Part shown: positions 1 through 64,000 of the stretch, piece after piece | Layout: each line of letters begins with the position of its first letter | Position numbering within the stretch: position 1 is the first letter of the stretch | Assembly (NCBI GenBank): GCA_043821445.1 | Contig: JBDRCT010000013.1 | Location: forward strand, 6,270-70,269 | Length of the DNA: 64,000 nucleotides | DNA from: Candidatus Omnitrophota bacterium | Lineage (GTDB): Bacteria > Omnitrophota > Omnitrophia > Omnitrophales > Aquincolibacteriaceae | Reading direction: 5' to 3' | Translations under genes and position numbers: made by a program | Notes under the pieces: generated by a model | Told to the model about the DNA's origin: nothing | What the model saw: the letters and a program-made list of their open reading frames with translations, nothing else | Database searches by the model: none

Positions 1-1874
1 ATCACGAGACTGTAGCGAAGGGCGTCGGCCCCCATCTCTTCGATCACTTCAAGCGGGTCGATGGAATTCCCGAGCGATTTCGACATCTTGAGCCCGGTGA
101 CCGCGCGAACCGTGCCGTGAATATGGATCTGGGTGAACGGGACCTCCCCCATGAATTCAAGGCCCGCCATGATCATGCGCGCCACCCAGAAGAAAATGAT
201 CTCCGGAGCGGTCACAAGGTCCGAGGTCGGGTAGAACCTCTTCAGGTCTTCTGTTTGATCGGGCCAGCCCAAGGTCGAGAACGGCCAAAGCCAGCTGGAA
301 AACCAGGTGTCGAGGACGTCTGGATCTGGCACAAATAATTCAGGTGATGAGTGACCATTTGGACATTTTGTTGGATGTTCTTCTCGTGAAATAAAAGGAA
401 TCGCATTTCCTAAATCAATTCTATCTTTTACTTCAAGATGCGCCCTAGGAATTGTTTTATTAGGCGCTAACTTACCACCCTTAGGATCTGCGTGCGCCTG
501 TATATCAGGATAACATTCACCGCAATACCATGCCGGAATCCTATGCCCCCACCAGATCTGGCGCGAGATGCACCAGTCGCGGATACCGCCGAGCCAGTTC
601 AGATAAACTTTGGTCCAGCGGTCCGGATAGAAAACCGTTCTTCCCTGCTCGTGCGCCTTAAGGGCCTTCGCGGCCAGGGGCTGCATTTTCACGAACCATT
701 GTTTGGAGAGATAAGGTTCGACCACGGTGTCACACCGGTAGCAATGTCCGACCGCATACAGATGCGAATCGCGCCGGACGAAAAGCCCCTGGTTTTCCAG
801 GTCCTTCAGGATTTTTTTGCGCGCCTCAAAGCGGTCGAGCCCCTTGTAGGCGCCTCCGTATTTATTGATCTTGCCGTCCGGCGTCATGACATTGATCTGC
901 TCAAGCTTATGACGGTGCCCCATCGCGAAGTCGTTGGGGTCATGCGCGGGCGTGACCTTCACGATCCCGGTCCCGAACTCAGGGTCCACGAATTCATCCG
1001 CGATCACCGGGATCCCGCGGTCCATGAGCGGCAGGATGACCTTCTTGCCGATCAAGTGCTTGTAACGCGGATCGTCCGGATGCACCGCGACCGCCGTATC
1101 GCCTAGCAGGGTCTCGGGCCGTGTGGTCGCGACCACGATATGGTCTTCCCCCATCTTTTCGTAGGGACTGCTCTTCCCCGCGATGGGATACTTGATGTGG
1201 TACAGTCCGCCCTGCACGTCCTTGTGGGCGGCTTCTTCGTCCGAGAGCGCGGTCTGGCAGCGCGGGCACCAGTTGATGATGTAGTTGCCGCGGTAGATCA
1301 GCCCGCGCTCATAGAGCGTAACGAACGCTTCACGCACCGCCTTGGAAAGCCCTTCGTCCATGGTGAACCGTTCGCGTGTCCAGTCACAGGAAGCTCCGAG
1401 CCGGCGGAGCTGGCGCGTGATGGTCGACCCGTGTTCGTTCTTCCATTTCCACACTTCTTTTAAAAAAGCCTCACGACCGACGTCCCACCGGGTTTTCTTT
1501 TCCTTGGCCAGTTTCTTCTCGACCACATTCTGTGTTGCGATCCCCGCGTGGTCCACACCCGGCACCCAGAGCGTATCCCGGCCTTTCATGCGGTTCCAAC
1601 GGACGAGAACATCCTGGATAGAATTATTGAGCGCATGGCCCATGTGAAGGATGCCCGTTACGTTCGGCGGCGGGATCACGATGACGTACGGAAGAACCCC
1701 AGACTGCGGACTGCAGACGGCAGACTTTTCTTTTGTTTTTGCTGTGGTCTGTGGTCTGTGGTCTGTAGTCTGAGCGGCTCCGTCGCTCTGCGGACGGAAA
1801 TAGCCCTTCGATTCCCAGAGGGAATACCACTTGGTTTCGACTTGCTTGGAATTGTATTGCTTGTCTAGTTTCAT
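1..1874 (-). CDS. valS: valyl-tRNA synthetase, N-terminal roughly 620 aa (gene runs off the window start)
   Basis: Manual minus-strand translation from ATG (complement of 1872-1874) gives [28 protein letters not shown]...[17 protein letters not shown]...[13 protein letters not shown]...EVWKWK...DTWFSS...KMSKS with no stop down to position 1. The ORF is absent from the track because it has no in-window stop. Class I aaRS HxGH-like (HMGH) and KMSKS motifs are present. Confidence 0.85.
335..530 (-). other. AT-rich (about 33% GC) mosaic segment inside valS encoding a Cys-x2-Cys...Cys-x3-His knuckle insertion
   Basis: Codon usage switches abruptly to AT-rich codons (AAT AAA ACA ATT CCT ... TGT CCA AAT GGT CAC) for the stretch [79 protein letters not shown]. 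Flanks are about 60% GC. Confidence 0.7.
1744..1772. repeat. GGTCTGT heptad tandem repeat (about 4 units) lying in frame inside the valS N-terminus
   Basis: ggtctgtggtctgtggtctgtagtctg encodes ..[10 protein letters not shown].. between the conserved YFRP and [13 protein letters not shown] blocks. The same heptad family recurs at about 28713-28735, 28803-28816 and 47020-47050. Confidence 0.8.
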
Positions 1875-1880
1875 ATTTTT

Positions 1881-1960
1881 TAGCGCAATGCGCGAAGCAC
1901 AACGCGCAACGTAAAAACCTGGCCTTTCCGTTGAGCGTTGCGCGTAGAACGTTGCGCGAG
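1881..1960. repeat. Repeat family A copy 1: roughly 80 bp GCGCAACG-rich palindromic element
   Basis: gcgcaatgcgcgaagcacaacgcgcaacgtaaaaacctggcctttccgttgagcgttgcgcgtagaacgttgcgcg. Inverted arms of CAACGCGCAA/CGTTGCGCG units flank a taaaaacctg core. Near-identical copies are at 4889-4967, 8959-9018 and 31467-31535. Confidence 0.8.
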
Positions 1961-1961
1961 A

Positions 1962-3533
1962 TCAGCCTTTGTGCAGTTTATATTCGATGGCTTCCACGAG
2001 GGCTTTCCAGCTGGCTTCGATGATGTTCTCATGAACGCCCACCGTGGTCCAGGTCCTGTTCTTGTCCTGGAATTCGATGAAGACGCGCACCTTGGCGGCG
2101 GTCCCGGCCTCGGAGTTGACGACGCGCACTTTATAATCCGTCAGGTGGATCTCGGAGATCGACGGGAACGAACGGCCGAGCGCTTTGCGGAGCGCGGAAT
2201 CAAGCGCGTTCACCGGACCGTCCCCTTCGGCGGATTCAAAATGCTCCTCCCCCCCGGCCATAATTTTGACGTCCGCGATGGAACGAGGGATCCCTTTGCC
2301 GATATTTTCGGTGCGGACCGAGATGTCCTCGACTTTAAAGAACGGTTTGAATTTTCCGAGAAGTCTTTGCACCAGAAGCTCGAAGCTCGCCTCCGCGGCC
2401 TCGAATTGGTAGCCCTCGTGCTCGAGGCGCTGGATCTCGGTCAAGATCTTCTGCGTCTCGGGCGAGTCCTTCCGAAAATGCATCTCGAGTTCCCGGGCCT
2501 TGATCATGATATTGGTCTTCCCGCCAAGCTCGGAGACGAGATAGCGGCGATAATTGCCGAGGGCCTTGGGTTCCACATGCTCGTAGGTTTTGGCGTTTTT
2601 TATCATCGCATTGATGTGCACGCCGCCTTTATGCGCGAACGCGGAACGGCCCGTGAACGGCTGGTGGTTCACGAGCGGCATATTGCAGACCTCGGCCACG
2701 TAGTGCGAGAGCTGGGTCCATTCCTTCATCTTCTTCGCCGGAAAGCAGGGGGTTTTCATTTTGAACTGCAGGTCCGGGATGATGCTTATGAGATTCGCGT
2801 TCCCGCAGCGTTCCCCGTAGCCGTTGATCGTTCCCTGCACCAGGACGCATCCTTCGCCCACCGCCTGGATGGAATTTGCGACCGCGAGTTCGGAATCATT
2901 GTGGCAATGGATGCCGAGCGGCGCTTTCACGGAGCGCTTCACTTTAAGGATCGCGTGACGGATCTCGTGCGGCAAGCTCCCGCCGTTGGTGTCACAAAGC
3001 GTGAGATTGTCGGCCCCCGCCGCCGCGGCCCTTTGGAGTGCTTTGAGCGCATAGTCGGGGTTCGCTTTAAAACCGTCGAAAAAATGTTCCGCGTCAAAGA
3101 TCACTTCGAGCTTCCGGTCCTTGAGATAAGCGACCGTCTCGTAGATCATCAGAAGATTTTCTTTGAGCGTGGTCTTAAAGACTTCCGACACGTGGAAATC
3201 CCAGGATTTCCCGAACACCGTCACCACCCGGGTGCCGGCCCCGATCAAAGCCTTCACATTGGAGTCGTCCTTGACCTTGGTGTGGGCGCGCCGCGTGGAG
3301 CCGAAGGCCGTGATCTTGGAACGCTGGATCCCGGCTTTCTTGACCATCGTGAAGAATTCCATGTCCTTGGGGTTCGAGCCCGGCCACCCGCCTTTGATGT
3401 AATGAATGCCGAACTTATCAAGCCGTTTCGCGATCAGGACCTTGTCGTGCGAAGACAGACTGATCCCTTCCGCTTGGGAGCCATCCCTTAAAGTCGTATC
3501 GTAAAATAGTATTTTTTTCTTTTTGGTCTTCAT
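1962..3533 (-). CDS. cimA: (R)-citramalate synthase / 2-isopropylmalate synthase family (LeuA/CimA, with C-terminal regulatory domain)
   Basis: 523 aa. N-terminal YDTTLRDGSQAEGIS, HCHNDSELAVANS, GTINGYGERCGNANL and a C-terminal LeuA-dimer-like domain. Closest in pattern to the CimA-type (DTTLRDGxQAE) rather than LeuA (DTTLRDGEQSPG). Confidence 0.7.
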   Translation of the reverse strand: MKTKKKKILFYDTTLRDGSQAEGISLSSHDKVLIAKRLDKFGIHYIKGGWPGSNPKDMEFFTMVKKAGIQRSKITAFGSTRRAHTKVKDDSNVKALIGAGTRVVTVFGKSWDFHVSEVFKTTLKENLLMIYETVAYLKDRKLEVIFDAEHFFDGFKANPDYALKALQRAAAAGADNLTLCDTNGGSLPHEIRHAILKVKRSVKAPLGIHCHNDSELAVANSIQAVGEGCVLVQGTINGYGERCGNANLISIIPDLQFKMKTPCFPAKKMKEWTQLSHYVAEVCNMPLVNHQPFTGRSAFAHKGGVHINAMIKNAKTYEHVEPKALGNYRRYLVSELGGKTNIMIKARELEMHFRKDSPETQKILTEIQRLEHEGYQFEAAEASFELLVQRLLGKFKPFFKVEDISVRTENIGKGIPRSIADVKIMAGGEEHFESAEGDGPVNALDSALRKALGRSFPSISEIHLTDYKVRVVNSEAGTAAKVRVFIEFQDKNRTWTTVGVHENIIEASWKALVEAIEYKLHKG

Positions 3534-3546
3534 GATGAACTACCCG

Positions 3547-3628
3547 AGTATCAAAGCATCAGGGTGTCAAGGTGTCAAAATTTTAAAGTTTTAGCGTTTT
3601 GATACATTGATACTCTGATACCCTGATA
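3547..3628. repeat. Repeat family B copy 1: GTGTCAA / TTGATAC imperfect palindromic spacer element
   Basis: gtatcaaagcatcagggtgtcaaggtgtcaaaattttaaagttttagcgttttgatacattgatactctgataccctgatact. It fills the cimA-lysC intergenic gap exactly. Related copies are at 7329-7404, 32646-32712 and 53921-53960. Confidence 0.75.
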
Positions 3629-4849
3629 CTATTTTTTGCCGAGTCCGAACGCCTGGTGAATGACGCGGGCGGCAAGCCTGCCTTTATCGCCGGCCACCAC
3701 GACTGAGATCTTGATCTCGGAAGTGGAGATCATATCGATATTGATCTTGTTCTTGGCCAGGGTCGAGAACATCTTCGACGCGATGCCGGAATGGGACCGC
3801 ATGCCGATCCCGACCACGCTCACCTTCGCGATATGTTCGTCGCAGGTGACGTTCGTGGCGCCGACCTTCTTCATGGCCGCTTTCACGACCTTCATGGCCT
3901 TCACAAGTTCGTTCTTAAAAACGGTAAAAGAAATGTCCGTGGAATTCGTCTGCGTTTTGTTCTGGATGATCATATCCACGTTCACATTCGCGTCCGCCAG
4001 GGTCTGAAAGACCTTGGCCGCCACGCCCGGACGGTCCGAGACGCGGAACAGGGTGATCTTGGCTTCATCTTCGGCGAGTGCGACGCCGCTTACAACGACT
4101 TCTTCCATGGCTTTATTCTCCTTCGTGATAAGAGTTCCTTTGTGGTCGTTCTGGGAATTACAGACCCAGATCGGCATGTTGAATTTCTTTCCGACTTCGA
4201 TCGAACGTGAATGCATCACTTTTGCGCCGAGTGACGCGAGCTCCAGGATCTCGTCATAAGTGACCCGGTCCATCTTTTGCGCTTCCGGGATCACGCGCGG
4301 GTCCGCGGTGAAGATCCCGTCCACGTCCGTGTAGATCTCACAATGCTTTGCCCTGAGCGCCACCGCGAGCGCCACGGCCGTGAGGTCCGAACCGCCGCGA
4401 CCGAGCGTCGTGATCTCGCCTGAGGACGTTTGGCCCTGGAACCCGGCGACGATCACGATCTTGCCGGCGGACAGGGCTTTCTTGATGCGGTCCGCGCTGA
4501 TGTTCTGGATGCGGGCTTTGCTGTGGAATTCATCCGTGATGATCCCCACCTGCGAACCCGTGAAAGAAACCGCTTCGTGGCCTAATGTATGGACCGCCAT
4601 CGCCAAAAGCGCGATCGAGACCTGCTCCCCGGTCGAAAGAAGCATATCCATTTCACGCTCCTGGGGATCTTTATTGATCTGGTCTGCGAGCGCGATCAGG
4701 TCATCGGTCATATCCCCCATCGCGGAAACGACCACGACGACCTTGTGTCCCGCCTGTTTTGTCTTGATCACGCGTTGCGCGACACGCAGGATCTTTTCCG
4801 CATTCGCGACCGAAGAACCTCCGTATTTCTGTACGACTAATGACATATT
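3629..4849 (-). CDS. lysC: aspartate kinase (monofunctional, two ACT domains)
   Basis: MSLVVQKYGGSSVANAEKI...VVVVSAMGDMTDDL...GRGGSDLTAVALA plus C-terminal ACT repeats. The likely true start is the internal ATG (MSLVVQKYGG) at 4849; the track ORF extends to 4894. Confidence 0.85.
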   Translation of the reverse strand, partial: NMSLVVQKYGGSSVANAEKILRVAQRVIKTKQAGHKVVVVVSAMGDMTDDLIALADQINKDPQEREMDMLLSTGEQVSIALLAMAVHTLGHEAVSFTGSQVGIITDEFHSKARIQNISADRIKKALSAGKIVIVAGFQGQTSSGEITTLGRGGSDLTAVALAVALRAKHCEIYTDVDGIFTADPRVIPEAQKMDRVTYDEILELASLGAKVMHSRSIEVGKKFNMPIWVCNSQNDHKGTLITKENKAMEEVVVSGVALAEDEAKITLFRVSDRPGVAAKVFQTLADANVNVDMIIQNKTQTNSTDISFTVFKNELVKAMKVVKAAMKKVGATNVTCDEHIAKVSVVGIGMRSHSGIASKMFSTLAKNKINIDMISTSEIKISVVVAGDKGRLAARVIHQAFGLGKK

Positions 4850-4888
4850 CTTTCCTTTGTTTCGTTGAGTTAGAAAGTTCAATAAAAA

Positions 4889-4967
4889 GCGCAACGCTCA
4901 ACGGGCAACGCACAACGTTAAAACCTGAAAAAATTCGTTGCGCTTTGCGCGTAATACGTTGCGCTCG
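4889..4967. repeat. Repeat family A copy 2
   Basis: gcgcaacgctcaacgggcaacgcacaacgttaaaacctgaaaaaattcgttgcgctttgcgcgtaatacgttgcgctcg, lying between the thrB-like stop and the lysC start. Confidence 0.8.
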
Positions 4968-4986
4968 TAAAGGACGCATTTCTCCT

Positions 4987-6192
4987 TTACGAAGCTTTTG
5001 TCATGAAAAAAGGCATCAGCTCCGTGGTTTTGTTGAATTTCACTTCTGAAGTCTTGGCCGCGATCTCCGAGAACCGCTCGATCTCGCCGGGCATGATATT
5101 CTTGCCGCTCATGGCGAACGGAACGCTGTCGCGGACGATCTCTTTCATTTTCCAAAGGGTCGCATGCCCCGGCGTGACCAGAAGGCGCGAATCCTTGGAG
5201 CGCTCAAGATATTTGCGGATCTTCGAGAGAACAAAAAAATCGATCCCCTCGATCGCCGAGACCTTCCCCTTCACATCCCCGGCCCGCGACGCTTCCTCGG
5301 GAGTATGAAGATGGAGGCAAACAAAATCTTTTTCTTCCATGGCCTCGATCGCCACCTTGGAGATCTTGTCATAAAAAGCCGCGGGCTCTTCGCCCCCCTC
5401 CTTGACCTCCATGACCGTGAGCCCCGCCATGCGGCCCAGGCCCCTCGCGTATTCGCGCGCGGCGACCATCGCGCCTCCGGAAACGTCAAAACATTCGCGG
5501 AAAGGTTTAAGGACCGGCTTCTTTCCCTGCCCCCAAAGCCAGATCATGTTCGCGGGATTCTCGCCGAGATCCACGCGCACCTGGTTGATCTCATGATCCT
5601 GCAAGAGAAGCCTGGCGTCATACATCAATTTCCGCATCAATTCCTCGCCCGGGCCCTTCGGCAGCACATCCTCGATCTTTTCGCCGATCACGCTTTCCGG
5701 CGGCTGGGTCTTCGCGGACAGGGCATCAAATCCGTTCGCGTCCTTGATCACCGCAAGATGCCGGTGCCCGGAACCCGAGAAGAACCGCACAAAATCGCTG
5801 GCGACCTTTTTGTTCAAAAAGTTGACAAGCGCCTTCGCCTCTTTAGTGCTAATGGCTCCGGCGGTCGGATCGGCCAACATGCCCGCTGCCTCGGTGATGA
5901 AATTCATGCAGAATGCGACTTCTTTGTCGTCGAGCGTCAATTCCTTGTCGGCAGCCTCCAGCGGCCCGCGGCCGGTATAAAGCTTCGACGCATCGTAGCC
6001 TAAAAGATTGTACAGGCTTATATCCGCGGAAAGCGACAGACGGTCGGAAACAAGCTTCGCGGTCCCTACCTTGCCGTTCCGCGCAAAAAAGGTCAGATTC
6101 GGGACCTTGGCCGCTTCCAAGGGAGTTTTTCCTCCGAGCTCTTCGGTTGGATGATCCGCAGCGCCCGCGAGAACCACAACGATAGATTTCAT
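4987..6192 (-). CDS. Cofactor-independent phosphoglycerate mutase-like metalloenzyme (ApgM / PF01676 family). Its position in the thr operon suggests it is the non-canonical homoserine kinase.
   Basis: 401 aa with an ApgM-like fold ([15 protein letters not shown]..., ..[18 protein letters not shown].., ..LLVTPGHAT..). Its stop overlaps the thrC start by 4 nt, and it sits between thrC and lysC exactly where thrB would be. No canonical GHMP-kinase thrB is present in the operon. Confidence 0.6.
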
Positions 6193-7259
6193 CGGATAAC
6201 CTCCTTTACGGCATCGAGAGTGGATTTGACCTTAGAGATCGGATCGTCAAAACTGAGCGCAAAATCAGGGTCTTTGAGCCCCGCACCTGTCAGCGTGATC
6301 ACAATGCGGGACCCTTCTTTGAAAAATCCTTTTTTCGCAAGGTTGATCACTCCTGCGACCGGCGCAACGCTGGCCGGTTCCGCGAAAACGCCCTCGCGCT
6401 CCGCGATAAAACGGTACGCCTTCGTGATCTCCGTATCCGTCACCTTATCGATCAGGCCGCCCGATTCGTCGCGCGCGTTAACGGCACCCTGCCAGCTTGC
6501 AGGATTCCCGATACGGATGGCGGTCGCGATCGTCTCCGGTTTCTCCACCGGATGCCCCAGTACGATCGGGGCGGAACCCGCGGCTTGAAAGCCGAGCATT
6601 TTCGGTAAGGTCTCGGACTTCCCCGCTTTTTTATATTCCTTGTAGCCCTTCCAATAAGCCGTGATATTACCGGCATTCCCGACCGGGATCGCGTGATATT
6701 CCGGCGCGTCCCCGAGATCGTCGACGATCTCGAAGGCCGCTGTCTTCTGTCCTTCGATGCGGTACGGATTGATGGAATTTACAAGCGTGATCTTTCCTTC
6801 CCGGGTGATCTCTTGCACGAGCTCAAGCGCCTTGTCAAAATTCCCCTCGACCATAATCACCTTCGAGCCGTAGCGGTACGCCTGCAGGAGTTTTCCTTTG
6901 GCGATCTTCCCTTCCGGGATCAACACAAAACATTTGAGGCCGCACCGGCACGCGTAAGCCGCGGCGGAGGCGGACGTATTCCCGGTCGAGGCGCACATCA
7001 CGGCCTTCGAGCCCGCTTCGACCGCCTTCGAAATCGCCAGGGTCATCCCGCGGTCCTTGAACGAGCCCGTCGGGTTCAGGCCTTCGAATTTGTAATAGAT
7101 CCGGATATTCTTCAGACCAAGTTCCAGGGGCAAGGCCTCCGCCAGAATGAGCGGCGTGTTGCCTTCATTGAGCGAAATGATGGGAGTCTTATCCGTGACC
7201 GGAAGATACTCCTGATAACGCTCGATGATCCCGATCTTTTTGACCGCGTATTTTCCCAT
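6189..7259 (-). CDS. thrC: threonine synthase
   Basis: 356 aa; PLP-lysine motif [18 protein letters not shown]; fold-type II PLP enzyme; short ThrC form. Confidence 0.85.
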
Positions 7260-7328
7260 AAAATTCTACCTTTTACCGTTCAGTTTAAACCTTTTAGTTT
7301 TTGTCATTCCTGAAACTGAAGCAACTCG

Positions 7329-7404
7329 CATCAAAGTATCACGGTGTCAATGTATCAAGGTTTTAAAGCTTTACCCTTTGACACTTTGATGCGCTGACAC
7401 TGAC
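7329..7404. repeat. Repeat family B copy 2
   Basis: catcaaagtatcacggtgtcaatgtatcaaggttttaaagctttaccctttgacactttgatgcgctgacactgac, in the hom-thrC intergenic spacer. Confidence 0.75.
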
Positions 7405-7474
7405 CCATTTCCAACTTCCTGAATTTCTGTCCGCACAAGAAAAACATGCTGGAACCGGAATAACGCTCCGAGCC

Positions 7475-8770
7475 CTACGCCTCTTCCATACGGATGACCT
7501 GGGTCCTGCCTTTGATACAGGACATGCCGTCGATCTCGCGGACCGCGGCCCTTAGGTCTTTTTCTTGGGTATCGTGCGTCAAAAGGATGAGCGGCACCAC
7601 GCGCCCGGCGCTGCGTTCGCGCTGCATGACATCCGAGATGCTGATCTTGTGTTTCCCTAGGATCTTCGAGATGTTCGAAAGCACGCTGGGTTTGTCGATC
7701 ACATAGAACCTCAAATAATAACGCGACAGGATCGAAAAAATACTTTTCACCGGAAGGGTCTTCCCGAGCGCTCGGACCATGAACCGGTCCTCGGCGGGCC
7801 CCGCGGCCCCGGCCTTGGCGATATCCACCAGGTCCGCGATCACGGCACTTGCGGTCGGATGCGGCCCCGCCCCCCGACCGTAAAAAAGCACATCCCCCAC
7901 TTCGTCGCCGCGCATCAGGATCGCATTGAACGAACCGTTCACATTTGCGAGGATGTGCGAATTCGGCAAGAGGGTCGGCTGGACGCGCGCTTCCATACCC
8001 TTTCTCGATCGTTTGGCGATCGCGAGCAATTTGATCGTGTACCCGAATTCCTTGGCGAAGGCGATATCATCGCTTGAGATCTCGGTGATCCCTTCGCAGT
8101 AAATGTCCTTGAATTTCACTTTCCCGCCGAAAGCGAAACGGGCGAGGATCGCAAGCTTGTGGGCGGCGTCGTGCCCGCTCACGTCAAGAAAAGGGTCCGC
8201 CTCGGCGAAACCCTGCTTTTGAGCGCCGGCCAATGCCTCGGCGAAGCTCATGCCCTTGGCGGTCATCTGGGTCAGAATGTAATTCGTGGTCCCGTTGATA
8301 ATGGCATGCACCGAATCGATACGGTTCGCCGCAAGCCCTTCACGAAGTGCCTTGATGCACGGAATACCACCCCCCACGCTCGCCTCGAAACAAAGCCAGC
8401 GTTTCATCCGGTGCGCGAGTTCGAAGATCTCATCGCCGTGTTCGGCCAGAAGGGCTTTGTTGGCGGTCACCACATGCTTGCCGTTCCGGAGCGCTTCTTT
8501 GATCAACTGCCGGGCGACCGTCGTACCCCCGATCAGTTCGACCACGACATCGATGGACGGATCCCGCACGACGGCAAAAGCGTCCCGGGTCATGAGGTGT
8601 TTCGGAGGATGGACTTTTTTATTCCGCCCGGGATATTTCTCCGCGATCTTCGCGAGTTCGAAAGACACCCCCAGTTGGCGGGCGAATAAAGCCCTCTTCG
8701 CCGTAAGGATCTCATAAAGCCCGGTGCCGATCTGTCCCAACCCGAGAAGTCCGATCTTGATCTTTTTCAT
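7475..8770 (-). CDS. hom: homoserine dehydrogenase (with C-terminal ACT domain)
   Basis: MKKIKIGLLGLGQIGTGL NAD-binding N-terminus, catalytic domain and C-terminal ACT. True start is ATG at 8770, preceded by GAGAGGAAAT; the track ORF starts at an upstream TTG. Confidence 0.85.
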   Translation of the reverse strand: MKKIKIGLLGLGQIGTGLYEILTAKRALFARQLGVSFELAKIAEKYPGRNKKVHPPKHLMTRDAFAVVRDPSIDVVVELIGGTTVARQLIKEALRNGKHVVTANKALLAEHGDEIFELAHRMKRWLCFEASVGGGIPCIKALREGLAANRIDSVHAIINGTTNYILTQMTAKGMSFAEALAGAQKQGFAEADPFLDVSGHDAAHKLAILARFAFGGKVKFKDIYCEGITEISSDDIAFAKEFGYTIKLLAIAKRSRKGMEARVQPTLLPNSHILANVNGSFNAILMRGDEVGDVLFYGRGAGPHPTASAVIADLVDIAKAGAAGPAEDRFMVRALGKTLPVKSIFSILSRYYLRFYVIDKPSVLSNISKILGKHKISISDVMQRERSAGRVVPLILLTHDTQEKDLRAAVREIDGMSCIKGRTQVIRMEEA

Positions 8771-8850
8771 ATTTCCTCTCAAGTAAACGCCCTAAGTTCA
8801 GTCATGACAAAACCTTAAGAAAGTCGGGGTAGCCCTGATTTTCGATCCAT

Positions 8851-8917
8851 AAAAAAATAACAAGGTGATCAGGACAACCCTGACTTCCTTGTTAATTCCC
8901 CGAACGAAAGTCAGGGT
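8851..8917 (-). promoter_or_regulatory. Candidate transcription attenuator (terminator / antiterminator alternative hairpins) in the 5' leader of the hom-thrC-thrB-lysC-cimA operon
   Basis: On the minus strand: AACAAGG-[aagtcagggttgtcctgatca]-CCTTGTT followed by AUUUUUUUA, an intrinsic terminator with an inner tcagg/cctga stem. An upstream CCCTGACTT...AAGTCAGGG 9-bp stem overlaps the terminator's 5' arm, so the two are mutually exclusive. The structure ends about 80 nt before the hom ATG. Confidence 0.4.
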
Positions 8918-8958
8918 AGTATATCTCACCCTAAAGTAAAAATCAAACAGCCCTTCCT

Positions 8959-9018
8959 CGCACAACGCGCAAAGCTCAACACACAACGAATCGAGCGTTG
9001 CACGTTGCGCGTTGCGCT
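8959..9018. repeat. Repeat family A copy 3
   Basis: cacaacgcgcaaagctcaacacacaacgaatcgagcgttgcacgttgcgcgttgcgc, upstream of the thr operon leader. Confidence 0.75.
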
Positions 9019-9102
9019 TGATCTTCCTCTCCCTTTACTTTATGGTTCGTTGATGTATACTACCCTTGTTTTTGTGAAAAAATATCAACTCAGAGGCCAA
9101 AA

Positions 9103-9528
9103 ATGATGAATAAGTTCATCCCCGCTCTTGTTCTTGTCTCAGCAATCGCTGGTTTTGGTATGGCGCGGTCCGGCCAGTACGATGAAGATGCGCGCGCACA
9201 GGAAAAGATCCAGAAACAGATGGCTCAAGAGGTTTCAACGTCCGAAAAACGCCATCCCGCAAAGAATTTCGCGACGGGCGTCAAAGAGGTCACGTATGAT
9301 AACGTCCGGGACACTTTAAGCGATACGGGTGGATCCACCATGCATGAGAAACCGGTGATCGGAACCTTGGATGGAACGCAACAGGCCGGAGAGAAGGTCG
9401 TCGATAACACCATCAAGGGCGTCAAGAAGGTCGCGTCCCTCGGCTACGCGAAGGATGACAGCTACGAGATCGAACAAGCCGAAAAAGGCTCCGGTGACGC
9501 CGCCAAGATCAGACTCTTCCAGTTTTAA
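9103..9528 (+). CDS. small secreted hypothetical protein (signal peptide)
   Basis: 141 aa. N-terminal MMNKFIPALVLVSAIAGFGMA signal-like segment followed by a hydrophilic K/E/D-rich region. AGAGG sits 9 nt upstream of the ATG. Confidence 0.5.
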   Translation: MMNKFIPALVLVSAIAGFGMARSGQYDEDARAQEKIQKQMAQEVSTSEKRHPAKNFATGVKEVTYDNVRDTLSDTGGSTMHEKPVIGTLDGTQQAGEKVVDNTIKGVKKVASLGYAKDDSYEIEQAEKGSGDAAKIRLFQF

Positions 9529-9551
9529 AAATTACGCGGCACTTCAACAAA

Positions 9552-9583
9552 AAAGCCGGGCTAAAAAAGCCCGGCTTTTTTTA
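9552..9583. terminator. Bidirectional rho-independent terminator shared by the convergent 9103-9528 gene and the giant ORF
   Basis: aaaaagccgggctaaaaaagcccggcttttttt: a perfect GC stem flanked by A-run and T-run, 24 nt after the plus-strand stop and 17 nt after the minus-strand stop. Confidence 0.85.
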
Positions 9584-9599
9584 TGTCTCGACCCGATCA

Positions 9600-12500
9600 T
9601 TAAGCCGCAACGGCAAAGGCAAGGGTGGCGTCGTAACTTCTCTGAAGGGCATTGACCAGGGACTCGGCCACGATCCAGAACCCATCCCGGCCTTGGCTTA
9701 CTTCCCGAAGCCTTGCATCTTCCCCGCCGGACCACGCCCAAAGGAGCGCTGCCGCCAAGGTCCCGCCATTTTGCCCCTGTGTTTTGAAGAAAGAGACTCT
9801 TTTCCTCAGACGCTGGACCAATTCCTGGGATGGAAGGATCTGCTTTGAAAGATGAATGCCCGGCGCGCCCGGCCGGTCAAAACTGCTCTGAGCCCCCGCA
9901 AGGCCCCGGTCGGTCCTCGTCACGTGATCAAGCTTCAGCAAAGCGCCAAGCTCTTGGTCCCGCACCTGGCCGCGCTCATTATAAACCACGATCCGGACTC
10001 CCTGCCCGGAAAGGGCCGCGTAAAAATATTCGTTCTTCTGCGCCACGGAAAGATTCGGAAAATCCTCGGCATCCACGAACACCGTTGCCGGCTGTACGCT
10101 CTTGCGGATGTCCCGGACCATTCTGTCGGCAATATCTTTATGGGATGTCGCGTTTCTTTTACCGGCTTGTATATTCGTGAGGGTGTGCCGCATATCCGTC
10201 TCAACGCGGACTTCGGAACGACGTTCCGAAACTGCTGCTGCGAACAGCGGATTCTGTTGCAACGGGCGCGCTATCGTCGCAAATAAGTCACGGGTTCTAT
10301 CGGCCCGCTTCATCGCCCAAACGTTTAAAATAGACGCGGTCGGCTCGTTCACATACCGCGTCTCAGGACGGATCTGTCCTTCGCTTTGCAAAGGCGGATC
10401 GGGACGCCGGCCTTCGGCCTTGCTTAAGGCATTACGTTCAACGCTCAACGTATTTTTTTCTTCCGTTGTACGTTTCGCCTTGCCCGTTGTGCCGGAAATC
10501 CCCCTCACCTCGGACCGCTTGGTTCCCTCGCTCGCTTCTGAAGGCCGGGCAATGATTCGATCCAGCTGTGCTTGTTCCTCCCGGAGATGGGGATAATCGT
10601 ACTCAAAAACACCGGACTCGTTCCTGAACATATTAAAATAGGCGCTGACCTTGTCATTCCAGCCATGCGCCGCGACAGCGGCCTGAAGCACGATCGTTTT
10701 CCTGTGGTCTTTGTTCCTGATCGCTTGGATCCCCCGGGTCACCGCCCTCAGAAATCCTTTGCCGTTGAATTCCTGAAAGAAAAATGCATCTCCCATCCCT
10801 CTTTGCGGGTCGAATTCATTCAGCGTATCGGCGATCCCTCCGACCTCGTGGGCCACTACCGCGGTCCCGGCCGAAAGTGATTCCAACTGGCTCAGACCTC
10901 CCGGTTCATATTTCGACGGCATCAAAAAGAGATCGCTCGCGAGATAGATCCTGAGCGCCTCACGGAACGCGATGAACTCAAATTCTCCCCGGACCCTTCC
11001 TGCGTATTTCGGGTCCGCTTCCAGAGCGCGGATCGCGTCCCTAAGCGCATACGCGCTTGGGTCGAAGTCGGCAATCGGGCCCGCGATCAAAAGCTGGACA
11101 CGGGGGTCCCGGTCCAGGATATTTTTCGCTTCGCTGGCCACTAATTCCACGCCCTTCTGGTCCGCGATCCTCCCGACCATGGAAACAAGGATGGCATCCT
11201 CCCGTTCCTCCAGGCCGTATTTGTTTTGAATTTCTCGCTTGGCGAAATCTTTGAATTGGGGCAAGTTTTGGAAAAAAGCGGCCGGGTCTTCTGTCCCGGG
11301 GTCACCCCCGCCCATGCGGATGAATTCGGTCCTCAGGGCTTCGATATCGATCCCGTTACTGATCCCGTAGACCTTTCCCTTCTTGAGAAAGTCTTCATGA
11401 AGACCGTTCCCTTTTTCGGGGGTCTGGATCTCGCGGGCATAACTTTTGCTGACGGTCAATGCGAAATCTGAATGGAGGATCCCTCCGCGGACCAGATTCA
11501 ACCGGGTCGGATGGTCCGGATTTTCCCCTTCGCGATTAGAAAGTCCCCTGTAGTGCTGCCCTTGCAGGCGGAACAGCGGCCACAAGTCGATCCCATTCTC
11601 GATCGTAAAAAAGCGCGCCTGATAATCGCGGCCTAAATTGTGCATGGCAAAACCGAGTTTGGGCACGAGTCCCGTTTCGAGATCATAAAAATGCTCGTCC
11701 GTGCGGTAGTCAAAATCTCCTGGGATCGGATCCGCTTTAAGATAAGCAAAGGCCGGCGCTGCCATCCAGTCATGAGCGAGGATAAAGTCCGGATAAAGGT
11801 CGAACTCCCGCATTACTTCCAGGCTTCCGCGCGACAAAAGGATCGACCGTTTCAATTGGTCGGAGGAGGAAACGCTCGGGTAGAGCCGGTTGGCCAGATG
11901 CGGGTGATAGAGAAAATAGATCGTAACCCCCTCGTTTTGAGCCCGGTAAACCTCCGCCGTCTCCGTGTGCGCGGGACTCTCAACGCGGTTCGAAAAGACA
12001 TTGATCGTGGGCCCCAGCGCGACCTGAACGCGCCGTCCCGTCGCCTCAAGCCGTACCGTTTTCCCGCCCATCTGGATCCCGTTCCGGAGAAGTTCTTCCG
12101 CACTCGTATGTTTTTTCCCCTGCGATTCGTTATAAAGAAAGGTCACGATACTGACTTCGGAACCCGCTTGCGCCAGTGCCTTGGGAAGGCCTTCCAGGAC
12201 CTGGGCCATTCCGCCCGCGATCGAGAACGGGGCGATTTCGGGCGAGATCATGACCACATGCCCGACACCGATATTCTCGATGACCTTCAGCGCGATGTCC
12301 CACTCGCTGCCCGCCCCCGTCTGCAACGCGATTTTCTTCAATTTGTTCCTGTAGTCGGAGACGAGTTGCTGCAGGATCGCGTCATTCCGGGTCACCTCAA
12401 AAAGCCAGCGGGACAGAAGTCCGGGCCCCTTGCCCTCCTCCGCGAGAGTCTGCCGCAAGCGGACCATCACTTGGACGAAGGTATCCAGATTTTTCAGACT

Positions 12501-15500
12501 GCTCTTTATTTCATTTTTCCACTGCGTTCTCATCTCAGCGCGTTTCGCAGCACTTGTGAGTGCGCCTTCCAATGGATGCTTCGGATCATCGGCGGCCCGC
12601 ATCTCAGAACGTGCAACGCCGGTCCCTTTACTTTGAAAATAATGATCGAAGATCCTCTCTGTCTCTTTCGCGGACAATGCACCTTCCTCATGGGGCGGTT
12701 GGATCAAAGAAAAGTTCCCCGGGAGAGGCTTCCCGACCGAAATCACATCCAAACCCGATAGATCCAAAAAGCTCCTGGCGACACCGTCCGCTTGGAATTC
12801 ATCGTCGAATACGATCATCCGTTCCCGGGAATGGCCCATGCCTTCGAGGTCCACGATGGCGTCATTTTTCCCCGTGGTCTTTTTACCGACCAATAAGACC
12901 CGGCCATCCGGACTTCGAAAAACCAGCCTTCCAAAAAATGTCGGCGATAACTGGCCACTTAAGGCCTTTCGCAGGTCCGAAAGCATGATACGTAGCTGCC
13001 ACCTCGGCATTTGGTTCTTGGGATTAACGTAGTAATCAAAATTAGGTGCATAGAGAAAGGGGGAATTTGTTCCGCGTGTTTTTTCTTTCTCAAATTGATC
13101 GAGCATCTTAGGCGTCGGCGCAAACCCGAATATTTCCTGCCACCGCCGATCCAGCTCATAAAGCGCGCTGACAATCTTCGGGCCCTCCCCGGCTTCGTCC
13201 TCTTTCCACCGTCTTTGTTTACCGTATCGTTCGAAATAGGCCTGATCTTCAACGATCTCAATCTTGTCGCGGTCACCGATGCGGAATGTGAATTTATGCC
13301 CAGCGCCCGACGAATAAAGCAGGAACCTGTCAAAATATTCCGGTTTAAAACCGGGATACCCGAAAAGGTTCTTAAGGAACCCTAATCCTCGTCCTTTTTC
13401 AAGGTTGGAAAAATCCGCGGGATTAAAAACACGCAGGGTATCGATCGCAACGGTCTTCCCTTCCTGAAACAGGCGGATCAAATGGTCGATCATCGCCGGA
13501 GAAACATAATCATGAAGAGTCACAAGCGTGTCGTCGACATCAAAAACGAACACATCCTTTTTCTTGAGTATCTCCGAAATATCTTCCCGGGAAGTGAGCC
13601 GCGGTGAAACGGTCGACCGCCAGGATCCTTCCGGTGATAATTTGAAATCGGCCCCCTCCCCGATCGAGATCTGAGCGCCTTGAGAAGCTAACTTAAATCC
13701 GGACCGCTCCAAAACTCCACGAACGGTTAAAGTCCCGACTTCCTGGTTGTTACTCCCCGCCAGCCGACTGAGCCAGCGAATATCTTCGCGGAACTCGTTC
13801 AAAGACTCGGCAATCTCCTCCAATTTGTCCGTGTACTGTCCTTCAAAAGAGTGAATATAATCATTCAGGAAGCCGATCCTATGGGCCAATCCTTCCAGCG
13901 TCATCATCCCCGGCAAAGAAACGCCGTATCCCAGAGAAAGGAATTGAAGTCGGTCACGCAGTTGCGGGTCGGTCACCTGCGGAACAACGGACCGTAAATT
14001 ACGCATCAAACTTCGCATGACCAATGGCGAAATCCGAGGCCTCCCATCGAATGGGTAGATGCAGTCGAGAAGAAACTTAACGGCTTCATTCGCGTTCAGA
14101 GAACCGGACTTTATCCACAGGGCCATGATCAACGCATACACACAGACTTGCATTGTCTCGGCCGCAAAAATGTTAGGGCCGCTATCATGCAACTCTCGCG
14201 CGGAATGCTCCTCCAAGATCCGAAGAATGTTTTCTTGAACGGTCCCCCACATTTCATCCGCTCGCGTCGCCATCGCCGTGATGGCCGCCGCACGAACCGC
14301 CGGGGAGAATCCGAGGACATCGTCAAACTGCTGCTTCTGATCTTCCGTCAGTGTGCGCTGCGCGGACCAAGACCGGATCTTCATGATCACGAGCTCGGGA
14401 TCCGTGTTTCTGTCCCAATGGTTCAGCACATCCAAAGCGTCTTTTCTTTGTCGCAATCGTTCTTCATAGGCCGCCGTGATCACAGACTCCCGTCCGGGAA
14501 CGGAGATTGTCTCGCGCCAATAACTATCCGACATAGATGCCGAACGCTCCCTCCAGACCAAAACCAATTTGCCGTCAAAGATCCGGACCATCTTTTCCAT
14601 AAGAAGCTCGCGCAAACCGTCCGCCAGAGATTTATCATCCTCTTCTGCGACCGCAAGACTCATCGTTCCGGACCGGTAAGCCTCGTCCAACTTTTCGATC
14701 CAGCGCAATGCCACCGGAGATAATCGCCGTTTCTCGAACGCATCCATGAATCCTCGAATCTCCACGCATCGTCTTGCCAGCCAATCCATCTGTTGGTCCG
14801 CACTGCCGCGTTCGATCAGCTTACGGGCATACTCCGGATCCAATTCTCCGAGAGAAAGGAACCATTTTATCCGCGCGACATGTTTGTCGGGAAGCACCAT
14901 GAGCGGAAGAACGCCGCGCCGGATCTGTTCTTCAGGCCCGATAAATTGTCCGTTTGAATAGAGGCTGATATAAGGCAGTAGATTGCGCCCTTCGGGTCCC
15001 CATATCTTTTTTTGATGATCCGCGGACAGCAACTGAGGAACCTTCCCGTCTCCCGCGTCCATTTTGATCCCGGAACCGGTCAGCCATTGTTTCATGAGCG
15101 GCTGTAGCGCCTGGAGTTCCTCCTGCGACACACCTTCGACGATGACATAAGTAGAGTCAAAATCGCTTTGGTCCAGTAAGATCCCCGCTGTCAGCGAATT
15201 TGGGAAAGAAAGAATCTCCTTAACGGAGGCCTGGGGATGGGTCCTGCGGACCTCTTCCTCAAGCCTCATGGTCGCGTATTTCAAAGCAGCCCACACGCGG
15301 CCGCTGATATTGTGAACCGGAACGCCTTCGTCGGCCGCATATTCAGCCATGGAGACCACCGGAACTTTCGCCTCTTGCCCAACCCTTTGGCGGCCATGGT
15401 AATGAGAATTTTCGATCATGCTCGAAGAAGCAAGGACCTTCACACCTTTTTGCTCCAAAGCCGTGATCATCCTCATCTGTTCTTCCCCGTCCGTCAGCTC

Positions 15501-18500
15501 GCCCGTGACTAAAATAACGGCATCGCCGGGCATCAACCGGTACATGCTGTACGCATAACCGTCCAAGCCGATATAGTTCACGGCCAGAGATGACATTTCA
15601 TCGTAGCCTACGGGCTCCGGACGGTTCGTCACACCGACAAACGGTACATGAGAAGCTTGAGAAAGTGCCACACCACCGTAGAAACCGGACGTCGATGGGC
15701 CTAGGACGTAAACCGTTTTTCCTTCTTTATAATATTCGCGTCGTATCGTTGCCAGAGGGGTCCCCAACACTTTCTCGATCTTCTGTTGCATGGCAGGTCC
15801 GAATTTCCGCAGCTGATCGGGGGTCAATGGAACGGTCATTCCGCGAAAAGCATGATCCGTCCAAACCCGTCCGGGATCGTTCCTCCTCGGATAGTGCCGG
15901 ATATCCAGATCAAGATCTGTGGGACCGGATAGGCCCTGGGCCTCGACCGATTCCGGCGGCATATAAAGCTCCACCGGCTGTTTGAACGGGAACATGTGTT
16001 GGCGGTCGAGCGCGGCTGAAACCTTTGCCAATTCCTCTTCTGTCAAAAAATCCAAATAAAAATACGGGACCGCTCCCCCCTCAAGCCTCTCGGAAGCTTC
16101 TTTAGAAGTCCTAAGAACTACCGCGGCGCCATCAAGACCAGCATTCGCGGCTTTCAGCATGTTCGCGATATTGACGACGACGCGACCGGTCGTGCTCTCG
16201 TCGTCGATCAAGAAGAACCGGCTCCCGGCGGGCACCACCATATGAGAGAAATATTCCGGGCTGTCCCGCAGCATATGTTGTTCTTCCATTTGAACCACGG
16301 ATTCTCCGGCCGGCAAGGTCGGATCGAACGGATCAAAACTCCGCTTGGTCAGCGTGATCATGGGAATACCGAGCTCCAAAGAAGCGAGTATGCCAGGGAC
16401 AAGTCCTGCGTTGTATTTTCCAATAATGAAAGAACGCGTCGGATCCCCTTTCATTTGTTCAAGCATGCGACGGCCCTCAGGGGTGCCTCGCAACTTTTCA
16501 AGGAGGGCGTGAACGATGCTTTCTCCCATGACAACCGAAAGAGGCTGGTGGCTTCCTGTGATCGGGACTCCCTTTTTGGGCGCATTCGAATGGAGCATTT
16601 CCGCCGGTCTGAATTTGGGGTGGAAAACAACGTTTACGGGCTGGATCCGCCCCTCATAAAAAAACATCCGTTTTTCATCCTCCGAAATGACCTCGCTGGA
16701 GGCTTTCCCAAAGATAGAACGAAGAACCCACTCCGGATCCATGCTTCCTAGGACATCTGCTTCACGACGGAAAACCCCAAGACTTGTCTCGCGCACGTTC
16801 TCTAAAATCAAAAGTTCCCCGTTGATCCGGATACGTCTTAAAGCTTGACTCACTGCATCTTCGCCGGTCCTCATTTCCGAACGCCGGGAATTTTCATTTA
16901 TCAGTTTAAAATACGCTTTTAAAATACGTTTTGCACGATCGGGTCCTGTGTCCGCATCACTGGATCTCAGTTGCAGCACCGGGACCTCTCCGGGAAGCGG
17001 CGCGGCGACGGACACCCTCGTCAAACCGGGCAACTTGAGTAAAGACACTTCGAGTCCGTCCGCCGCAAAATCATGCCCCCAAAAGCTCACCTTTTTCCTG
17101 GAAAGGCCCATCGCTTCAAGATCCAAAAGCGCTTCATTTTTTTGGTTGAACGTTTTAGCAACAACGATCCCTTTGCGCGAGACGACCCTAAACGTGAGGA
17201 GGCTAAAGACCTCAGGGGGCAATGCCCGGCTAAGAGCCTCCTTGAGATTTTCCAACATGATCCTTAACTTCCAATTCTCGATCTCCCCTTGCTTGCTCTG
17301 TGGGAAATACAGGATCGCCCTTTCGTCCTCCTGGATCTTTGCCCCACGTACAAAACCCTCATAATCACGGTCCGGATTAGGGAACCCGAAATCCGTCGAA
17401 AAACCGTTTTCGATCTCCAGGATCTTTCGCATGATGGCGGGAAGGTATTTTCCGTCCTCTTCGGAAAAAGTTTTCGAAGCTACAAACTTCGCCGAAAATT
17501 TCGTCTCCAGCACGGGTTCCACATTGAACCAACTCGGAGGCTGCTGGTTATGCCTCAAACGAAACCCATATTTGTAAGTCCCAAAGCCTGTATAAGCGAA
17601 AAGACGCCCGAGCATTTCTGGCTTAAAGTCGGGATGTTCAAAAATGTTTTTTAGAATGCCGATGCCGTCGCCTTTACGGATGTTCGCGAAATAATCCTCG
17701 ACCGTAAGCCCTCGCGCGGTGACCAAAGCCACAGTCTTGTGCCTTTTCAAAAGCTCGATGATCAGGCCGATGACCTCAGGATCAAAACCAGCCGGTGAAA
17801 TAAGAACGTCGTCAAGACCGAAGGCAAAGGTATCTCGATCTAAAAGCTGCTGCGCGATCTCCGTCTCGGTCTGCGTTTGGGTAGGAAGGTCCGGAATAAA
17901 AGTCGTCCCTTGGCGTACGAACCGGATCTTTTTCAAGTCCGGCGATCTTGCCGATTCTAGGGTAAAGACTGTACCGGCGCTGTCTGAGTGGAGTCCGAAT
18001 TTTGTAAGCATCCCCAAGGCTTGACCCCAGATCTTGGGATCTAAGCTCTGATTCATGGCGATGTTGATCACCTTCTGCACCGACGGTGTCACAAGTTCTT
18101 CCAAGACCCCCGTAATCTCCGTGGCGTAATTCGTCGGATCGCGTGGAAGAGTCTCTAAATAGCGACCGAGATATTTCAACTCCGCAGGAGGATGATTTTC
18201 TTCGATCTCATGGGTCATGACCGCGTCATCCGCTTGTTCCTGATGCCGCCTCAGAAAATCAAGCGCGGCGTCCAGTTCATCACGCCTCAGGGAATCCACA
18301 AAAGCGGTCCGGCCGATCCCGATCGGGACGACCATCATCAAACGGCCACCCTTATGCGCCTTGGCATCTTCCAGTCCTTCCCATGCGCGGTCAGGATTTA
18401 GGGCCGGATGATAGAAGGGCAATTTCAACTTGATATGTAACGAGAGAATGCGCCGGAAATCTTTATCGCTCAACATGCCGCGAGCGTGCGCGATGAAGGC

Positions 18501-21500
18501 AGACATCAAAATATCAATGGCCACCGCTTCCCCGTGAGTAAGCTCGTAGTTCGTCATGGACTCAAACTTGTGGGCCAACACGTGTCCAAAATCAACGTGC
18601 CGCATCAGGTTGTGTTCAAAAAAATCCATCTGCAAATGTTTCAGGAGCTCAACCGCGGCATCTTTAATGAAGGTCCATTTCGCGTCCCTGGGCATGTCAC
18701 GGATAAAGGCCGTTCCGTATTTTTCCAGTACCTCAAAGAGGGATGTGTTCGAAATAAGCGCTACTTTGATGATCTCCGCGATACCTCCCTGGATCTGACG
18801 TTCGGGCAGGGTCTCCAAAAAACGCGTGTCGGTGATCGTCGCAAACGGAGGATAAAAGGCTCCGAGAAAATTCTTTGCGGTCCTGTAGTCGATGCCCACC
18901 TTGACGCCGACCGCGGCATCGACCTGTCCTAAGAGGGTCGTCGGGATCCGGACGTACCGAACGCCCCGACGGAATTGATTGGCCACCATTCCGACCATGT
19001 CCATGATGGCCCCGCCTCCCACGACCACGAAAACCCCGTTCCGGTCAAGATTCCGTTCCTGGGCATAGTCGGTCAAACTTTTCACCTGCTCGGCACTCTT
19101 GATCTTTTCCCCGCCGTCCAGAACTTGGATCTCGCCTTTACATCTCCCTTCCATATGGTAGTGCTGAAGGTACCGTTTTAAAGGCTCCAGGACCTTGTCC
19201 GCGACGGCCTTTTCCACCACGAAGATCACATTGCGCCCTTCGAGAACGTTCGCCAAAACCCGGTTGTCGAGGTCAAAAGCGCCTTCCGTATAATAATTCC
19301 TTTGTTGCACATCATTCGGAGCCACCGCCTCGATCACGTTATGGCCGTGGGGATCCACATTGTCCCTGACATATCCCGGATCATAGGCCGGCTGCGCGGA
19401 CGCCACACCCTGTTTATCGCAAGCCATCAGGCCTGCGCCACGAAGTCCATTTTCATCATCTTTTTCACCCATGACGAACATTTTTTTCAAGTCGTCCCGG
19501 TTATAGCCGTAAAGTCCTTTACTGATCAGCTGTTCGATCACTTCGTCCAGATAAACCGGCTCTAGATTTTCGGCAATGCTTCCCATCCACACAATGGCGT
19601 CTGGCGCATTCTGCAAAATAAATGGCCCGAGAACACGGACCAAATACCCAACGGAGCTCTTCATGACTTGTATGGAAAAGCCGTCATTTTTCTTGATCAA
19701 TTCCACCAAAAGTCGCGTGAGAACGTCCCGGTCCACAGTTTCGATGGTCTGACCGGTCTTTTCAATCTCCGCTCTTAAGGCGGATCCTTCGTAAAATGTC
19801 CTGTATTTTTTTTGGCCGGCCATTCGCTTTGCCAGATTGGAGAGACCGCGCCCCGAAGCATAAGCGTTCAATTCGCCTTTCAATCCCTCACCCTGGATAG
19901 CATTACCGGCATAGTCAACGATCGTGTGGCCGATCTCCCCGGCACGACCCTGACGGTCGATGACGACATTCCCGTGAACCACGTCGAACAGCTTGGACCC
20001 GATCCCGCTGCTGACCGTGATCAGGGCGATCGTCCTCATCCCCGCGAATTTCGGGGAGCGGCCATAACGGTAGACTGCGGTCGTAAGATCGTTGACGACT
20101 TTCACGGGGAGCCCCCACCTGTTCTGGAGCACCGCATGGGGGATCCTGTTCCTGTCAGGCCCCCAGATAACCGAAGATTCGGTAAGATCCCCATCCTCAC
20201 CCACGGGCCCCGCAAATCCCATCGAAACACTTTGAATGTCCGGATGACGTTCCCGGTATTCCCGGATCTTCTGCGCGAGTGACTCGAGCCAGACCTCTTG
20301 CATTCGGTCGATCGGTTTGCCCTGGGCCTCAGCGGAAGTGTAATTGACCGTCGGAAATTTGATCGCGTCCGTGAGCTTCTCGCCGTCCCAGACGGCCATA
20401 CGCGTCGAGGTCCCGCCGGCATCAATGACCAATACGGGACCCTTTCCTGTCTCGGCCGGAATTCCCGGATCGAGGCGGCGCCGGGCTTCATCGATCTGGT
20501 TCCGGACACCGGTTTCGATATATGTAAAGTCTCTTCCGAGCAGGTTACGGCTGATCTGATTGGACTGTGGATTCGCGGGCGTCGGTTCCCCTTTCCACTC
20601 GATCTTACCTTTTGCATCCGGCGTGTGTTTCACGATCATGTCCCAGATCTTTTCCGCAGAAACTTCCGCCTGGGGTGCCAAATCAACGACCCGCTGTTCC
20701 GGCAGGTCTTTCCTGACGCCCAACTGATAGAGAACTTCGATCGCATCCTGGATGTAGATATAGTCGCGAATCTCCCGTTTCTCTGTGATAGTCCGGCCGA
20801 GCAGGCGTGCTTCGATCATCCGCTGCATCTTCCGTCCGGACAAATTCCCCGGCCCATAAATACTTGTGATCCGCACCGCAACGGCTTTTTTGAGAACACC
20901 TCGCTGGATGTACCGCTCCACAAGAAGCTTGCTCAATTCATAGGGATACACCCCCTCGGGGAACGGATACTTCGAAAGGATTAACTCTGTCAGCTTGTCC
21001 ATAGCCGTCGAATAATTCGGCTCCTGAAATAGTTCTGGATTTTCATCGATCAGTTGAAGAGCGCCTTCGATCCATCGATTGATCGCCGGATTCTTCTCTA
21101 TGCTGATGACACGCTCAGAAGAGGCGAAAATAAATCGGACGTCCGGATTGACCTCTTCAGCCATCTTCAGCAATCCGATCGCAGCCAAACCGTTCACCTT
21201 GAAATTCTCGGGATAAGTCCCGGCATCCTTATCCAACCCGACAAGCGCCGCCAAGTGATAGAACACGGGGCTCTGAGCGATCACTTTCTTCATTTTTACG
21301 CGGTCAAAAAGATCGGACAAATAAAATTCCGCACCAGAAGCTTCCCGCAAGGTCCTGTCAGAATATTTCTTTTTGGAATTTGGAGAACGGACAATGAGTT
21401 TCAACGGAGAACGCTGTGCTTCGGCATAGCGACCAAGCATGGCCCCCAAGTCCCCACTTGCACCGGTGATCACCATAGAAGTTGGCGAAGAGACTGTCTC

Positions 21501-24500
21501 ATCCCGCATTTCGGCCCGTACAATGGGAGAAGCTGATTGAGTCATAGCGTTAGTTTTACTAACGGAAGCGTCTAGGGGAACATCCTCGCCCGTGTGTAGG
21601 CGGACCTCGGAACGTAAAACATCTTTGCGCGAGATAGTTGAACTTTCAAGGCGCGCACCGAACGGCTTGCCTGCGGGAAAATCACGCGTAAACCTTTCAA
21701 AACGTTTGAAAAGCGCCACGGCTTGCTCGTAGATCGCATCATCCGTGTTCAGTTTTGACATCTCGAGCAAGAACCATCCCGCATATTGCCAAAGAAAAGT
21801 TCCGCGGATAAATTCGGGCAAGGCTTCGAGCTCTTCGACGGTCAAAGGCTCGCGCGCTTCTGCTTGATATCCCCGCACGATCGCCTGCAGCACCTCAAGA
21901 TCATAAGACCTGCCTTTTTCAGGCCCGCGCGCCATCGCCGGGTTCTTCAGGTCCTCGAGCCGCGCCTGATAACGCAGTTTGCCGTAATCATAGACCGCAA
22001 GTGCGGTATGGCCGTCGCCGGTAAAGCGCATGTTATGAAGGCTTAAGTCCGCGGACACGAACGCCTTCGGCAGTCTTTCATAAAGAGAGTCCGGAAGATT
22101 GGCCCGCAGGATCTTCATTTGGGAGAGAACTAACGGGAGGTTCTCCAAAAAGAGTTTTTCGCCCCGGCCAAGACGCGCTGCTCCTGCGGTGAGCTCTCTG
22201 ATCCGGAGCGCGATCCCTAATGATTCAAAATCTTTGTCCCGCTCAAGGATCGCGATCAACGGTTTTTCGCTCTTGCCGCCCTCCAGCTTAAAGCCTCCGG
22301 AAATATTTTGAAATGCGGCGATCAACGCGCCAAGATCCTCAAATTGTTTTAAGTTCGCGTCCTCATAGCGGATCTCCACACCCCGGGAGATTGCTTCTTC
22401 AAGAACGTAATAACCGCCATCAAGTTCGACCAGAAAATCATCCGCGACATTCCCCGCGCGCCCCTTGAGCGGAATAAGCCGTGGGACTGAAGACACGCCG
22501 CTTTGCTGTAACGCGTTCTGATAAGACACGATGTATTGGGCACCCGGACGGGAAGTGCTTAATTTTTTGAACACGAACGAACCTTCCTTCGATCGAAGGA
22601 GAATAGGCACTTGAGGTTTTACCGCATGCCCGATCGGGTAAGCGATCAGAGGGTCCGACAGTTCTAGATCATAATGGGAACGGACCGCATGGATCTTTTG
22701 ATCGAATGTTACCGGCGTGACGGCCAAGTCTTGAGATTTCGTGCTTTGCGCCATACCACCGCCGAGGTTTTTCTGTATTGTTATCGTCGCGGCAAGGACC
22801 GCCGGCGGTGTCCCGGCCAAGATCGAGAAATGCCTGTCTCGTTGGGCGCGATCAAGGATCGTCTGGTGGATCGCCCGCCCGATCTCAACGGCCGTACCTT
22901 GTTCGATGCTGAACGCAACAAACCCGGCAGTGACTACACCCCCCGCTTTCTTGAATATACCCCCCGCTTTTTTAAGAAGATAGCTTGAGGCAGCGATATC
23001 CCAAAGCGAAGGCCCATGATCACCGCCCTTCCAGAAAAGATGGGGCGCCTCCGTATCTTGACCCGAGTAAGCGATCCCCGCGAGGTTCAGGACTACGGAG
23101 CGCGTGTTATGTGAAATGGACTTCCATCCATCGCCCACTCCCAGGATGGGCGCGAGAACATTCTGAGGGTCATCATCGATCACCGCGCGAAGCTCCCCCG
23201 TCGACGATTCCTGACTGACACGCACCTGTTTTCCGTTCAAGTAAATGCCGCTGCGTTCCGCGGAAGCCTCGATCATGCCGAAACGCGGCGAGGCAACGAC
23301 GGCAAGCACCGGACGGCCCTTATAGTAGAGCGCGAGCGAAATGCCGTAATAGTCACTGCCGGGCTTGAGAAATTCCTTCGTCCCGTCGATCGGATCAAGG
23401 ATCCAGACAAAGTCCGAATCCGCGTTCTGCCAATTTTTCCGGGAGATCTCATTTTCCATCTTTTCTTCCGCGATCACGAAATGCTTCGGAAAACTTCTTT
23501 GGATCTCCGTAATGACGAATTGTTGGATAGTCTCGTCCGCTTCGGTCACAAGAGTAGGATTCCCGGAACCCGGCTCGATCTTGGTTTTTACGTCGAGACT
23601 CGAAAGCCGCCCCCGGAAATCGGCAAGGATCAGGCTTGCTTCACGAACGATCCAGCGGGCTTCAGCGGTCAGATCCCGGACCCGTTTCTTGTCGAGAGAG
23701 GCTTCGCGAAGCTCAAACGCTTTTGGAACGTGTTGGGTCTTTAAAAAAGGAAGTGTCGTCACGAAATTTTTCACGCGCCGGTAGGCTTGAAGAAAGATCT
23801 GAACGAAGCGGATCGCCGCAATGGCAGCTCTCGAGCCCACGATCGAAAGTTCTGCGCTTAAATGAATACCGGGACGCGTCAACACGCGCCCCGACATGCG
23901 AATCCGCTGTTCAAGAAGCCCGACGGTCATATGGAATACCTGCAAGATAACGGATACCGAAGTGCCGACCCGGCTTTCTTTCCAATAAACAGGCACCTCC
24001 TCGACAGTAAAGCCTTTTTCGCGCGCCAGAAGCAAAAGTTCCGTGTCGAAAGAAAGAAGGAGATCCTTCGTATCGGGAACGACCGCGAGCGCCGCTTCCC
24101 GGCTGAACGCCTTAAAGCCGGCCTGTGTATCACGGATTTTCCCCAGGGGCAGAATGAACCGCACCGCGATATTGTAAAGAGCGCTTGAGATGCTCCGAAA
24201 ACCCTCTCTACCGACGACCCGGGACCTGGGATGACCGCGCGAGCCGATCGCGACGCCGGCGCCGCCGGCCACGATCCGCTCCAGAAGCGACCCGACCTGG
24301 ATCAAGTTCGTGGAAAGATCGACATCGGTGTAAACCAGATAATCCGCGCCGCGATCGAGTGCGTCCTTCATCCCGAAAAGAATGCCCCCGCCCTTTTGGC
24401 TCTTTTTATTTTTTGAAAAAATGACGCGGACCTTCCCGGATCTTACGTATTCCGGAAAAAGCTCTTCGGCTTTTTGTGCGATCCGCTTGCCGGTCTTCCC

Positions 24501-27500
24501 CTCCGGGCTCGAATCATCGACGATGATAAGTTCATAATCATAAGAACTGTTCAGCGCGAAGAGCACATCCAACTCTTGCCGCACTTTGACCCTCAGCGCG
24601 TCCTGCCCTTCGATCTCCTCGTCAGGCGAAAAGAAGCGTGTGCCGCTCCTTGAAGAAATAACAATGCTTACCTTTCTTTTTTGGCCTTCGGGCAGGCGCG
24701 GTAATTTCGCCATTGATTCCATCGACTTCTCAAATTCGTACTGGCCTCGATAGGAACTTTCCGCCGGCATGACGGAACAAATAAGCTTCACCGCAGCAGC
24801 GCGAATGCGCTCAAGGATCATGGAACCGGGGCGAGCGGCAAAACGCGCCCGTTCTTCAGCCGACAGCACGGAAACGGTCTGGGACGTATAAGCCAGCCGC
24901 TCAAGCTTTGCCTTGATCTCCGCATGGATCAAAGGCCCCCTCTCGTTCAGCTTGATCTCTTTAAGCGCCCGTGTCTTGATCGCCGTGTAAAGGCCGGAAT
25001 CATCGGAAACCGTATCCGTGCTTGCCTGAAGCACCGGTAACGCTAAGGCTTCAAAAAAATCACCGCCCAGAGGCGCCCGGTCCTCTGCCAAAATGGTCGC
25101 CTCTCCTGTCGCAAGCGCGATCCCCTGCTGAAGCGCTTGTCCCGCCTCATGCGCTCGAGGATTCGTCACAAGTTGGAAGGTGCGGCCTGATGTCTTGGAA
25201 CCCGGTTCCTCGCTTAGCCGTTTGAGTTCCTCGAACCGTTCGCGCCGGAGTGTTTGACTGCGCGCGTCAACGGTAACGATCACTTGCTCGCTGACTTTTC
25301 CGCTTTGTTCAGAATGGAGATATTCGCTGAGCCGGTCGATGAAGGTGTCATCACTGAGTGTTGTGCCTATCACGATCGAAACCTGCGGGCGAACCCCCTC
25401 CGCCAGATCCTCCCCGGTCTGCTTCGCCCCAGCATCCCGCATCTCAGAACGGGCCGCCTTGGGATCTGGGCGAGCCTCGCTCCGTGCTTTGCCGGAGCGG
25501 GTGTTCAGAAAATGAAGGAAGGTTTTTTCGAGGCCTTCCCGAAGAGGAATGGCCGGAGCATATCCCAGGAACACGCGGGCTCTCGTAAGGTCAGGCCGGC
25601 GCCGGGCGGGATCGGAGGGATCTTTGACCTCCGCGATCCGGACAGGGACCGTTCTGTGAAGGTATTTTTGACCGAGTGCGTTGACAAGGTCCGCAAGCTC
25701 GCGAAGCGTGAACTCTGAATCATTGCCGATATTGAAAACGCGTTTCTGGACCGGCGTCTCCGGGCCCAGCTTGTCCGATCTCAGGAGCTTCAACAACCCG
25801 TCCACGGTATCATCTACATATCCGAAGCTCCGCGTGATCTTGTCGTTCCCATTGATCTCGATCGGTTTCCCTTGAAGCACTTTTTCGATGAAATTCGTGA
25901 TCACGCGCCCGTCATCGATCCGCATGAAAGGCCCGTAGGTATTAAAGATCCTTGCGATGCGGAGGTCGAGTCCTTCTCCGGCATAACGCGAGGCGTACAA
26001 TTTCATTAATGTTTCCGCGCCGCGCTTGGATTGGTCATACTGGGACCGCATCCTGAAGGGGCTGACGTTCCCCGCATAGGTCTCGGGCTGGGGATGGACC
26101 GCGGCATCCCCGTAAACTTCGGAGGTCGATGTGAAAAGGAACTGCGCGTGCTTGCGGCGCGCCAATTCCATCATTTCACGGATAGCCTGCAATCCGGCCC
26201 GTAGAGCTTCACGAGGATGCCCATAATAATCCGGCGGACTCGCGAGCGATGCAAGATGAAGGACCTGGTCGACAGGCCCTTCGATCTCGAAGGATTCGGA
26301 AACATCCCACTGTCTGAAATAAAAGTCCGGTTCATCCCGGAAGAACGAGGCGAAATCCTTGTTCGCACTTATCAGATTATCCAGGGCAATGACCTGATTC
26401 CCTTCCGCGAGAAGCTTCTTCACAAGGTTGATACCGATGAACCCTGCAGCACCCGTGACCACGATCCGTTTTTTCCCGCTCGGGACCCGCGGCAGAACCG
26501 GCCGGATAATCTCCGGTGCTGCATCGTTCTTTCCCGCTCTTACGATTTCAGCGATCGCACTCGGTTCCAGCAAAAGGTCCGATTCCGGAGTACGGGTTGT
26601 CTTAAGCACCTCCTCCAACCGGAATATCCTCGCTTCCATCTGGGCTTCGGGCGTCCTTGGCGTTTGTTTCTTTTTTAGGATGGCCGCCAAGGACAGCTCC
26701 GATTTCCGATCGTCTTTTTGATGATAATCGGTCGTCCCTGTGGCATCCCGGATATTTCTCGATAAGATATTTTTGACACCCTCCGCAATCTGCTCCGGAG
26801 AAACTTCCTTCCCGGGAAGCTGAAGCACGCGCACATCGACATTGCCCAATTCCTTGAAACGGAAGTAGGCGCTGGCCCAGGCTAACGCCGTGCGGGCCCC
26901 TTCGATCCAGGGCGCTTCATCCGCCAGCGGCCCGAACCCGTCCAGTTTCTCCGGGATCACAAGGACCACGGGCAATTTTTCCCGGGCGGCGCGTTCGAGA
27001 AGTTTTGGGAATTCAAAAACCATGGCGTGGAAATCGCGCCATGCCCGGTCGAGATCCGCCGGCCCCTTCGGCAAAAGCGGTGTTTGATACGCCAGCCCTT
27101 TTTCCGCACCGGTCTTGGCATCCCTCACCACCCAGGCCTTGGGTTCTTCCTTGGATGCGCTCAATCCGCTGATCATTTGCCGTGCCTCAGAGCGAATGCT
27201 TGGTGCTGTGGCCTTTTGGCCGGATTGCGGTTGATCAGAAGCGATGAGGCCCTTTTCAATCATAAGATTCAGAGTTGCGGGATCCAGCTCACTGCGCAGG
27301 TCACCGGCCAAGGAAGCCATCACGGCGAGTCTTTGGTGAATGACATTTTCTCCCCATGCATTCGCCATGACAAATTCGCTTTCGGGTCTTGCGGCCCGGG
27401 CGACATGAACAGGGACTTCAAAGGAGTGATGGCCCACCGACATTAGCTGTTTGTAATAGGCCTGGTGCCGTTTATCGTCCGGGTTGAACCGCGGAGAGAC

Positions 27501-29042
27501 CACGACGTAGGAAAAGCCTTTTTCCCGGAGGATCTCCTTGATCTTGTTGGCGTGGAATCCCCCGAAAACCAGCACCGCGGTCTCTTCTTTGCCATTCTCG
27601 GAAAAATCCTTGAGACGAGCCTCGACCGAGCTGTCTCTGGAATGGGCCGCCTCGTAGAACCGGACCGGGTCCTTGATGTGCCGTTCCCATTCCTTGGAAA
27701 GCACAAGTGACTTATGGGTTTGAGAAGCGACGAACTCGGCAAGGTCTTGCGTCCGAAGATCCTGAAGCGTTCCTTTGACCGCCTCGTATTCTTCGGGGGT
27801 CAATTCGATACGATTCAAACGCTGAAGCAGTTTCAACCCCTGATAATATCCGAAAATTTTTCGATCTCGTTCGTTTTTGAGAAAATCGGTCGAGATCTCT
27901 GTTTCTAATTTCCCCATTTCTTTAAAGATCACGGAAGAATCCAGCAGGTTCACTTGGTCGAGCAATTTCCGGTCTTCCGACGACTGGGCCATCAAAAGGA
28001 CCGAAAGAGCCGGATACTCCCCGGAAAACCGCTCCGCCGCTTCGGCCTCTTTGTTTTTAAGATAGAGGGAGTGCAGATCTTTCAAGTAATCGAGCAACGG
28101 AAGTTGCCCGGCATGAAAACGCTCCTGCTTTTTCAAAAGCGTTTTGAGGTCTTTTGGGAAAAATTGGTCGGCAAGGATCGTGACCCGGGCCAAAAGACAG
28201 GCGAGGTCTTCTTCCGTTTCTTTCTTGTTCTTCGACGCATCCTGATAATGCCGGATATTTTCGCGATAAAGCTTCAGGTCATCGACGCCGATCAAATTCC
28301 AATCAGGGTTTAGGGGGTAGGGTTTAGGATTTAGATCATTTGAATTCTCTTTTTTACTATCTCCTATCCCCTGTACCCTATCCGCTAATTTCCGGTTGAT
28401 GTGCGCATATTCCGCTCCGCCGATACGGAGTTTATCCAACAGGAAATAGGAAACTTTTTGTTTGATCGCCGGGTCTTTGATGAATCCAAAGAACTTGTCC
28501 GTGGGAACGGGCCCTTCGTAGCCTTCTTCAAAAACCGTTTTGATCCCCTTTTCTTTCACGAGCAGGTTGATGATCTTGGCAATGTTCTCCTGGGCTTCGA
28601 GGGAGTCGTGGGCGTCTTGAATGAAAACGATAAAACGAGACCGGAGACTGGAGACTGGAGACTGAAGACTTTTTTCCCTCACCCTGTCCCTCGCCCGAAG
28701 GGAGAGGGAGTCTGCGGTCTGTAGTCTGTCCTGATTCTTGTTTTCATTTGATGGAGGGTAGTCAGGACTGCCCCAATTTCCGCTCCGCTGAAATTGAAAA
28801 GTATTGGGACTGTGGTCTGTGGTCGGAAAATAGACCTCGTCTATTTTCCCGAGTTCTTTGGGAATCGAGAAGAGCGCCGGTCCGGGATCAACCGCTACGG
28901 TAGAAGGGCTTGCATAGCCTTGGGGGGCATAGCGAAAGGCATCGAACAGGGTAAAAATAAGAATGACAAACGTCGCCGTGACCCGGCGCCAAAAAAGGCC
29001 GTTTTGCCATATGTTATGTGATGATTTCATTCCAAAATTCAT
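9600..29042 (-). CDS. Giant 6480-aa multi-enzyme fusion protein (carbohydrate / cyclitol / glycolipid-type biosynthetic megaprotein)
   Basis: A single uninterrupted 19,443-nt ORF at about 57% GC starting with ATG at 29042. It has an N-terminal hydrophobic anchor (RRVTATFVILIFTLFDAF). A dozen recognisable enzyme domains are recorded as separate sub-features below. Convergent terminator at 9552-9583. Confidence 0.85.
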   Translation of the reverse strand: MNFGMKSSHNIWQNGLFWRRVTATFVILIFTLFDAFRYAPQGYASPSTVAVDPGPALFSIPKELGKIDEVYFPTTDHSPNTFQFQRSGNWGSPDYPPSNENKNQDRLQTADSLSLRARDRVREKSLQSPVSSLRSRFIVFIQDAHDSLEAQENIAKIINLLVKEKGIKTVFEEGYEGPVPTDKFFGFIKDPAIKQKVSYFLLDKLRIGGAEYAHINRKLADRVQGIGDSKKENSNDLNPKPYPLNPDWNLIGVDDLKLYRENIRHYQDASKNKKETEEDLACLLARVTILADQFFPKDLKTLLKKQERFHAGQLPLLDYLKDLHSLYLKNKEAEAAERFSGEYPALSVLLMAQSSEDRKLLDQVNLLDSSVIFKEMGKLETEISTDFLKNERDRKIFGYYQGLKLLQRLNRIELTPEEYEAVKGTLQDLRTQDLAEFVASQTHKSLVLSKEWERHIKDPVRFYEAAHSRDSSVEARLKDFSENGKEETAVLVFGGFHANKIKEILREKGFSYVVVSPRFNPDDKRHQAYYKQLMSVGHHSFEVPVHVARAARPESEFVMANAWGENVIHQRLAVMASLAGDLRSELDPATLNLMIEKGLIASDQPQSGQKATAPSIRSEARQMISGLSASKEEPKAWVVRDAKTGAEKGLAYQTPLLPKGPADLDRAWRDFHAMVFEFPKLLERAAREKLPVVLVIPEKLDGFGPLADEAPWIEGARTALAWASAYFRFKELGNVDVRVLQLPGKEVSPEQIAEGVKNILSRNIRDATGTTDYHQKDDRKSELSLAAILKKKQTPRTPEAQMEARIFRLEEVLKTTRTPESDLLLEPSAIAEIVRAGKNDAAPEIIRPVLPRVPSGKKRIVVTGAAGFIGINLVKKLLAEGNQVIALDNLISANKDFASFFRDEPDFYFRQWDVSESFEIEGPVDQVLHLASLASPPDYYGHPREALRAGLQAIREMMELARRKHAQFLFTSTSEVYGDAAVHPQPETYAGNVSPFRMRSQYDQSKRGAETLMKLYASRYAGEGLDLRIARIFNTYGPFMRIDDGRVITNFIEKVLQGKPIEINGNDKITRSFGYVDDTVDGLLKLLRSDKLGPETPVQKRVFNIGNDSEFTLRELADLVNALGQKYLHRTVPVRIAEVKDPSDPARRRPDLTRARVFLGYAPAIPLREGLEKTFLHFLNTRSGKARSEARPDPKAARSEMRDAGAKQTGEDLAEGVRPQVSIVIGTTLSDDTFIDRLSEYLHSEQSGKVSEQVIVTVDARSQTLRRERFEELKRLSEEPGSKTSGRTFQLVTNPRAHEAGQALQQGIALATGEATILAEDRAPLGGDFFEALALPVLQASTDTVSDDSGLYTAIKTRALKEIKLNERGPLIHAEIKAKLERLAYTSQTVSVLSAEERARFAARPGSMILERIRAAAVKLICSVMPAESSYRGQYEFEKSMESMAKLPRLPEGQKRKVSIVISSRSGTRFFSPDEEIEGQDALRVKVRQELDVLFALNSSYDYELIIVDDSSPEGKTGKRIAQKAEELFPEYVRSGKVRVIFSKNKKSQKGGGILFGMKDALDRGADYLVYTDVDLSTNLIQVGSLLERIVAGGAGVAIGSRGHPRSRVVGREGFRSISSALYNIAVRFILPLGKIRDTQAGFKAFSREAALAVVPDTKDLLLSFDTELLLLAREKGFTVEEVPVYWKESRVGTSVSVILQVFHMTVGLLEQRIRMSGRVLTRPGIHLSAELSIVGSRAAIAAIRFVQIFLQAYRRVKNFVTTLPFLKTQHVPKAFELREASLDKKRVRDLTAEARWIVREASLILADFRGRLSSLDVKTKIEPGSGNPTLVTEADETIQQFVITEIQRSFPKHFVIAEEKMENEISRKNWQNADSDFVWILDPIDGTKEFLKPGSDYYGISLALYYKGRPVLAVVASPRFGMIEASAERSGIYLNGKQVRVSQESSTGELRAVIDDDPQNVLAPILGVGDGWKSISHNTRSVVLNLAGIAYSGQDTEAPHLFWKGGDHGPSLWDIAASSYLLKKAGGIFKKAGGVVTAGFVAFSIEQGTAVEIGRAIHQTILDRAQRDRHFSILAGTPPAVLAATITIQKNLGGGMAQSTKSQDLAVTPVTFDQKIHAVRSHYDLELSDPLIAYPIGHAVKPQVPILLRSKEGSFVFKKLSTSRPGAQYIVSYQNALQQSGVSSVPRLIPLKGRAGNVADDFLVELDGGYYVLEEAISRGVEIRYEDANLKQFEDLGALIAAFQNISGGFKLEGGKSEKPLIAILERDKDFESLGIALRIRELTAGAARLGRGEKLFLENLPLVLSQMKILRANLPDSLYERLPKAFVSADLSLHNMRFTGDGHTALAVYDYGKLRYQARLEDLKNPAMARGPEKGRSYDLEVLQAIVRGYQAEAREPLTVEELEALPEFIRGTFLWQYAGWFLLEMSKLNTDDAIYEQAVALFKRFERFTRDFPAGKPFGARLESSTISRKDVLRSEVRLHTGEDVPLDASVSKTNAMTQSASPIVRAEMRDETVSSPTSMVITGASGDLGAMLGRYAEAQRSPLKLIVRSPNSKKKYSDRTLREASGAEFYLSDLFDRVKMKKVIAQSPVFYHLAALVGLDKDAGTYPENFKVNGLAAIGLLKMAEEVNPDVRFIFASSERVISIEKNPAINRWIEGALQLIDENPELFQEPNYSTAMDKLTELILSKYPFPEGVYPYELSKLLVERYIQRGVLKKAVAVRITSIYGPGNLSGRKMQRMIEARLLGRTITEKREIRDYIYIQDAIEVLYQLGVRKDLPEQRVVDLAPQAEVSAEKIWDMIVKHTPDAKGKIEWKGEPTPANPQSNQISRNLLGRDFTYIETGVRNQIDEARRRLDPGIPAETGKGPVLVIDAGGTSTRMAVWDGEKLTDAIKFPTVNYTSAEAQGKPIDRMQEVWLESLAQKIREYRERHPDIQSVSMGFAGPVGEDGDLTESSVIWGPDRNRIPHAVLQNRWGLPVKVVNDLTTAVYRYGRSPKFAGMRTIALITVSSGIGSKLFDVVHGNVVIDRQGRAGEIGHTIVDYAGNAIQGEGLKGELNAYASGRGLSNLAKRMAGQKKYRTFYEGSALRAEIEKTGQTIETVDRDVLTRLLVELIKKNDGFSIQVMKSSVGYLVRVLGPFILQNAPDAIVWMGSIAENLEPVYLDEVIEQLISKGLYGYNRDDLKKMFVMGEKDDENGLRGAGLMACDKQGVASAQPAYDPGYVRDNVDPHGHNVIEAVAPNDVQQRNYYTEGAFDLDNRVLANVLEGRNVIFVVEKAVADKVLEPLKRYLQHYHMEGRCKGEIQVLDGGEKIKSAEQVKSLTDYAQERNLDRNGVFVVVGGGAIMDMVGMVANQFRRGVRYVRIPTTLLGQVDAAVGVKVGIDYRTAKNFLGAFYPPFATITDTRFLETLPERQIQGGIAEIIKVALISNTSLFEVLEKYGTAFIRDMPRDAKWTFIKDAAVELLKHLQMDFFEHNLMRHVDFGHVLAHKFESMTNYELTHGEAVAIDILMSAFIAHARGMLSDKDFRRILSLHIKLKLPFYHPALNPDRAWEGLEDAKAHKGGRLMMVVPIGIGRTAFVDSLRRDELDAALDFLRRHQEQADDAVMTHEIEENHPPAELKYLGRYLETLPRDPTNYATEITGVLEELVTPSVQKVINIAMNQSLDPKIWGQALGMLTKFGLHSDSAGTVFTLESARSPDLKKIRFVRQGTTFIPDLPTQTQTETEIAQQLLDRDTFAFGLDDVLISPAGFDPEVIGLIIELLKRHKTVALVTARGLTVEDYFANIRKGDGIGILKNIFEHPDFKPEMLGRLFAYTGFGTYKYGFRLRHNQQPPSWFNVEPVLETKFSAKFVASKTFSEEDGKYLPAIMRKILEIENGFSTDFGFPNPDRDYEGFVRGAKIQEDERAILYFPQSKQGEIENWKLRIMLENLKEALSRALPPEVFSLLTFRVVSRKGIVVAKTFNQKNEALLDLEAMGLSRKKVSFWGHDFAADGLEVSLLKLPGLTRVSVAAPLPGEVPVLQLRSSDADTGPDRAKRILKAYFKLINENSRRSEMRTGEDAVSQALRRIRINGELLILENVRETSLGVFRREADVLGSMDPEWVLRSIFGKASSEVISEDEKRMFFYEGRIQPVNVVFHPKFRPAEMLHSNAPKKGVPITGSHQPLSVVMGESIVHALLEKLRGTPEGRRMLEQMKGDPTRSFIIGKYNAGLVPGILASLELGIPMITLTKRSFDPFDPTLPAGESVVQMEEQHMLRDSPEYFSHMVVPAGSRFFLIDDESTTGRVVVNIANMLKAANAGLDGAAVVLRTSKEASERLEGGAVPYFYLDFLTEEELAKVSAALDRQHMFPFKQPVELYMPPESVEAQGLSGPTDLDLDIRHYPRRNDPGRVWTDHAFRGMTVPLTPDQLRKFGPAMQQKIEKVLGTPLATIRREYYKEGKTVYVLGPSTSGFYGGVALSQASHVPFVGVTNRPEPVGYDEMSSLAVNYIGLDGYAYSMYRLMPGDAVILVTGELTDGEEQMRMITALEQKGVKVLASSSMIENSHYHGRQRVGQEAKVPVVSMAEYAADEGVPVHNISGRVWAALKYATMRLEEEVRRTHPQASVKEILSFPNSLTAGILLDQSDFDSTYVIVEGVSQEELQALQPLMKQWLTGSGIKMDAGDGKVPQLLSADHQKKIWGPEGRNLLPYISLYSNGQFIGPEEQIRRGVLPLMVLPDKHVARIKWFLSLGELDPEYARKLIERGSADQQMDWLARRCVEIRGFMDAFEKRRLSPVALRWIEKLDEAYRSGTMSLAVAEEDDKSLADGLRELLMEKMVRIFDGKLVLVWRERSASMSDSYWRETISVPGRESVITAAYEERLRQRKDALDVLNHWDRNTDPELVIMKIRSWSAQRTLTEDQKQQFDDVLGFSPAVRAAAITAMATRADEMWGTVQENILRILEEHSARELHDSGPNIFAAETMQVCVYALIMALWIKSGSLNANEAVKFLLDCIYPFDGRPRISPLVMRSLMRNLRSVVPQVTDPQLRDRLQFLSLGYGVSLPGMMTLEGLAHRIGFLNDYIHSFEGQYTDKLEEIAESLNEFREDIRWLSRLAGSNNQEVGTLTVRGVLERSGFKLASQGAQISIGEGADFKLSPEGSWRSTVSPRLTSREDISEILKKKDVFVFDVDDTLVTLHDYVSPAMIDHLIRLFQEGKTVAIDTLRVFNPADFSNLEKGRGLGFLKNLFGYPGFKPEYFDRFLLYSSGAGHKFTFRIGDRDKIEIVEDQAYFERYGKQRRWKEDEAGEGPKIVSALYELDRRWQEIFGFAPTPKMLDQFEKEKTRGTNSPFLYAPNFDYYVNPKNQMPRWQLRIMLSDLRKALSGQLSPTFFGRLVFRSPDGRVLLVGKKTTGKNDAIVDLEGMGHSRERMIVFDDEFQADGVARSFLDLSGLDVISVGKPLPGNFSLIQPPHEEGALSAKETERIFDHYFQSKGTGVARSEMRAADDPKHPLEGALTSAAKRAEMRTQWKNEIKSSLKNLDTFVQVMVRLRQTLAEEGKGPGLLSRWLFEVTRNDAILQQLVSDYRNKLKKIALQTGAGSEWDIALKVIENIGVGHVVMISPEIAPFSIAGGMAQVLEGLPKALAQAGSEVSIVTFLYNESQGKKHTSAEELLRNGIQMGGKTVRLEATGRRVQVALGPTINVFSNRVESPAHTETAEVYRAQNEGVTIYFLYHPHLANRLYPSVSSSDQLKRSILLSRGSLEVMREFDLYPDFILAHDWMAAPAFAYLKADPIPGDFDYRTDEHFYDLETGLVPKLGFAMHNLGRDYQARFFTIENGIDLWPLFRLQGQHYRGLSNREGENPDHPTRLNLVRGGILHSDFALTVSKSYAREIQTPEKGNGLHEDFLKKGKVYGISNGIDIEALRTEFIRMGGGDPGTEDPAAFFQNLPQFKDFAKREIQNKYGLEEREDAILVSMVGRIADQKGVELVASEAKNILDRDPRVQLLIAGPIADFDPSAYALRDAIRALEADPKYAGRVRGEFEFIAFREALRIYLASDLFLMPSKYEPGGLSQLESLSAGTAVVAHEVGGIADTLNEFDPQRGMGDAFFFQEFNGKGFLRAVTRGIQAIRNKDHRKTIVLQAAVAAHGWNDKVSAYFNMFRNESGVFEYDYPHLREEQAQLDRIIARPSEASEGTKRSEVRGISGTTGKAKRTTEEKNTLSVERNALSKAEGRRPDPPLQSEGQIRPETRYVNEPTASILNVWAMKRADRTRDLFATIARPLQQNPLFAAAVSERRSEVRVETDMRHTLTNIQAGKRNATSHKDIADRMVRDIRKSVQPATVFVDAEDFPNLSVAQKNEYFYAALSGQGVRIVVYNERGQVRDQELGALLKLDHVTRTDRGLAGAQSSFDRPGAPGIHLSKQILPSQELVQRLRKRVSFFKTQGQNGGTLAAALLWAWSGGEDARLREVSQGRDGFWIVAESLVNALQRSYDATLAFAVAA
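10600..12270 (-). other. Giant ORF domain: GT-B glycosyltransferase, glycogen/starch-synthase-like (GT5/GT4)
   Basis: VVMISPEIAPFSIAGGMAQVLEGLPKALAQAGSEVSIV (GlgA-like N-terminus, about 12178-12265) and C-terminal MPSKYEPGGLSQLESLSAGTAVVAHEVGGIADTL (about 10820-10925). Confidence 0.65.
12300..13600 (-). other. Giant ORF: HAD-superfamily phosphatase module B (canonical DxDxT motif I)
   Basis: DVFVFDVDDTLVTL at about 13512-13558 ... WQLRIMLSDLRKALS at about 12958-13000 ... IVDLEGMGHSRERMIVFDDEFQADG...PLPGNFSLIQ. Confidence 0.6.
16150..16650 (-). other. Giant ORF domain: type I phosphoribosyltransferase-like fold
   Basis: SFIIGKYNAGLVPGILASLELGIPMITLTKRS ... FFLIDDESTTGRVVVNIANML (PRPP-loop-like, about 16178-16225). 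Confidence 0.45.
16650..18200 (-). other. Giant ORF: HAD-like module A (motif I degenerate, FAFGLDDVLIS) plus a conserved downstream region
   Basis: FAFGLDDVLISPAG at about 17795-17835 ... WKLRIMLENLKEALS at about 17222-17265 ... LLDLEAMGLSRKKVSFWGHDFAADG...PLPGEVPVLQ. This is a paralogous copy of module B. Confidence 0.5.
18230..19420 (-). other. Giant ORF domain: 3-dehydroquinate-synthase-like sugar-phosphate cyclase (DHQS / DOIS / EEVS superfamily)
   Basis: VFVVVGGGAIMDMVGMVA (about 18990-19045), RYVRIPTTLLGQVDAAVGVKVGIDY, KNFLGAFYPP, HGEAVAIDI. Confidence 0.65.
19430..20440 (-). other. Giant ORF domain: ROK-family sugar kinase (glucokinase / N-acetylhexosamine kinase-like)
   Basis: VLVIDAGGTSTRMAVWD (about 20390-20440) ... 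ITVSSGIGSKLFD ... GRAGEIGHTIVD ROK signature. Confidence 0.65.
20470..21480 (-). other. Giant ORF domain: second SDR-type NAD(P)-dependent epimerase/dehydratase
   Basis: MVITGASGDLGAMLG (about 21444-21478) ... YPYELSKLLVE (YxxxK) ... SIYGPGN. Confidence 0.6.
21700..22720 (-). other. Giant ORF domain: aminoglycoside-phosphotransferase/choline-kinase-like (APH fold) small-molecule kinase
   Basis: ...LVELDGGYYVLEEA..., SADLSLHNMRF catalytic-loop-like motif at about 22018-22055, ...AVYDYG... Confidence 0.5.
22900..23690 (-). other. Giant ORF domain: inositol monophosphatase / CysQ-like phosphatase
   Basis: ADETIQQFVITEI..., the diagnostic WILDPIDGTKEF motif at about 23378-23415, ...GKQVRV... 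Confidence 0.7.
23870..24690 (-). other. Giant ORF domain: GT2 glycosyltransferase (polyprenyl-phosphate sugar transferase / ArnC-DPM1-like)
   Basis: KVSIVISSRSG..., YELIIVDDSSPEGKT (about 24510-24550), YLVYTDVDLS, DTQAGFKAF. Confidence 0.7.
25490..26480 (-). other. Giant ORF domain: extended-SDR NAD-dependent epimerase/dehydratase, UDP-glucuronate decarboxylase (UXS/ArnA C-terminal)-like
   Basis: KRIVVTGAAGFIGINLVKKLL Rossmann motif at about 26440-26480, ...SEVYGD..., YDQSKRGAE (YxxxK), NTYGP. Confidence 0.7.
28290..28380. repeat. Low-complexity G-rich / C-rich inverted repeat (GGGTTTAGG-like) inside the giant ORF
   Basis: ggtttagggggtagggtttaggatttag ... ctatctcctatcccctgtaccctatccgc, in frame, encoding ..GDSKKENSNDLNPKPYPLNPDW.. 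Confidence 0.6.
28640..28818. repeat. Composite repeat block embedded in frame in the 5' end of the giant ORF
   Basis: It contains a GGAGACT heptad repeat (3 units), a short palindrome, a GTCTGYGGTCTGT heptad stretch and a gccccaatttccgc...gaaattg...tattggg hairpin motif. The hairpin element also occurs intergenically at 49300-49352. The block encodes ..FPTTDHSPNTFQFQRSGNWGSP.. Confidence 0.75.
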
Positions 29043-29301
29043 GTTTCTAAAGCCTTTTTAAACGGTGGATTTCCCCAATAGAGAGGATGCCGGAAGGATA
29101 ACCTCTGTTTTTGATTTTAACAAGGGTAGCGGGTAAAATAAATCCGGCCATTTGTAGAGACAAAATGGGCTAATTTAGGGGGTGGGATTAACATTTCCCA
29201 AGGAGGGAGCCTGGAGCCCTCCTTGTATGGCTAGGGGGCGAGGCGTGGTCAGAGCTTAAATTTCAGGTCATCGAAAAACTTGTCAGTGCAGGAAAAGGCT
29301 T

Positions 29302-29634
29302 TTAACGGCCTTTGCGGGCGGCATAACCAAAATTAAAAAAGTATCGCCTCCAGGATTTTTCCGTGGAACCGAACTCGTTCGCTCCCGAGAAGTAATCCAC
29401 AAGCGCTTCCCTTACCCGGGCTACTTCTTTGAGGCGCGACCCGCCCCACCCGCTGTCCAAAGTGAGATCGGCCAATTCAAGCGCGCGCTCAAAAGCCTTT
29501 TGGGAATGCGCCGCGTTATGCTTGGCTTGCCAGTTCAGGGCCCTTTCCACCTCGCTACCGATATGGGCCATTTGCTCAACAAATGCCATTTTCGCCCAGC
29601 GCCCGTCCGCAAAATTCTGGTGCTGATAGATCAT
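29302..29634 (-). CDS. hypothetical small hydrophilic protein
   Basis: 110-aa ORF between the MsbA-like gene and the giant ORF on the same strand. No motif recognised. Confidence 0.4.
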   Translation of the reverse strand: MIYQHQNFADGRWAKMAFVEQMAHIGSEVERALNWQAKHNAAHSQKAFERALELADLTLDSGWGGSRLKEVARVREALVDYFSGANEFGSTEKSWRRYFFNFGYAARKGR

Positions 29635-29687
29635 CGCCGAATCTTCTCTAGAACGCTCCGAGGATCTTCATGATGACAAGTCCCCCC

Positions 29688-31451
29688 TTAGAGGTTGAAC
29701 TGCAGGTCGTAAAGTTTCTTATACATGCCGCCCAACCGCAAAAGGAACTCATTCGTTCCCTGCTGGACGATCTTCCCTTTATCCATCACCAGGATACGGT
29801 CGGCTTTTTGGATGGTGGAAAGACGATGCGCGATCACAAAAACAGTACGGGCCTTCATGAGGTTCTCCAGGGCGCCCTGGACTTCTTTTTCGCTTTGCGT
29901 ATCAAGGTGAGAGGTCGCTTCATCAAGGATCAGGATCGGCGGGTCCTTAAGAAGCGCTCTTGCGATCGCAATGCGCTGGCGCTCGCCGCCGGAAAGCTTG
30001 AGTCCCCTGTCCCCCAACGGAGTGTCATACCCTTGAGGAAGGGCTTCGATAAAATGATCGGCAAACGCGATCCCGGCCGCCCGCTTCACGTCTTCCAGAC
30101 CCGCGTCCGGACGCCCGTAAGCAATATTCTCCCGGATCGTAGCGTTGAAAAGCACGGTCTCCTGCGACACGATCCCGATCAGACCGCGCAGAGAATGGAG
30201 CGACAAGTCCCGGATGTCTTTGCCGTTGATCTTGATCACACCCTGAACGGGATCATAAAAACGGAGGAGAAGGCTCACGAGCGTGGTTTTTCCGGAGCCG
30301 CTCGCGCCCACAAAGGCAACCACCTCGTTATGTTTGGCCTTGATCTCAATATCCCTGAGCACCCATTTATCGAATTCATAATAAAAATCCACATGTTCAT
30401 AGCTGATCTCGCGGACCGGCTCGGAAAAGACAAGGGCGCCGGGTTTATCCTGGATCGTGGGCTTTGCGTCCATGACCTCAAAAATGCGCTGCCCCGAAGC
30501 GATCGACTGCTGGATCGTGCTGTTCACCTTGCTGATCTTTTTCAAAGGCTCGTAACAAATGTAGAGGGAGATAAAAAAAGCCGCAAACCGTTCCGGCGAA
30601 AGGTATTGCATTCCATACCATACCGCAAACCCGGCGCCCACCGCGCCGATCAGTTCGATCAGGGGACGTTGGATGATCGTGATCTTGATGGTTTTTCTGA
30701 AGAATTTGAAAACGCTGTTATTGATCTCCTCAAAACGCCGGATCTCTCTTTCTTCGCTCGTAAAGGACTTTACGATATGCGCCCCGGCGAGGGTCTCGCC
30801 GATAAAGGAAGTGATGTCCCCAACACGCGCCTGCATTTTCTTCGTCAATTTGCGGAGCTGTTTGCCCAAAAGCACGATGGGGATGGCCACCAGCGGAAAG
30901 ATCAGGATCGCGATGATCGCGAATTTCCCGCCCCAGATGAAAATAAAAGGGATGTTGAACAGGATCACGAGCGGCTGTTTGACAAGATCGGTGATCACGT
31001 CCGTGACCGCGCCCTGGATCTGTCCGACGTCGTTGGTGATACGGCTTAAAAAATCCCCGGTACGGCCTTTCGCGTAAAAATCATGGGAGAGATAGACCAA
31101 GTGGCGGTAAAGATCGTCCCGGACCTTGCGGACAACAAGGATCCCTACATTGGCCATATTATAGTTTGATATATAGTCAAAAAAACCGCGGAAAGCGAAC
31201 ACGGCGATCAAAATGAACGGTATCCATATCATTGGCACGGCGACGGAGGTCAGTTGCGGAAAATATTTGGAAATATAAGGGACGTTATCCACAACGACCT
31301 GGTTCTTCTGAAAGAACCCCTTCGTGATGACATAAAGCGCGACCGAGACAAGCGCGTTGGCCATCGAGAAAGCAAGCATGCACACGAAGGCGATGGCGAG
31401 GCGCCAGCGGTACGGCCTCACATAACCCAGTAGTCTTTTATAGATGTCCAT
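29688..31451 (-). CDS. msbA: ABC exporter, fused permease-ATPase, MsbA-like lipid exporter
   Basis: 587 aa. Six-TM N-terminal domain, Walker A GASGSGKTT, signature LSGGERQRIAIARALL, Walker B ILILDEATS, H-loop. Adjacent to lpxB. Confidence 0.65.
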   Translation of the reverse strand: MDIYKRLLGYVRPYRWRLAIAFVCMLAFSMANALVSVALYVITKGFFQKNQVVVDNVPYISKYFPQLTSVAVPMIWIPFILIAVFAFRGFFDYISNYNMANVGILVVRKVRDDLYRHLVYLSHDFYAKGRTGDFLSRITNDVGQIQGAVTDVITDLVKQPLVILFNIPFIFIWGGKFAIIAILIFPLVAIPIVLLGKQLRKLTKKMQARVGDITSFIGETLAGAHIVKSFTSEEREIRRFEEINNSVFKFFRKTIKITIIQRPLIELIGAVGAGFAVWYGMQYLSPERFAAFFISLYICYEPLKKISKVNSTIQQSIASGQRIFEVMDAKPTIQDKPGALVFSEPVREISYEHVDFYYEFDKWVLRDIEIKAKHNEVVAFVGASGSGKTTLVSLLLRFYDPVQGVIKINGKDIRDLSLHSLRGLIGIVSQETVLFNATIRENIAYGRPDAGLEDVKRAAGIAFADHFIEALPQGYDTPLGDRGLKLSGGERQRIAIARALLKDPPILILDEATSHLDTQSEKEVQGALENLMKARTVFVIAHRLSTIQKADRILVMDKGKIVQQGTNEFLLRLGGMYKKLYDLQFNL

Positions 31452-31466
31452 AGATGCCTTTTAAAG

Positions 31467-31535
31467 CAGCGCAACGCGCAAAGCTCAACGTAAAAACTTG
31501 TTTTTCCGTTGCGCGTTGAGCGTAGAACGTAGTGC
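31467..31535. repeat. Repeat family A copy 4, in the divergent promoter region between the msbA-like gene and the Gfo/Idh/MocA gene
   Basis: gcagcgcaacgcgcaaagctcaacgtaaaaacttgtttttccgttgcgcgttgagcgtagaacgt. Confidence 0.75.
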
Positions 31536-31646
31536 GGCTCTGCCAAGAGCCGACACTGTAACATATTCGTTGACACTGCTCAAGGTTATGATTTAAGCTT
31601 CTGCGTTGTTTTTTCCCGATAACTCATGAATTGTAAAGGAGTTAGG

Positions 31647-32612
31647 ATGACAGCACCTCTCAAAGTCGGTGTGGTCGGCGTAGGACATCTCGGCAAGGAA
31701 CATGCCCGGATCTATCGCGACCTCCCCGAGGCCGAACTGGTCGGGATCTCGGACCAGGACCCTGCCAAAGCGGAAAAAGCCAAAGAACTCGGCACGGCTT
31801 ATTATAAGGACCCCCGTGAATTGATCGGAAAAGTCGAGGCCGTGAGCATCGCCACCCCGACCTCCACCCACTACGCGGTCGCCAAGGAATTCCTTAAGGC
31901 CGGCATTCATACTTTGATCGAAAAACCCATTACGCTCAAACTGGAAGAAGCGGATGAACTTCTGGACCTCGCCCGTCAAAAGCATTGTGCGCTCCAGGTC
32001 GGGCACATCGAACGCCACAATCCCGGATTCAAACGCATCGAAGAGATCGCAAAAAATATCCGCTTCTTCGAGATCCATCGCCTTGGCCCTTTTACCGGCC
32101 GCATCAATGACTGCGGCGTGGTGCTTGACCTGATGATCCATGATCTGGATATCGTGCTGGGGCTTGTAAAATCCGAGGTGGCTAGTTTTGACGCTATCGG
32201 CGTGAACGTGCTCACTCCTTTTGAAGATATCGCCAATGTTCGCATGAAGTTCAAGAACGGCGCCGTAGCGGACATCACGGCTTCGCGCCTCACGTTCGAA
32301 AAGCAACGCAAGATCCGTATCTTCCAGGAGGACGCCTACATTTCCCTCGACTACGGAGCGCAAAGCTGTAAGATCTTTCGCAAAAACGGGCCGGAGATCG
32401 CCCAAGAGACCGTAGATATTGAGAAGGCCGAACCGCTTAAGGAGGAATTGAAATTTTTCCTTGCAAATATCCGGTCCGGGAAAAGTTTCGGCCATCCCGA
32501 TACTGCGGCCCGCGACGCGCTCAAACTGGCGCTCGAGATCGCGCGAAGGGTCCAAGACGAGCAACTCAAACCGGGCTTGTCCCTCCAAAATCCAAGCGTC
32601 AAGATACAATGA
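31647..32612 (+). CDS. Gfo/Idh/MocA-family NAD-dependent oxidoreductase (GnnA-like candidate)
   Basis: MTAPLKVGVVGVGHLGKEHAR Rossmann N-terminus, EKP motif (LIEKPITL), C-terminal alpha/beta domain. AAGGAG lies 6 nt upstream of ATG 31647. The antisense track ORF 31593-32609 is spurious. Confidence 0.75.
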   Translation: MTAPLKVGVVGVGHLGKEHARIYRDLPEAELVGISDQDPAKAEKAKELGTAYYKDPRELIGKVEAVSIATPTSTHYAVAKEFLKAGIHTLIEKPITLKLEEADELLDLARQKHCALQVGHIERHNPGFKRIEEIAKNIRFFEIHRLGPFTGRINDCGVVLDLMIHDLDIVLGLVKSEVASFDAIGVNVLTPFEDIANVRMKFKNGAVADITASRLTFEKQRKIRIFQEDAYISLDYGAQSCKIFRKNGPEIAQETVDIEKAEPLKEELKFFLANIRSGKSFGHPDTAARDALKLALEIARRVQDEQLKPGLSLQNPSVKIQ

Positions 32613-32645
32613 TCAAACAAGAACCCATATGCGCTCACAAATATC

Positions 32646-32712
32646 ATAGTGTCCGAGTGTCAAAGTATCAAAACACTGACACGCTGACACCTTGACACCT
32701 TTGACACTTTAC
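32646..32712. repeat. Repeat family B copy 3
   Basis: agtgtccgagtgtcaaagtatcaaaacactgacacgctgacaccttgacacctttgacacttt, between the oxidoreductase stop and the lpxB start. Confidence 0.75.
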
Positions 32713-32720
32713 AAAAAATT

Positions 32721-33872
32721 ATGTCTAAAAAAATTTTTCTAGTTGCCTGCGAGGCCTCCGGTGATCTTCACGGTGCTCACCTCATTTCCGAGATCCGGAA
32801 ACTCGCACCCGGAATGGAATTCTGCGGCGTAGGCGGCGCCCATATGCAAAAGACGGGCATGCAGATCTTCCATGACATGACGAAGATCTCGGCCCTGGGC
32901 CTAGGCGACGTCCTCAGGAACTATTTCAAATATCTCAAGATCTTCAACGAAACACTTGTGGATATCCGCCGCGAAAGACCGGACGCCGTGGTCTTGATCG
33001 ACTCTCCGGCCTTCAATCTCCGGCTCGCCAAAAAGATCTCCAGGCTCGCGCCCGTCTTCTACTACATCTCCCCGCAATTGTGGGCATGGGGAAAACGGCG
33101 GATCCACATCGTGCGCAAGCATGTTCGCGAAATGCTCGTGATCCTGCCGTTCGAAAAGGACTTCTATGAAAAGGAAGGGGTGGCCGTAAAGTTCGTGGGA
33201 CATCCCCTGCTCGACGCGATCCCGGAGCTTCCGCATGCCGTGACGCTCCGCGCCCGGATCGGGATCATTCAAGGCCAAAAGGCCATCGGGCTTTTTTCGG
33301 GCTCACGGGAAAAAGAGGTCAAACGTATCCTCCCGGTCATGCTCCGGGCGGCCGCCTATCTCCGGAAGGACCTCCCCGAAGCCGTCTTTTTTATTTCAAG
33401 ATCACCGAACGTGCGCCCCGAAGTCTACGAAGAGTTGCTCAAGGATCTGTCTTTTAAAGTCGAATGTCCGTCCGTTTCATTTTATGAGCTTGTCAAAGCC
33501 ATGGACTTTGCTTACGTAGCCTCCGGGACCGCCACGCTTGAGACCGCGCTCATCGGAACGCCGTTCTTTCTTCTGTACAAGGCAAGCTGGTCGACCTATC
33601 TCCTCGGAAAATATCTCATCAAAGTTCCCTACCTCGGGCTTGTCAACCTTCTCGCGGATACCCGCGTGATCCCTGAGTTCATCCAGCGGGACGCCCATCC
33701 TGAAACGCTCGCCCATGAAGCCAAAGTGTTCCTCCGGAGCCCGGAATTACAGGAAAAAATGAAAGAGGAGTTCCGTCAGGTCAGGGAGAAGCTCGGAGAA
33801 AAAGGCGCAAGCAGAAGGGCCGCGAAGGAAATCCAGGATTTCCTGGCCGACAAAACACAGGCCGCAGGCTGA
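32721..33872 (+). CDS. lpxB: lipid-A-disaccharide synthase
   Basis: 383 aa. N-terminal IFLVACEASGDLHGAHLI motif, GT-B GT19 family length and pattern. Confidence 0.85.
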   Translation: MSKKIFLVACEASGDLHGAHLISEIRKLAPGMEFCGVGGAHMQKTGMQIFHDMTKISALGLGDVLRNYFKYLKIFNETLVDIRRERPDAVVLIDSPAFNLRLAKKISRLAPVFYYISPQLWAWGKRRIHIVRKHVREMLVILPFEKDFYEKEGVAVKFVGHPLLDAIPELPHAVTLRARIGIIQGQKAIGLFSGSREKEVKRILPVMLRAAAYLRKDLPEAVFFISRSPNVRPEVYEELLKDLSFKVECPSVSFYELVKAMDFAYVASGTATLETALIGTPFFLLYKASWSTYLLGKYLIKVPYLGLVNLLADTRVIPEFIQRDAHPETLAHEAKVFLRSPELQEKMKEEFRQVREKLGEKGASRRAAKEIQDFLADKTQAAG

Positions 33873-33943
33873 AGACTACCGGCTCGAAACACACGCTCCC
33901 CGCGGATCATTGAACGGTATGGGGACTTCGGACTTTGTTCTAC

Positions 33944-33972
33944 CGCCTGTTGTGGCGGGTTTTTTTTGCAGG
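33944..33972 (+). terminator. rho-independent terminator after lpxB
   Basis: ccgcctgttgtggcgg stem followed by gttttttttg. Confidence 0.7.
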
Positions 33973-33991
33973 AAAGTCTACAGTCCCGCGA

Positions 33992-35896
33992 TCAATCGCT
34001 ATTTTCGTGGGATTTGAACTCAAGCGGCGTAACGTCCGTTACGGCGGGAGTATCTATGTCGGACGAAACCTCCGCTACATCTTCCTCCTCTTCGGAAGAA
34101 GCGTCCTCCTCCTCTTCAGAAGAAACGTCTTCCTTTTTCCAAAGACTTGAAATGCGGGACCACAGACTGGGTCTTTCAGAAAGCTGTTCCGGTTCTTCTG
34201 CGACCGCGGAAGATCCGTCCACTTGGGTCAAAGCCGTTTCCATCTCACGGTTCACCTCTGGAACCGGTTGGGGTACCGGAACCGGTTGCACTGTGACCGG
34301 AATCATCACAACCGGCGGAACCTTTTCTTCCCTCTTGGCAAGCTTGTGCTGAGCGTTCACGTCGTCGAGGATCGCTCTGTCCCGGAACCGCCGCCACTCC
34401 GCAAAATCCGCCCTCTGCTCTCCCTGGATAATGACCTGATTGATCGCATCCCCCTGGAGGTCATGAAAACCCGGCTGGTAAACTTCAACGGCTTCTTCTA
34501 ATTTTTTCACCATTTCGGGCGAAAAGAATTTCTTTTTCTCCTGAAGTTCGAATGAGGAAACAATATGAGGCGTAATGATCACGACCAGTTCGACATCCCC
34601 TCTGGAATATTCCTTGCGCTGGAACAAAAATTTCAGCCCGGGAAGATCTCCGAGGATCGGCAGTTTTCTTTGGACCTCCGAGATCCGTTGAGTGATCATC
34701 CCGCCGACCATCAAGGTCTCGCCGTCTTTTAACTCCGCAACGGTTTCATGTTTTCTTTCGATGATGCTCGGGACCGTATTCCCGCCGAGCGTGACCGTGT
34801 TTGCATAGTCAAGCTCACTGACCTCGGTCTTAACTTTCAGACGGATCACGTTGTTATCGAGGATCTCCGGCGTAAAATTCAACTGCGTTCCGTAACTTTT
34901 GTAATCGATCTCGATGGCCGTCGCTGTCTGCAAAGGCACGGGATATTCGCCTCCGACCAGGAACTTGGCCTCTTCTCCGTCTTTGGCAAGCAGATTAGGC
35001 CGGGCAATAAGTTTGAGAACATTTTTGCTTTGAAGCCATTCGAGAATGGGCGCATAAGTAAAATTCTTCCCGAAGACCGTCGCGACGATATCCGCACTGC
35101 TCGTGCTGTCAAGATCAGAGAATGCGGGTCCGACCATAGACCCGAAAGGCTGTTTAGCGAATGGACTTGGCCTTACCAGGTTCGTAGCGTCCGTATTGAG
35201 CGCATTGCCACCATAAAGGGACCGGAAGGAGGCAACATGGTTTCGAGTCGTAAGAAACGCCTCAAGATCAAGACCATAATCTTCGGCACCGTTCCGCGTG
35301 ATCTCGGCAAACCGCACCTCCAAGAGGATCTGCTTGGGGTCTTTAACGGTTACGAAGCTGACGGCTTTGGCGTCATAAGACGTGACCGCTTGGGCGATCT
35401 GCTTGAGTTTCGCCGCCGTACTTGTCATACCGTAAACAGCCAAAGTCTCATTAAAAGGAACGACTCGAAAAAAATTGTCCGGGTCAATGCTCTTCAGGAT
35501 ATCTTTTAATTTGTCCGTATCCAAGACAGAATAGACGTCATAGGTGGCGATCTTGTCCTTGTCGTCCCAAACGATCAGATTGGAGAGCCCGGGTTTCTTC
35601 GCATAGATCAGGATCTCCTTAGGACTGAGCGGCGTAAAATCACAAAGCTCGGAATTCGACACGGCTGTCCTTGCAATATTCCGGTCAAAACGCAGAACCT
35701 GAGAAGTATCCTTGGAAAGGTAAAGAGTATCGGAACGCGCAACATCATTGGAGGGCCATTGCAAATAACGGACCCGGACATCCATGTTACTGTTGGCTTC
35801 TGCAAAAAGAGGGGATGCCGGAACACACGTAAAGAACATCGCGAAGATCACAAGCCCACGCACCCACGGGTAAAAACATGAGACCTTATGTGCCAT
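33992..35896 (-). CDS. cpaC: Tad/Flp pilus secretin CpaC/RcpA
   Basis: Signal peptide (VRGLVIFAMFFTCVPASPLFA), pilus-formation N-domains, secretin C-domain (LPGLKFLFQRKE...VELVVIITPHIV). Unusual C-terminal acidic Ser/Glu-rich tail (SSEEEEDASSEEEEDVAEVSSD). The likely start is the internal ATG at about 35896, not the track start at 36028. Confidence 0.8.
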   Translation of the reverse strand: MAHKVSCFYPWVRGLVIFAMFFTCVPASPLFAEANSNMDVRVRYLQWPSNDVARSDTLYLSKDTSQVLRFDRNIARTAVSNSELCDFTPLSPKEILIYAKKPGLSNLIVWDDKDKIATYDVYSVLDTDKLKDILKSIDPDNFFRVVPFNETLAVYGMTSTAAKLKQIAQAVTSYDAKAVSFVTVKDPKQILLEVRFAEITRNGAEDYGLDLEAFLTTRNHVASFRSLYGGNALNTDATNLVRPSPFAKQPFGSMVGPAFSDLDSTSSADIVATVFGKNFTYAPILEWLQSKNVLKLIARPNLLAKDGEEAKFLVGGEYPVPLQTATAIEIDYKSYGTQLNFTPEILDNNVIRLKVKTEVSELDYANTVTLGGNTVPSIIERKHETVAELKDGETLMVGGMITQRISEVQRKLPILGDLPGLKFLFQRKEYSRGDVELVVIITPHIVSSFELQEKKKFFSPEMVKKLEEAVEVYQPGFHDLQGDAINQVIIQGEQRADFAEWRRFRDRAILDDVNAQHKLAKREEKVPPVVMIPVTVQPVPVPQPVPEVNREMETALTQVDGSSAVAEEPEQLSERPSLWSRISSLWKKEDVSSEEEEDASSEEEEDVAEVSSDIDTPAVTDVTPLEFKSHENSD

Positions 35897-36752
35897 AAGA
35901 TTCCGCGCCTTCCCTTCCTTTAAATGTTTTTCCTGTTTCAGACTCGGATGAAAACCTCTTGGGAGAGACACTGCTAAGAGCCTTCTCCAGCAACGTAGGA
36001 ACCCCTTTCCCGGCACGGGACGCCTCATCCTCGTTCAGGAAAATAACACTGGGTTTATGTTCGACCCCCTTGATGATCTTCATGGTGCCTTGATTCTGTT
36101 CGGCCGACGGCTTTTGACCTTGTCCGGACAAAAGACTCATCCGGATCTTCCCCTTGGCCATGGCACTGAATACTGTCTCAGCCTCTTCGGGTAAAAAAGC
36201 GAGAGTGATTTTTTGAATCATTTCGTCGCGATTTTTTTGGACAGCAATGATCGGGACCGAGTAAGCAAGGGTGGTGAGAACCGTTTTTCCCTGCATATCC
36301 GTGATGTCTCCCATGATATCGGCATATTGCCCGGACGCCACCCGGTTTGTCACACCGACGATCTCGTTTAAGTCAAGGGTCACGGCCTGCATGCCAGGTG
36401 GGATCGGAAGCGATTCTTCAGAAACCTTTGGGGCCTCTGCCACCGGAACCTCGACCTGAGAGCGAAGAATAGGAGCACCTTTTTCGACCGCCTCTTTCAA
36501 CTTTTTTCCGATCACGTCCTCTTTTTGAAGAAAAAGATCATCTGCATTCGTGGACGCCTTTAAAGGAGCGGAAAAGGCAAGATCCTCCGCGGCTAAAACA
36601 GCATCCTTCTCCAAAGATCCGGCGGCCACCACACACCGCGCTCCTTCTGAAACGACGACCCTAGGAGGAGCCGGCTTTTTAACATAGATCACAAATGCTA
36701 AAAGGCCGCAGATGACAGCTACGATCAATGCGGTAAACTCTTTTCGCCCCAT
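35886..36752 (-). CDS. cpaB: Flp pilus assembly protein CpaB (SAF domain)
   Basis: N-terminal TM (EFTALIVAVICGLLAFVIYV), SAF/RcpC-like region. Located immediately upstream of the secretin gene. Confidence 0.7.
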   Translation of the reverse strand: MGRKEFTALIVAVICGLLAFVIYVKKPAPPRVVVSEGARCVVAAGSLEKDAVLAAEDLAFSAPLKASTNADDLFLQKEDVIGKKLKEAVEKGAPILRSQVEVPVAEAPKVSEESLPIPPGMQAVTLDLNEIVGVTNRVASGQYADIMGDITDMQGKTVLTTLAYSVPIIAVQKNRDEMIQKITLAFLPEEAETVFSAMAKGKIRMSLLSGQGQKPSAEQNQGTMKIIKGVEHKPSVIFLNEDEASRAGKGVPTLLEKALSSVSPKRFSSESETGKTFKGREGAESYGT

Positions 36753-36830
36753 GGGACCCTTTTTATATAGAGATTGAGAAGTACCCCAGATAGTGTTTTC
36801 GGTCACTCAAATGAATTCTTGAGGGGTTTT

Positions 36831-37907
36831 TCAAAAAGTAATGTCCGGGGCCCGGCGATTGACGGCGAGACGGTTTTTCCCCTGTTTCTTGGCAAGTCTC
36901 AAAACATCGTCCGCTAATTTGAACCATTGCGTGTAAGGAGCGCGGACATTGATAACGACAAGACCGATACTGATCGTAAAATGCAGGAGTTGCCCCGTTT
37001 CAAGCGTCAGCGAGATCATGGAAACGGCCGTTCGCAGTTCGTTTGCGAATTTTTCAGCCTCCGCCCCCCCCTTATCCTGCAAGAGGATCACAAACTCATC
37101 CCCTCCGTAACGGATCGCAAAGTCTTCCGGTTTCAGAAAGTTTCGTATCTCCCGGGACAAAAGCCTTAGGACCTCATCTCCGACGAGATGCCCATGCCCA
37201 TCATTGATCGATTTAAAATCATCCACATCAAGGATCATGAGAGAAAGAACATGGGAAGGAACAAAGGTGTCGATCAAAGACTGACATTGGATCTCAAGAA
37301 ATTGCCGCGTCAGAAATCCCGTGAGGAGATCTTTGGGAAGCACCGTGGCATCTTTTTCTTTTTCAGCTAAGCCTTTCCTGATCTCTAGCGTAAAACCGCA
37401 ATGCGAGAAAACCTGTGAAAAGGTTCTCTTAGAAGAGGGTCCCGTCCGTGCCCTCAAAAACAATTTTCCATCAAGAAAACCCTGCACTCCCGAGGAGGCG
37501 AGCTTCGAGATCTCCCACAATGCCCCAAAAAGCCTTTCTTCAACAACGTCGGATAATTTGACCTCGAAATGGCTTGTTTGGGGCGGGACAACGATCTCCC
37601 GGGTTGAAACCCCATTGTGCACTAAATTGGAGAACCACGTCGTCCAGAAGATCTTTGAGATAATGACCTCGCAGGGCATAGGGTTACTCAAGAAAAGGGA
37701 GACCTTGATCGAGTAAAGCTCCATGTGAGAACTTTTTTCGATGACGATCTTCTGTCCAGCTAATGCCGGTTCGACGATCAGATCGGACGTGCCGGACCGG
37801 ACCACTCCTCCCGCAATACCGGCCCGGACCTTTTTTCGTTTCAAAAATTTAGGAAATAAAATGAACAACACGGCGACCAGAACACCGCCCGCAAGAAAAG
37901 TTTCCAC
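36831..37907 (-). CDS. membrane-anchored GGDEF-domain diguanylate cyclase
   Basis: N-terminal TM, C-terminal GGDEF domain with an intact active site (RYGGDEFVILL) and DxLT-like I-site context. Embedded in the Tad locus. Confidence 0.75.
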   Translation of the reverse strand: METFLAGGVLVAVLFILFPKFLKRKKVRAGIAGGVVRSGTSDLIVEPALAGQKIVIEKSSHMELYSIKVSLFLSNPMPCEVIISKIFWTTWFSNLVHNGVSTREIVVPPQTSHFEVKLSDVVEERLFGALWEISKLASSGVQGFLDGKLFLRARTGPSSKRTFSQVFSHCGFTLEIRKGLAEKEKDATVLPKDLLTGFLTRQFLEIQCQSLIDTFVPSHVLSLMILDVDDFKSINDGHGHLVGDEVLRLLSREIRNFLKPEDFAIRYGGDEFVILLQDKGGAEAEKFANELRTAVSMISLTLETGQLLHFTISIGLVVINVRAPYTQWFKLADDVLRLAKKQGKNRLAVNRRAPDITF

Positions 37908-37964
37908 AAACCCCTCTTTTCTGAAGCAAATCGTTCTCCAACAATATTGTTTAAACTTTTTTAA

Positions 37965-38588
37965 TCAGCTGGCACTCGCGGCATAAATCGTATTATTCAA
38001 AAGAGGGAAAGAAAAAGTAAAATCCCAAAAGTTGATCGACCTCGGAATGCTTCTAGATGCCTGATGTCTATAAAAGATTTCGCAGGTAAAAAGCCCTCCG
38101 ATTTCCCTTATAAGGTTGTAATTCCCGCCGCCCGCGGATGCCACATCAAAATCCGAAGCGTTATTATATTTAGAAACCCCTGACAGGGCACCGCGTTGCA
38201 CGGGATTCGTTGTCCCGGCGACCGGCGGAGTTTTTATGACTTCCGTGGGCACTGCGGGGTTCATTTGCCAAGAAGTCATGATGATCCTGAAGTCCCCATT
38301 GGCAACCGGCGTGGAGGAAGTTGCCAGCACACGGGTAAGGATCTCCATGGTATTATTCGCAACCCGGTCCAAACAAACAAGACGCTCTCTTGCGTCCGTG
38401 GCCCCCCTGCAGTCATGAAAAGCGGTCTGGGCCGCTTCACGGCTTAGCGTCTCGATCTTTTGACCTGCCAGAAAAAAAAGGGAATATTCCGTAAAGATCA
38501 TGAGCAGCAATATCAAGACAGGCCCCAGGATAGCCACTTCGATCATCGCTTGCCCCCGGCTGCCTTTTCGTGTTTTTTTCCCGGTCAT
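37965..38588 (-). CDS. TadE/TadG-like pseudopilin
   Basis: N-terminal TadE motif GQAMIEVAILGPVLILLLMI. Confidence 0.65.
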   Translation of the reverse strand: MTGKKTRKGSRGQAMIEVAILGPVLILLLMIFTEYSLFFLAGQKIETLSREAAQTAFHDCRGATDARERLVCLDRVANNTMEILTRVLATSSTPVANGDFRIIMTSWQMNPAVPTEVIKTPPVAGTTNPVQRGALSGVSKYNNASDFDVASAGGGNYNLIREIGGLFTCEIFYRHQASRSIPRSINFWDFTFSFPLLNNTIYAASAS

Positions 38589-39016
38589 GGAGGTGTCTCC
38601 GCATATCCATGGACTCTTATGGTAACCTGAGGCGCCATCGAAAACCCCTGAAAGACCACTCTCAGGAAAGGCCCGAAATCAACCGTCCGTTGAAGCGTAA
38701 TGACCGCCAAAGGGCGGGGCCCTTGATGCCAGGCGAGATCATTGCCTCCGAACCTGACCGTCGCGACCAATCCGGTATTAACTCCTAAGGATGTGGCATT
38801 CGCTGTAATATTCGCTCGGGTCGTCGCTGCACTCTTTTGCATCTGGACATCCTGCAGACCGCGACCGAGAACAAATTGCAGGCTCACCCAATTGTAACCA
38901 AGGTTGATCCCATCCCAAAGGAACATGAAAAAAGCGAGAGCGATCAAAAGCGCAAAGGCCGTCTCAACGCTGCTCTGTCCTTTGCTGTTCTTATGCCTCG
39001 CCGCGATCTTCATCAT
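38585..39016 (-). CDS. TadE-like pseudopilin
   Basis: GQSSVETAFALLIALAFFMFL TadE N-terminal motif. The likely start is the internal ATG (MMKIAAR) at about 39016. Confidence 0.6.
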   Translation of the reverse strand: MMKIAARHKNSKGQSSVETAFALLIALAFFMFLWDGINLGYNWVSLQFVLGRGLQDVQMQKSAATTRANITANATSLGVNTGLVATVRFGGNDLAWHQGPRPLAVITLQRTVDFGPFLRVVFQGFSMAPQVTIRVHGYAETPP

Positions 39017-39375
39017 AGGATCCCGTCCTGAAAAATGAGTCGCTCCCCCACCGCACATGCTCCGGGCATGGGCGAGCGGAACTCTAAAATGGAATAAGCC
39101 TTCGTAAAAAAAGGCGACAACCTCCAAGGCTTTAACGCATCCAACCGGGCAATGACTTTATGGTCTCTATCCAACGCAAGAATGTCGATGGGAAATCTCA
39201 TGCCCCACGTATGGACACTACGACAGGGAACCAGCCAGCAGGCTTCTCCCTCCGGGAAATCCGGGCGAAACAAAAGCCCCCTGCAACGGCTCAGAAGATC
39301 ATCACAAACCCAAACCCGCCGAGCCAGGACATTACCGTTTTGTGTTTTTAACTGGTGTAATGGTTCTAATTTCAT
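39013..39375 (-). CDS. DUF192 family protein (Tad-associated)
   Basis: CWLVPCRSVHTWGMRFPIDILALD matches the DUF192 core (H..GM.F.ID). Confidence 0.6.
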   Translation of the reverse strand: MKLEPLHQLKTQNGNVLARRVWVCDDLLSRCRGLLFRPDFPEGEACWLVPCRSVHTWGMRFPIDILALDRDHKVIARLDALKPWRLSPFFTKAYSILEFRSPMPGACAVGERLIFQDGIL

Positions 39376-40297
39376 AAGTTTTTTTATCCATGGACGGCTG
39401 CTCTTTTTCCACCGTAAATTTCAAGGCGTTCATCAGTCTATAAAAAGCCGGCCCGCAACTAATCGGCATCATGGCTCCTGTCAGGATCAGCACGATCGGA
39501 AAAACAAGTTTGACAGGGATTTTGAACGCCTTTTCCCTGATCCTTTGACGGTACTTATCCCGGAATTCAGCCGCCTGGACCCGTAAGGTCTGGCCCAGCC
39601 CCAACCCCAGCTTTTCCGATTGAGTGATCGTGCTAAGGATCGAAGTGACCTCCGGCATATCACACCGTTGCGCCATCCGGGTACAAGCACTCGACAGCGG
39701 AAGTCCCCCAAGATACTCATGATAAAGCAGGTCCAGTTCCTTGCTAAGCGGCGAATTTTTATCACTTTCTTTAAGGGTCCACGCCAAAGAAGCCATAAAA
39801 TTCAGCCCCGATTCAATGCAGATGATCAAAAGATCCAGCTGGTCCGGAAGGGCCCTCAAAATAGCCTGTTTCCGTTTTTGCCGCATTTTAGAAATAGACC
39901 ATCGTAACAGAAAATAAAAAAACGCTCCTGCGAAAAGCGACAGCATCAGCGTGTCTGCATTGAATTTATTGGTCAGAAGTGCCATGGCGATGATGGCGAG
40001 CGGCAAAAAAATGGCAAAACGGAAAGCGAGTTTAAAAAAACCGTAAATGCTTTTGCGGAAAATCCCTGCCTCGATCAACTGCTTTTTTAAATGGTCTTTT
40101 TCAATGTCCTCGACGTTCTCTTTTCTCCATTGTTTCTCATCCAGCGTATAAGGCAGATGAACTTCTTCGTTCGAGACCGGATCAAAAAGCCGGGTCCGGC
40201 TCTTGCGATTTTCAAGAAACTCCCCCAAGAAAATCATGACCGCCCACGAAAAACATCCTGCGGCCAATGAAATCAAAACGACGTCCCACGTGATCAA
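39332..40297 (-). CDS. tadC: Flp pilus assembly platform protein TadC (T2SS-F family)
   Basis: Polytopic membrane protein with a GspF-like domain (GLNFMASLAWTLKESD...GLGLGQTLRVQAAEFRDKYRQRIREKAFKIPVKLVFP). Confidence 0.75.
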   Translation of the reverse strand: MITWDVVLISLAAGCFSWAVMIFLGEFLENRKSRTRLFDPVSNEEVHLPYTLDEKQWRKENVEDIEKDHLKKQLIEAGIFRKSIYGFFKLAFRFAIFLPLAIIAMALLTNKFNADTLMLSLFAGAFFYFLLRWSISKMRQKRKQAILRALPDQLDLLIICIESGLNFMASLAWTLKESDKNSPLSKELDLLYHEYLGGLPLSSACTRMAQRCDMPEVTSILSTITQSEKLGLGLGQTLRVQAAEFRDKYRQRIREKAFKIPVKLVFPIVLILTGAMMPISCGPAFYRLMNALKFTVEKEQPSMDKKTYEIRTITPVKNTKR

Positions 40298-40310
40298 GGT
40301 CTTCCCTCCT

Positions 40311-41261
40311 TCAATCGCTGACCTTAATGATCTTTTGGATCATCAAATAAGCCAGCGAAACAGAAAGAACCGCCACTCCGGCGGTCCATTTTCCGATCTC
40401 GGCATTTAGAAAACCGACAAAATTCTCGTGATCCATGAAAAACCAGATCCCCGCCACAAAGACAGGCACCAAGACCAGAACAAACGACGTGAACGTGCCT
40501 TGAGCGCTCAAAACGTGGATCTCCCTTTGTATCGTAAGCCGTTCCCGGATCGTATTCTGAAGGTTTACAAGGACCTCACTGAGATTCCCTCCCAGCTGAT
40601 TGTGAATAGCGATCGCCGTGGCCAAGATCTGAACCTCTCGCTTCGGGATCCTTTTGTAAAGATTATGGACCGCTTTTTCCAGAGACGCTCCGAAAGCCAC
40701 CTCCCCGGATACGATCTTGAATTCAAGCGCAACGGGATAGGGCGCGTTTTGCACGACTTCCTTGATCGCTCTCTCCAGGCTAAGGCCCACCTTGATGCCG
40801 CCGCTTAGGGTCATAAGGCCTTCCGGGAGCCGCTCGCAAAATAAATCGATGTATTTTTGATTCTTCTTCCGAAGGTATACGATCGGCAAAACACCCGCCA
40901 CGCCCGAAAGAACGATGGCGATAAGCGAAGGGACCCTGCCCGCAAGGAGCAACAAACAGATTGCCGCCAGGAAAAAACAGCCCAAAAAAAAGACGGCTAC
41001 AGAGATCCCCCATTTGGCCCGTCTGAGATAAAGCAGCAGCGTTTTGGAAACGGACCGCTTGCGAAGGAATTTTTGAATAAAGGCGATGTTACTGAGTCGT
41101 GTATGATGTTTGAACGGAATCCCGGGACGTTGGAGATCTTTGGAAAAACGATCTGCCGCAAGTTGGGCTCCAGCCAATTTTTTCGGAAGGAAGACCCACT
41201 GGACAATGAGCCCTGCGATCAAAAAAATCGAGACCGCCATGAGTAGAGCCCCTAAGATCAT
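40311..41261 (-). CDS. tadB: Flp pilus assembly platform protein TadB (T2SS-F family)
   Basis: GspF-like domain (GGIKVGLSLERAIKEV...QLGGNLSEVLVNLQNTIRERL). Confidence 0.75.
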   Translation of the reverse strand: MILGALLMAVSIFLIAGLIVQWVFLPKKLAGAQLAADRFSKDLQRPGIPFKHHTRLSNIAFIQKFLRKRSVSKTLLLYLRRAKWGISVAVFFLGCFFLAAICLLLLAGRVPSLIAIVLSGVAGVLPIVYLRKKNQKYIDLFCERLPEGLMTLSGGIKVGLSLERAIKEVVQNAPYPVALEFKIVSGEVAFGASLEKAVHNLYKRIPKREVQILATAIAIHNQLGGNLSEVLVNLQNTIRERLTIQREIHVLSAQGTFTSFVLVLVPVFVAGIWFFMDHENFVGFLNAEIGKWTAGVAVLSVSLAYLMIQKIIKVSD

Positions 41262-41274
41262 TGTTGCTTCCTTT

Positions 41275-42597
41275 TCACTTTTCCTGTGAGATCTTTTGAA
41301 GGACCCCCATCTCGCGGGCGCGTTCCATGAACTTCGGTCTCAGGTCGTGAATCTTGAAAGCACCCTCTACATCCTTGTGAGCATGAACCTGTTTCAGCTC
41401 AAAAGAGGCCAATTCCTGCATGGTCACAACATCCCCTTCGAGACCCGATATCTCACAAATAGATTCGATCCTTCGTTTTCCGTCGGGATATCGCCTGATC
41501 TGGATCACAAGGTTCAAGGCGTTCGCGATCTGCCTGACAATCGTCTGATGATCAAAACGGATCCCGGACATCATGATCATGGTTTCGAGGCGCCCTAAGG
41601 CGTCGCTGGGAGAATTTGCGTGAATGGAAGTCAAAGAGCCCTCGTGACCCGTATTCATGGCCTGCATCATGTCCAAAGCCTCGTTCCCGCGGACTTCCCC
41701 CACAATGATACGGTCCGGCCTCATACGCAAAGAATTCCGGAACAGATCACATTGTGACACGCCCCCTTTCCCCTCAATGTTGGAAGGGCGTATCTCAAGC
41801 CGGACCACATGCGGCTGCTGTAACTGAAGTTCGGCGGCGTCTTCGATCGTCACGATCCTCTCATCCGCCGGAATGAACGCAGAAAGCACGTTCAAGAGCG
41901 TTGTTTTCCCGGTACCTGTTCCGCCGGAGATCAGGATGTTCATCTTGGTGAGGACCGCCACATGCAAAAGGAAGAGCATTTCAGAACTGATGCTTTTGAG
42001 CTCAACAAGATCCGAAGCTGTCAAGGGCTGCGCCTTGAATCTTCGTATGGAAAGACAAGGGCCATCCAACGCTAACGGAGGGATGATCGCATTGACGCGC
42101 GATCCGTCGGACAGCCGGGCATCCACCATCGGGGAAGAATCATCGATGCGCCGTCCGACACGAGCGACGATCCGGTTAATGATGTGCCGCAAGTGCGTGT
42201 TATCTTTGAAATAGATCTTTGCCTTCTCGATCTTGCCCCGGCGTTCGACGAAAACACTTTCGTAATTGTTGACCATGATATCATCAATGCTGGTATCTGC
42301 CAGAAGCGGCTCGAGCGGACCCAGCCCGAAAGTCTCATACACCACCTCTTGCACTAGCCGGGTTTTTTCTGCCGCCGCGAGAGGCAGAGGGGTCTTTTCC
42401 AAAAGTTCAGAGGCAAAATGGGCGATCTCTTCCCGTGCTGTTTCATTATCGAATTGGAGAAGCACCTCCAGGTCCACGTTATCGATAATGCTTTGATGCA
42501 ACTGGGTCTTCAGCTCGTTAAGCTCGCGCCAGCGTGAACGATGGTCGACTTCTCCCTTACTCGAAACCATGGGCTGTTTTGGAAAAAGAATATCCAT
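41275..42597 (-). CDS. cpaF: Tad pilus ATPase CpaF/TadA
   Basis: Walker [12 protein letters not shown], Walker B/Asp box, and the TadA His box [37 protein letters not shown]. Confidence 0.85.
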
Positions 42598-42604
42598 AGT
42601 GGTT

Positions 42605-43828
42605 TCAGGCTCCTAATCGTTTTAAAAAAGACGAAGCAAGATTTTTTTTCGCGGTTGGCTGCTCCATTTTCCCCGGAGCACGCACCGCCTGGGCGATCTC
42701 CTCGATCCCTTTTCCTAAAGCGGAGCCCGGATGAACATCCTCGAGCAATTTCCCCTCATTCAGGGCCTGGATGCAAAGGGCATAATGGTTCGGCAGACGG
42801 TAAGCGATCGAATGCCCTGTATGTTTTTCAAAATCTTTGACGATATCGAGCTGGTTCTTGGCGTTAAAACGATTGATGACGACGATGACCTTATCGAACG
42901 GAAAATGCATTTTCCGTAATTTGTTGAAGAAACTCACCATCCCCTTCATCGAAAGAACATCCAGCGTCCCGATCAGGAAGATCGTATCGGATTGAGAAAG
43001 GACCATTTGAACCAGAGAAACGTCCCGGCCGCCAAGGTCCACGATCACATAATCGGCCATGGTCCGGAGGTAAGAAAATACGTTCTGCAATTCCACAAAA
43101 TTCGAGGAAGACACTGCTTCCTGATCTTCGCGAGCCGCTGCCAGGATCTCTAACCCTGAGGCATGCCGGATCAAGGTCCCCTCCAGGAAAGAGTTGTCAA
43201 TAAGGTCGGCATGATCCAGAACATCCCGGATCGTATAAAGCGGATGCAGATTCAAGTAGGTCATAGCATCCCCGCACCCACTTGAAAGATCACAAACGAG
43301 TGTCCGTTGACCACTGCATTGCAAAAGACTTGCCGCAAGATTCACGGAAAAAAGAGTAACGCCGGATCCCCCTTTAGGACCAAAAACTGCCAGAATCTTG
43401 CCGCGAGGGGTTTTTTCTTTTGACTCTTCTTTTGAATGGCGACGGGTATTTTTGAATTTTCTAAGGTATTCCTGGAGATCCTTTTGAAGGGAAGCCCGCA
43501 TCAAAAAATCTTTGACACCCACTTTAAGGAAGCGGAGCATTTCGGGGACTTCAAGATGCATTTTGGAACAGATCACATCCGCGCGGTCGAAAACTTGTAC
43601 GATTTCTCCGACTAATTCGACCCGGTCCCCCTGGAGGCTTTCAAGGTCCAAGAAAAGGACATCAGGCTGTTTGGGTCCCGCATATTGAGACAATTCCACG
43701 GGAGCACAGGCACGGACCTCCCAGGGAGATTCGCCGCCGCCCTCTTGTTTCAGGCATGCGTTCACTTCTCCGATGAAATTTTGATCACGAGTCGCTAATA
43801 AAATATACAACTTCTTCTCTAAAGCCAT
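42605..43828 (-). CDS. cpaE: CpaE/TadZ: receiver-like N-domain plus ParA/MinD-type ATPase
   Basis: LAVFGPKGGSGVTLFSVNLAASL deviant Walker A, N-terminal CheY-like fold. Confidence 0.75.
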   Translation of the reverse strand: MALEKKLYILLATRDQNFIGEVNACLKQEGGGESPWEVRACAPVELSQYAGPKQPDVLFLDLESLQGDRVELVGEIVQVFDRADVICSKMHLEVPEMLRFLKVGVKDFLMRASLQKDLQEYLRKFKNTRRHSKEESKEKTPRGKILAVFGPKGGSGVTLFSVNLAASLLQCSGQRTLVCDLSSGCGDAMTYLNLHPLYTIRDVLDHADLIDNSFLEGTLIRHASGLEILAAAREDQEAVSSSNFVELQNVFSYLRTMADYVIVDLGGRDVSLVQMVLSQSDTIFLIGTLDVLSMKGMVSFFNKLRKMHFPFDKVIVVINRFNAKNQLDIVKDFEKHTGHSIAYRLPNHYALCIQALNEGKLLEDVHPGSALGKGIEEIAQAVRAPGKMEQPTAKKNLASSFLKRLGA

Positions 43829-43889
43829 ACTGGACACCACTTTCTTGCCTTAAAGGAGAAAAGTTATGCGGCATGATCCCTTGAAAGCG

Positions 43890-43932
43890 GGACCCGCATG
43901 CTTCTCAAAAAAGACGCCTGTCATCATACGCT
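43890..43932 (-). terminator. Candidate partial terminator/attenuator hairpin between the flp pilin genes and cpaE
   Basis: GCATGATCCC-ttgaaagc-GGGACCCGCATGC inverted repeat. On the minus strand it is followed by a moderately U-rich tract (ACUUUUCUCCUUU). Confidence 0.3.
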
Positions 43933-43960
43933 GAGACGTCTTGCCTTCCCCCTCAAACTT

Positions 43961-44137
43961 TTACGTTGTTGCAGTGGTCACTCGCCCGGCTAGATAATTT
44001 GAGACTGCGGTCACTGCATTTTGAAAAGCGCCCGTCCTTAACGCAATGACGATCACTGCCACAACAATGGCAAGGATCATCGCATACTCTAAAGCGCCCT
44101 GTCCTTTTTTGTCCCTTAGCTTTTCGAAAAGTTTCAT
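43961..44137 (-). CDS. flp: Flp-family type IVb pilin (not in ORF track, below 60 aa)
   Basis: Manual translation gives MKLFEKLRDKKGQGALEYAMILAIVVAVIVIALRTGAFQNAVTAVSNYLAGRVTTATT. It carries the Flp G/xxxxEY processing motif followed by a hydrophobic helix. Confidence 0.8.
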   Translation of the reverse strand: MKLFEKLRDKKGQGALEYAMILAIVVAVIVIALRTGAFQNAVTAVSNYLAGRVTTATT

Positions 44138-44253
44138 TCTCGTATTCTCCTTTTATGTTATTTTAAGATAAACCCGCCAAAATCCAAAAACCCCTTTTAG
44201 CTTTGATCCCTACTGTAACGACCCTTCAAGGATTTTATTGAGAAACCGCTCCG

Positions 44254-44430
44254 CTAGGTTGTTGCTGTTGTCACCCGGGCGCTTAAAAAATTCGAGACTG
44301 AGGTCACCGCATTTTGAAAAACTCCGAATTTAAACCCCATAACGATCACCGCCAAAACAATGGCAAGGATCATCGCATACTCTAAAGCACCCTGTCCCTT
44401 TTGATCCTGTAACTTTCTGAAAGGTCTCAT
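44254..44430 (-). CDS. flp: Flp-family pilin, second tandem paralog
   Basis: MRPFRKLQDQKGQGALEYAMILAIVLAVIVMGFKFGVFQNAVTSVSNFLSARVTTATT. A 40-nt core is identical to the first flp copy. Start is the internal ATG at 44430. Confidence 0.8.
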   Translation of the reverse strand: MRPFRKLQDQKGQGALEYAMILAIVLAVIVMGFKFGVFQNAVTSVSNFLSARVTTATT

Positions 44431-44576
44431 TCTTGGAGTCTCCCTTTCTGCTGTTTCAATAATAGACGCATCAAAACCTATCAATCCCGCTCAAGTCTAG
44501 CTACTATTGTAACGACTCTTCAATGATTTTGTTTAGAAATTGCTTCCGGGCTTTCTGCCTATGGGAGACATGTCAA

Positions 44577-46088
44577 TCAGGCGTCATACTCGATTACTCT
44601 GATCGTCTTAAGGTCCGCATTAATAATGTCTTTGAATGTTTGCGCGAGCGTGGCAGGGTCGGGGGTGTAGTAGAATTGACCCTCTTCCTGATTTCCATTG
44701 AGATTAGACGTCCCGGGAATAAATTGCGGATCAGCAGCCGCCCTAGGATCATTCGCAAGCTTCCGGAGCAAGATCCCTCGAACAGTCGATGGATCCGGTG
44801 TCGCAAACTCGTAGGGATCCGCGCCCACTGGAGGAAGTATCCCCAGTCCCACCGAATAAAAAGTGACTCTCCTGTCCGGATCGCCGGCATAAAGATCTTT
44901 TGCGTAATCCGCTTCCCGGATGGTCAGATCCATAGAAATTTTTCTTAAAAAATTAAACTCGCCAGGAGTCGGAAGAGGCCCCGGAGACAGTACGATCCCT
45001 CCGCCCATCGCAGCACCCATCGAATCAAGATACGTCCACCTTTCCAAACACTTATTGGCCACTCCGTCGTCGTTAGTAAGACTACCACCACTACAAGCAG
45101 GAAAAGCCCTGTTTATATCCACAAAATATTGCGGCGGAGAGTTACTATTGCCATGATTGCCCAGGGTTTCGACATCCTGGCTGTCAAAAAAGGGCTTGTA
45201 AATAACTCGCGCGTCAGGAAATCTAGTGAAGACCTTGTTCGGTACCCCGTCCGTGAACAAAATGACGATGCGCCTATAATCAACCCTCGGGGTCACTTCC
45301 GCCCCTTCCATCTGCTCTCTCCCTTTCAAAACGCCTTGAGCCATGTTGGTCCAGCCGCCTGGCGCCAGGCCGTCAATCGCATTTTTTATCAAGTCCGCGT
45401 TCCCGTCCTCATTCACTATAAGCATCCCTTGTTCCGAACCGGGCGGCGCTGTCCGGACGGTAGCGGAATCTGAGTATGAAATTAAGGCCATTTGATCATC
45501 GGGATAACTCAAAACATCTACCAGTTGTCTTGCCGCATCCCTGGCGGGCACAATTTTTTGCCGGCCGCCGACGATATCACCCATGGAACCCGAGTTATCA
45601 AAAACCATGCTCAAGATAACGGGCCTGCGGCTTGTGGCCGCCGCGGCTTTAACTAAAAGACCAAAGCTACTTGTTGAGGAACCACGGGTTGAGAAAGAGG
45701 AAAGAAATTTTGCCATCAAATAGTTGCAATTGGCACGCACACTGGCTCTGACTTTCGTAAGCGACGAAGTTCTGCTCGGCGCTTGGACATCGACGTTTGC
45801 CTCACCGACCATCTCGATACCTTGCTTTGTCGCCTGATGCCGGATAAAGCGCTGGACCCATACCCTGACTTCTTGTGGCGACTTCCCGTTCACAGAGGCT
45901 GCCACTCCGTTCAATGCGGCACTATCGAGGATTTTTTGCATTTGGCTGCGTCTTAAAAAAATAACTCCGGAATCTAATGCAAAACCGCTGAGCATCAGTC
46001 CCCCCAGAAAAAGAAAGACGAGACCCATCCCTATCTGACCTTTCATTCCCTGAAGTGAATTTTTTGATCCCTTCTTTCCTACAGTCAT
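44577..46088 (-). CDS. TadG-like membrane-anchored von Willebrand factor A domain protein
   Basis: N-terminal TM (GMGLVFLFLGGLMLSGF), vWA MIDAS motif (VILSMVFDNSGSMGD). First gene of the Tad operon. Confidence 0.65.
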   Translation of the reverse strand: MTVGKKGSKNSLQGMKGQIGMGLVFLFLGGLMLSGFALDSGVIFLRRSQMQKILDSAALNGVAASVNGKSPQEVRVWVQRFIRHQATKQGIEMVGEANVDVQAPSRTSSLTKVRASVRANCNYLMAKFLSSFSTRGSSTSSFGLLVKAAAATSRRPVILSMVFDNSGSMGDIVGGRQKIVPARDAARQLVDVLSYPDDQMALISYSDSATVRTAPPGSEQGMLIVNEDGNADLIKNAIDGLAPGGWTNMAQGVLKGREQMEGAEVTPRVDYRRIVILFTDGVPNKVFTRFPDARVIYKPFFDSQDVETLGNHGNSNSPPQYFVDINRAFPACSGGSLTNDDGVANKCLERWTYLDSMGAAMGGGIVLSPGPLPTPGEFNFLRKISMDLTIREADYAKDLYAGDPDRRVTFYSVGLGILPPVGADPYEFATPDPSTVRGILLRKLANDPRAAADPQFIPGTSNLNGNQEEGQFYYTPDPATLAQTFKDIINADLKTIRVIEYDA

Positions 46089-46286
46089 GTCTTCTTTTCT
46101 CCTGTGTTATTTCGCATCCTACACACCTAATTATACACCGATTATTAAAAAATTCTTATAAAATGTTTTACAAAGGTTATGTTGATAGCTATTGTTATAA
46201 AGAATTATATTTGAAAGACTTTCAACCGAAGGAGATTGACGAAACAGGCTAAGGATTGCACTTCAATCCTATTGCTTCGAACAGTC

Positions 46287-46321
46287 GATTTTAGAAGAAA
46301 CTATACCCATCTTCTAAAATC
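46287..46321. promoter_or_regulatory. Perfect 12-11-12 palindrome in the AT-rich region upstream of the Tad operon (candidate operator)
   Basis: GATTTTAGAAGA-aactataccca-TCTTCTAAAATC, about 200 nt upstream of the first Tad operon gene, in a 440 bp AT-rich non-coding region. Confidence 0.45.
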
Positions 46322-46528
46322 ATCCAAACCAAAGCACACCGCAATCTCTCTCCCGGCACGATGCTATCATGCTAAGGAGTTGCCTGATCACCAAACGTCA
46401 ATGACAGATCCCTGGCCTCTGCAATTCGAAACACTTTTCAATCGCAGGCGCTATGAATAAACAAGAGAAATTGAATCGGTGGGATTTCAAGATGGAACGG
46501 CTCATCCGGTCAGATAGAGACCTGCCTT

Positions 46529-46909
46529 TTAGCCGTTCTTTACCGGAGGAGTGGGATCATTAAAATAACTGCCTCTCAAAACATCCTTGACCAAAGTTTC
46601 GGGTTGATAGACGGGGGCATAGTCGGCCGGCTTGGCAACCGGGAACGTCACGATGTCATACAAACCCACCCCGGCCCTTTTGACCGTAAAAAATGCTCCC
46701 CGGAACAATCCGAGGATATAGCCTGTTATTTTATCCGGGGTACTTTCTAATGCAGGATCCATCTGATAAATGAATTCTCCGGGACTGGTGGCGACATTGG
46801 TGATGCCTCGAGCAAGTTTTTCCCAGGGATTTCCGGCCCAAACGGCCGAGGGCATAAAAAGAAGTGCCAACACCAGAGATAATAAGACCCGTTTACTCTT
46901 CTTGCTCAT
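46529..46909 (-). CDS. small secreted protein, paralog 1
   Basis: Signal peptide MSKKSKRVLLSLVLALLFMPSAVWA. Shares the GxYDIVTFPxxxPAxYxPVxxPE core with the 47199-47567 gene. Confidence 0.55.
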   Translation of the reverse strand: MSKKSKRVLLSLVLALLFMPSAVWAGNPWEKLARGITNVATSPGEFIYQMDPALESTPDKITGYILGLFRGAFFTVKRAGVGLYDIVTFPVAKPADYAPVYQPETLVKDVLRGSYFNDPTPPVKNG

Positions 46910-46998
46910 AAATCCCTCCTTAAGGAATTTTAAAGATCTTCACGACTTACCCTTACTGTATCGGCGGAACCCCAACTCCCTTTATCCTGTCATATAGC

Positions 46999-47060
46999 CT
47001 GTAGACCATAGTTCATATTAGACCACGGACCGAAGACCGCAGACTGTAGTGCGAAAAAAT
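46999..47060. repeat. Heptad-family repeat copy (reverse orientation), intergenic
   Basis: gtagaccatagttcatattagaccacggaccgaagaccgcagactgtagtgcg is the complement of the GGTCTGT/GGTCYGCAGTCTG family. It is followed at 47157-47190 by a TNTCTTG tandem 7-mer run. Confidence 0.6.
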
Positions 47061-47198
47061 TCCAAACTCCGAGGGACAAGCTACAAACAATTTTCAAACA
47101 GCAAAGACCAAAATCCAAATATTGTTATGTGTTTGGAAGTTGAGATTTCGGGTTTGTTTGTATCTTGTGTCTTGTTTCTTGTATCTTCCCTGAAAAAT

Positions 47199-47567
47199 CT
47201 ACGATTTTTCAGGTGCGAGTTGCCAGGGGAATTCGGGGGAAAGCACCGGTTTATATTTCGCAGGATAAGGGATCGGGAAGGTCACCATCTCGTAAACTCC
47301 GACCAAAGCCCGTCCCACGGCATAGATCGAACCGCGGCCCAATCCCGCCACCCAACTCGGCGGAAGCGTGTCATTGCGGACCTCTTTGGAGAGCTCGTTG
47401 GAGATCTCAAAGGGGCAAAGCGCCACGTTCAGAAACCCGCGCTGGAGTTTCCGGAGACACGTTCCCTCCCCCTGGATCTCAGCCTCCGGCGCTACAGCCG
47501 CCATCGCGGGAAGCGAGAAAGCAAGAAGAACGAACATCGCGATCAATATCGTATAGGGTCTTTGCAT
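47199..47567 (-). CDS. small secreted protein, paralog 2
   Basis: Signal peptide MQRPYTILIAMFVLLAFSLPAMA and the VGVYEMVTFPIPYPAKYKPVLSPE core. Start is the internal ATG at 47567. Confidence 0.55.
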   Translation of the reverse strand: MQRPYTILIAMFVLLAFSLPAMAAVAPEAEIQGEGTCLRKLQRGFLNVALCPFEISNELSKEVRNDTLPPSWVAGLGRGSIYAVGRALVGVYEMVTFPIPYPAKYKPVLSPEFPWQLAPEKS

Positions 47568-47579
47568 GGTCCCAATACC

Positions 47580-47720
47580 TTTCAATTTTTGCGAAGCGGT
47601 CCCAATACCAATCAATCACAGCCAAGCTGTGATTGGGGCCGTCCAAGTCGCCATCTAAAAAAAGAACATAAAGACTTGGGCAGAAATTGGGGCCATCCCA
47701 ACTACCATTAATGTAAAGAA
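47580..47720. repeat. Cluster of CCCAAT / GACTTGGGCAG-type hairpin repeats
   Basis: ggtcccaatacc occurs twice; cacagccaagctgtgattggggcc; gacttgggcagaaattggggcc; cccaact...agttggg. Related to the 49262-49352 element. Confidence 0.6.
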
Positions 47721-47796
47721 ATTTAAAGTTGGGATGGCGGGCATAATTTAACACCGAAGCCTCGGCAACGCCAGCCTGAAATCGGCTCGAGAGATA

Positions 47797-49224
47797 TCAG
47801 ACTTTGAGATAACTATTTACGGCTTGGGCGGCCTGGCGGCCCTGATTGATGGCCCACACCACGAGCGAGGCGCCGCGGACCGAGTCCCCCGCCGCGAAAA
47901 CACCCGGCACCGAACTCATGTAATTCTTGTCCGTCTGGATATTGCCCCGGGCGTCAAACTGAACTCCCAGGTCCGTCAGGAGCTTGGAATGTTCTACATG
48001 GACGAACCCCATGGCCAAAAGCACCAGGTCGGCCTGCAGAACGAATCCTGAACCCGGGATCTCCTTCATCGAATACTGCCCGCTCGTCTTGTCCTGCGTC
48101 CATTCCACCCGCGCGCAATGGACCTCGCGGACTTTCCCGTCCTTCCCTTTGAACTCCTTGGTCGTGATCGCCCAGTCCCGCTCACACCCCTCTTCATGAG
48201 AGGTCGAGGTCCTGAGGATCAGAGGCCAGTTGGGCCAGAAAGGGTTCCACGGCTCTTTCCATTCTTGAGGCTTCGGAAGGATCTCAAATTGATGGACCTT
48301 TTTGGCGCCCTGGCGGTTCGAAGTCCCCACGCAATCCGACCCCGTGTCCCCGCCGCCGATCACAAGCACCGTTTTCCCTTTCGCGGAAATAAGCGGGTCG
48401 GGTTTGATCTCGCCGGAAACGGCCTTGTTGGAAAGCGTCAAAAAATCCATGGCAAAGTGGATCCCGGAAAGTTCGCGGCCCGGGACCTTGAGATCGCGCG
48501 GCGCGCCGGCCCCCATCGTCAGAAGGACTACGTCAAAGTTCTTCTTAAGTTCTGCCGCGGAAAGCGTCGTCCCCGCATCGACATTCACCTCAAAGCGTAC
48601 GCCTTCGGCCTTTATTTGCTCGATGCGGCGGTCCAGCACCCATTTTTCAAGTTTGAAATCCGGGATCCCGTACCGGAGGAGTCCGCCGATCCTGGAGGAT
48701 TTTTCAAAAAGCGTGACAGTGTGTCCGGCGCGACGCAGCTGCTGGGCCGAAGCAAGCCCCGCGGGTCCGGAACCGATGATCGCGATCTTTTTTCCGGTTT
48801 CTTTCGCAGGGGGTTGGGGTTTCACCCAGCCTTCTGCGAATGCTTTTTCGATAATGGAAAGTTCGATCTGCTCGATCGTGACCGGAGCGCAATTGATCGC
48901 GAGCGTGCAAGCGGTTTCGCACGGGGCCGGGCAAACCCGCCCCGTCACTTCCGGAAGATTGTTCGTGAGGGAGAGACGCTCAAACGCTTCATGCCACTGG
49001 CCCCGGTAAACGGCGTCATTCCACTCCGGGATAAGGTTAGAAACGGGGCATCCGAGGGCATGGCAAAAAGGGATCCCGCAATCCATGCAGCGCGCGCCCT
49101 GCTTAAGAATCTCTTCGCCGAAAAACGGCTGGGCGATCTCCCGGTAGTCTTTCAGACGTTCCTGGACAGGCCGTTTGGGTGAGAAACTGCGTTGATATTC
49201 TAAGAAACCGTCCGACTTTCCCAT
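47797..49224 (-). CDS. gltD: glutamate synthase small (beta) subunit, NADPH-dependent
   Basis: N-terminal Fe-S Cys cluster (CMDCGIPFC...CPAPCE), [15 protein letters not shown] motif, and a second NAD(P) Rossmann. Confidence 0.85.
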
Positions 49225-49261
49225 TAGTACCGTTCTCCATTCAATTTCTAAGGGTTAACGG

Positions 49262-49352
49262 TACAGCCCAAGTCTTTTATTTCACTTACAGAATGGTTGA
49301 CTTGGGCAGCCCCAATTTCCGCTGTGCGGAAATTGATAAGTATTGGGACTGT
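49262..49352. repeat. Composite hairpin repeat element between gltB and gltD
   Basis: cagcccaagtc...gacttgggcag palindrome followed by gccccaatttccgctgtgcggaaattgataagtattgggactgt. This is nearly identical to 28760-28806 inside the giant ORF. Confidence 0.75.
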
Positions 49353-49385
49353 ACTGCGAACCCTTCAAATCAATAAAATGCGGTA

Positions 49386-52300
49386 TTAGAAAAAGACCTC
49401 TTCCGTCATCTCGGCCGATTCCGAATTTTTCATCTGGTGTTCTTTCATTTTGGCCACGGCCTTTTTGTAGTCCATGGGCATGACCTTTACAAAACGCGGC
49501 AACATTTCGTCCCAGCTGGCAAGGATCGCCTTGGCATACTGGCTACCCGTGAATTTTGCGTGCCGCTCGATCGCCGTCTTGAGGAACTCACGGTCCTCTT
49601 TTTCCGCGACAGGCTCAAGATCGACCATTTCAAGATTGCAACGCGTGTCAAAGAACTGGCTCTCATCAAGCACGTAGGCGATCCCGCCGCTCATGCCCGC
49701 CGCGAAGTTCACACCGGTCTGTCCCAGAATGATCACACGGCCGCCGGTCATGTACTCGCAGCCGTGATCTCCCACGCCTTCGACCACGGCCACCGCCCCG
49801 CTGTTGCGAACGCAAAACCTCACGCCGGCCCGGCCATGGATGTAGGCCTCTCCCCCGGTCGCGCCAAAAAGGTTCACATTCCCGGTGATGATATTATCCT
49901 GCGGCCGGAAAGTCGCGGACCTTGGCGGATACACGATGAGCCGTCCCCCCGAGAGTCCTTTGCCGAAATAATCATTCGCATCCCCTTCCAGCTCGAGAGT
50001 CACTCCGTGAGCAAGAAAAGCTCCGAAACTCTGCCCCGCCGATCCTTCGAATTTGATCTTGATCGTGTCTTCGGGTAACCCTTTCAGGCCATAGCGTTTC
50101 GCGATCTCATAACTTAAAGTCGTCCCGACCGTGCGATTGCAATTGCGGATCTTCTGTTCAAGAACGATCGGTTGTTTGAATTCGAGGGCGCTCTTGGCCT
50201 TTTTGATAAGATCCGGGTCCAAAGAAAGTGAAAAGTCATGCGCGGGGGCCGACACGCACCGGATCGATCCACCGTGAGGCACCTCGGGCACCGAAAGCAC
50301 TTTTGAAAAATCAAGGCCCCGGGTCTTGTAATGGGTAACCGCCTCAAGCACTTCGAGCCTGTCCACACGCCCCACCATCTCCTCAAATTTCTTGAACCCA
50401 AGTTCTGCCATGATCTCGCGGACTTCCTGAGCGATGAACCTCATAAAATTCATCAGGTGCTCCGGTTTCCCGGCGAAGCGTTTACGCAGTTCCGGGTTCT
50501 GGGTCGCCACTCCCACGGGACAGGTGTTTAAGTGGCACTTCCTCATCATGATGCATCCCAGGGTGACGACCGCCGTTGTCCCAAAACCAAATTCTTCGGC
50601 GCCGAGCATCGCGCCGATCACAATATCCCGGCCGGTTTTGAGCTGGCCGTCCACCTGAACGCGGATCCTGTCGCGCAGTTTGTTCATGACAAGCACCTGC
50701 TGGGCCTCGGCAAGTCCTATCTCCCACGGCGAACCCGCGTATTTGATCGAAGAAATGGGTGATGCGCCGGTCCCTCCGTCATGACCGCTGATCAGGACCA
50801 TGTCCGCTTTTCCTTTGGCGACCCCCGCGGCGACCGTACCGACGCCCACTTCCGAAACGAGCTTGACGGAGATACGCGCTTCGGGATTGGCGTTCTTCAG
50901 ATCGAAGATGAGCTGGGCCAGGTCCTCGATCGAATAAATATCATGATGGGGCGGCGGCGAAATAAGCATCACCCCGGGCGTCGAGTGACGCACCCGCGCG
51001 ATCAATTCGTCCACTTTATGGCCGGGAAGCTGCCCGCCTTCTCCAGGCTTCGCGCCCTGCGCCATCTTGATCTGAAGTTCCCGGGAATGGACCAGATAAT
51101 CGATCGTTACGCCGAAACGCGCCGACGCGACCTGCTTGATCGAGCTTTTGCTGGAGTCCCCGTTAGGGAGCGGCTTGTAACGGGCCTCGTCCTCGCCCCC
51201 TTCCCCCGAATTACTTCCGGCCCCCAGCCGGTTCATCGCGATCGCAATGGTCTCATGCGCCTCTTTGCTGATGGAACCGAAAGACATGGCCGAAGAAACG
51301 AACCGTTTTACGATGCTGTCCACCGGCTCCACTTCTTCGATCGGGACCGGTTGTCCTTTTTTAAACTTGAAAAGTCCGCGGAGCGTGCACAGGTTCTTGC
51401 TGATATCATTGACCTCAGACGTATAACGCTTGAAAACGTTGTAATCCCCCTCCCGGACCGATTGCTGAAGGTTGACGATCGCCTGAGGCGAGAAAAGGTG
51501 TTTTTCCGCGTTCAACCGGTAGTGATAACTCCCCCCGGAATCCAAGATCTCGGTGTTGGACCGCGATCCTTGAAAAGCCGCCGCGAACCGGTCCAGGGAT
51601 TCCCTCTCAACCACCTCCAGGCCGATCCCCTGGATGCGGGAAGGCGTCCCCGGAAAATAGCGCTTCACGAATTCATCGTTCAGTCCCACCGCCTCGAAGA
51701 TCTGGGCGCCGCGATAACTGCGAAGCGTGGAAATCCCCATTTTGGACATCACCTTCAAAAGGCCCTTTTTGACGGCGGTAATATAGTGCTCGATGGCAGT
51801 TTCAAGCGTTATTTCGGCGGACAAATGCCCGCGACGTTTCAGGTCGGCCAGACTTTCGAAGACAAGATAGGGATTGATCGCGTTCACGCCATAGCCCACG
51901 AGGCATGCGAAATGGTGCACCTCCCGGGCCTCGCCTGTCTCCAGCACAAGTCCGCCCAAATAGCGTTTGCCTTTCCGGATCAAATGCTGATGCACCGCGG
52001 AGCCGGCCAGAAGCGCCGGGATCGGCGCCTTCCCGGGTCCGGTTTCCCGGTCGCTTAGGATCACAAGCGAATATCCTTCATCAAGCTTCTGCTCCACGTG
52101 CACACAAAGCGCCTGAACAGATTTTTCTAAACTGCCTGCGGATGCCGAAACGTCAAAAAGCATTGGAACCGTGCACACACGAAAACTGGTCAAGTTAGAG
52201 GCCTTGAGGCGCTCGATGTCATCATTGGTGAGGATCGGGTGTGACAACTTCAACTGGTGACAGTGTTCAGGGGTCTCGCTCAAAAGATTGCCTTGCCGTC

Positions 52301-53909
52301 CCACAAAGCTCATTAGTGACATCACGAGATTTTCACGATACGGATCGATCGGCGGATTGGTCACTTGCGCGAAAAGCTGCCTGAAGTAATTATAAAGGAG
52401 CTGGGAACGGTCCGAAAGAACGGCAAGCGCGGCGTCATTGCCCATGGAGCCCACGGGTTCCTGCGCGTTCTGTGCCATCGGAAGAAGGATCATCTTTTCG
52501 TCTTCGAGCGTGTAACCGAAAATGCGCTGGCGGAGTGCGAGCGTCTTTTCATCGACTTCCACGGGACCCGGCACCTGAAGCAATCCTCTTAATTCGATCC
52601 GGTTCTCTTCAAGCCACCGGCGGTAGGGTTTACTCCGGGCGATCACGGATTTGATCTCATTGTCCTTGATCACCCGTCTCGAAACCGTATCCACCAAAAG
52701 CATCTTCCCGGGGGTCAGCATTCCTTTCTCAAGAATGTCCGGAGGATTTAGATCAAGCACTCCGACCTCGGACGCCATGACCACAAGCCCGCTTTTTGTG
52801 ATGACATAGCGGACAGGACGCAGGCCGTTCCGGTCCAGGATCGCGCCGACCTTCATTCCGTCCGTGAATGCAACGGCGGCGGGGCCATCCCACGGTTCCA
52901 TGATCGCGGCGTGATATTCAAGGAATGCCCGCTTCGCCTCGCTGATATGGTATTTCACGCCGAAGGCCTCGGGGATCATCATCATCATGGCATGCTCCAT
53001 GGAGCGTCCGCCCAGGGTCAAGAGCTCAAAAACATTATCAAGGATGCCCGAATCGCTTAAGTTAGGATTGATGACCGGCAAAATCTTTTTGATCCCAGCA
53101 CCTAAAAGATCCGAGGAGATCCTCGTCTCCCGGGCCATCATCTTGTTGATGTTGCCGCGCAGGGTATTGATCTCCCCGTTATGCGCCAAAAAATGGAAGG
53201 GGTGTGCCAGGGCCCAGGATGGGAACGTATTCGTGGAATAGCGTTGATGCACGACTGCAAGAGCGCTGACGAGATCTTCATCCATAAGATCGATAAAGAA
53301 GTGGTCAAACTGCGGGGCCGCGAACATGCCTTTGTAGACGACCGTGCGTGAGGAAAGGGACGGGATATAGAAATCTTCCAGGGCCCAACCCAGCTTCACC
53401 GCTTCGTTCTCAAGAATTTTCCGGAGCATGTAAAGACGACGTTCCAAGACCAGCTTCTCAAGCCCGTCATAGGCCACAAAGACCTGCCAAATGGACGGCA
53501 TCACTTCCCGGGCCATGTCTCCGAGACAGTCCGGATGGACCGGGACTTCCCGCCACCCGAGGACTTTTCCGCCGTCCAGAATGATCTGATCGGCGATCAT
53601 CTTTCGCGCGTGTTCGGAATTTTTTTCCTGCCTCGGAAGGAAAAGCATCCCCACGCCGTACTTTCCTTCGACCGGCAGCTGAAATTTCAGAACTCTGGAG
53701 AAAAACTTGTGCGGGATCTGAAGGATCATGCCGGCGCCGTCGCCGGTCTTCAGATCGCCTCCGACCGCGCCGCGATGAACGAGATTTTTCAGGATCTGAA
53801 CTCCGTCGCGGACGACCTGGTGCGTTCTTGTCCCGTCGATCTTAACGATGAAACCGACGCCACACGCGTCATGCTCCATATGGGGATGATAAAGTCCTTG
53901 CGCTTTCAT
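49386..53909 (-). CDS. gltB: glutamate synthase large (alpha) subunit
   Basis: 1507 aa. N-terminal Ntn amidotransferase (MEHDACGVGF), central FMN / 3Fe-4S domain, C-terminal GXGXG domain. Confidence 0.9.
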   Translation of the reverse strand: MKAQGLYHPHMEHDACGVGFIVKIDGTRTHQVVRDGVQILKNLVHRGAVGGDLKTGDGAGMILQIPHKFFSRVLKFQLPVEGKYGVGMLFLPRQEKNSEHARKMIADQIILDGGKVLGWREVPVHPDCLGDMAREVMPSIWQVFVAYDGLEKLVLERRLYMLRKILENEAVKLGWALEDFYIPSLSSRTVVYKGMFAAPQFDHFFIDLMDEDLVSALAVVHQRYSTNTFPSWALAHPFHFLAHNGEINTLRGNINKMMARETRISSDLLGAGIKKILPVINPNLSDSGILDNVFELLTLGGRSMEHAMMMMIPEAFGVKYHISEAKRAFLEYHAAIMEPWDGPAAVAFTDGMKVGAILDRNGLRPVRYVITKSGLVVMASEVGVLDLNPPDILEKGMLTPGKMLLVDTVSRRVIKDNEIKSVIARSKPYRRWLEENRIELRGLLQVPGPVEVDEKTLALRQRIFGYTLEDEKMILLPMAQNAQEPVGSMGNDAALAVLSDRSQLLYNYFRQLFAQVTNPPIDPYRENLVMSLMSFVGRQGNLLSETPEHCHQLKLSHPILTNDDIERLKASNLTSFRVCTVPMLFDVSASAGSLEKSVQALCVHVEQKLDEGYSLVILSDRETGPGKAPIPALLAGSAVHQHLIRKGKRYLGGLVLETGEAREVHHFACLVGYGVNAINPYLVFESLADLKRRGHLSAEITLETAIEHYITAVKKGLLKVMSKMGISTLRSYRGAQIFEAVGLNDEFVKRYFPGTPSRIQGIGLEVVERESLDRFAAAFQGSRSNTEILDSGGSYHYRLNAEKHLFSPQAIVNLQQSVREGDYNVFKRYTSEVNDISKNLCTLRGLFKFKKGQPVPIEEVEPVDSIVKRFVSSAMSFGSISKEAHETIAIAMNRLGAGSNSGEGGEDEARYKPLPNGDSSKSSIKQVASARFGVTIDYLVHSRELQIKMAQGAKPGEGGQLPGHKVDELIARVRHSTPGVMLISPPPHHDIYSIEDLAQLIFDLKNANPEARISVKLVSEVGVGTVAAGVAKGKADMVLISGHDGGTGASPISSIKYAGSPWEIGLAEAQQVLVMNKLRDRIRVQVDGQLKTGRDIVIGAMLGAEEFGFGTTAVVTLGCIMMRKCHLNTCPVGVATQNPELRKRFAGKPEHLMNFMRFIAQEVREIMAELGFKKFEEMVGRVDRLEVLEAVTHYKTRGLDFSKVLSVPEVPHGGSIRCVSAPAHDFSLSLDPDLIKKAKSALEFKQPIVLEQKIRNCNRTVGTTLSYEIAKRYGLKGLPEDTIKIKFEGSAGQSFGAFLAHGVTLELEGDANDYFGKGLSGGRLIVYPPRSATFRPQDNIITGNVNLFGATGGEAYIHGRAGVRFCVRNSGAVAVVEGVGDHGCEYMTGGRVIILGQTGVNFAAGMSGGIAYVLDESQFFDTRCNLEMVDLEPVAEKEDREFLKTAIERHAKFTGSQYAKAILASWDEMLPRFVKVMPMDYKKAVAKMKEHQMKNSESAEMTEEVFF

Positions 53910-53920
53910 TGCTTTTTCCC

Positions 53921-53960
53921 TTTATACTTTGACACTTTGATACTTTGATACCTTACAACG
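53921..53960. repeat. Repeat family B copy 4
   Basis: tttatactttgacactttgatactttgatacc, immediately upstream of the gltB start. Confidence 0.65.
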
Positions 53961-54031
53961 TCATGATAGTCTTGGACCGACCGGACATCCAGCTCATTAT
54001 CCTTCAAGGCCTGAGTCCCGGGCCTCGAACA

Positions 54032-56191
54032 TTACCCGAAATAGCAGATGACTTTTTGAGAAAGGATATCCGCGGCGATCTTGAGTTCGTTCTTCTTTAC
54101 ATCGAACACCTTGACCACGTGTTCATATTTTTTGTATTCCGGTGCCAATTTCTTAAGTGTCTTGGGAATCGCTTCAAAGAATTTCCGGTCCATCGCCACG
54201 CTCGGATCATCCGGGAAAAGGGCCACATAAAAGATCCCCGTTTCCACAAGGTCCTGGAAGAAATGGGTCCCAAAGGAGATCTCGGGAGATGCATTCTCCG
54301 TGACAAAAGCGATCTCCCCAAGGACCGTAATATGATTGATCTCGGCAAAAGAGACCGGCACCCCCAGAGAAGGCGTGGTCGTCCCCCACCGGCCCGGGCC
54401 CAAGAGCATCACGGCCATTTTCTCCTTGCTCTCGATCTTTCGATTGAGTTCTCCGACAATGCGCGCAATGTCATAACGCTCGGATTGTGTTTCCAGCCCG
54501 CAATAAGCCTCCGGGTCTACGTAGATGATCCTGTCGATCGTCTGCAAAATATTCCCGCCGAGAAAATTCCCTTTCGAACAGAAGAGGGTCTTGTCCTTGG
54601 GGATCATTTTCGGGATCTTGACGCGCTGCCCCAATCCTTTGGTCTGCATCGGCCGGCATTGGACCAGGTTCATCTGGAACTCCTCGTTTTTCTTGAAATT
54701 GACCGTGAATTCGATATCCACGGGATAGCCGTAGGCCGCTTCCAAGATCTTGAGGATCTTCTGCATGATCGGACAAAATTCTGTCTTTGAAACAAGGCTA
54801 TCGAATGTGATGATCCAGGGTTCCTCTTCGGACCCCATCGCCTGTAATTTCTCCGCAACTTCATGGTCTTTGATCGCCAGAAGCTCGAGAGGTAGCCCCA
54901 CTTTTTCCCTAAGTAATTTTCTGAAAGAGATCGTTTGCGGAATATTTTCTTTGATGTTTAATACATCCACGTCATGTTGGGAGAATTTTTGCGTCGCCGC
55001 CATCCCCGCATAAGCCTTGAGAAGAGGTTCATCCAAAGCCACGACCCTCGGGTAGTCACCTTCGACACGATTGACCGCGCGGGTCCCCAGACCCAGGACC
55101 AAACGCAACATGCCTGCCTTGGGATCCAGACCGCTCTTCCAGACAAAAACGTTTTGTGAGATTCCGACACCGGCGACATCCGGGAAGAAATAATCCTGAT
55201 GGTAGGCCCCTGAGACCCTCTGGACAAGAAGCGCCATTTGTTCGTCCATCTGGTCCAATCCGCGTTGCAGCCGGTAAGCCAAAGCATCCGGATTCATCGT
55301 GGAGGCATAGATCCGCCGGACCGCCTCAACGAACTTCGCATACCGCTCGTCGGGCGTCCCCTGATTGACGAGAAAAACACTTTCATATTTCCCGGCAAAG
55401 GCATTCCCGTAACTGTCCTCGAGCAAACTGCTGGAACGGACGATGATCGGTGATTGCCCGAAATATTCGATCATCTGCAAGAATTGGTCCTTGATCTCTT
55501 CGGGGAAAACACCCCTTAGCAATTCTTCATGAAGTTTCCCGGCCACTTCAAAATAACCTTCGGGAGTCCTCTGCGCCATATGGTCTTTCCACAGGCCATT
55601 TTCAACAATGTAGGTATAGAAGACGTCCGAACCGATATAGAAGGAATCGTGGGGTTCGAATAATTTTTCCGTTTCCAGGGACTTTTCTTTCAACAAAATG
55701 CTCCGGGCGATCAACATCCCCACGGATTTACCTCCGATGAACCCGGTCCCGATCATTCTCGCCTTGATATTCAATAGATCATCGAGCGCAAGGTTCTCCT
55801 TGGCCAGGCCCAGCATTTTTTCATCGCGTGCCAATACGATCCGGCACAGCTGGTCCATCATTTGTTCTTTAGCCCCGTGAGAAGCGCCTTTGCGGCCGGC
55901 AAGGTCCTCCGCCTTTAAGAAAAGCTGGTCCCAGTAATCCAGATAACGTTTGGCGCTCTTGGCCCCTTTTTTAAAGATCTCAGAGAAAACCTTCGCCGTG
56001 TCGGCGCTGTTGGCGATCGGGATGAATTTTTCCTTCTGACGGACATGAGGCAGGAACATGGTCGGGGAATACCGGTTCCAAACCTTCAGAAGGTGGATAT
56101 AGCAATCGCCGTGGTAATAATACACTTCGATCAAGAGCTGGGTCGTATCCCGGATACGCGCGACGGTCTTGAACGAATGCCGGTTCCGCAA
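54032..56191 (-). CDS. PEP/pyruvate-binding (PPDK_N, PF01326) domain phosphotransferase, PEP-synthase / rifampin-phosphotransferase-like
   Basis: IGTGFIGGKSVGMLIARSIL ... PIIVRSSSLLEDSYGNAFAGKYESV ... ATP-grasp-like N-terminal half of pyruvate, water dikinases. No obvious His swivel domain recognised. Start uncertain. Confidence 0.6.
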   Translation of the reverse strand: MRNRHSFKTVARIRDTTQLLIEVYYYHGDCYIHLLKVWNRYSPTMFLPHVRQKEKFIPIANSADTAKVFSEIFKKGAKSAKRYLDYWDQLFLKAEDLAGRKGASHGAKEQMMDQLCRIVLARDEKMLGLAKENLALDDLLNIKARMIGTGFIGGKSVGMLIARSILLKEKSLETEKLFEPHDSFYIGSDVFYTYIVENGLWKDHMAQRTPEGYFEVAGKLHEELLRGVFPEEIKDQFLQMIEYFGQSPIIVRSSSLLEDSYGNAFAGKYESVFLVNQGTPDERYAKFVEAVRRIYASTMNPDALAYRLQRGLDQMDEQMALLVQRVSGAYHQDYFFPDVAGVGISQNVFVWKSGLDPKAGMLRLVLGLGTRAVNRVEGDYPRVVALDEPLLKAYAGMAATQKFSQHDVDVLNIKENIPQTISFRKLLREKVGLPLELLAIKDHEVAEKLQAMGSEEEPWIITFDSLVSKTEFCPIMQKILKILEAAYGYPVDIEFTVNFKKNEEFQMNLVQCRPMQTKGLGQRVKIPKMIPKDKTLFCSKGNFLGGNILQTIDRIIYVDPEAYCGLETQSERYDIARIVGELNRKIESKEKMAVMLLGPGRWGTTTPSLGVPVSFAEINHITVLGEIAFVTENASPEISFGTHFFQDLVETGIFYVALFPDDPSVAMDRKFFEAIPKTLKKLAPEYKKYEHVVKVFDVKKNELKIAADILSQKVICYFG

Positions 56192-56219
56192 AAGAGCAAA
56201 ATAGGCGATCGTATTCAGT

Positions 56220-56609
56220 TCATAAAGGTAGGGGGCAGGTGATCTTGAAAAAATTCCCGATCATGAGATCATTGGCCCAAGCCGAGAGCAGGTCCGAGAG
56301 GCAGTCAAAAACATAAAAAACGCCTTCGCCTTCTTTCTTCGCGATACTGTTGATCTCGGCGGAAAAAGGTTCAAAGCCTGCGTGCGGATCCAGTTTGTAG
56401 ACCTTGATGTTCTTGTCTTCCTTCAGCAGGGGCTCGTGACTGGCAAAGCGGATATAGACGAGCCTTCTTTTTTCTTCGAGAGCTTTTTGGACGAGGGGAA
56501 TGACAAATTCCGCGTAATGTTGGATCGTATCGACTTGCCAAACGACATTGTCGCCCAGCCGCAATCCCGTGGTCACTTTGTCGAGACCCTTCACTCCTGA
56601 GCTGATCAA
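56220..56609 (-). CDS. small hypothetical protein, possibly a degenerate RecA/KaiC-like fragment
   Basis: SGVKGLDKVTTGLRLGDNVVWQVD resembles KaiC/RadA N-terminal G-x-GLD..LGGG but has no P-loop; FYVFDCLSDL is Walker-B-like. Its stop lies 28 nt before the PPDK_N ORF start in a different frame, near an A6 homopolymer. Confidence 0.35.
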   Translation of the reverse strand: MISSGVKGLDKVTTGLRLGDNVVWQVDTIQHYAEFVIPLVQKALEEKRRLVYIRFASHEPLLKEDKNIKVYKLDPHAGFEPFSAEINSIAKKEGEGVFYVFDCLSDLLSAWANDLMIGNFFKITCPLPL

Positions 56610-56628
56610 GAGACTCTCCTTTTATGAC

Positions 56629-59600
56629 TTAATTGTGATGCGCATGATAATCATGGATCGACCGGACGTCCAGGTCACTATCCTTGACGGCCTGGAGTCC
56701 CCGGAGTGCCGCGCGCGCGGCGCTCAACGGCGTGATACAAGGAATATTAAAAGCGACCGCAAGCGACCGTATCTTACCCTCATCCAGCATCGGGCCTTTC
56801 CCGCTCGGCGTATTGATGATGAGATCCATTTTTTTATTCCGGACCCAATCCCCGATATTCGGACTTCCCTCGGTAATCTTCAGGATCTCCTGAACCGGCA
56901 CCCGGTAGTCTCTCAGCACCTGCGTCGTTCCTTTGGTCGACACGATCTTGAAGCCGAGCCGGTGGAATGCCCTGGCGATCTCTGCGATCTTCGGCTTGTC
57001 GGTATCCTTCACACTGATAAAAATTGTACCCTTTCGCGGGATACAACTCATCGCCGCGTCCTGGGACTTGTAGAATGCCCGGCCGAAATCCTTATCGATC
57101 CCCATGACCTCTCCTGTGGATTTCATTTCCGGTGAAAGAATAATGTCGACCCCCGGGAACTTCACGAACGGAAACACGGATTCTTTTACCGCCACATGTT
57201 TCGGCACAACCTCTTCGGTAAATTTCAGCTCTTTAAGTGTCTTGCCTGCCATAAGCTGCGCGGCAAGCTTGGCGAGCGGCACCCCGATCGTTTTGCTCAC
57301 AAACGGAACCGTTCGTGACGCGCGGGGATTCACTTCCAGGCAATAAACCTGCCCTTTTTGGATCGCGTACTGGACGTTCATCAGCCCTACCACGCCGAGC
57401 TCTTTGGCGATCTGTTTGGTCTTTGAAACGATCTCTTCAACGATCTCCCTGGGGACCGAGAATGGCGGAATGACGGAAGCGCTGTCACCGGAATGAATGC
57501 CGGCTTCTTCAATGTGTTCCATGACCGAGCCGACGACCGCGATCTTCCCGTCTGAAATAAGGTCCACATCCATTTCAGTCGCATCTTCCAGGAATTTATC
57601 GACCAGCACCGGCTGGTCGTCACTTGCCTCGACCGCCTGTTTCATATATTTTTTAAGAGAGGTCTGGTCATACACGATTTCCATCGCACGCCCTCCGAGC
57701 ACGTAGGACGGACGGATCACGACAGGATATCCTATTTCCTTTGCGATCTGATGGGCCTCGTCGATGCTCGTCGCGATCCCATTGGCGGGCTGGCGCAAAC
57801 CGATCTTCTTAAGAAGCTTCTTGAACCTGTCGCGGTCTTCGGCGCGGTCGATCGCGTCGACCGAGGTCCCAAGGATCTTCACACCGTTCGCCAAGAGGGA
57901 TTTCGCGAGATTTAAGGGCGTCTGTCCGCCCAGCTGAAGGATCACGCCCAATGGTTTTTCATTTTCATAGATATTAAGGACATCTTCCAGCGTGAGCGGC
58001 TCGAAGAAAAGTTTGTCGGAAGTGTCATAGTCAGTACTCACGGTCTCCGGGTTGGAGTTGACCATGATCGTTTCATAGCCCATTTTCCTGAGCGCAAGCA
58101 CGGCGTGAACGCAGCAATAATCAAATTCGATCCCCTGTCCGATGCGGTTCGGCCCGCCCCCGAGGATCATGACTTTCTTTTTCCGGCTGGGGTTCGCTTC
58201 GTCCTCGTCCTCATAAGTCGAATAAAAATAAGGCGTGTAGGCCTTGAATTCCGCGGCGCAGGTATCTACGAGCTTATAGACCGGTTTGATGCCGAGGTTC
58301 TTGCGTTTTTTGCGCACATCCTTTTCCTGGAGCCCCCAGTAAAACGCCAGCTGCCGGTCGGAGAATCCATATTGCTTGGCCTGACGCATGAGCGTCTCCT
58401 GCTGTTTGGGCTTCCCCTGTACGGCAAGCAATTCCCATTCAAGTTCGATGATCTGCTCCATCTGTGCCAAGAACCACGGATCGACCCCTGTCTTTTGATA
58501 GATCTCTGCGGTGGTGTACCCGGCCAGATAAGCGTATTTCAGGTAAAAGACCCTGCCTTCCCGCGGGACTCTGGCATAAGCGAATATTTTTTCACGAAGA
58601 TCTTTGTCATTCGGAACCGTTTTGATGAACTGGAGATATTCCTCGCGTGTTTTGAGCGTCAGGTCAAAGATCTTATCCTTCCCGTCGCCCCCGAACCCAA
58701 AGCGCTTTGTCTCAAGCGAGCGTAATCCTTTTTGAAATGCTTCCTTGAAGGTGCGGCCGATGGACATGATCTCGCCCACGGATTTCATTTGTGTCGTTAA
58801 ACGGTCATCTACGCCTTCGAATTTTTCAAAAGCGAAGCGCGGGATCTTGACCACGCAATAGTCGATCGAAGGCTCGAATGAGGCGGGAGTGTATTTGGTG
58901 ATATCGTTGGGAATCTCGTCCAGCGTAAGTCCGACCGCGAGCTTGGCCGCGAATTTTGCGATCGGAAATCCCGTGGCCTTGGAGGCAAGGGCCGATGAAC
59001 GGGACACGCGCGGATTCATTTCAATGATGACCATACGGCCCGTTTTGGGGTCGACCGCGAACTGGACATTGGAACCGCCGGTCTCGATCCCGATCTCGGA
59101 CATAACTTTGCGTGCGGCGTCGCGCATCCGCTGGTATTCCCGGTCCGTCAGGGTCTGCGCCGGAGCCACGGTGATGGAATCGCCCGTATGCACTCCCATG
59201 GGGTCAAGATTCTCGATGGAACAAATGACCACAAAATTGTCGTTGATGTCCCGCATCACTTCCAACTCATACTCCTTCCACCCGACGATCGATTCTTCGA
59301 TCAGGATCTCATGGACCCGGCTGTAATCAAGCCCCGTGCGTGCCGTAGTCCGGAGTTCTGCAAGATTATGACAAACACCGCTTCCCGAACCGCCGAGCGT
59401 GAAACTCGCCCTTACGATCACCGGATAGCCGATCTTTTCGGCGACCTTCTCGGCTTCTTCCAGAGAATACGCAAAATCACTTTTTGGAAGGTCCAGGCCG
59501 ATCCTTTGCATGGCGCGTTTGAATTCCTCCCGGTTCTCGGCCTTCTTGATCGCATCGTATTTCGCGCCGATCATCTCGACATTGTGGCGTTGGAACACTC

Positions 59601-59916
59601 CCGCTTCGTAGGCCTCGACCGCAAGATTCAGTCCCGTTTGACCGCCCATGGTCGGTAAGACCGCGTCGGGCTTCTCTTTGGCGATGACTTTCTCGAGAAA
59701 TTCCACCGTGAGCGGCTCGATATAGGTCGCATCCGCAAGTTCGGGGTCGGTCATGATGGTCGCAGGGTTCGAGTTGATGAGCGTGACCTTGTAGCCTTCT
59801 TCCTTTAGCGCCTTTACGGCCTGCGCGCCCGAGTAATCGAACTCGCAGGCCTGCCCGATGATGATAGGCCCGGACCCGATGATGAGGATCTTTTTAATGT
59901 CGGTTCTTTTTGGCAT
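56629..59916 (-). CDS. carB: carbamoyl-phosphate synthase large subunit, tandem paralog 2
   Basis: 1095 aa, full length. [30 protein letters not shown]; two ATP-grasp halves and a C-terminal MGS-like domain. Confidence 0.85.
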
Positions 59917-59925
59917 TTTGACTTT

Positions 59926-62900
59926 CTAGACGGTCACCAGTTGTTTTTTCACACCATAATAATCCTGAAGCGATTTCGGCACGATCTTGTCCTTCTTCGC
60001 CGCCGTGATCCCCGCGACGGTCGCCTCCGCGGCTGCCAAGGAGGTCACATATGGCAGCTTGCGCTGGATCGCCATCATGCGGATATAGCTGTCATCCGCC
60101 TGGCTTCCGCGCCCCTCCGGCGTGTTGATGATAAGGTGCAACTCGCCGTTCTTGATGGCATCCGCGATATTGGGTTGACCTTCATGGATCTTTTTGATGA
60201 AGGTGTTTTCGATCTTTTGGGACGTCAGGAACGCACTTGTGTGTTCAGTCGCGAATATTCTGAACCCGAGCGCGGCAAGTTTCTTCGCGATCGGAGAAAG
60301 CATCTCCTTGTCCTTGGAAGCGACCGTCAGGAGAACGTTCCCTTCCAGCGGAAGTTTCGCTCCTGTGGCTTCCTGCGCCTTATAGAACGCGGCGCCGAAG
60401 TTGTCCCCGACCCCCATCACCTCCCCCGTGGCGCGCATTTCGGGACCCAGGATCGGATCCACCTCCGGGAACATATTGAACGGAAAAACAGCTTCCTTAA
60501 CGCCGAAGAAAAGAGCCTTGACGTCTTTCAATTGCGGAAAATCTTTGATCTTTTTCCCGAGCATCATCTCGGTCGCGATGCGCGCGATCGCCACGCCCGT
60601 GACCTTGGAGACGATCGGCACGGTGCGGGAAGCGCGCGGATTGGCTTCAAGGATATAGACCTTGCCGTCACAGATCGCGTACTGGACATTGATCAAACCT
60701 ACGACCTTGAGTGCCTTCGCGATCTTGTCCGTGTAGTCCCGGATCTGGTCCAAATGTTCCTTTGAGATGGTCCTGCTTGGGATCGAACAGGCGGAATCCC
60801 CCGAGTGCACTCCGGCCCATTCGATGTGCTCCATGACGGTCGTGACAAACGTGTCGCTCCCGTCCGCTAAGGCATCCACTTCACATTCAAGCGCCTTTTC
60901 GAGAAAGCGATCGATGAGCATCGGGAACTCCGGACTCACTTTGATGGCTTCGATCGCGTATTTCCTTAACATGGTTTCGTCATAAATGATCTCCATGCCT
61001 CGACCGCCAAGAACGAAAGAAGGACGGACCATCAGGGGATAGCCGATCCTCTCCGCGATCACAAGTGCTTCTTCCAATGAACGCGCGATACCGCTTTCGG
61101 GCTGCGGGATGCCGAGCTCGATCATCTTTTCCCGGAAAAGTTCGCGATCCTCTGCGAAAGCGATGCTTTCCGGCGTGGTCCCGAGGATCTTCACTCCGGC
61201 CTCTTTGAGCTGCCGGGCAACATTGAGAGGCGTTTGCCCCCCGAACTGGACGATCACACCTTCGGGCTTTTCTTTTTCATAGATCGCCAGGACGTCTTCG
61301 ACCGTCAAGGGCTCAAAATAGAGTTTGTTCGCCGTGTCATAATCCGTCGAAACGGTTTCAGGGTTGCAGTTGATCATGATCGATTCATATCCGGCAGCGC
61401 GAAGCGCAAAGACGGCATGCACGCAGGTGTAATCGAACTCGATCCCCTGGCCGATCCGGTTCGGACCGCCGCCGAGGATGAGGATCTTTTTATTCTTCGA
61501 AACCGCCACATCTTTTTTCCCAGGATGGTAGGTGGAATAATAATACGCCGCATTTTCCACGCCGCTCACCGGCACGGCTTCGTACCGCGCGATCTTGCCA
61601 AGACGGATACGGCGTTCTCTTATGGCGGCTTCCGAGACCTTGAACAGTCCCGCAAGATAGCGGTCGGAAAAACCCCACTCCTTGGCCTTAAGAAGATCCT
61701 TGTCCGTGAACTTGTCCCAGGAGTGTTTGAGGATCTCTTCTTCGAACATCACAAGTTCTTTCATTTCATTGATGAACCATTCGCCGATATGGGTCATGCA
61801 GTGAAGTTCGTCCACCGATAACCCATTCCGAAGGGCCTCGTACATCAAAAAGATCCGCTCGCTCGAAGGATGAGCTAAACGCCCCCGGAGCTGTTCCTCG
61901 GAAAGCTGTTTGAAATCCTTCGCCCCGCCGAGGCCGTAACGGCCGATCTCAAGGGACCGGATGGCTTTCTGGAACGCTTCTTTGAAATCCTTGCCGATGG
62001 ACATGACCTCTCCCACGGCTTTCATCTGGGTCCCGAGAATGTCCTTGGCCTTGGGAAATTTCTCGAATGCCCACCGGGAGAATTTGACGACGACATAGTC
62101 GCCGCTTGGCGTATATTTCTCAAGCGTACCGTCCCGCCAATAAGGGATCTCATCCATCGTCAGCCCGGCGGCAAGCCGGGTCGAGACCATGGCGATGGGA
62201 AAACCCGTCGCCTTCGAAGCCAGCGCCGAAGACCGCGATGTGCGCGGGTTGATCTCGATCACGACCACGCGGCCGTCTTTTTTGTTGTGCGCGAACTGGA
62301 TGTTCGTGCCGCCCACGACGCCGATCGCATCGACGATCTTGTAAGAATATTCCTGGAGCTTTTTCTGCAGTTCGGGCGCGATCGTCAGCATCGGCGCCAC
62401 GCAAAAGCTGTCACCCGTGTGAACGCCCATCGCGTCCACATTCTCGATAAAACAGACTGTGATCTTCTGGTTTTTCGCGTCACGAACGACTTCCAGTTCC
62501 AATTCCTCCCACCCGATCACTGCTTCTTCGATCAGCACTTGGCGGGCAATGCTCACCGTGAGCCCTCTGAGCGCGATGACCCGCAAGTCTTCAACGTTAT
62601 AAGCGATCCCGCCTCCGGTGCCGCCCATCGTATAAGCGGGACGGATCACGACCGGGTAACCGATCTTTTGTGCGATGGCTTCGCATTCCGCGACGGTATT
62701 GGCCGTAGCGGATTGCGGCACGGGGATCCCAAGTTGGGCCATGGTCGTCTTAAAGATCTCACGGTCTTCGCCGCGTTCAATGGCATCCGCTTTGACCCCG
62801 ATGATCTGAACGCCGTACTTCTCGAGAATACCTGTCTTATAAAGCGCCGAGGAAAGATTGAGTCCCGTTTGTCCCCCGAGGTTTGGCAGAAGAGCGTCGG

Positions 62901-63147
62901 GCCGCTCCTTGGCAATGATCTTCTCAAGACTTTCAACGGTGAGGGGTTCAATGTAGGTCTGGTCCGCCATCTCCGGGTCGGTCATGATCGTGGCGGGATT
63001 GGAATTCACTAGCACGATCTCATACCCTTCTTTGCGAAGGGCCTTGCACGCCTGCGTTCCGGAGTAATCGAATTCGCAAGCCTGGCCGATAATGATGGGG
63101 CCCGAGCCGATGATCAGGATCTTTTTGATGTCATTGCGTCTTGGCAT
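59926..63147 (-). CDS. carB: carbamoyl-phosphate synthase large subunit, tandem paralog 1
   Basis: 1073 aa, full length. [30 protein letters not shown]; two ATP-grasp halves and an MGS-like domain. Lies immediately downstream of carA. Confidence 0.85.
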   Translation of the reverse strand: MPRRNDIKKILIIGSGPIIIGQACEFDYSGTQACKALRKEGYEIVLVNSNPATIMTDPEMADQTYIEPLTVESLEKIIAKERPDALLPNLGGQTGLNLSSALYKTGILEKYGVQIIGVKADAIERGEDREIFKTTMAQLGIPVPQSATANTVAECEAIAQKIGYPVVIRPAYTMGGTGGGIAYNVEDLRVIALRGLTVSIARQVLIEEAVIGWEELELEVVRDAKNQKITVCFIENVDAMGVHTGDSFCVAPMLTIAPELQKKLQEYSYKIVDAIGVVGGTNIQFAHNKKDGRVVVIEINPRTSRSSALASKATGFPIAMVSTRLAAGLTMDEIPYWRDGTLEKYTPSGDYVVVKFSRWAFEKFPKAKDILGTQMKAVGEVMSIGKDFKEAFQKAIRSLEIGRYGLGGAKDFKQLSEEQLRGRLAHPSSERIFLMYEALRNGLSVDELHCMTHIGEWFINEMKELVMFEEEILKHSWDKFTDKDLLKAKEWGFSDRYLAGLFKVSEAAIRERRIRLGKIARYEAVPVSGVENAAYYYSTYHPGKKDVAVSKNKKILILGGGPNRIGQGIEFDYTCVHAVFALRAAGYESIMINCNPETVSTDYDTANKLYFEPLTVEDVLAIYEKEKPEGVIVQFGGQTPLNVARQLKEAGVKILGTTPESIAFAEDRELFREKMIELGIPQPESGIARSLEEALVIAERIGYPLMVRPSFVLGGRGMEIIYDETMLRKYAIEAIKVSPEFPMLIDRFLEKALECEVDALADGSDTFVTTVMEHIEWAGVHSGDSACSIPSRTISKEHLDQIRDYTDKIAKALKVVGLINVQYAICDGKVYILEANPRASRTVPIVSKVTGVAIARIATEMMLGKKIKDFPQLKDVKALFFGVKEAVFPFNMFPEVDPILGPEMRATGEVMGVGDNFGAAFYKAQEATGAKLPLEGNVLLTVASKDKEMLSPIAKKLAALGFRIFATEHTSAFLTSQKIENTFIKKIHEGQPNIADAIKNGELHLIINTPEGRGSQADDSYIRMMAIQRKLPYVTSLAAAEATVAGITAAKKDKIVPKSLQDYYGVKKQLVTV

Positions 63148-63167
63148 AATATCCCTCGTTCCTTTTT

Positions 63168-64000
63168 TTAACCTGCGTGTTTGCTGACCAGTTCGTAAAA
63201 TCTTGTGAAGAGGTAGTCGCTATCGTGCGGCCCCGGGGCATTCTCAGGATGATATTGCACGCAGAAGATAGGATGTTTTTTGTGCCGGAACCCTTCGAGC
63301 GTTTTGTCATTTAAATTGACATGGGTCATTTCCACTTCATCTTTAGGCAACGAATCGATCGTCACCACAAAATTGTGGTTCTGGGAAGTGATCTCGATCT
63401 TCCGGGTCTTGAGGTCCATGACGGGCTGGTTATTGCCATGGTGCCCGAACTTGAGTTTTGAGGTCTTGCCGCCAAGGGCCTGCCCGATCATCTGATGACC
63501 GAGACAGATCCCGAACATCGGGACTTTGCCGATCAGTTTCCGGACGGTTTTAACCAGATATTGCACCGCCGCAGGATCGCCAGGACCATTCGCAAGAAAA
63601 ACACCTTGGGGTTGGTACGCCATGATCTCTCCCGCGGTCGCACTCGCCGGGACCACTTGAACGTTGAAGCCGTGCTGGTTGAGCTTCCGCAAGATGTTCC
63701 ATTTGACGCCGCTATCCACGGCCACGATCTTAAACTTTTTTTTCTGAAAATCCCCCCAGGCAAACTCTGCCGGCATGATCTCGTTGAATTCAAAGGGTTT
63801 TTGACAGGTCACTTCTTTAACGAGATCCACACTTTCAATGCCTTTGGATTTTTTAGCTTTTCGGACGAGTTTCTTGGGATCCAGCTCCCCAGTGGAAATA
63901 ATCGCTTTCTTCGCTCCCACGGTCCTGAGGTGCTTCACAAGCCTGCGGGTGTCGATCCCCTGGATGCCAAGGATATTGTATTGCTTTAAATATTGATCCA
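63168..64000 (-). CDS. carA: carbamoyl-phosphate synthase small subunit (glutamine amidotransferase), C-terminal portion; the gene continues past the window end
   Basis: Class I GATase triad region (FGICLGHQ, HPE). The N-terminal CPSase small-chain domain must lie beyond 64000. Confidence 0.8.
   Translation of the reverse strand, partial: DQYLKQYNILGIQGIDTRRLVKHLRTVGAKKAIISTGELDPKKLVRKAKKSKGIESVDLVKEVTCQKPFEFNEIMPAEFAWGDFQKKKFKIVAVDSGVKWNILRKLNQHGFNVQVVPASATAGEIMAYQPQGVFLANGPGDPAAVQYLVKTVRKLIGKVPMFGICLGHQMIGQALGGKTSKLKFGHHGNNQPVMDLKTRKIEITSQNHNFVVTIDSLPKDEVEMTHVNLNDKTLEGFRHKKHPIFCVQYHPENAPGPHDSDYLFTRFYELVSKHAG

Follow-up and report, generated by a model that had tools for sequence, protein, structure and literature searches.

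Heptamer-armed hairpin repeats lying in frame in valS and in a giant gene of an Omnitrophota bacterium

How does repeat DNA come to lie in the essential gene valS without breaking its reading frame? The question is raised by a window of 64,000 nt (the whole stretch of DNA that was analysed) from a Candidatus Omnitrophota bacterium, in which the initial annotation had placed a heptamer repeat in frame in valS at 1744-1772, with further copies in a giant ORF. The features of the valS locus are as follows.

1..1874, minus strand: 5' part of valS (valine--tRNA ligase, ValRS), recognized by translation, with its ATG at 1874; the gene exits the window at the window's start
1689..1781, minus strand: variable loop of ValRS, residues 32-62, which holds the insert (orthologue alignments, loop-length census, AlphaFold)
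1700..1772, minus strand: CAGAC-family heptamer-armed hairpin of 73 nt, in frame in valS (TRF, fold, hairpin census, family alignment A4)
1742-1772, minus strand: sense 5' arm of this element, CAGACYA x4.4 (TRF, CTGTGGT x4.4)
~1727-1741, minus strand: A-rich loop of this element, sense CAAAAACAAAAGAAAA
1700-1726, minus strand: sense 3' arm of this element, GTCTGNN x4 (TRF, CAGACTG x3.9)

The valS product matches PDB 1GAX with E = 2e-68 and, with the inserts set aside, shares 91-92% identity with Omnitrophota ValRS. The orthologue alignments confirm the insertion point that had been proposed between conserved ValRS blocks: such blocks flank the insert on both sides, the element is bordered by perfectly conserved coding sequence, and the variable loop is located between helix alpha1 and the first Rossmann strand, where the insert adjoins the HIGH-motif strand. 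Counted from the conserved W to PPPN, the loop spans 22 aa in 99 of 116 homologues and 21-26 aa in 111 of the 116, compared with 48 aa in the window ValRS. The closest empty allele, that of the relative L083, has 26 aa at this position, which gives a net gain of 22 aa (66 nt) in the window valS. In the AlphaFold model of the window ValRS, the pLDDT is below 50 for residues 35-57, in a loop between the helix 9-22 and the strand 62-67; the insert is predicted to be disordered and to occupy a permissive site.

The heptamer repeat itself is real, as GGTCTGTGGTCTGT with ≤2 mismatches has 7 matches in the window against 0.24 expected and none of 100 shuffles reaches 7; all of these matches are confined to 1746-1773 and 28709-28827. 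The array first described at 1744-1772 is present, but it is just one arm of the 73-nt hairpin, in which two inverted heptamer arrays, (CAGACYA)4 and (GTCTGNN)4 in the sense of the minus-strand gene, enclose the A-rich loop. Folding of the element gives z = −3.2 for the plus strand and z = −0.8 for the mRNA strand, and its score in the hairpin census is 21.5. A promoter and terminator scan of 1400-5200 gave no signal at the valS element, and a regulatory role as a terminator or attenuator was dropped for this reason. The window as a whole has no Rfam match at the gathering threshold, and the search of 1500-9700 at E ≤ 1 returned only sub-threshold chance matches.

The same repeat family was also stated to lie in frame at codons of roughly 75-135 of the giant ORF, and it was found there at codons 73-136, where the homologues have about 7 aa. 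The giant ORF and its inserts are the following.

9600..29042, minus strand: giant ORF encoding 6480 aa, a protein of the Omnitrophota giant type whose N-terminus has a membrane helix (ORF list)
28758..28826, minus strand: site A element 1, decayed CAGAC-type arms (sense CCGACCACAGACCACAGT ... CAGTCCTGACTAC), in frame (PTTDHSPNTFQFQRSGNWGSPDY), from sequence and translation
28771-28808, minus strand: CCCCAATTTCCGC dispersed hairpin repeat nested between the arms of site A element 1
28637..28731, minus strand: site A element 2, CAGAC-family hairpin, in frame (DRLQTADSLSLRARDRVREKSLQSPVSSLRS) (TRF GAGACTG x4.9, fold, alignment A4)
28300..28390, minus strand: site B, TAGGGNN-type heptamer hairpin, in frame (LADRVQGIGDSKKENSNDLNPKPYPLNPD) (TRF AGGGTTT x4.3, hairpin census)
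10436..10494, minus strand: GCGCAAC-family hairpin, in frame, near the C-terminus of the giant ORF (GTTGKAKRTTEEKNTLSVE) (pattern search, translation, alignment A3 with intergenic copies)

All homologues of the giant ORF with assigned taxonomy belong to Omnitrophota. Site A (28637-28826) consists of two CAGAC-type hairpins with nested repeats, and the closest relative, L207, is short there. Element 2 has one arm at 28709-28731 and the other at 28637-28669; an A6 run precedes the 3' arm, and a small hairpin, CCCTCAC..GAGAGGG (28676-28708), is nested in the loop. Site B comprises 1-2 aa in most homologues and is empty in L207; in L208 it is occupied by a CAGAC-family hairpin.

Hairpins of similar design also occur in the spacers between genes.

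1883..1958, no strand: GCGCAAC-family heptamer hairpin in the cimA-valS spacer (TRF GCGCAAC x4.1, hairpin census, pattern search, alignment)
3547..3630, no strand: octamer-armed hairpin of the GTRTCAAN family in the ask-cimA spacer (TRF, hairpin census, pattern search)
49297..49350, no strand: intergenic copy of the CCCCAATTTCCGC..GGAAATTG..TATTGGGACTGT dispersed hairpin repeat, the second copy of the repeat nested at site A

The last of these, with its CCCCAATTTCCGC match at 49310-49335, establishes the CCCCAATTTCCGC hairpin as a true dispersed repeat, as had been supposed. Further intergenic copies of the GCGCAAC family are found at 4887-4966, 8959-9017 and 31465-31539, and further copies of the GTRTCAAN octamer at 7327-7402, 32635-32704 and 53921-53951. 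The octamer family is intergenic only and has 0-1 open frames, with stops in all frames or all but one; the orthologous ask-cimA spacer of L001 is just 6 nt long. The hairpin census counted 8 hairpins with periodic arms in spacers and 3 in ORFs, to which the family searches added 2 ORF copies, so that about 10 copies lie in spacers and 5 in ORFs, the ORF map showing most of the window to be coding. These counts were obtained using TRF and a hairpin census allowing G-T pairs, since a strict periodicity detector found only 4 arrays and was too stringent. The families have one arm design in common, namely tandem 7- or 8-nt units with a conserved core of ~5 nt and 2-3 variable bases, around an A/T-rich loop, and the elements measure ~60-120 nt. 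The REP/MITE-like character initially ascribed to them holds in that they are interspersed hairpin repeats. With their invariant cores, families A3 and A4 offer just 1-2 compensatory pairs, and covariation is uninformative for them. The longer of the two carB paralogues was also suspected of containing a repeat-derived insert, but its alignment reveals ordinary divergence without any repeat.

The comparison of relatives indicates how quickly such copies change. Among ValRS genes 86-96% identical, the loop is either empty or filled by one of three heptamer families, which implies at least three fill events at this loop. The ValRS of L081 (filled, CAGAC) and L084 (empty) are 96% identical, those of the window (CAGAC) and of L001 and L082 (both GGGACTM) are 91-92% identical, and L083 (empty) and L085 (CGTGGNN type) are each 86-90% identical to the window ValRS group. 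The insert is absent from L083, L084 and L086. In the filled alleles, the insert begins directly after an A-run that is present in the empty alleles. The ValRS Zn-knuckle shows the same turnover pattern (L001, L009, L085), as do two sites of the giant gene. No target-site duplication was seen when empty and filled alleles were compared (L084 with L081; L083 with the window, L001 and L082), the insertion abutting the A-run; we therefore infer mobility from the distribution of the copies only. Among the scanned genes of the 64-kb window, no transposase, RAYT or Y1 transposase is encoded.

We consider it probable that these elements are mobile or unstable heptamer-armed hairpins which are translated where they lie in genes, and that purifying selection keeps the in-frame, hydrophilic copies in permissive loops. 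Gain, loss and replacement of the elements would be rapid and would proceed through copying akin to transposition, through slippage with template switching, or through both, and most copies would settle in intergenic spacers. A genic copy would survive only if its net length is a multiple of 3, its frame is free of stops, the strand that is read yields a hydrophilic, disordered peptide, and it lies in a permissive surface loop; the survivors would be the copy in valS (1700-1772) and the four in the giant ORF, read as disordered loop extensions. Since the loops are both permissive and apparently preferred (they adjoin the A-run), different families could fill the same loops independently in related lineages. 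The ValRS and giant-ORF loops thus appear, from these alleles, to be recurrent landing sites for unstable repeat DNA.

The reading frames in use agree with such a filter, as the ORFs show only in-frame, stop-free copies in the hydrophilic orientation. All complete alleles at the four sites have a length that is a multiple of 3 and are free of stops in the used frame. For all 5 in-ORF copies of the window, the mean hydropathy of the used frame is −0.9 to −1.5, whereas the valS copy in the opposite orientation would have values of +0.7 to +1.35. In all 10 in-ORF copies A exceeds T on the sense strand, while the intergenic copies are split 4/4, and in 9 of the 10 in-ORF copies the mRNA hairpin is that of the weaker strand; these orientation statistics comprise ~10 copies, not all of them independent, and because nearly all genes of the window are on one strand, a replication-linked bias is inseparable from a translation-linked one.

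A different origin of the same hairpins would be local. Non-mobile hairpins might arise in situ by heptamer slippage and by quasi-palindrome arm copying (intrastrand template switching) at contexts such as the A-run, and that local context would then account for the repeated expansion of the same loops. The arrays do behave like slippage-prone sequence: in L085, the valS frame is broken inside the element and is off by exactly one heptamer, and removing one unit from either arm restores the ORF. Moreover, the orthologous cimA-valS spacers of four relatives keep one hairpin architecture, each with a different heptamer, and heptamer-armed hairpins occur in many unrelated phyla with their own units in each. 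However, the family with CAGACYA arms and an A-run before the 3' (GTCT) arm recurs at unrelated loci of one genome, namely in the valS and the giant ORF of the window, and is also found in L081 valS, at site B of the L208 giant gene and at the Zn site of L085 valS; these five copies all have one sense orientation, and the A-run is AAAAGTCT in 4 of the 5. This family also occupies one and the same valS codon in lineages that share just 78-80% identity, while a 96%-identical sister is empty. In addition, separate copies in L001 have an identical stretch of 22 nt in common, dispersed repeats are nested within the loops, and a structured element of 78 nt would hardly appear twice de novo with the same sequence. 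An in-situ origin is judged unlikely on this evidence.

The possibility that the insert is an adaptive module, selected in ValRS and in the giant protein as a linker, an interaction peptide or a translation-regulating RNA structure, was also considered. Its frame is kept in an essential gene, it sits beside the HIGH-motif strand, and some insert is present at this ValRS loop in 4 of 5 close relatives. However, the insert sequence is unrelated between ValRS that are 91-92% identical, three relatives named above have none, and the peptide is predicted to be disordered. Any tandem heptamer specifies a single 7-aa periodic peptide whichever of the three frames is read, so the recurring TTDH peptide follows automatically at every place where the CAGAC family has the same orientation; the selected linker of the TTDH(R/S)P type that had been suggested is therefore not needed. 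The promoter, terminator and Rfam searches likewise revealed nothing at the element, and an adaptive role of this kind is very unlikely. It is hardly credible that the element escapes translation, by removal from the message, ribosome bypass or a true start downstream: apart from its strong hairpin potential nothing favours this, the insert is preceded, in the same frame, by the conserved N-terminal ValRS block, a constraint to stop-free multiples of 3 at four sites would be needless in a removed segment, and an open extension of 246 codons in the giant ORF would not persist by chance. An assembly or consensus artefact deserves next to no weight, since in-frame hairpin inserts occur at the same loop in five independent assemblies from different samples and the window copy has perfectly conserved coding flanks, even if related assemblies do break at the repeats (L085 begins inside the N-loop insert and L082 ends inside the Zn-site array) and L085 has the one-heptamer frame error.

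The preferred reading, that of mobile or unstable hairpins filtered by selection, can be set beside known repeat systems. Insertions of RPEs, the palindromic elements of Rickettsia, are mostly inherited orthologously, whereas the elements here are ~60-95 nt long, and at one codon different families replace each other or are absent among ValRS 86-96% identical. RPEs (Ogata et al. 2000, 2002, summarized in PMC10969869) lie in frame in housekeeping genes and resemble the present elements as small palindromic interspersed repeats at fold-compatible positions of unrelated genes, where they are translated into additional peptide segments, with several families per genome. They are ~100-150 bp long, have conserved family sequences, are not made up of tandem heptamers and are known from Rickettsia. 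Here too, a palindromic repeat lies in frame in ORFs and is apparently read through; the likeness is one of analogy, the host being an Omnitrophota and not Rickettsia.

Heptanucleotide repeats are also known as convergent (inverted) pairs, GGGAATC in Xanthomonas and GGGGAYT in Nostoc (PMC4692102), and Geobacter metallireducens has GGACCGG and MTYCTGA elements within and between genes (PMC2700814); the cyanobacterial STRR heptamers belong to the same group. Similar to such pairs, the elements here have tandem 7-nt units (≥3-5 copies there, TRF x3.9 to x4.9 here), opposite-strand arrays close together and capable of forming a stem-loop (as the plus-strand z of the valS element illustrates), a mostly intergenic location with a minority in genes, and genome-specific units. 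In contrast, the Xanthomonas, Nostoc and Geobacter reports do not include in-frame occupation of conserved loops of essential genes, empty, filled and replaced alleles, or a filter for a hydrophilic frame, and the Xanthomonas and Nostoc work is centred on G-quadruplex potential, which the units here lack. In view of the RPEs and the Geobacter elements (PMC10969869, PMC2700814), calling the in-frame tolerance in an aminoacyl-tRNA synthetase unusual was an overstatement as a category.

As with MITEs and REP/REPIN sequences, the elements are short, non-coding inverted repeats or hairpins, multicopy, mainly intergenic, sometimes intragenic, and form genome-specific families (PMC10969869, PMC3116915, PMC3733652). 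They have the terminal inverted repeats, small size, lack of coding capacity and multiple copies of MITEs; unlike MITEs, they show no target-site duplication, and their arms are internally periodic. A parent IS or transposase with matching ends is not encoded among the scanned genes of the window. The GTAG or CGTC head that REP/REPIN sequences carry on a palindrome of 20-40 nt is not seen by eye in the arms, and the scanned window genes include no RAYT. Inverted repeats translated within coding sequence are likewise seen in the PARCELs of Mollicutes (PMC2996958) and in Nematomorpha mitochondria (PMC6649704); however, PARCELs code for amphipathic repeats of surface proteins, the repeats in Nematomorpha are both long and perfect, and organisms, sizes and sequence logic differ from those here. 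The Omnitrophota giant-gene preprint does not mention DNA hairpin repeats.

These results indicate that, in a little-studied phylum, unstable repeat DNA has colonised the same surface loops of an essential, highly conserved enzyme again and again within a short evolutionary time, and that the enzyme tolerates it. The filled, empty and replaced alleles of close relatives offer a natural system for studying the movement and selective filtering of tiny hairpin repeats, and they may represent a route to new disordered protein segments. In practice, metagenome assemblies are broken by the elements, and gene calls in Omnitrophota MAGs, for valS as for other genes, can come out truncated or with false frameshifts. 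As a tentative and rather doubtful extension, heptamer-armed hairpins could be very small mobile elements that make up a widespread class of their own, with no target duplication, precise excision, a single-strand 'peel-and-paste'-like mechanism, a preference for A-runs or existing hairpins, and a genome-specific heptamer 'code' co-evolving with a cognate protein. If so, codons of essential genes such as valS would be reversible docking sites, and 7-nt slippage would act as a built-in frameshift switch.

A metagenome scan for (CAGACYA)3 returned plain microsatellites, some of them probably eukaryotic, together with true hairpin copies; these matches were excluded as a reading-frame census because stop-to-stop frames overstate coding, the match L122 being really in a 5' leader. 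Heptamer-armed hairpins are also found near valS in several other phyla, which points to an under-described general class of bacterial repeats.

valS lies on the minus strand, with its ATG at 1874, and extends past the start of the window. The heptamer repeat at 1744-1772 flagged in the initial annotation is real, but it is just one arm of a larger element. The arrays found in valS with TRF are CTGTGGT (4.4 copies, 1742-1772) and CAGACTG (3.9 copies, 1700-1726), which are mutually inverted copies, and the element on the coding strand is (CAGACYA)4 - CAAAAACAAAAGAAAA - (GTCTGNN)4. Folding gave a long hairpin using G-T pairs for the plus strand (z = −3.2) and a weak structure for the mRNA strand (z = −0.8). 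Seven motif matches were observed against 0.24 expected, all within valS or at 28709-28827.

As shown by the translation, the reading frame is continuous from the N-terminal block through an insert loop of 31 residues to the next block, and orthologue alignments show both flanking blocks to be conserved in ValRS of many phyla; both agree with the earlier claim of an in-frame repeat between conserved ValRS blocks. The spacing between the conserved W and PPPN was compared across 116 homologues whose N-terminus could be assigned: 99 have 22 aa, 111 have 21-26 aa and five have >28 aa, against 48 aa in the window. The insert site corresponds to the short loop ANPKSGKPP of T. thermophilus ValRS (1GAX), which links the first helix to the first Rossmann strand. 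The AlphaFold model of the window ValRS (mean pLDDT 85) has a helix at 9-22, a strand at 62-67 and pLDDT <50 at residues 35-57, and the insert is predicted to be a disordered loop.

The same gene contains a low-GC patch of ~180 nt (330-510, minus strand; 38-40% GC vs 55-63% in the rest of the gene). It encodes the Zn-knuckle region, which is ~30 aa above the usual length, has a degenerate second Cys pair (CPNGH) and shows pLDDT <50 at residues 473-483. Relatives carry heptamer hairpins at exactly this site. The patch may derive from foreign DNA, from recombination or from the decay of an insert.

The giant ORF, whose homologues are only Omnitrophota or unnamed metagenome proteins, contains the following hairpins, with families named by arm unit.

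Giant ORF and its hairpins
9600..29042, minus strand: giant ORF, 6480 aa
28637-28731: site A, CAGAC-family hairpin, with an A6 run ahead of the GTCT arm and a second small hairpin nested in the loop
28758-28826: site A, decayed CAGAC-type arms enclosing the CCCCAATTTCCGC repeat
28300-28390: site B, TAGGGNN-type hairpin, in frame; 1-2 aa there in most homologues
10436-10494: GCGCAAC-type hairpin, in frame

The initial annotation was also right to place the giant-ORF repeats in frame: the two site A elements fill codons 73-136, where alignment A1 gives about 65-75 aa between ELGxIEESF and KTIIYIQDAHDSLEAQ in the window vs ~7 aa in most homologues. The CCCCAATTTCCGC repeat is genuinely dispersed, with another copy between genes at 49310-49335, and the hairpins at 28300-28390 and 10436-10494 are two in-frame copies beyond those first listed. 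The site B arm unit, (AGGGTTT)n at 28305-28334, is the plant-type telomere repeat TTTAGGG in circularly permuted form, probably by coincidence. A short RSEVR/RSEMR motif is repeated at 10200-10742, where one copy adjoins the GCGCAAC insert, and also occurs at several homologue positions in alignment A1.

Hairpins of the valS-element architecture also occupy many spacers of the window, as listed below. No Rfam family matched the window, and no transposase gene was found among the window genes scanned.

Hairpins in window spacers
1883-1958, 4887-4966, 8959-9017, 31465-31539: GCGCAAC family
3547-3630, 7327-7402, 32635-32704, 53921-53951: octamer family GTRTCAAN
47070-47187: ACAAGNN type

Loci from other genomes were compared for the presence (filled) or absence (empty) of a hairpin. 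The closest genome is L001 (RA.bin90, a Candidatus Omnitrophota MAG), which has the ask-cimA-valS order of the window.

ValRS N-terminal loop, with ValRS identities over 334 shared columns
Window: CAGAC hairpin; 91-92% to L001 and L082
L001, L082: GGGACTM/GAGTCCC hairpin, a family other than the window's; 91-92% to the window
L083: empty (FGKKPVGKS); 88-90% to the window/L001/L082 group
L085: CGTGGNN-type remnant; 86-90% to the window/L001/L082 group
L081: CAGAC hairpin of the window's family, orientation and frame (QTTDQRLPTKDKEKSSVFSLQSS); 78-80% to the window clade
L084: empty; 96% to L081
L086: empty; 79-83% to all other loci compared

The simplest history is that this one loop was filled independently at least three times. 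The element in L081, L001 and L082 starts immediately 3' of an A-run (GKK codons) present in the empty alleles, and no target duplication is visible between filled and empty ValRS alleles. Three more sites vary in the same way. The ValRS Zn-knuckle holds an in-frame GGGACTC hairpin in L001, an in-frame hairpin of another family in L009 and a CAGAC copy in L085; at giant-gene site A, L207 is short; at site B, L207 is empty and L208 has a CAGAC hairpin at the position of the window's TAGGGNN hairpin. Spacers vary similarly: the cimA-valS spacer carries a hairpin in each of four genomes, with a different heptamer each time, and the ask-cimA spacer measures only 6 nt in L001 but 95 nt, including an octamer hairpin, in the window.

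The reading that we favour, and consider probable, is that these are mobile or unstable heptamer-armed hairpin repeats, which would be translated when they lie within ORFs and sorted by selection. There is a resemblance to single-strand transposition of the IS200/IS605 or RAYT type in the lack of target duplication, in the seemingly clean empty alleles and in the hairpin ends. The main rival is that the repeats arise purely locally, through slippage and quasi-palindrome template switching. It accounts for the different heptamers in orthologous spacers but is rather doubtful: it leaves unexplained how a single family (arms plus the A-run before the 3' arm) comes to lie at unrelated loci and in lineages of only 78-80% identity when a sister of 96% identity is empty, and why separate L001 copies share 22 identical nt.

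The initial annotation had proposed that the elements are selected or constrained to be translatable. Whichever frame of a strand is read, a tandem heptamer encodes an identical peptide with a 7-aa period, and QTTDHRP/PTTDHSP therefore recurs automatically for the CAGAC family in that orientation. Of the six frames of the valS element, five are open, with a mean hydropathy of about −1.5 in the three sense frames and +0.7 to +1.35 (hydrophobic) in those of the opposite orientation; all five in-ORF copies of the window use a hydrophilic frame (−0.9 to −1.5). The octamer family has at most one frame free of stops, and its copies lie in spacers only. With the relatives included, A exceeds T on the sense strand in 10/10 in-ORF copies, and in nine of these ten the hairpin is weaker in the mRNA sense; eight intergenic copies split 4/4. 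The copies are not all independent, which makes this evidence suggestive but not conclusive. If purifying selection filtered insertions that were random or semi-random, such a pattern would remain; elements designed to be translated are not required. An adaptive linker or regulatory role of the insert is unlikely, as is removal of the element before translation.

A slip of one unit frameshifts the gene, because seven is not a multiple of three. In L085 (GCA_016208605.1, JACQXQ010000248.1), the valS frame is broken at 1255-1325 within the CAGAC-family hairpin of the Zn-knuckle site, where the public gene call is truncated, and the full ORF is regained by deleting exactly one heptamer from either arm. 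This break is either real slippage heterogeneity or a consensus/assembly error. Two related contigs also start or stop within such arrays. Neither observation undermines the copy in the window, whose frame is intact and which has counterparts in independent assemblies, and an assembly artefact is unlikely.

In function, the nearest parallel is the Rickettsia palindromic element, the classic example of selfish palindromes that sit in frame within housekeeping genes (PMC10969869). In structure, it is the inverted pairs of heptanucleotide repeats of Xanthomonas, with GGGAATC arrays in convergent pairs (PMC4692102), and of Geobacter metallireducens, with elements both within and between genes (PMC2700814). 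The Omnitrophota case unites these two types, and its elements also turn over rapidly at fixed codons of an aminoacyl-tRNA synthetase that is essential, a combination of which no description was found in the searchable literature.

Paired period-7/8 arrays near or inside valS also occur in comparison loci from other phyla, including Nitrospirae, Chloroflexota, Atribacteria, Gemmatimonadota and Aminicenantes, and in one further Omnitrophota genome. Hairpins with tandem 7-/8-nt arms look like a general, poorly described bacterial repeat class.

Tandem 7-/8-nt-armed hairpins near or inside valS, with a different unit in each comparison locus
L009: 4319-4374
L064: 3986-4048
L027: 2855-2960
L025: 2507-2639
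L048: 2807-2929
L074: 1935-2186
L040: 5678-5799

A few genes away from the giant ORF, a Tad/type-II-secretion-like pilus cluster (33992-46088) encodes a secretin, RcpC, TadE, two T2SS-F, a T2SS-E ATPase, a ParA-like protein and a VWA protein. This arrangement agrees with a preprint that describes a secretion-like locus beside Omnitrophota giant genes (10.1101/2023.11.21.568195). The secretin gene contains, within its 3' end, a tandem repeat with a 24-nt unit, TCCTCCTCTTCAGAAGAAACGTCC (2.2 copies, 34083-34134), which keeps the frame by its length. A perfect 14-bp stem, AAAAAAGCCGGGCT / AGCCCGGCTTTTTT, with non-periodic arms lies at 9549-9581 between convergent genes ending at 9528 and 9600 and resembles an intrinsic terminator acting in both directions. 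Two paralogues of the carbamoyl-phosphate synthase large subunit, both full-length, stand in tandem at 56629-59916 (1095 aa) and 59926-63147 (1073 aa); a repeat insert was rejected as the cause of their length difference, which is ordinary divergence. They are followed by a class-I glutamine amidotransferase gene at 63168-63938.

Follow-up and report, generated by a model that had tools for sequence, protein, structure and literature searches.

Does the phosphoglycerate mutase (PGM)-like gene that adjoins hom and thrC in a Candidatus Omnitrophota bacterium supply the homoserine kinase of its threonine operon, as the first-pass annotation of this locus had proposed? Of the gaps in amino-acid biosynthesis that lack an explanation, homoserine kinase is one of the four that recur most often (10.1101/2024.10.14.618325). 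One substitute for ThrB is HomK (ThrB2; model TIGR02535), an ApgM-like homoserine phosphotransferase (10.1101/2024.10.14.618325; PMC7311316); BT2402 from Bacteroides thetaiotaomicron and DET_RS08350 from Dehalococcoides mccartyi both complement E. coli thrB (10.1101/2024.10.14.618325). Another is ThrH, a phosphoserine:homoserine phosphotransferase (10.1101/2024.10.14.618325). GHMP-type ThrB and ThrH perform the same step, that is, they provide O-phosphohomoserine for threonine synthase (ThrC); their folds are unrelated to that of the protein described here, which we call X.

The operon and its neighbors

X is encoded on the minus strand by an ATG-start open reading frame of 401 aa (4987..6192) within a 64-kb window, the whole stretch of DNA that was analyzed. 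Its ATG (6192-6190) and the TGA of thrC (6191-6189) share the sequence ATGA (6189..6192, minus strand), and a Shine-Dalgarno sequence, AAGGAGG, precedes the ATG by 7 nt and still lies within the 3'-terminal part of thrC (6200..6206, minus strand); both can be read directly from the sequence and bear out the translational coupling through a 4-nt overlap that had been noted at first. On the same strand, thrC (threonine synthase, 356 aa; 6189..7259) is identified by TIGR00260 (313.6 bits vs a cutoff of 167) and PALP, and hom (homoserine dehydrogenase with an ACT domain; 7475..8782) by NF004976 (532 bits) and Pfam; from start analysis, the true start of hom is probably the ATG at 8770. Beyond X are lysC (ask; 3629..4846, minus strand), a monofunctional aspartate kinase with two ACT domains (NF005155, 595 bits), and cimA (citramalate synthase; 1962..3533, minus strand; TIGR00977, 750 bits), the end of a conserved five-gene block. 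The ATG at 4846, with the ribosome-binding site AAGGAAAG, is the more likely start of lysC than the TTG at 4894 of the listed open reading frame (3629..4894); the lysC ortholog in one related locus (L002, from the MAG GCA_035389965.1, which carries a degenerate X) has 405 aa.

The first-pass annotation described hom-thrC-X-lysC as one operon. The same-strand order holds, but the single unit is not confirmed: the 140-nt X-lysC spacer (4847..4986, minus strand) contains a long, stable, terminator- or attenuator-like hairpin followed by a U-run (−51.6 kcal/mol, z = −5.76; 0 of 200 shuffles are as stable), with the terminator-like site at 4899..4887. Thus, the transcription unit here may be hom-thrC-X, with lysC-cimA beyond a terminator or attenuator. 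Rfam returned only two sub-threshold matches in 1..10000 (9543-9666), which we take as chance.

We searched for another homoserine kinase. As first noted, the operon has no GHMP-kinase thrB: Pfam on all large open reading frames, tblastn and a regular expression for GHMP motif II located neither a GHMP kinase nor a sequence similar to E. coli ThrB in the operon or elsewhere in the 64-kb window, and tblastn with BT2402 located no second HomK in the window. BLAST of ~90 related loci (±5-10 kb) likewise located neither ThrB nor a second HomK.

Descent from homoserine phosphotransferases

X is PGM-like, as had been recognized from its sequence: it matches PF10143 (PhosphMutase; 2.1e−35) and PF01676 (Metalloenzyme), and the databases name it iPGM or PGM. 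It passes TIGR00306, a broad ApgM subfamily model with a loose cutoff (357.7 vs 320), and shares 24-28% identity with the ApgM PGMs of Pyrococcus horikoshii (PH0037; PDB 2ZKT) and Thermoplasma acidophilum (PDB 3KD8 and 3IDD). The AF2 model of X (pLDDT 93.4, pTM 0.91) has the two-domain fold of these enzymes, which belong to the alkaline-phosphatase superfamily; the best PDB matches in Foldseek are 2ZKT and 3KD8 (TM 0.78-0.86; for 2ZKT, E = 2.5e−31 and TM 0.78/0.82). Fold, name and the TIGR00306 match are what would be expected of a cofactor-independent ApgM PGM of glycolysis. However, X misses the PGM equivalog models NF003242 (354 vs 426), NF003104 (226 vs 489) and NF003160 (138 vs 468), although NF003242 does not separate PGM from HomK function because BT2402, a confirmed HomK, passes it too. 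In PGMs, moreover, the specificity column is Lys and the D/S/D..H/DH/H center is complete (eight-column signature DSKDHDHH in 2ZKT and 3KD8), whereas X has His and a degenerate center (AAHERGHI) without the catalytic Ser or the metal site; in addition, its genomic context is amino-acid biosynthesis, specifically threonine synthesis, not glycolysis. On the residues, the relatives (described below) and the missed equivalog models we reject a glycolytic PGM, a reading that we regard as hardly credible.

X and BT2402 have the same fold and family, are 32% identical over their full length and share the hinge motif H..N..R...PAN.iW.W; X is also encoded beside hom and thrC, in the same orientation. 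In neighbor-joining trees (distance-based and without support values), as in the signatures, X is placed among the HomKs with Glu at the specificity column, not among the PGMs with Lys. Of the 150 nearest 50%-identity representatives, the near-full-length subset includes 70 sequences with the signature DSEDHDHH, and thus Glu, and only two with Lys; the nearest intact relatives of X are all DSEDHDHH, and those that are named by organism are all from Omnitrophota or the PVC group, as assigned by homology search. The initial link of X to the PGM-like homoserine kinases agrees with the type of its nearest intact relatives; the accompanying warning that a PGM annotation would be misleading is also justified, because X belongs to the HomK lineage and not to the glycolytic PGMs.

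The order hom-thrC-[X/HomK]-lysC-cimA is found in ~80 related metagenome loci. In these, the protein in the third position displays a series of signatures, DSEDHDHH, DSRDHLHH, SPRERTQP and AAHERGHI, all within Omnitrophota; in a tree of hom, thrC and lysC (also neighbor-joining), the loci with degenerate signatures are a single clade beside the intact ones. The TIGR02535 scores are 604.9 for BT2402, 511-552 for the intact syntenic proteins of Omnitrophota, 351-384 for the degenerate relatives and 341.2 for X, with a trusted cutoff of 446.3 bits. The miss by X is not decisive alone because DET_RS08350 reportedly also scores below the cutoff yet complements thrB (10.1101/2024.10.14.618325).

Together, signatures, trees and gene order place X in the Glu-type HomK radiation, as the occupant of the HomK slot in a conserved Omnitrophota block and a descendant of intact Omnitrophota HomKs that score above the TIGR02535 cutoff. 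By the same comparison, Glu299 (to Arg) and Asp346 (to Leu) were the first residues to go in one lineage of Omnitrophota (BT2402 numbering); Asp9, Ser56, His306 and His356 were lost later and stepwise, with many positions that are conserved only in the intact HomKs.

The loci with intact HomKs carry extra genes (DFP/CoaB-like, TPM phosphatase, LemA and CstA); these do not hint at a phosphate donor.

The former active site and selection on X

We aligned the catalytic columns of X with HMMER/phmmer to PDB 3KD8, 3IDD and 2ZKT and with MAFFT to BT2402. From BT2402 to X the substitutions are D9 to A9, S56 to A56, E299 to H296, D302 to E299, H306 to R303, D346 to G342 and H356 to I352; H347 is kept as H343. 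The nucleophile is gone and, of the six metal ligands (D9, D346 and H347; D302, H306 and H356 in BT2402), four are replaced by residues that are not ligands, the fifth has become Glu in place of Asp and a single His remains. The initial description of X as a metalloenzyme is not confirmed: X is not a canonical one. All motif columns agree between the HMMER and MAFFT alignments of X. We reject misalignment at these columns because phmmer against each of the three PDB chains and a number of MAFFT alignments give the same result, with invariant flanking motifs as anchors; also, the predicted helix 56-63 begins at A56, as expected for the nucleophile position.

The clade that contains X was represented by 119 members (X and 118 Omnitrophota homologs). 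In these, the nucleophile column is Ser in 55, Ala in 30 and Pro in 30, and the columns of Asp9, His306 and Asp346 have the canonical residue in none. Variation in the former catalytic columns exceeds the average (mean entropy 1.86; random columns, 1.07; P = 0.008), contrary to what catalytic residues display; the specificity column (H296 in X) is among the most variable, at entropy percentile 96. The neighboring S55 was considered as a displaced nucleophile and rejected because its column is not invariant (S90, A10, T5, L4, G3 and M3 of 119). Forty further positions with ≥90% conservation among the intact syntenic HomKs, including the YSxGH, CxPPHD and GATG motifs, have been lost from the degenerate clade.

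To accept diverged HomKs, the authors of GapMind looked for the catalytic Ser, the metal ligands and Glu299 (10.1101/2024.10.14.618325). X fails on these residues, and their columns vary among the 119 members; the proposal that X is probably the ThrB of this organism is, therefore, not sustained. DET_RS08350 is different in this respect: in the comparison with its N-terminal 125 aa (gBlock), both the Asp and the Ser are kept.

The missing catalytic residues and a modestly raised rate (X relative to thrC, 2.1-fold in the degenerate clade and 1.2-fold in the intact group) could be read as the decay of a functionless remnant that awaits deletion. However, dN/dS for X is 0.074 (vs 0.040-0.064 for the neighboring genes), that is, similar to that of the neighboring enzymes; >100 clusters, down to 48% identity, have an intact gene of full length; 67 columns are invariant across 56 sequences; and the fold is confidently predicted. 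The ribosome-binding site and the coupling to thrC are conserved as well, with the 4-nt overlap in 28 of 45 loci of the degenerate clade vs 2 of 19 loci with intact HomKs. The selection and conservation data contradict a decaying pseudogene, which we consider very unlikely: X is still folded, under strong purifying selection and has a good ribosome-binding site coupled to thrC. Judged from the alignments, X fits the pattern of a pseudoenzyme, in that the catalytic residues are lost and their columns are unconstrained in a protein that is as a whole under purifying selection.

In the degenerate clade, the cap domain (residues ~91-160) and the hinge motif are both nearly invariant, unlike the former catalytic columns, which are among those under least constraint; the cap has 20 invariant positions, including E91, E101, K128, D151 and S159, among clade relatives with 50% to 100% identity. 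This extreme conservation might mark the site of a new enzymatic activity, built from the invariant cap and hinge residues and acting on a metabolite of the threonine or aspartate pathway; the first changes in the series affect the specificity residue (Glu to Arg) and a single ligand while the center is otherwise still intact (DSRDHLHH), and they resemble a substrate switch. However, about half of the invariant cap residues also occur in the nearest intact HomKs and, therefore, are features of the lineage and not of a new site. No missing pathway step suggests itself and, to our knowledge, no enzyme with the alkaline-phosphatase-superfamily fold works without the Ser/metal center. We consider a new activity unlikely.

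A possible non-catalytic function for X

The reading that we prefer, with a probability of roughly 0.55, is that X is a HomK-derived pseudoenzyme that the threonine pathway retains for some purpose other than catalysis. In this reading, X is a HomK descendant that has lost the phosphoserine/two-metal catalytic center of the alkaline-phosphatase superfamily; phosphate transfer by the mechanism of the family would be gone and, because the catalytic Ser and nearly all of the metal ligands are lost, X probably does not make phosphohomoserine. X would instead assist ThrC, Hom or aspartate kinase as a partner that binds a ligand, regulates or serves as a scaffold, it would likely work through the surface of its conserved cap domain, and the O-phosphohomoserine for ThrC would be provided by a different enzyme that is encoded elsewhere in the genome. 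Two counterpoints can be raised: ThrC needs O-phosphohomoserine, and tight retention in the thr operon with ATGA coupling is also expected of an active enzyme.

A precedent for a pseudoenzyme that is retained as the partner/regulator of a metabolic enzyme is the 'prozyme' of trypanosomatid AdoMetDC. Like pseudoenzymes of this type, X is the homolog of an active enzyme, has lost the catalytic residues, is under purifying selection and is encoded with its parent pathway; the difference is that an active paralog of X was not found in the sequence examined.

The alternative, in line with the first-pass annotation, is that X is still a functional homoserine phosphotransferase with a remodeled site, for example, one in which Arg residues bind the phosphate and transfer is direct, with no phosphoserine intermediate. 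X occupies the HomK slot, is coupled to thrC and is strongly conserved by selection, no other kinase was seen in the window or the related loci, and DET_RS08350 is active despite its TIGR02535 score. In and around its cleft X also retains many residues that are conserved family-wide (D13, D57, H200, N203, R206, W218, W220, K310, E315, D318 and D355), acidic and basic ones included, and new Arg residues, R303 and R354, are located at the former metal site; a remodeled, metal-independent site is, therefore, conceivable on sequence alone. However, unlike DET_RS08350, X is without the nucleophile, five of the six canonical ligands and the specificity Glu; the catalytic columns differ even between close members of the clade; the 40 additional HomK-conserved positions are gone; and the rate of X is raised relative to its neighbors. 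We regard continued phosphotransfer by X as possible but doubtful.

The pseudoenzyme reading has consequences for annotation. In GapMind, KEGG modules and PGAP names, X would be called a PGM or, from its context, a substitute for ThrB; both are probably wrong for the degenerate clade, so threonine prototrophy of these Omnitrophota cannot be inferred from X. Whether Omnitrophota are free-living or host-dependent is debated. The degenerate clade makes the gap in homoserine phosphorylation and the role of the retained X directly testable, and the series from intact to fully degenerate proteins at one conserved operon position cleanly documents how, in nature, an enzyme can turn into a pseudoenzyme under continued selection.

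More tentatively, X may represent a widespread and undescribed class of HomK-derived proteins without the Ser/bimetal center that are essential in hom/thrC/lysC operons, either as obligate subunits or sensors with no catalysis of their own, by which the flux through Hom, ThrC or aspartate kinase is controlled or channeled, or as homoserine phosphotransferases without a nucleophilic Ser or metals; the latter, if true, would be a mechanism new to the alkaline-phosphatase superfamily. Literature searches on Omnitrophota homoserine kinase, PGM pseudoenzymes and TIGR02535 returned no account of HomK homologs in a degenerate state. Such homologs are found in other lineages and there, too, in hom/thrC/lysC operons, including that of a Planctomycetota MAG; a Capsulimonas-type cluster and several metagenomic lineages are further carriers.

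The threonine gene block

The gene under study encodes a 401-aa protein (X; 4987..6192, − strand, ATG start) that matches PF10143 (PhosphMutase, 2.1e-35) and PF01676 (Metalloenzyme) in Pfam. Around it, Pfam and NCBIfam identify homoserine dehydrogenase (hom; 7475..8782, −, probable true start ATG 8770), threonine synthase (thrC; 6189..7259, −), aspartate kinase (lysC; 3629..4894, −, probable true start ATG 4846) and citramalate synthase (cimA; 1962..3533, −). The start codon of X (ATG, 6192-6190, −) and the stop codon of thrC, the gene upstream (TGA, 6191-6189), overlap as ATGA, and AAGGAGG lies 7 nt before the ATG on the − strand; the ORF, its overlap, its phosphoglycerate mutase (PGM)-like domains and its threonine-gene neighbors, all described in the first-pass annotation, are borne out. 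The operon had also been said to lack a gene for the GHMP homoserine kinase (ThrB), and none occurs in the window: there is no GHMP kinase among its large ORFs, and neither E. coli ThrB (tblastn) nor GHMP motif II finds a match in its six frames.

The proposal of a single hom-thrC-X-lysC operon is harder to sustain. X and lysC are separated by a 140-nt spacer (4847..4986, −) that folds into a long, very stable hairpin (−51.6 kcal/mol, z = −5.8) with a U-run after it; therefore, hom-thrC-X may be its own unit in this genome, with a terminator or attenuator dividing off lysC-cimA. Repeated GCGCAACG / CGTTGCGC elements make up the hairpin, which matches no Rfam family.

Family assignment and active site of X

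That a PGM-like protein can substitute for homoserine kinase is already published. [quoted passage not shown] The acceptance criteria published for diverged HomKs are thus applicable to X: location near hom, catalytic S56, the ligands of the metals, and a Glu (E299) in place of the Lys of PGMs (same preprint).

We took BT2402 from a B. thetaiotaomicron genome via the published primer and aligned it to X and to the structures 3KD8 and 2ZKT. BT2402 has D9, S56, E299, D302, H306, D346, H347 and H356, with Lys in the E299 column of the PGM structures; D...S...DxxxH...DH...H is the pattern of the iPGM/alkaline-phosphatase center. At the metal-ligand columns X reads A9, E299, R303, G342, H343 and I352, which does not fit the earlier description "metalloenzyme"; at the nucleophile and specificity columns it reads A56 and H296. 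Identical columns were obtained from HMMER alignments of X to three PDB chains. In the AF2 model of X (pLDDT 93.4, pTM 0.91; best structural matches 2ZKT and 3KD8, TM up to 0.86), residue 56 opens a helix, which is where the nucleophile usually lies. On three of the four criteria (Ser, metal ligands, Glu) X fails, and of the four only its genomic location agrees with accepted HomKs; the suggestion that X is probably the ThrB of this organism is not supported. Appendix 3 of the GapMind 2026 preprint gives the second-metal ligands as D274/H278/H325, whereas BT2402 itself carries N274, E278 and V325; in the alignment, D302, H306 and H356 are the homologous ligands.

Among the best 120 database relatives of X (57–90% identity), the named ones are Candidatus Omnitrophota MAG proteins, with one exception ("Verrucomicrobiae bacterium"), and they are called "2,3-bisphosphoglycerate-independent phosphoglycerate mutase" or "cofactor-independent phosphoglycerate mutase". 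These names arise because only the broad subfamily model TIGR00306 is passed (357.7 against 320 for X, its sole NCBIfam pass). X scores below the TIGR02535 "proposed homoserine kinase" cutoff (341.2 vs 446.3) and fails the PGM equivalogs too; that it is a real PGM, as the names of its relatives say, is extremely improbable. BT2402, an experimentally confirmed HomK (2050..3273 of its locus, L001), passes the equivalog NF003242, "cofactor-independent phosphoglycerate mutase" (582.5 vs 426), and so do intact Omnitrophota HomKs (loci L066, L053 and L059); as a result, PGAP will label HomK proteins as PGMs systematically.

Origin, conservation and possible role of the degenerate form

When 50%-identity representatives are searched exhaustively, the whole X clade is one representative, and the next match has 44% identity. 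The near-full-length proteins among the best 150 representatives include 70 with the intact Glu-type signature (DSEDHDHH, the eight BT2402 residues in order), only 2 that are Lys-type at the specificity column, and 56 that are diversely degenerate (loss of ≥3 of 7 residues) and lie near X in a distance tree; our trees are neighbor-joining, without support values. Other degenerate representatives, from outside Omnitrophota, also occur in aspartate-family operons: hom-X'-lysC (P0126, from a Planctomycetota MAG, and P0124), hom-thrC-X'-lysC (P0161, P0132), or with hom and thrC within 5 kb (P0286, a Capsulimonas-type cluster); the exception is P0282 (a cluster including a Candidatus Brocadiia MAG protein), flanked by a glutamine amidotransferase gene on one side and dnaA on the other. 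Five representatives (P0149, P0157, P0168, P0188, P0199) are ~970–1100 aa long and have the HomK domain, intact (DSEDHDHH), at the N-terminus; in P0149, the one checked, a ~700-aa C-terminal extension has no Pfam match, and proteins of this type are an uncharacterised HomK fusion.

A metagenome scan gave 80 loci (41–97% identity) with hom-thrC-[X homolog]-lysC-cimA in essentially all and no E. coli ThrB-like ORF in their flanks. Ordered by identity to X, the signatures are AAHERGHI-like at ≥72%, largely degenerate at 53–65% (e.g., S/N-P-R-E-R-T/C-Q/H), DSRDHLHH, DPRDKLLH and similar at 48–52%, and intact DSEDHDHH at ≤47%. In a tree of concatenated hom, thrC and lysC (neighbor-joining, without support values), all degenerate loci form one clade beside intact ones, and the earliest changes they share are E299R and D346L. 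Intact syntenic proteins pass TIGR02535 (511–552 bits) and degenerate ones fail; the closest 119 relatives of an intact syntenic protein have DSEDHDHH in 115 cases, and those named by organism are Omnitrophota, with one "PVC group bacterium". These findings place the presumed inactivation within Omnitrophota, in situ.

Of 45 degenerate loci, 28 show the ATGA coupling with thrC, as against just 2 of 19 intact ones; in the latter, other genes often sit between thrC and HomK. In six intact Omnitrophota loci (L066, L068, L080, L065, L063, L073) additional ORFs break the block; in the two checked with Pfam, L066 and L068, thrC is separated from HomK by DFP/CoaB-like, TPM-domain phosphatase and LemA genes, and HomK from lysC by a CstA transporter gene.

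Across X and 118 full-length relatives, no protein has Asp at the Asp9 column, where A, S and P occur besides a single G and a single T. The counts at the nucleophile column are S55/A30/P30; His306 has given way to R/L and Asp346 to G/C/A, with the canonical residue left in none, and the His356 column varies greatly. Mean entropy over the eight former active-site columns is 1.86 vs 1.07 in random sets of eight (P = 0.008); they are under less constraint than an average residue, the opposite of what a functioning active site would show. Even so, the gene is not in decay: dN/dS against the ortholog in locus L002 is 0.074 (hom, 0.055; thrC, 0.040; lysC, 0.064; cimA, 0.052), and 67 columns are invariant across 56 diverse clade members. 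Relative to thrC, X evolves at 2.1x in the degenerate clade and 1.2x in the intact group, a rise that is partial relaxation; that X is a functionless remnant is very unlikely.

Forty positions conserved at ≥90% in intact syntenic HomKs are lost in the degenerate clade, including the signature residues and the motifs YSxGH, CxPPHD, GATG.Y.T, K280 and T355, which probably line the cleft. Sixty-five positions are conserved in both groups alike, including the hinge motif H200..N203.VR206.DL.ENPAN..W.W, also typical of degenerate proteins in other lineages. Twenty positions are invariant across the degenerate clade (50% to 100% identity), almost all in the cap domain (residues 91–160); about half also occur in the nearest intact relatives, and the new ones are K41, A107, A121, F134, F138, T259 and N365.

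X is derived from HomK, is without the family's catalytic apparatus, and is kept by selection in the threonine gene block. Judging from sequence, we favor, at roughly 55%, the reading that X no longer phosphorylates homoserine and has a non-catalytic role with the pathway enzymes, perhaps in binding, regulation or scaffolding, with the cap domain and the hinge, both conserved, as candidate working surfaces; O-phosphohomoserine would be supplied by another enzyme. The main rival, that X is still a homoserine phosphotransferase with a remodelled, metal-independent site, is doubtful but deserves weight: the operon position is retained, no other kinase is apparent nearby, and Arg occurs at 303 and 354 of X in the former metal site, to be set against the lost Ser, metal ligands and Glu. 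A new, unrelated activity is unlikely. We found no description of a degenerate, selected HomK form, in Omnitrophota or other lineages, in the literature searched. The finding corrects a likely mis-annotation in both directions, offers a stepwise natural example of the birth of a pseudoenzyme, and turns the missing homoserine kinase, among the commonest gaps in amino-acid biosynthesis, into a concrete test.

Other features of the window

Directly upstream of hom, a single 6480-aa ORF (9600..29042, −) joins numerous domains from enzymes of sugar metabolism (two NAD epimerase/dehydratases, GT2, inositol monophosphatase, ROK, a 3-dehydroquinate-synthase-like cyclase, a GT5 starch-synthase-like domain and GT1/GT4); the related loci L002 and L003 lack it at the corresponding place. 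At its 3' end (9543..9666, −), sub-threshold Rfam matches to STnc390 (27 bits) and Leu_leader (26 bits; gathering score 50 each) are probably chance or a terminator hairpin.

Tandem full-length carbamoyl-phosphate synthase large-subunit genes (56629..59916 and 59926..63147, −; 50% identical) adjoin carA (63168..63938, −), which encodes a small-subunit-like glutamine amidotransferase. Between gltB and carB, a 719-aa protein (54032..56191, −) whose sole Pfam match is PPDK_N (PEP/pyruvate-binding, ATP-grasp kinase) is an orphan small-molecule-kinase-like protein without evident tie to homoserine. A Tad/Flp-type pilus cluster (33992..43840, −) encodes a secretin, RcpC/CpaB, a TadE-like protein, two T2SS-F proteins, a T2SS-E ATPase and a ParA/MinD-like ATPase, with a GGDEF diguanylate cyclase embedded.

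Follow-up and report, generated by a model that had tools for sequence, protein, structure and literature searches.

Giant proteins of the phylum Omnitrophota, including "multi-enzyme metabolic cluster" giants, were described by West-Roberts et al. in 2023 (10.1101/2023.11.21.568195) and by Nielsen & Lui in 2026 (10.64898/2026.06.07.730766), and the domain vocabulary in both preprints comprises GT5, GT1, ROK, radical SAM, HAD, and NUDIX. By DeepTMHMM, 94% of the Omnitrophota giants have an SP or TM (10.64898/2026.06.07.730766). Possible posttranslational cleavage is discussed in these papers, and missing cleavage-point information blocked analysis (10.1101/2023.11.21.568195). The question for the field is whether such a protein acts as one chain or is cut; no cleavage points are known for the Omnitrophota giants. 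In the MARTX toxins (e.g., Vibrio RtxA; 3.5 to 5.2 kaa), conserved N- and C-terminal regions surround variable, shuffled enzyme modules that are freed by site-specific processing (PMC4453568). A cultured Omnitrophota predator makes open cytoplasmic contact, and predator RNA was found inside its prey (PMC13153191).

Here we describe a 6,480-aa protein of about 700 kDa encoded within a 64-kb stretch of DNA that was analyzed as a whole (i.e., the window). The gene is a member of a very large, Omnitrophota-restricted modular family with fixed ends and variable cargo. It has in common with the multi-enzyme giants the phylum, a chain tiled by many distinct enzyme Pfams of which none is dominant, and the frequent occurrence of SP/TM features. 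The initial annotation had matched the protein to no known kind and had regarded Omnitrophota giants as mostly of the adhesion or repeat type; the 2023 and 2026 preprints contradict both statements, since they describe multi-enzyme giants with the same domain vocabulary. The protein falls short of the class 1 catalogue of Nielsen & Lui (threshold, at least 10,000 aa), and the genes catalogued in 2023 are far larger. The catalogued giants often have TM helices by the tens, together with peptidase (C39/S8) or SecA-like domains, whereas this protein has one hydrophobic segment. The N-module, C-module, linker motif, and cleavage points appear in neither preprint, and the architecture (i.e., signal peptide, variable cargo, and a C-module with an ...A-A end) appears to be undescribed.

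The similarity to MARTX is one of outline (i.e., large size and conserved ends with variable enzyme modules, the processing here being putative), and the protein is not a MARTX toxin. It has no RTX/HemolysinCabind Pfam match at E ≤ 0.01 that would mark glycine-rich repeat arms and no Pfam match to Peptidase_C80, the InsP6-activated cysteine protease domain; the signal is N-terminal and Sec-type rather than a C-terminal T1SS signal; the cargo is of a metabolic type, in contrast to known cytotoxic effectors; and the processing motif differs. Viral polyproteins also carry a short lineage-specific motif at unit boundaries, and the motif described below likewise differs by lineage (RSExR, RAExR, RPEAR, GFGA, and RTSP), whereas the present protein is cellular, putatively exported, far larger, and only putatively cleaved.

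The gene and its conserved ends

The gene is a single ORF on the minus strand with an ATG start (9600..29042 in the window ORF listing), and its 6,480-residue translation is free of internal stops. An NCBI protein (P0001; [quoted passage not shown]; 6,476 aa; 151-kb contig) shows 100% identity and begins four codons downstream of the ATG of the ORF. The single uninterrupted frame and the size reported in the initial annotation are thus borne out by a protein already deposited, and this record, together with the named records of relatives, places in Omnitrophota a genome whose lineage had been considered undecidable from the window alone. The features are listed below, with window coordinates, strand, and residue numbers.

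9600..29042 (-), whole gene, 6,480 codons plus stop; identical to NCBI protein P0001
28908..29042 (-), Sec-type signal-peptide-like N-terminus, residues 1-45 (judged by eye rather than with a predictor)
27195..28655 (-), conserved N-module, residues 130-616; IQDAHDSLEAQEN, EEGYEGPVP, GGAEYAHINR, FGGFH
27180..27194 (-), motif 1, RSEAR, residues 617-621, directly after the N-module
26493..27125 (-), unassigned cargo domain, residues 640-850 (alignment; no family match)
25521..26471 (-), extended SDR (UXS/ArnA/dTDP-glucose-dehydratase-like), residues 858-1174 (Pfam Epimerase/GDP_Man_Dehyd, E = 7e-61; below all equivalog cut-offs)
25437..25484 (-), motifs 2 and 3, RSEAR (1187) and RSEMR (1198)
21783..25415 (-), block C, residues 1210-2420: GT-like region, GT2 (1460-1700), inositol-monophosphatase-like (1796-2036), APH/CotS-like kinase (2150-2420)
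21504..21614 (-), motifs 4 and 5, RSEVR (2477) and RAEMR (2509)
16893..21476 (-), block D, residues 2523-4050: second SDR, ROK kinase (2872-3207), DHQS-superfamily sugar-phosphate cyclase (3262-3556), HAD-like module 1 (3735-4050)
16869..16883 (-), motif 6, RSEMR (4054); position kept in 5 cassette-sharing relatives
12633..16445 (-), block E, residues 4200-5470: two PRTase-like domains (4200-4320 and 4435-4575), about 550 aa unassigned, HAD-like module 2 (5160-5470)
12528..12611 (-), motifs 7 and 8, RSEMR (5478) and RAEMR (5501)
10809..12260 (-), GT5/GT1 glycogen/starch-synthase-like glycosyltransferase, residues 5595-6078 (Pfam; below the glgA cut-off)
10206..10517 (-), motifs 9 and 10, RSEVR (6176) and RSEVR (6275), and the variant RPETR (6225)
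9603..10175 (-), conserved C-module, residues 6290-6480, ending ...AFAVAA-COOH

A profile of the N-module recovered 8,048 cluster representatives at E ≤ 1e-3 and 2,095 at E ≤ 1e-30. Species genomes contained 152 loci, whose named records were all from Omnitrophota with one exception ("uncultured Planctomycetales"), and each genome carries several paralogs. The N-module is common to 116 of 119 relatives and is N-terminal in every one, while the C-module is present in 94 of 201 relatives, in nearly all of them at the extreme C-terminus. Short members (805 to 1,200 aa) consist of the N-module, one cargo, and the C-module. The 6,480-aa protein has all four traits of the family (i.e., N-module, C-module, motif, and Cys depletion). 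The initial annotation had overlooked the signal peptide, both conserved ends, the R-S-E-x-R punctuation, and the Cys depletion.

Neither end module had a match in Pfam, NCBIfam, or PDB sequence searches; a family of thousands of N-module proteins without a Pfam or NCBIfam model represents an annotation gap. The C-module (about 190 aa) is globular alpha/beta with a Rossmannoid HAD fold, and the column of the catalytic DxD nucleophile after strand 1 is not conserved (alignment A2); the module is apparently HAD-like and non-catalytic. Its apolar end (...A-A-COOH) is a family feature that is also present here.

The invariant residues of the N-module are D143, H145, E149, E172, E173, R206, E211, H214, R217, G494, and H497, of which D143-x-H145, E172-E173, and H497 come after predicted beta-strands. 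The module is predicted to be globular alpha/beta with a TIKI/ChaN/erythromycin-esterase-like fold, the comparison set with a parallel beta-sheet core being ChaN, Bcr135, RRSP, HopBA1, and PMT. Active members of the listed TIKI superfamily set have a common 2His/2Glu site (PMC6254334), which the D-x-H, E-E, and G-G-F-H of the N-module appear to resemble, as in TIKI-family endopeptidases such as RRSP. The N-module differs from this TIKI/ChaN/erythromycin-esterase/TraB-PrgY superfamily in having Asp at the place of the first Glu and a helical insertion of about 230 residues. Additionally, it has no sequence-profile link to the superfamily: a comparison with PF04187, PF01963, and PF05139 yielded no profile match (1 of 21 members gave a weak ChaN match; E = 0.19), and a Foldseek search against PDB returned nothing significant.

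Cargo enzyme modules

Besides the extended SDR, the Pfam matches above gathering scores were GT2 (residues 1499-1650; E = 3e-10), Inositol_P (residues 1796-2036; E = 4e-31), the second SDR (residues 2523-2730), ROK (residues 2872-3207; E = 7e-20), DHQ_synthase and DHQS_C (residues 3307-3556; E = 2e-36 and 2e-24), and Glyco_transf_5 and Glycos_transf_1 (residues 5595-6078; E = 8e-39 and 8e-16). The APH/CotS-like kinase (Pfam E = 7.5e-4; NCBIfam CotS E = 4e-10), the two PRTase-like domains (E = 1e-4 to 4e-7), and the two HAD-IIB-like modules (E = 0.002 to 0.14) lie below curated cut-offs. The Pfam and NCBIfam profiles thus recover essentially every domain called in the initial annotation, in the same order, with the APH-like, PRTase-like, and HAD calls standing only at this lower level. 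The approximately 2,000 aa that it left without an assignable domain are real, and the family's two conserved end modules account for about 660 aa of them. In relatives P0002 to P0006, blocks D and E recur together as a conserved cassette, and several paralogs keep the unassigned domain at residues 640-850 in its place before the UXS-like SDR.

Every cargo domain scores under the NCBIfam equivalog cut-offs. The GT5/GT1 domain reached 245 bits against the glgA subfamily (cut-off, 328), and the cyclase domain reached 245 bits (cut-off, 305) with TIGR01357 and 291 bits (cut-off, 333) with NF004852, both under the AroB equivalog cut-off. The two HAD-like modules are mutual paralogs (31% identity; E = 6e-51); the nucleophile Asp reads as Gly in module 1, and the DVDDT motif is kept in module 2. 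Judging from the sequence, key catalytic residues have been lost in a HAD-like and in a PRT-like module at the least.

The PDB matches of the DHQS-like domain were led by 4P53 (E = 2.5e-61), which we take to be ValA, a 2-epi-5-epi-valiolone synthase, and by 5TPR, a DDGS (E = 3.5e-52), both solved sedoheptulose-7-phosphate cyclases (EEVS/DDGS), ahead of the true dehydroquinate synthases (≤2e-46); AROM was among the matches. Since these two are the nearest solved relatives, a carbohydrate/cyclitol flavor of the cargo is plausible. The C7-cyclitol (acarbose/validamycin-type) clusters contain enzyme classes found in the cargo, namely, a ValA/DDGS-like cyclase, a ROK kinase, SDRs, HAD-like phosphatases, an APH-like kinase, and a GT5 glycogen-synthase-like transferase. 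In contrast to these clusters and to AROM, the enzymes here are fused in one putatively exported chain and score below equivalog cut-offs. No nucleotidyltransferase or aminotransferase was detected in the cargo. Because of the subequivalog scores and the modules without key catalytic residues, we can only infer that a whole pathway is fused into one polypeptide, as the initial annotation had proposed.

The punctuation motif and the putative export signal

The 6,480-aa protein contains 10 copies of the motif R-[SA]-E-hydrophobic-R (0.14 expected from shuffles), and a set of 201 relatives (660 kaa) contains 1,229 (14.9 ± 4.5 expected). RSELR, RSEVR, and RSEMR are the top three 5-mers of the whole relative set, and their flanks are not conserved. 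All ten copies are interdomain, as are all copies in P0075. The median spacing is 333 aa, and pairs occur 10 to 60 aa apart; short one-cargo members also bear 2 to 6 copies, close pairs included. The place of the motif is retained where the downstream cargo differs (e.g., the site of motifs 2 and 3, following "...FLYFLNS," in 8 of 8 such paralogs). At equivalent places, other members carry GFG[AV] (14 cases), RTSP (10 cases), or RPEAR (8 cases), each at 50 to 200 times the expectation. The motif looks like a processing site.

The motif codons differ freely among the ten sites, which indicates that the constraint acts on the protein. A six-frame scan of the 64-kb window gave only three further matches, and an Rfam search of the window gave no match and no tRNAs were found; given the codon variation and these searches, an origin at the DNA level (i.e., a repeat, a recombination scar, or an RNA element) is ruled out. 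The motif Ser is replaced by Ala in 19% of the copies, and some proteins have RAExR exclusively; phosphorylation is thus unlikely as an essential role. A 2A-like translational "skip" has no support beyond the existence of the motif.

The signal-like segment consists of a basic n-region with RR, the hydrophobic core VTATFVILIFTLF, and then "QGYA/SP." Apart from this core and the Rossmann strands, no stretch of the protein is strongly hydrophobic. The same layout was recognized by eye in about 60 relatives. Tat export was rejected, the RR not being general among the family. The protein contains only 7 Cys (0.108%), a 9-fold depletion against the value of 0.97% for the remaining 22 window genes (P = 5e-19), and the Cys content of the family is 0.15%. 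Among the clustered neighbors of 80 loci, no protease or secretion gene was consistently linked, and the most recurrent neighbor was an MsbA-like ABC exporter (10 of 80 loci). A polymorphic-toxin reading was set aside, there being no recurrent downstream gene among these neighbors and the cargo being metabolic-type enzymes.

Proposed processing and localization, and alternative readings

We tentatively prefer, at slightly less than an even chance, the reading that the protein is a Sec-exported, polyprotein-like carrier that is cut or recognized at the motifs. The whole chain would be exported by the Sec pathway, and the motifs would serve as site-specific recognition sites, most probably proteolytic ones. 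Cleavage would split the chain into the two end modules and, between them, five cargo blocks of 565, 1,274, 1,540, 1,419, and 670 aa, and the best candidate for the reader of the motifs is the N-module itself. The cargo would supply divergent sugar-nucleotide, sugar-kinase, sugar-phosphate-cyclase, phosphatase, PRTase-like, and glycogen-synthase-like enzymes and, with a cyclase closest to C7-cyclitol synthases, may make or modify a compound of the cyclitol or glucan type. These enzymes depend on ATP, NAD, nucleotide sugars, and PRPP (SAM and Fe-S in paralogs); therefore, they may, speculatively, work where the chemistry is cytoplasm-like, e.g., in a host or prey cell. The contact and RNA transfer described for the cultured predator (PMC13153191) lend plausibility to delivery into a host.

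Several observations stand against this carrier. Three blocks would remain multi-enzyme after cleavage, which means that the motif is not at every domain junction. In some divergent relatives, the motif lies within the folded C-module in the alignment. P0042 keeps the invariant residues of the N-module, yet its motif is the chemically unrelated GFGA, and one MAG has both RSExR- and RAExR-dominated paralogs, two observations that are not easily squared with a specificity set by the N-module alone. It is also paradoxical for cofactor-dependent enzymes to lie outside the cytoplasm, and the lack of consistently linked protease or secretion genes at the 80 loci also counts against the carrier.

The first two of these observations would suit an uncleaved, tethered multi-enzyme scaffold that works as one chain, with the motif as a non-proteolytic docking or recognition site for a partner or as linker structure. 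The blocks of 1.27 to 1.54 kaa hold several enzymes with no motif between them, and multi-enzyme chains have a precedent in AROM. We consider this scaffold possible, on the unlikely side. A flank-free island of five residues that is swapped for the unrelated GFGA or RTSP at the same places suits a sequence-specific reader better, the close motif pairs would free short spacers, and the cargo sets of paralogs are unrelated enzymes without an obvious shared pathway.

The cofactor requirements, together with the radical-SAM domains of paralogs, would suit the fused biosynthetic pathway of the initial annotation, located in the cytoplasm with the hydrophobic N-terminus as only a membrane tether. 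By the positive-inside rule, basic residues before a hydrophobic segment place the bulk of a protein outside, and family-wide these elements are followed by signal-peptidase-like sites; Cys is 9-fold lower than in the neighboring cytoplasmic enzymes. The signal peptide, the end modules, the punctuation, and the Cys depletion thus argue against a simple cytoplasmic pathway, which we regard as quite improbable.

A regular spacing of about one domain, along with a signal peptide and Cys depletion suggestive of unfolded passage, would also agree with an uncleaved motif that acts as a periodic handle for a translocase or holdase on a very long unfolded substrate. This role is very improbable, given that no translocase or chaperone gene is linked (80 loci) and that one-cargo short members still have their 2 to 6 copies with close pairs. 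The chance that ordinary genes were fused by an assembly chimera or frameshifts is negligible, because the same ORF is present on the public 151-kb contig, the N-module lies at the N-terminus and the C-module exactly at the C-terminus, identical brackets occur in hundreds of separately assembled relatives, the motif stays in frame along the whole ORF, and the composition is uniform.

The brackets and motifs point to concrete places where processing may occur, to a putative processing enzyme whose key residues can be named, and to a rule by which giants can be split up for expression work and structure prediction. A signal peptide and strong Cys depletion, set beside ATP-, NAD-, SAM-, and Fe-S-dependent cargo, pose a sharp paradox of localization, and its solution would provide basic insight into the cell-cell interaction of ultra-small, probably host-dependent bacteria. 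In its most far-reaching and unlikely form, this would be a secreted polyprotein system of thousands of Sec-exported carriers, in which a TIKI-like N-module cuts at coevolving motifs and the released, cofactor-dependent enzymes work beyond the cytoplasm of the producer, most plausibly within an attached host or prey whose metabolism they rewire. If true, Omnitrophota would have independently evolved a delivery logic that is MARTX-like in outline, with a load of metabolic enzymes.

Megagene, cargo and neighborhood

The megagene is a single ORF (window 9600-29042, minus strand; 6,480 codons; ATG start) that, according to the ORF list and translation, contains no internal stop, and its base composition is even throughout. 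An identical public protein (6,476 aa; start four codons downstream; 151-kb contig) is named [quoted passage not shown]. The single very large ORF of the initial annotation was thus borne out. Its domain list was also correct: most domains scored above the Pfam gathering threshold, while an APH/CotS-like kinase, two PRTase-like domains, and two HAD-IIB-like modules were detected only below curated cut-offs.

Confirmed cargo domains of the megaprotein (residues)
858-1174, extended SDR
1499-1650, GT2
1796-2036, inositol monophosphatase
2523-2730, second SDR
2872-3207, ROK
3307-3556, DHQ synthase N and C domains
5595-6078, GT5+GT1

The two HAD-like modules are mutually paralogous (31% identity; E = 6e-51). 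In module 1 (residues 3735-4050; window 16893-17840), Gly replaces the nucleophile Asp (FGLDDVL), while module 2 retains DVDDT. Similarly, PRT-like domain 2 (residues 4435-4575; window 15318-15740) reads VILVTGELTDG, compared with the PRPP-loop-like FFLIDDESTTG of domain 1. Judging from these residues, HAD-like module 1 and the second PRT-like domain are likely inactive copies. The cyclase domain is nearer to 4P53 (ValA, a 2-epi-5-epi-valiolone synthase) and 5TPR (a desmethyl-4-deoxygadusol synthase) than to any dehydroquinate synthase. This makes the previously suggested cyclitol theme plausible but does not prove it. None of the megaprotein's cargo domains reached an NCBIfam equivalog cut-off.

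The genes on either side are unremarkable chromosomal ones from a diderm bacterium. Downstream lie LeuA-like, aspartate kinase, phosphoglycerate mutase, threonine synthase, and homoserine dehydrogenase genes; upstream lie genes for an MsbA-like ABC exporter and LpxB, a Tad/Flp pilus cluster, GltB/GltD, a PPDK_N protein, and two CarB genes plus CarA.

Features upstream of the megagene (window positions)
29302-29634 (-), 110-aa ORF (MIYQHQNFADGRWAK...) in the 646-nt gap between exporter and megagene; no Pfam match
29688-31451 (-), MsbA-like ABC exporter, directly upstream on the same strand
33992-46088 (-), Tad/Flp-type pilus cluster: CpaC-like secretin, RcpC/CpaB, GGDEF protein, two TadB/C-like T2SSF proteins, CpaF-like ATPase, CpaE/ParA-like ATPase, VWA protein
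~44000-48000, GC dip (0.47-0.49 versus ~0.53-0.56 elsewhere) covering the pilus-cluster end and a stretch at 46.1-47.8 kb that lacks ORFs of ≥250 aa
54032-56191 (-), stand-alone PPDK_N-only protein, 719 aa
56629-59916 and 59926-63147 (-), two tandem full-length carbamoyl-phosphate synthase large-subunit genes
63168-63938, GATase (CarA-like) gene following these, at the window edge

The exporter-megagene arrangement is also seen at 10 of 80 related loci (L004 and others), perhaps simply because close relatives share synteny. Around the gene start (28900-29750), the megagene strand showed no consensus promoter or terminator. Tad pili are one of the host-association traits considered for Omnitrophota (Seymour et al. 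2023).

A family with shared end modules

The megaprotein is no orphan but belongs to a family with shared end modules and variable cargo. With residues 1-5000 as the query, 164 proteins matched at E ≤ 1e-20. Lengths range from 2.7 to 7.8 kaa among the 120 listed, of which every organism-named one, bar one (Verrucomicrobiae), is labeled Omnitrophota or Omnitrophica. Most of these share only 8 to 12% of the query, yet their enzyme sets are quite different (i.e., radical SAM, methyltransferases, HD, NUDIX, kinases, PPDK_N, GNAT, HATPase, and HEAT). PPDK_N (PF01326) is a common cargo, with many matches in the family search. Match mapping revealed two shared regions, residues ~130-600 (in 116 of 119 proteins, and at the N-terminus every time) and ~6290-6480 (invariably at the C-terminus), hereafter the N-module and C-module.

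The N-module profile matched 8,048 cluster representatives (1.84 billion searched), including 2,095 at E ≤ 1e-30, and the module was N-terminal in all top 150 matches. The C-module HMM was present in 94 of 201 family proteins and reached the last residue in nearly all; short members bearing it (805 to 1,200 aa) consist of the N-module, one cargo, and the C-module. Species genomes contained 152 family loci, with several paralogs per genome; the named records are Omnitrophota, save one bin. No neighbor gene was consistently linked across 80 family loci.

The punctuation motif

The motif R-[SA]-E-[AVMILT]-R occurs 10 times in the megaprotein versus 0.14 expected (shuffles; maximum, 3 in 2,000).

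Motif start positions (residues)
617, 1187, 1198, 2477, 2509, 4054, 5478, 5501, 6176, 6275

Loosening the pattern to R-x-E-x-R added only RPETR at 6225, and a six-frame scan of the whole window yielded only three further hits, in ORFs of ≤162 codons. The 201 relatives carry 1,229 copies (14.9 ± 4.5 expected); RSELR, RSEVR, and RSEMR are the top 5-mers in the first 120, and the flanks are nearly information-free and of below-average hydrophobicity. Since the codons at these sites vary (CGN/AGR, TCN/AGC, GAA/GAG), the constraint acts at the protein level.

Every copy in the megaprotein is interdomain, and the 17 copies in relative P0075 all lie outside Pfam envelopes, bracketing single enzymes. 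Copies lie a median of 333 aa apart, and close pairs (10 to 60 aa) make up a second spacing class. Where paralogs have a common cargo module, the motif stays at its edge while the next module differs (e.g., "...EKTFLYFLNS-RSEAR" in 8 of 8 paralogs). Some members use only RAExR, and alternative motifs occur in P0064 (RPEAR; 8 copies versus 0.14 expected), P0042 ([STA]-G-F-G-[AV]; 14 versus 0.24), and P0090 (R-T-S-P; 10 versus 0.05); in all three, the first copy directly follows the N-module. P0090, with 55 Cys in 7,655 aa, is not poor in cysteine, and it has no ...A-A tail. A short, specific mark with a diversified sequence is the expectation for a site recognized by a protein with sequence specificity, of which the best-known case is a protease with its polyprotein cleavage sites.

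Proposed processing and location, and relation to known systems

We tentatively propose, at somewhat less than even chance for the model as a whole, that the megaprotein is exported as a polyprotein-like carrier whose motifs are recognition, probably cleavage, sites. Cutting would release five cargo blocks (565, 1,274, 1,540, 1,419, and 670 aa) along with the N- and C-modules, and the leading candidate for the reader is the N-module. Several observations count against this model. Three putative blocks would stay multi-enzyme. RSExR lies inside the folded C-module of several divergent relatives (e.g., QRSEVRFVVY and LRSEIRQYQ; C-module alignment A2), a misfit with a simple linker-only cleavage site. 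P0042 retains the N-module invariant residues but has an unrelated motif. Finally, S- and A-type paralogs coexist in one MAG, JBMONI01 (L008, 4 RSExR and 1 RAExR; L021, 1 RSExR and 8 RAExR). An uncleaved, tethered scaffold with motifs for docking seems somewhat less likely.

Family N-termini have a basic n-region, a 15- to 20-residue hydrophobic core (the megaprotein's only convincing hydrophobic segment), and small residues ahead of a likely signal-peptidase site. Cysteine content is 0.108% in the megaprotein and 0.15% in the family versus 0.97% in the window's 22 other genes (P = 5e-19); few cysteines are typical of proteins that pass the envelope unfolded (e.g., RTX toxins and autotransporter passengers). 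In the megaprotein and its closest relatives, the core is preceded by a twin-arginine (FWRRVTA; megaprotein residues 19-20; window ~28983-28988), and one relative, P0120, is annotated by NCBI with a Tat signal; Tat export as a family rule was rejected, as most members have Lys/Arg singles only. These export-like features form a paradox with the cargo, which requires ATP, NAD, nucleotide sugars, and PRPP, with SAM and Fe-S clusters also needed by the cargo of paralogs. A fused cytoplasmic pathway would suit these cofactors but not the N-terminus and cysteine paucity, and we consider it unlikely. The motif might instead be a translocation or chaperone handle, which seems quite improbable. An artefact is extremely improbable for an ORF with an identical public counterpart.

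Omnitrophota giant proteins, including a "multi-enzyme metabolic cluster" class (GT5, GT1, ROK, radical SAM, HAD, and phosphoglucomutase domains; most of its proteins carry a signal peptide or TM helices), have been described (West-Roberts et al. 2023, 10.1101/2023.11.21.568195; Nielsen & Lui 2026, 10.64898/2026.06.07.730766), and giant ORFs across Omnitrophota classes were remarked on by Seymour et al. (2023). Therefore, the megaprotein's kind is already known, although it is shorter than the catalogue size threshold, and the earlier view that adhesin or repeat proteins make up most such giants is out of date. Its frame and punctuation are absent from these available papers, which say nothing of conserved end modules, a linker motif, or sites of cleavage. 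In outline, the megaprotein resembles MARTX toxins (PMC4453568) in its conserved ends, variable enzyme cargo, and (here putative) inter-module processing, but it lacks the MARTX-defining repeat arms, CPD, and T1SS signal; its likeness to viral polyproteins lies in the junction motif.

The one cultured Omnitrophota predator is reported to make open cytoplasmic contact with its prey, with transfer of predator RNA (PMC13153191). It is thus conceivable that the cargo acts inside a host cell, though for the source organism this is speculation. West-Roberts et al. (10.1101/2023.11.21.568195) reported that cutting the giants up for analysis was blocked by a lack of information on cleavage points. The main value of our analysis is that it supplies candidates for both the processing sites and the enzyme, which makes the question of "one chain or many?" directly testable.
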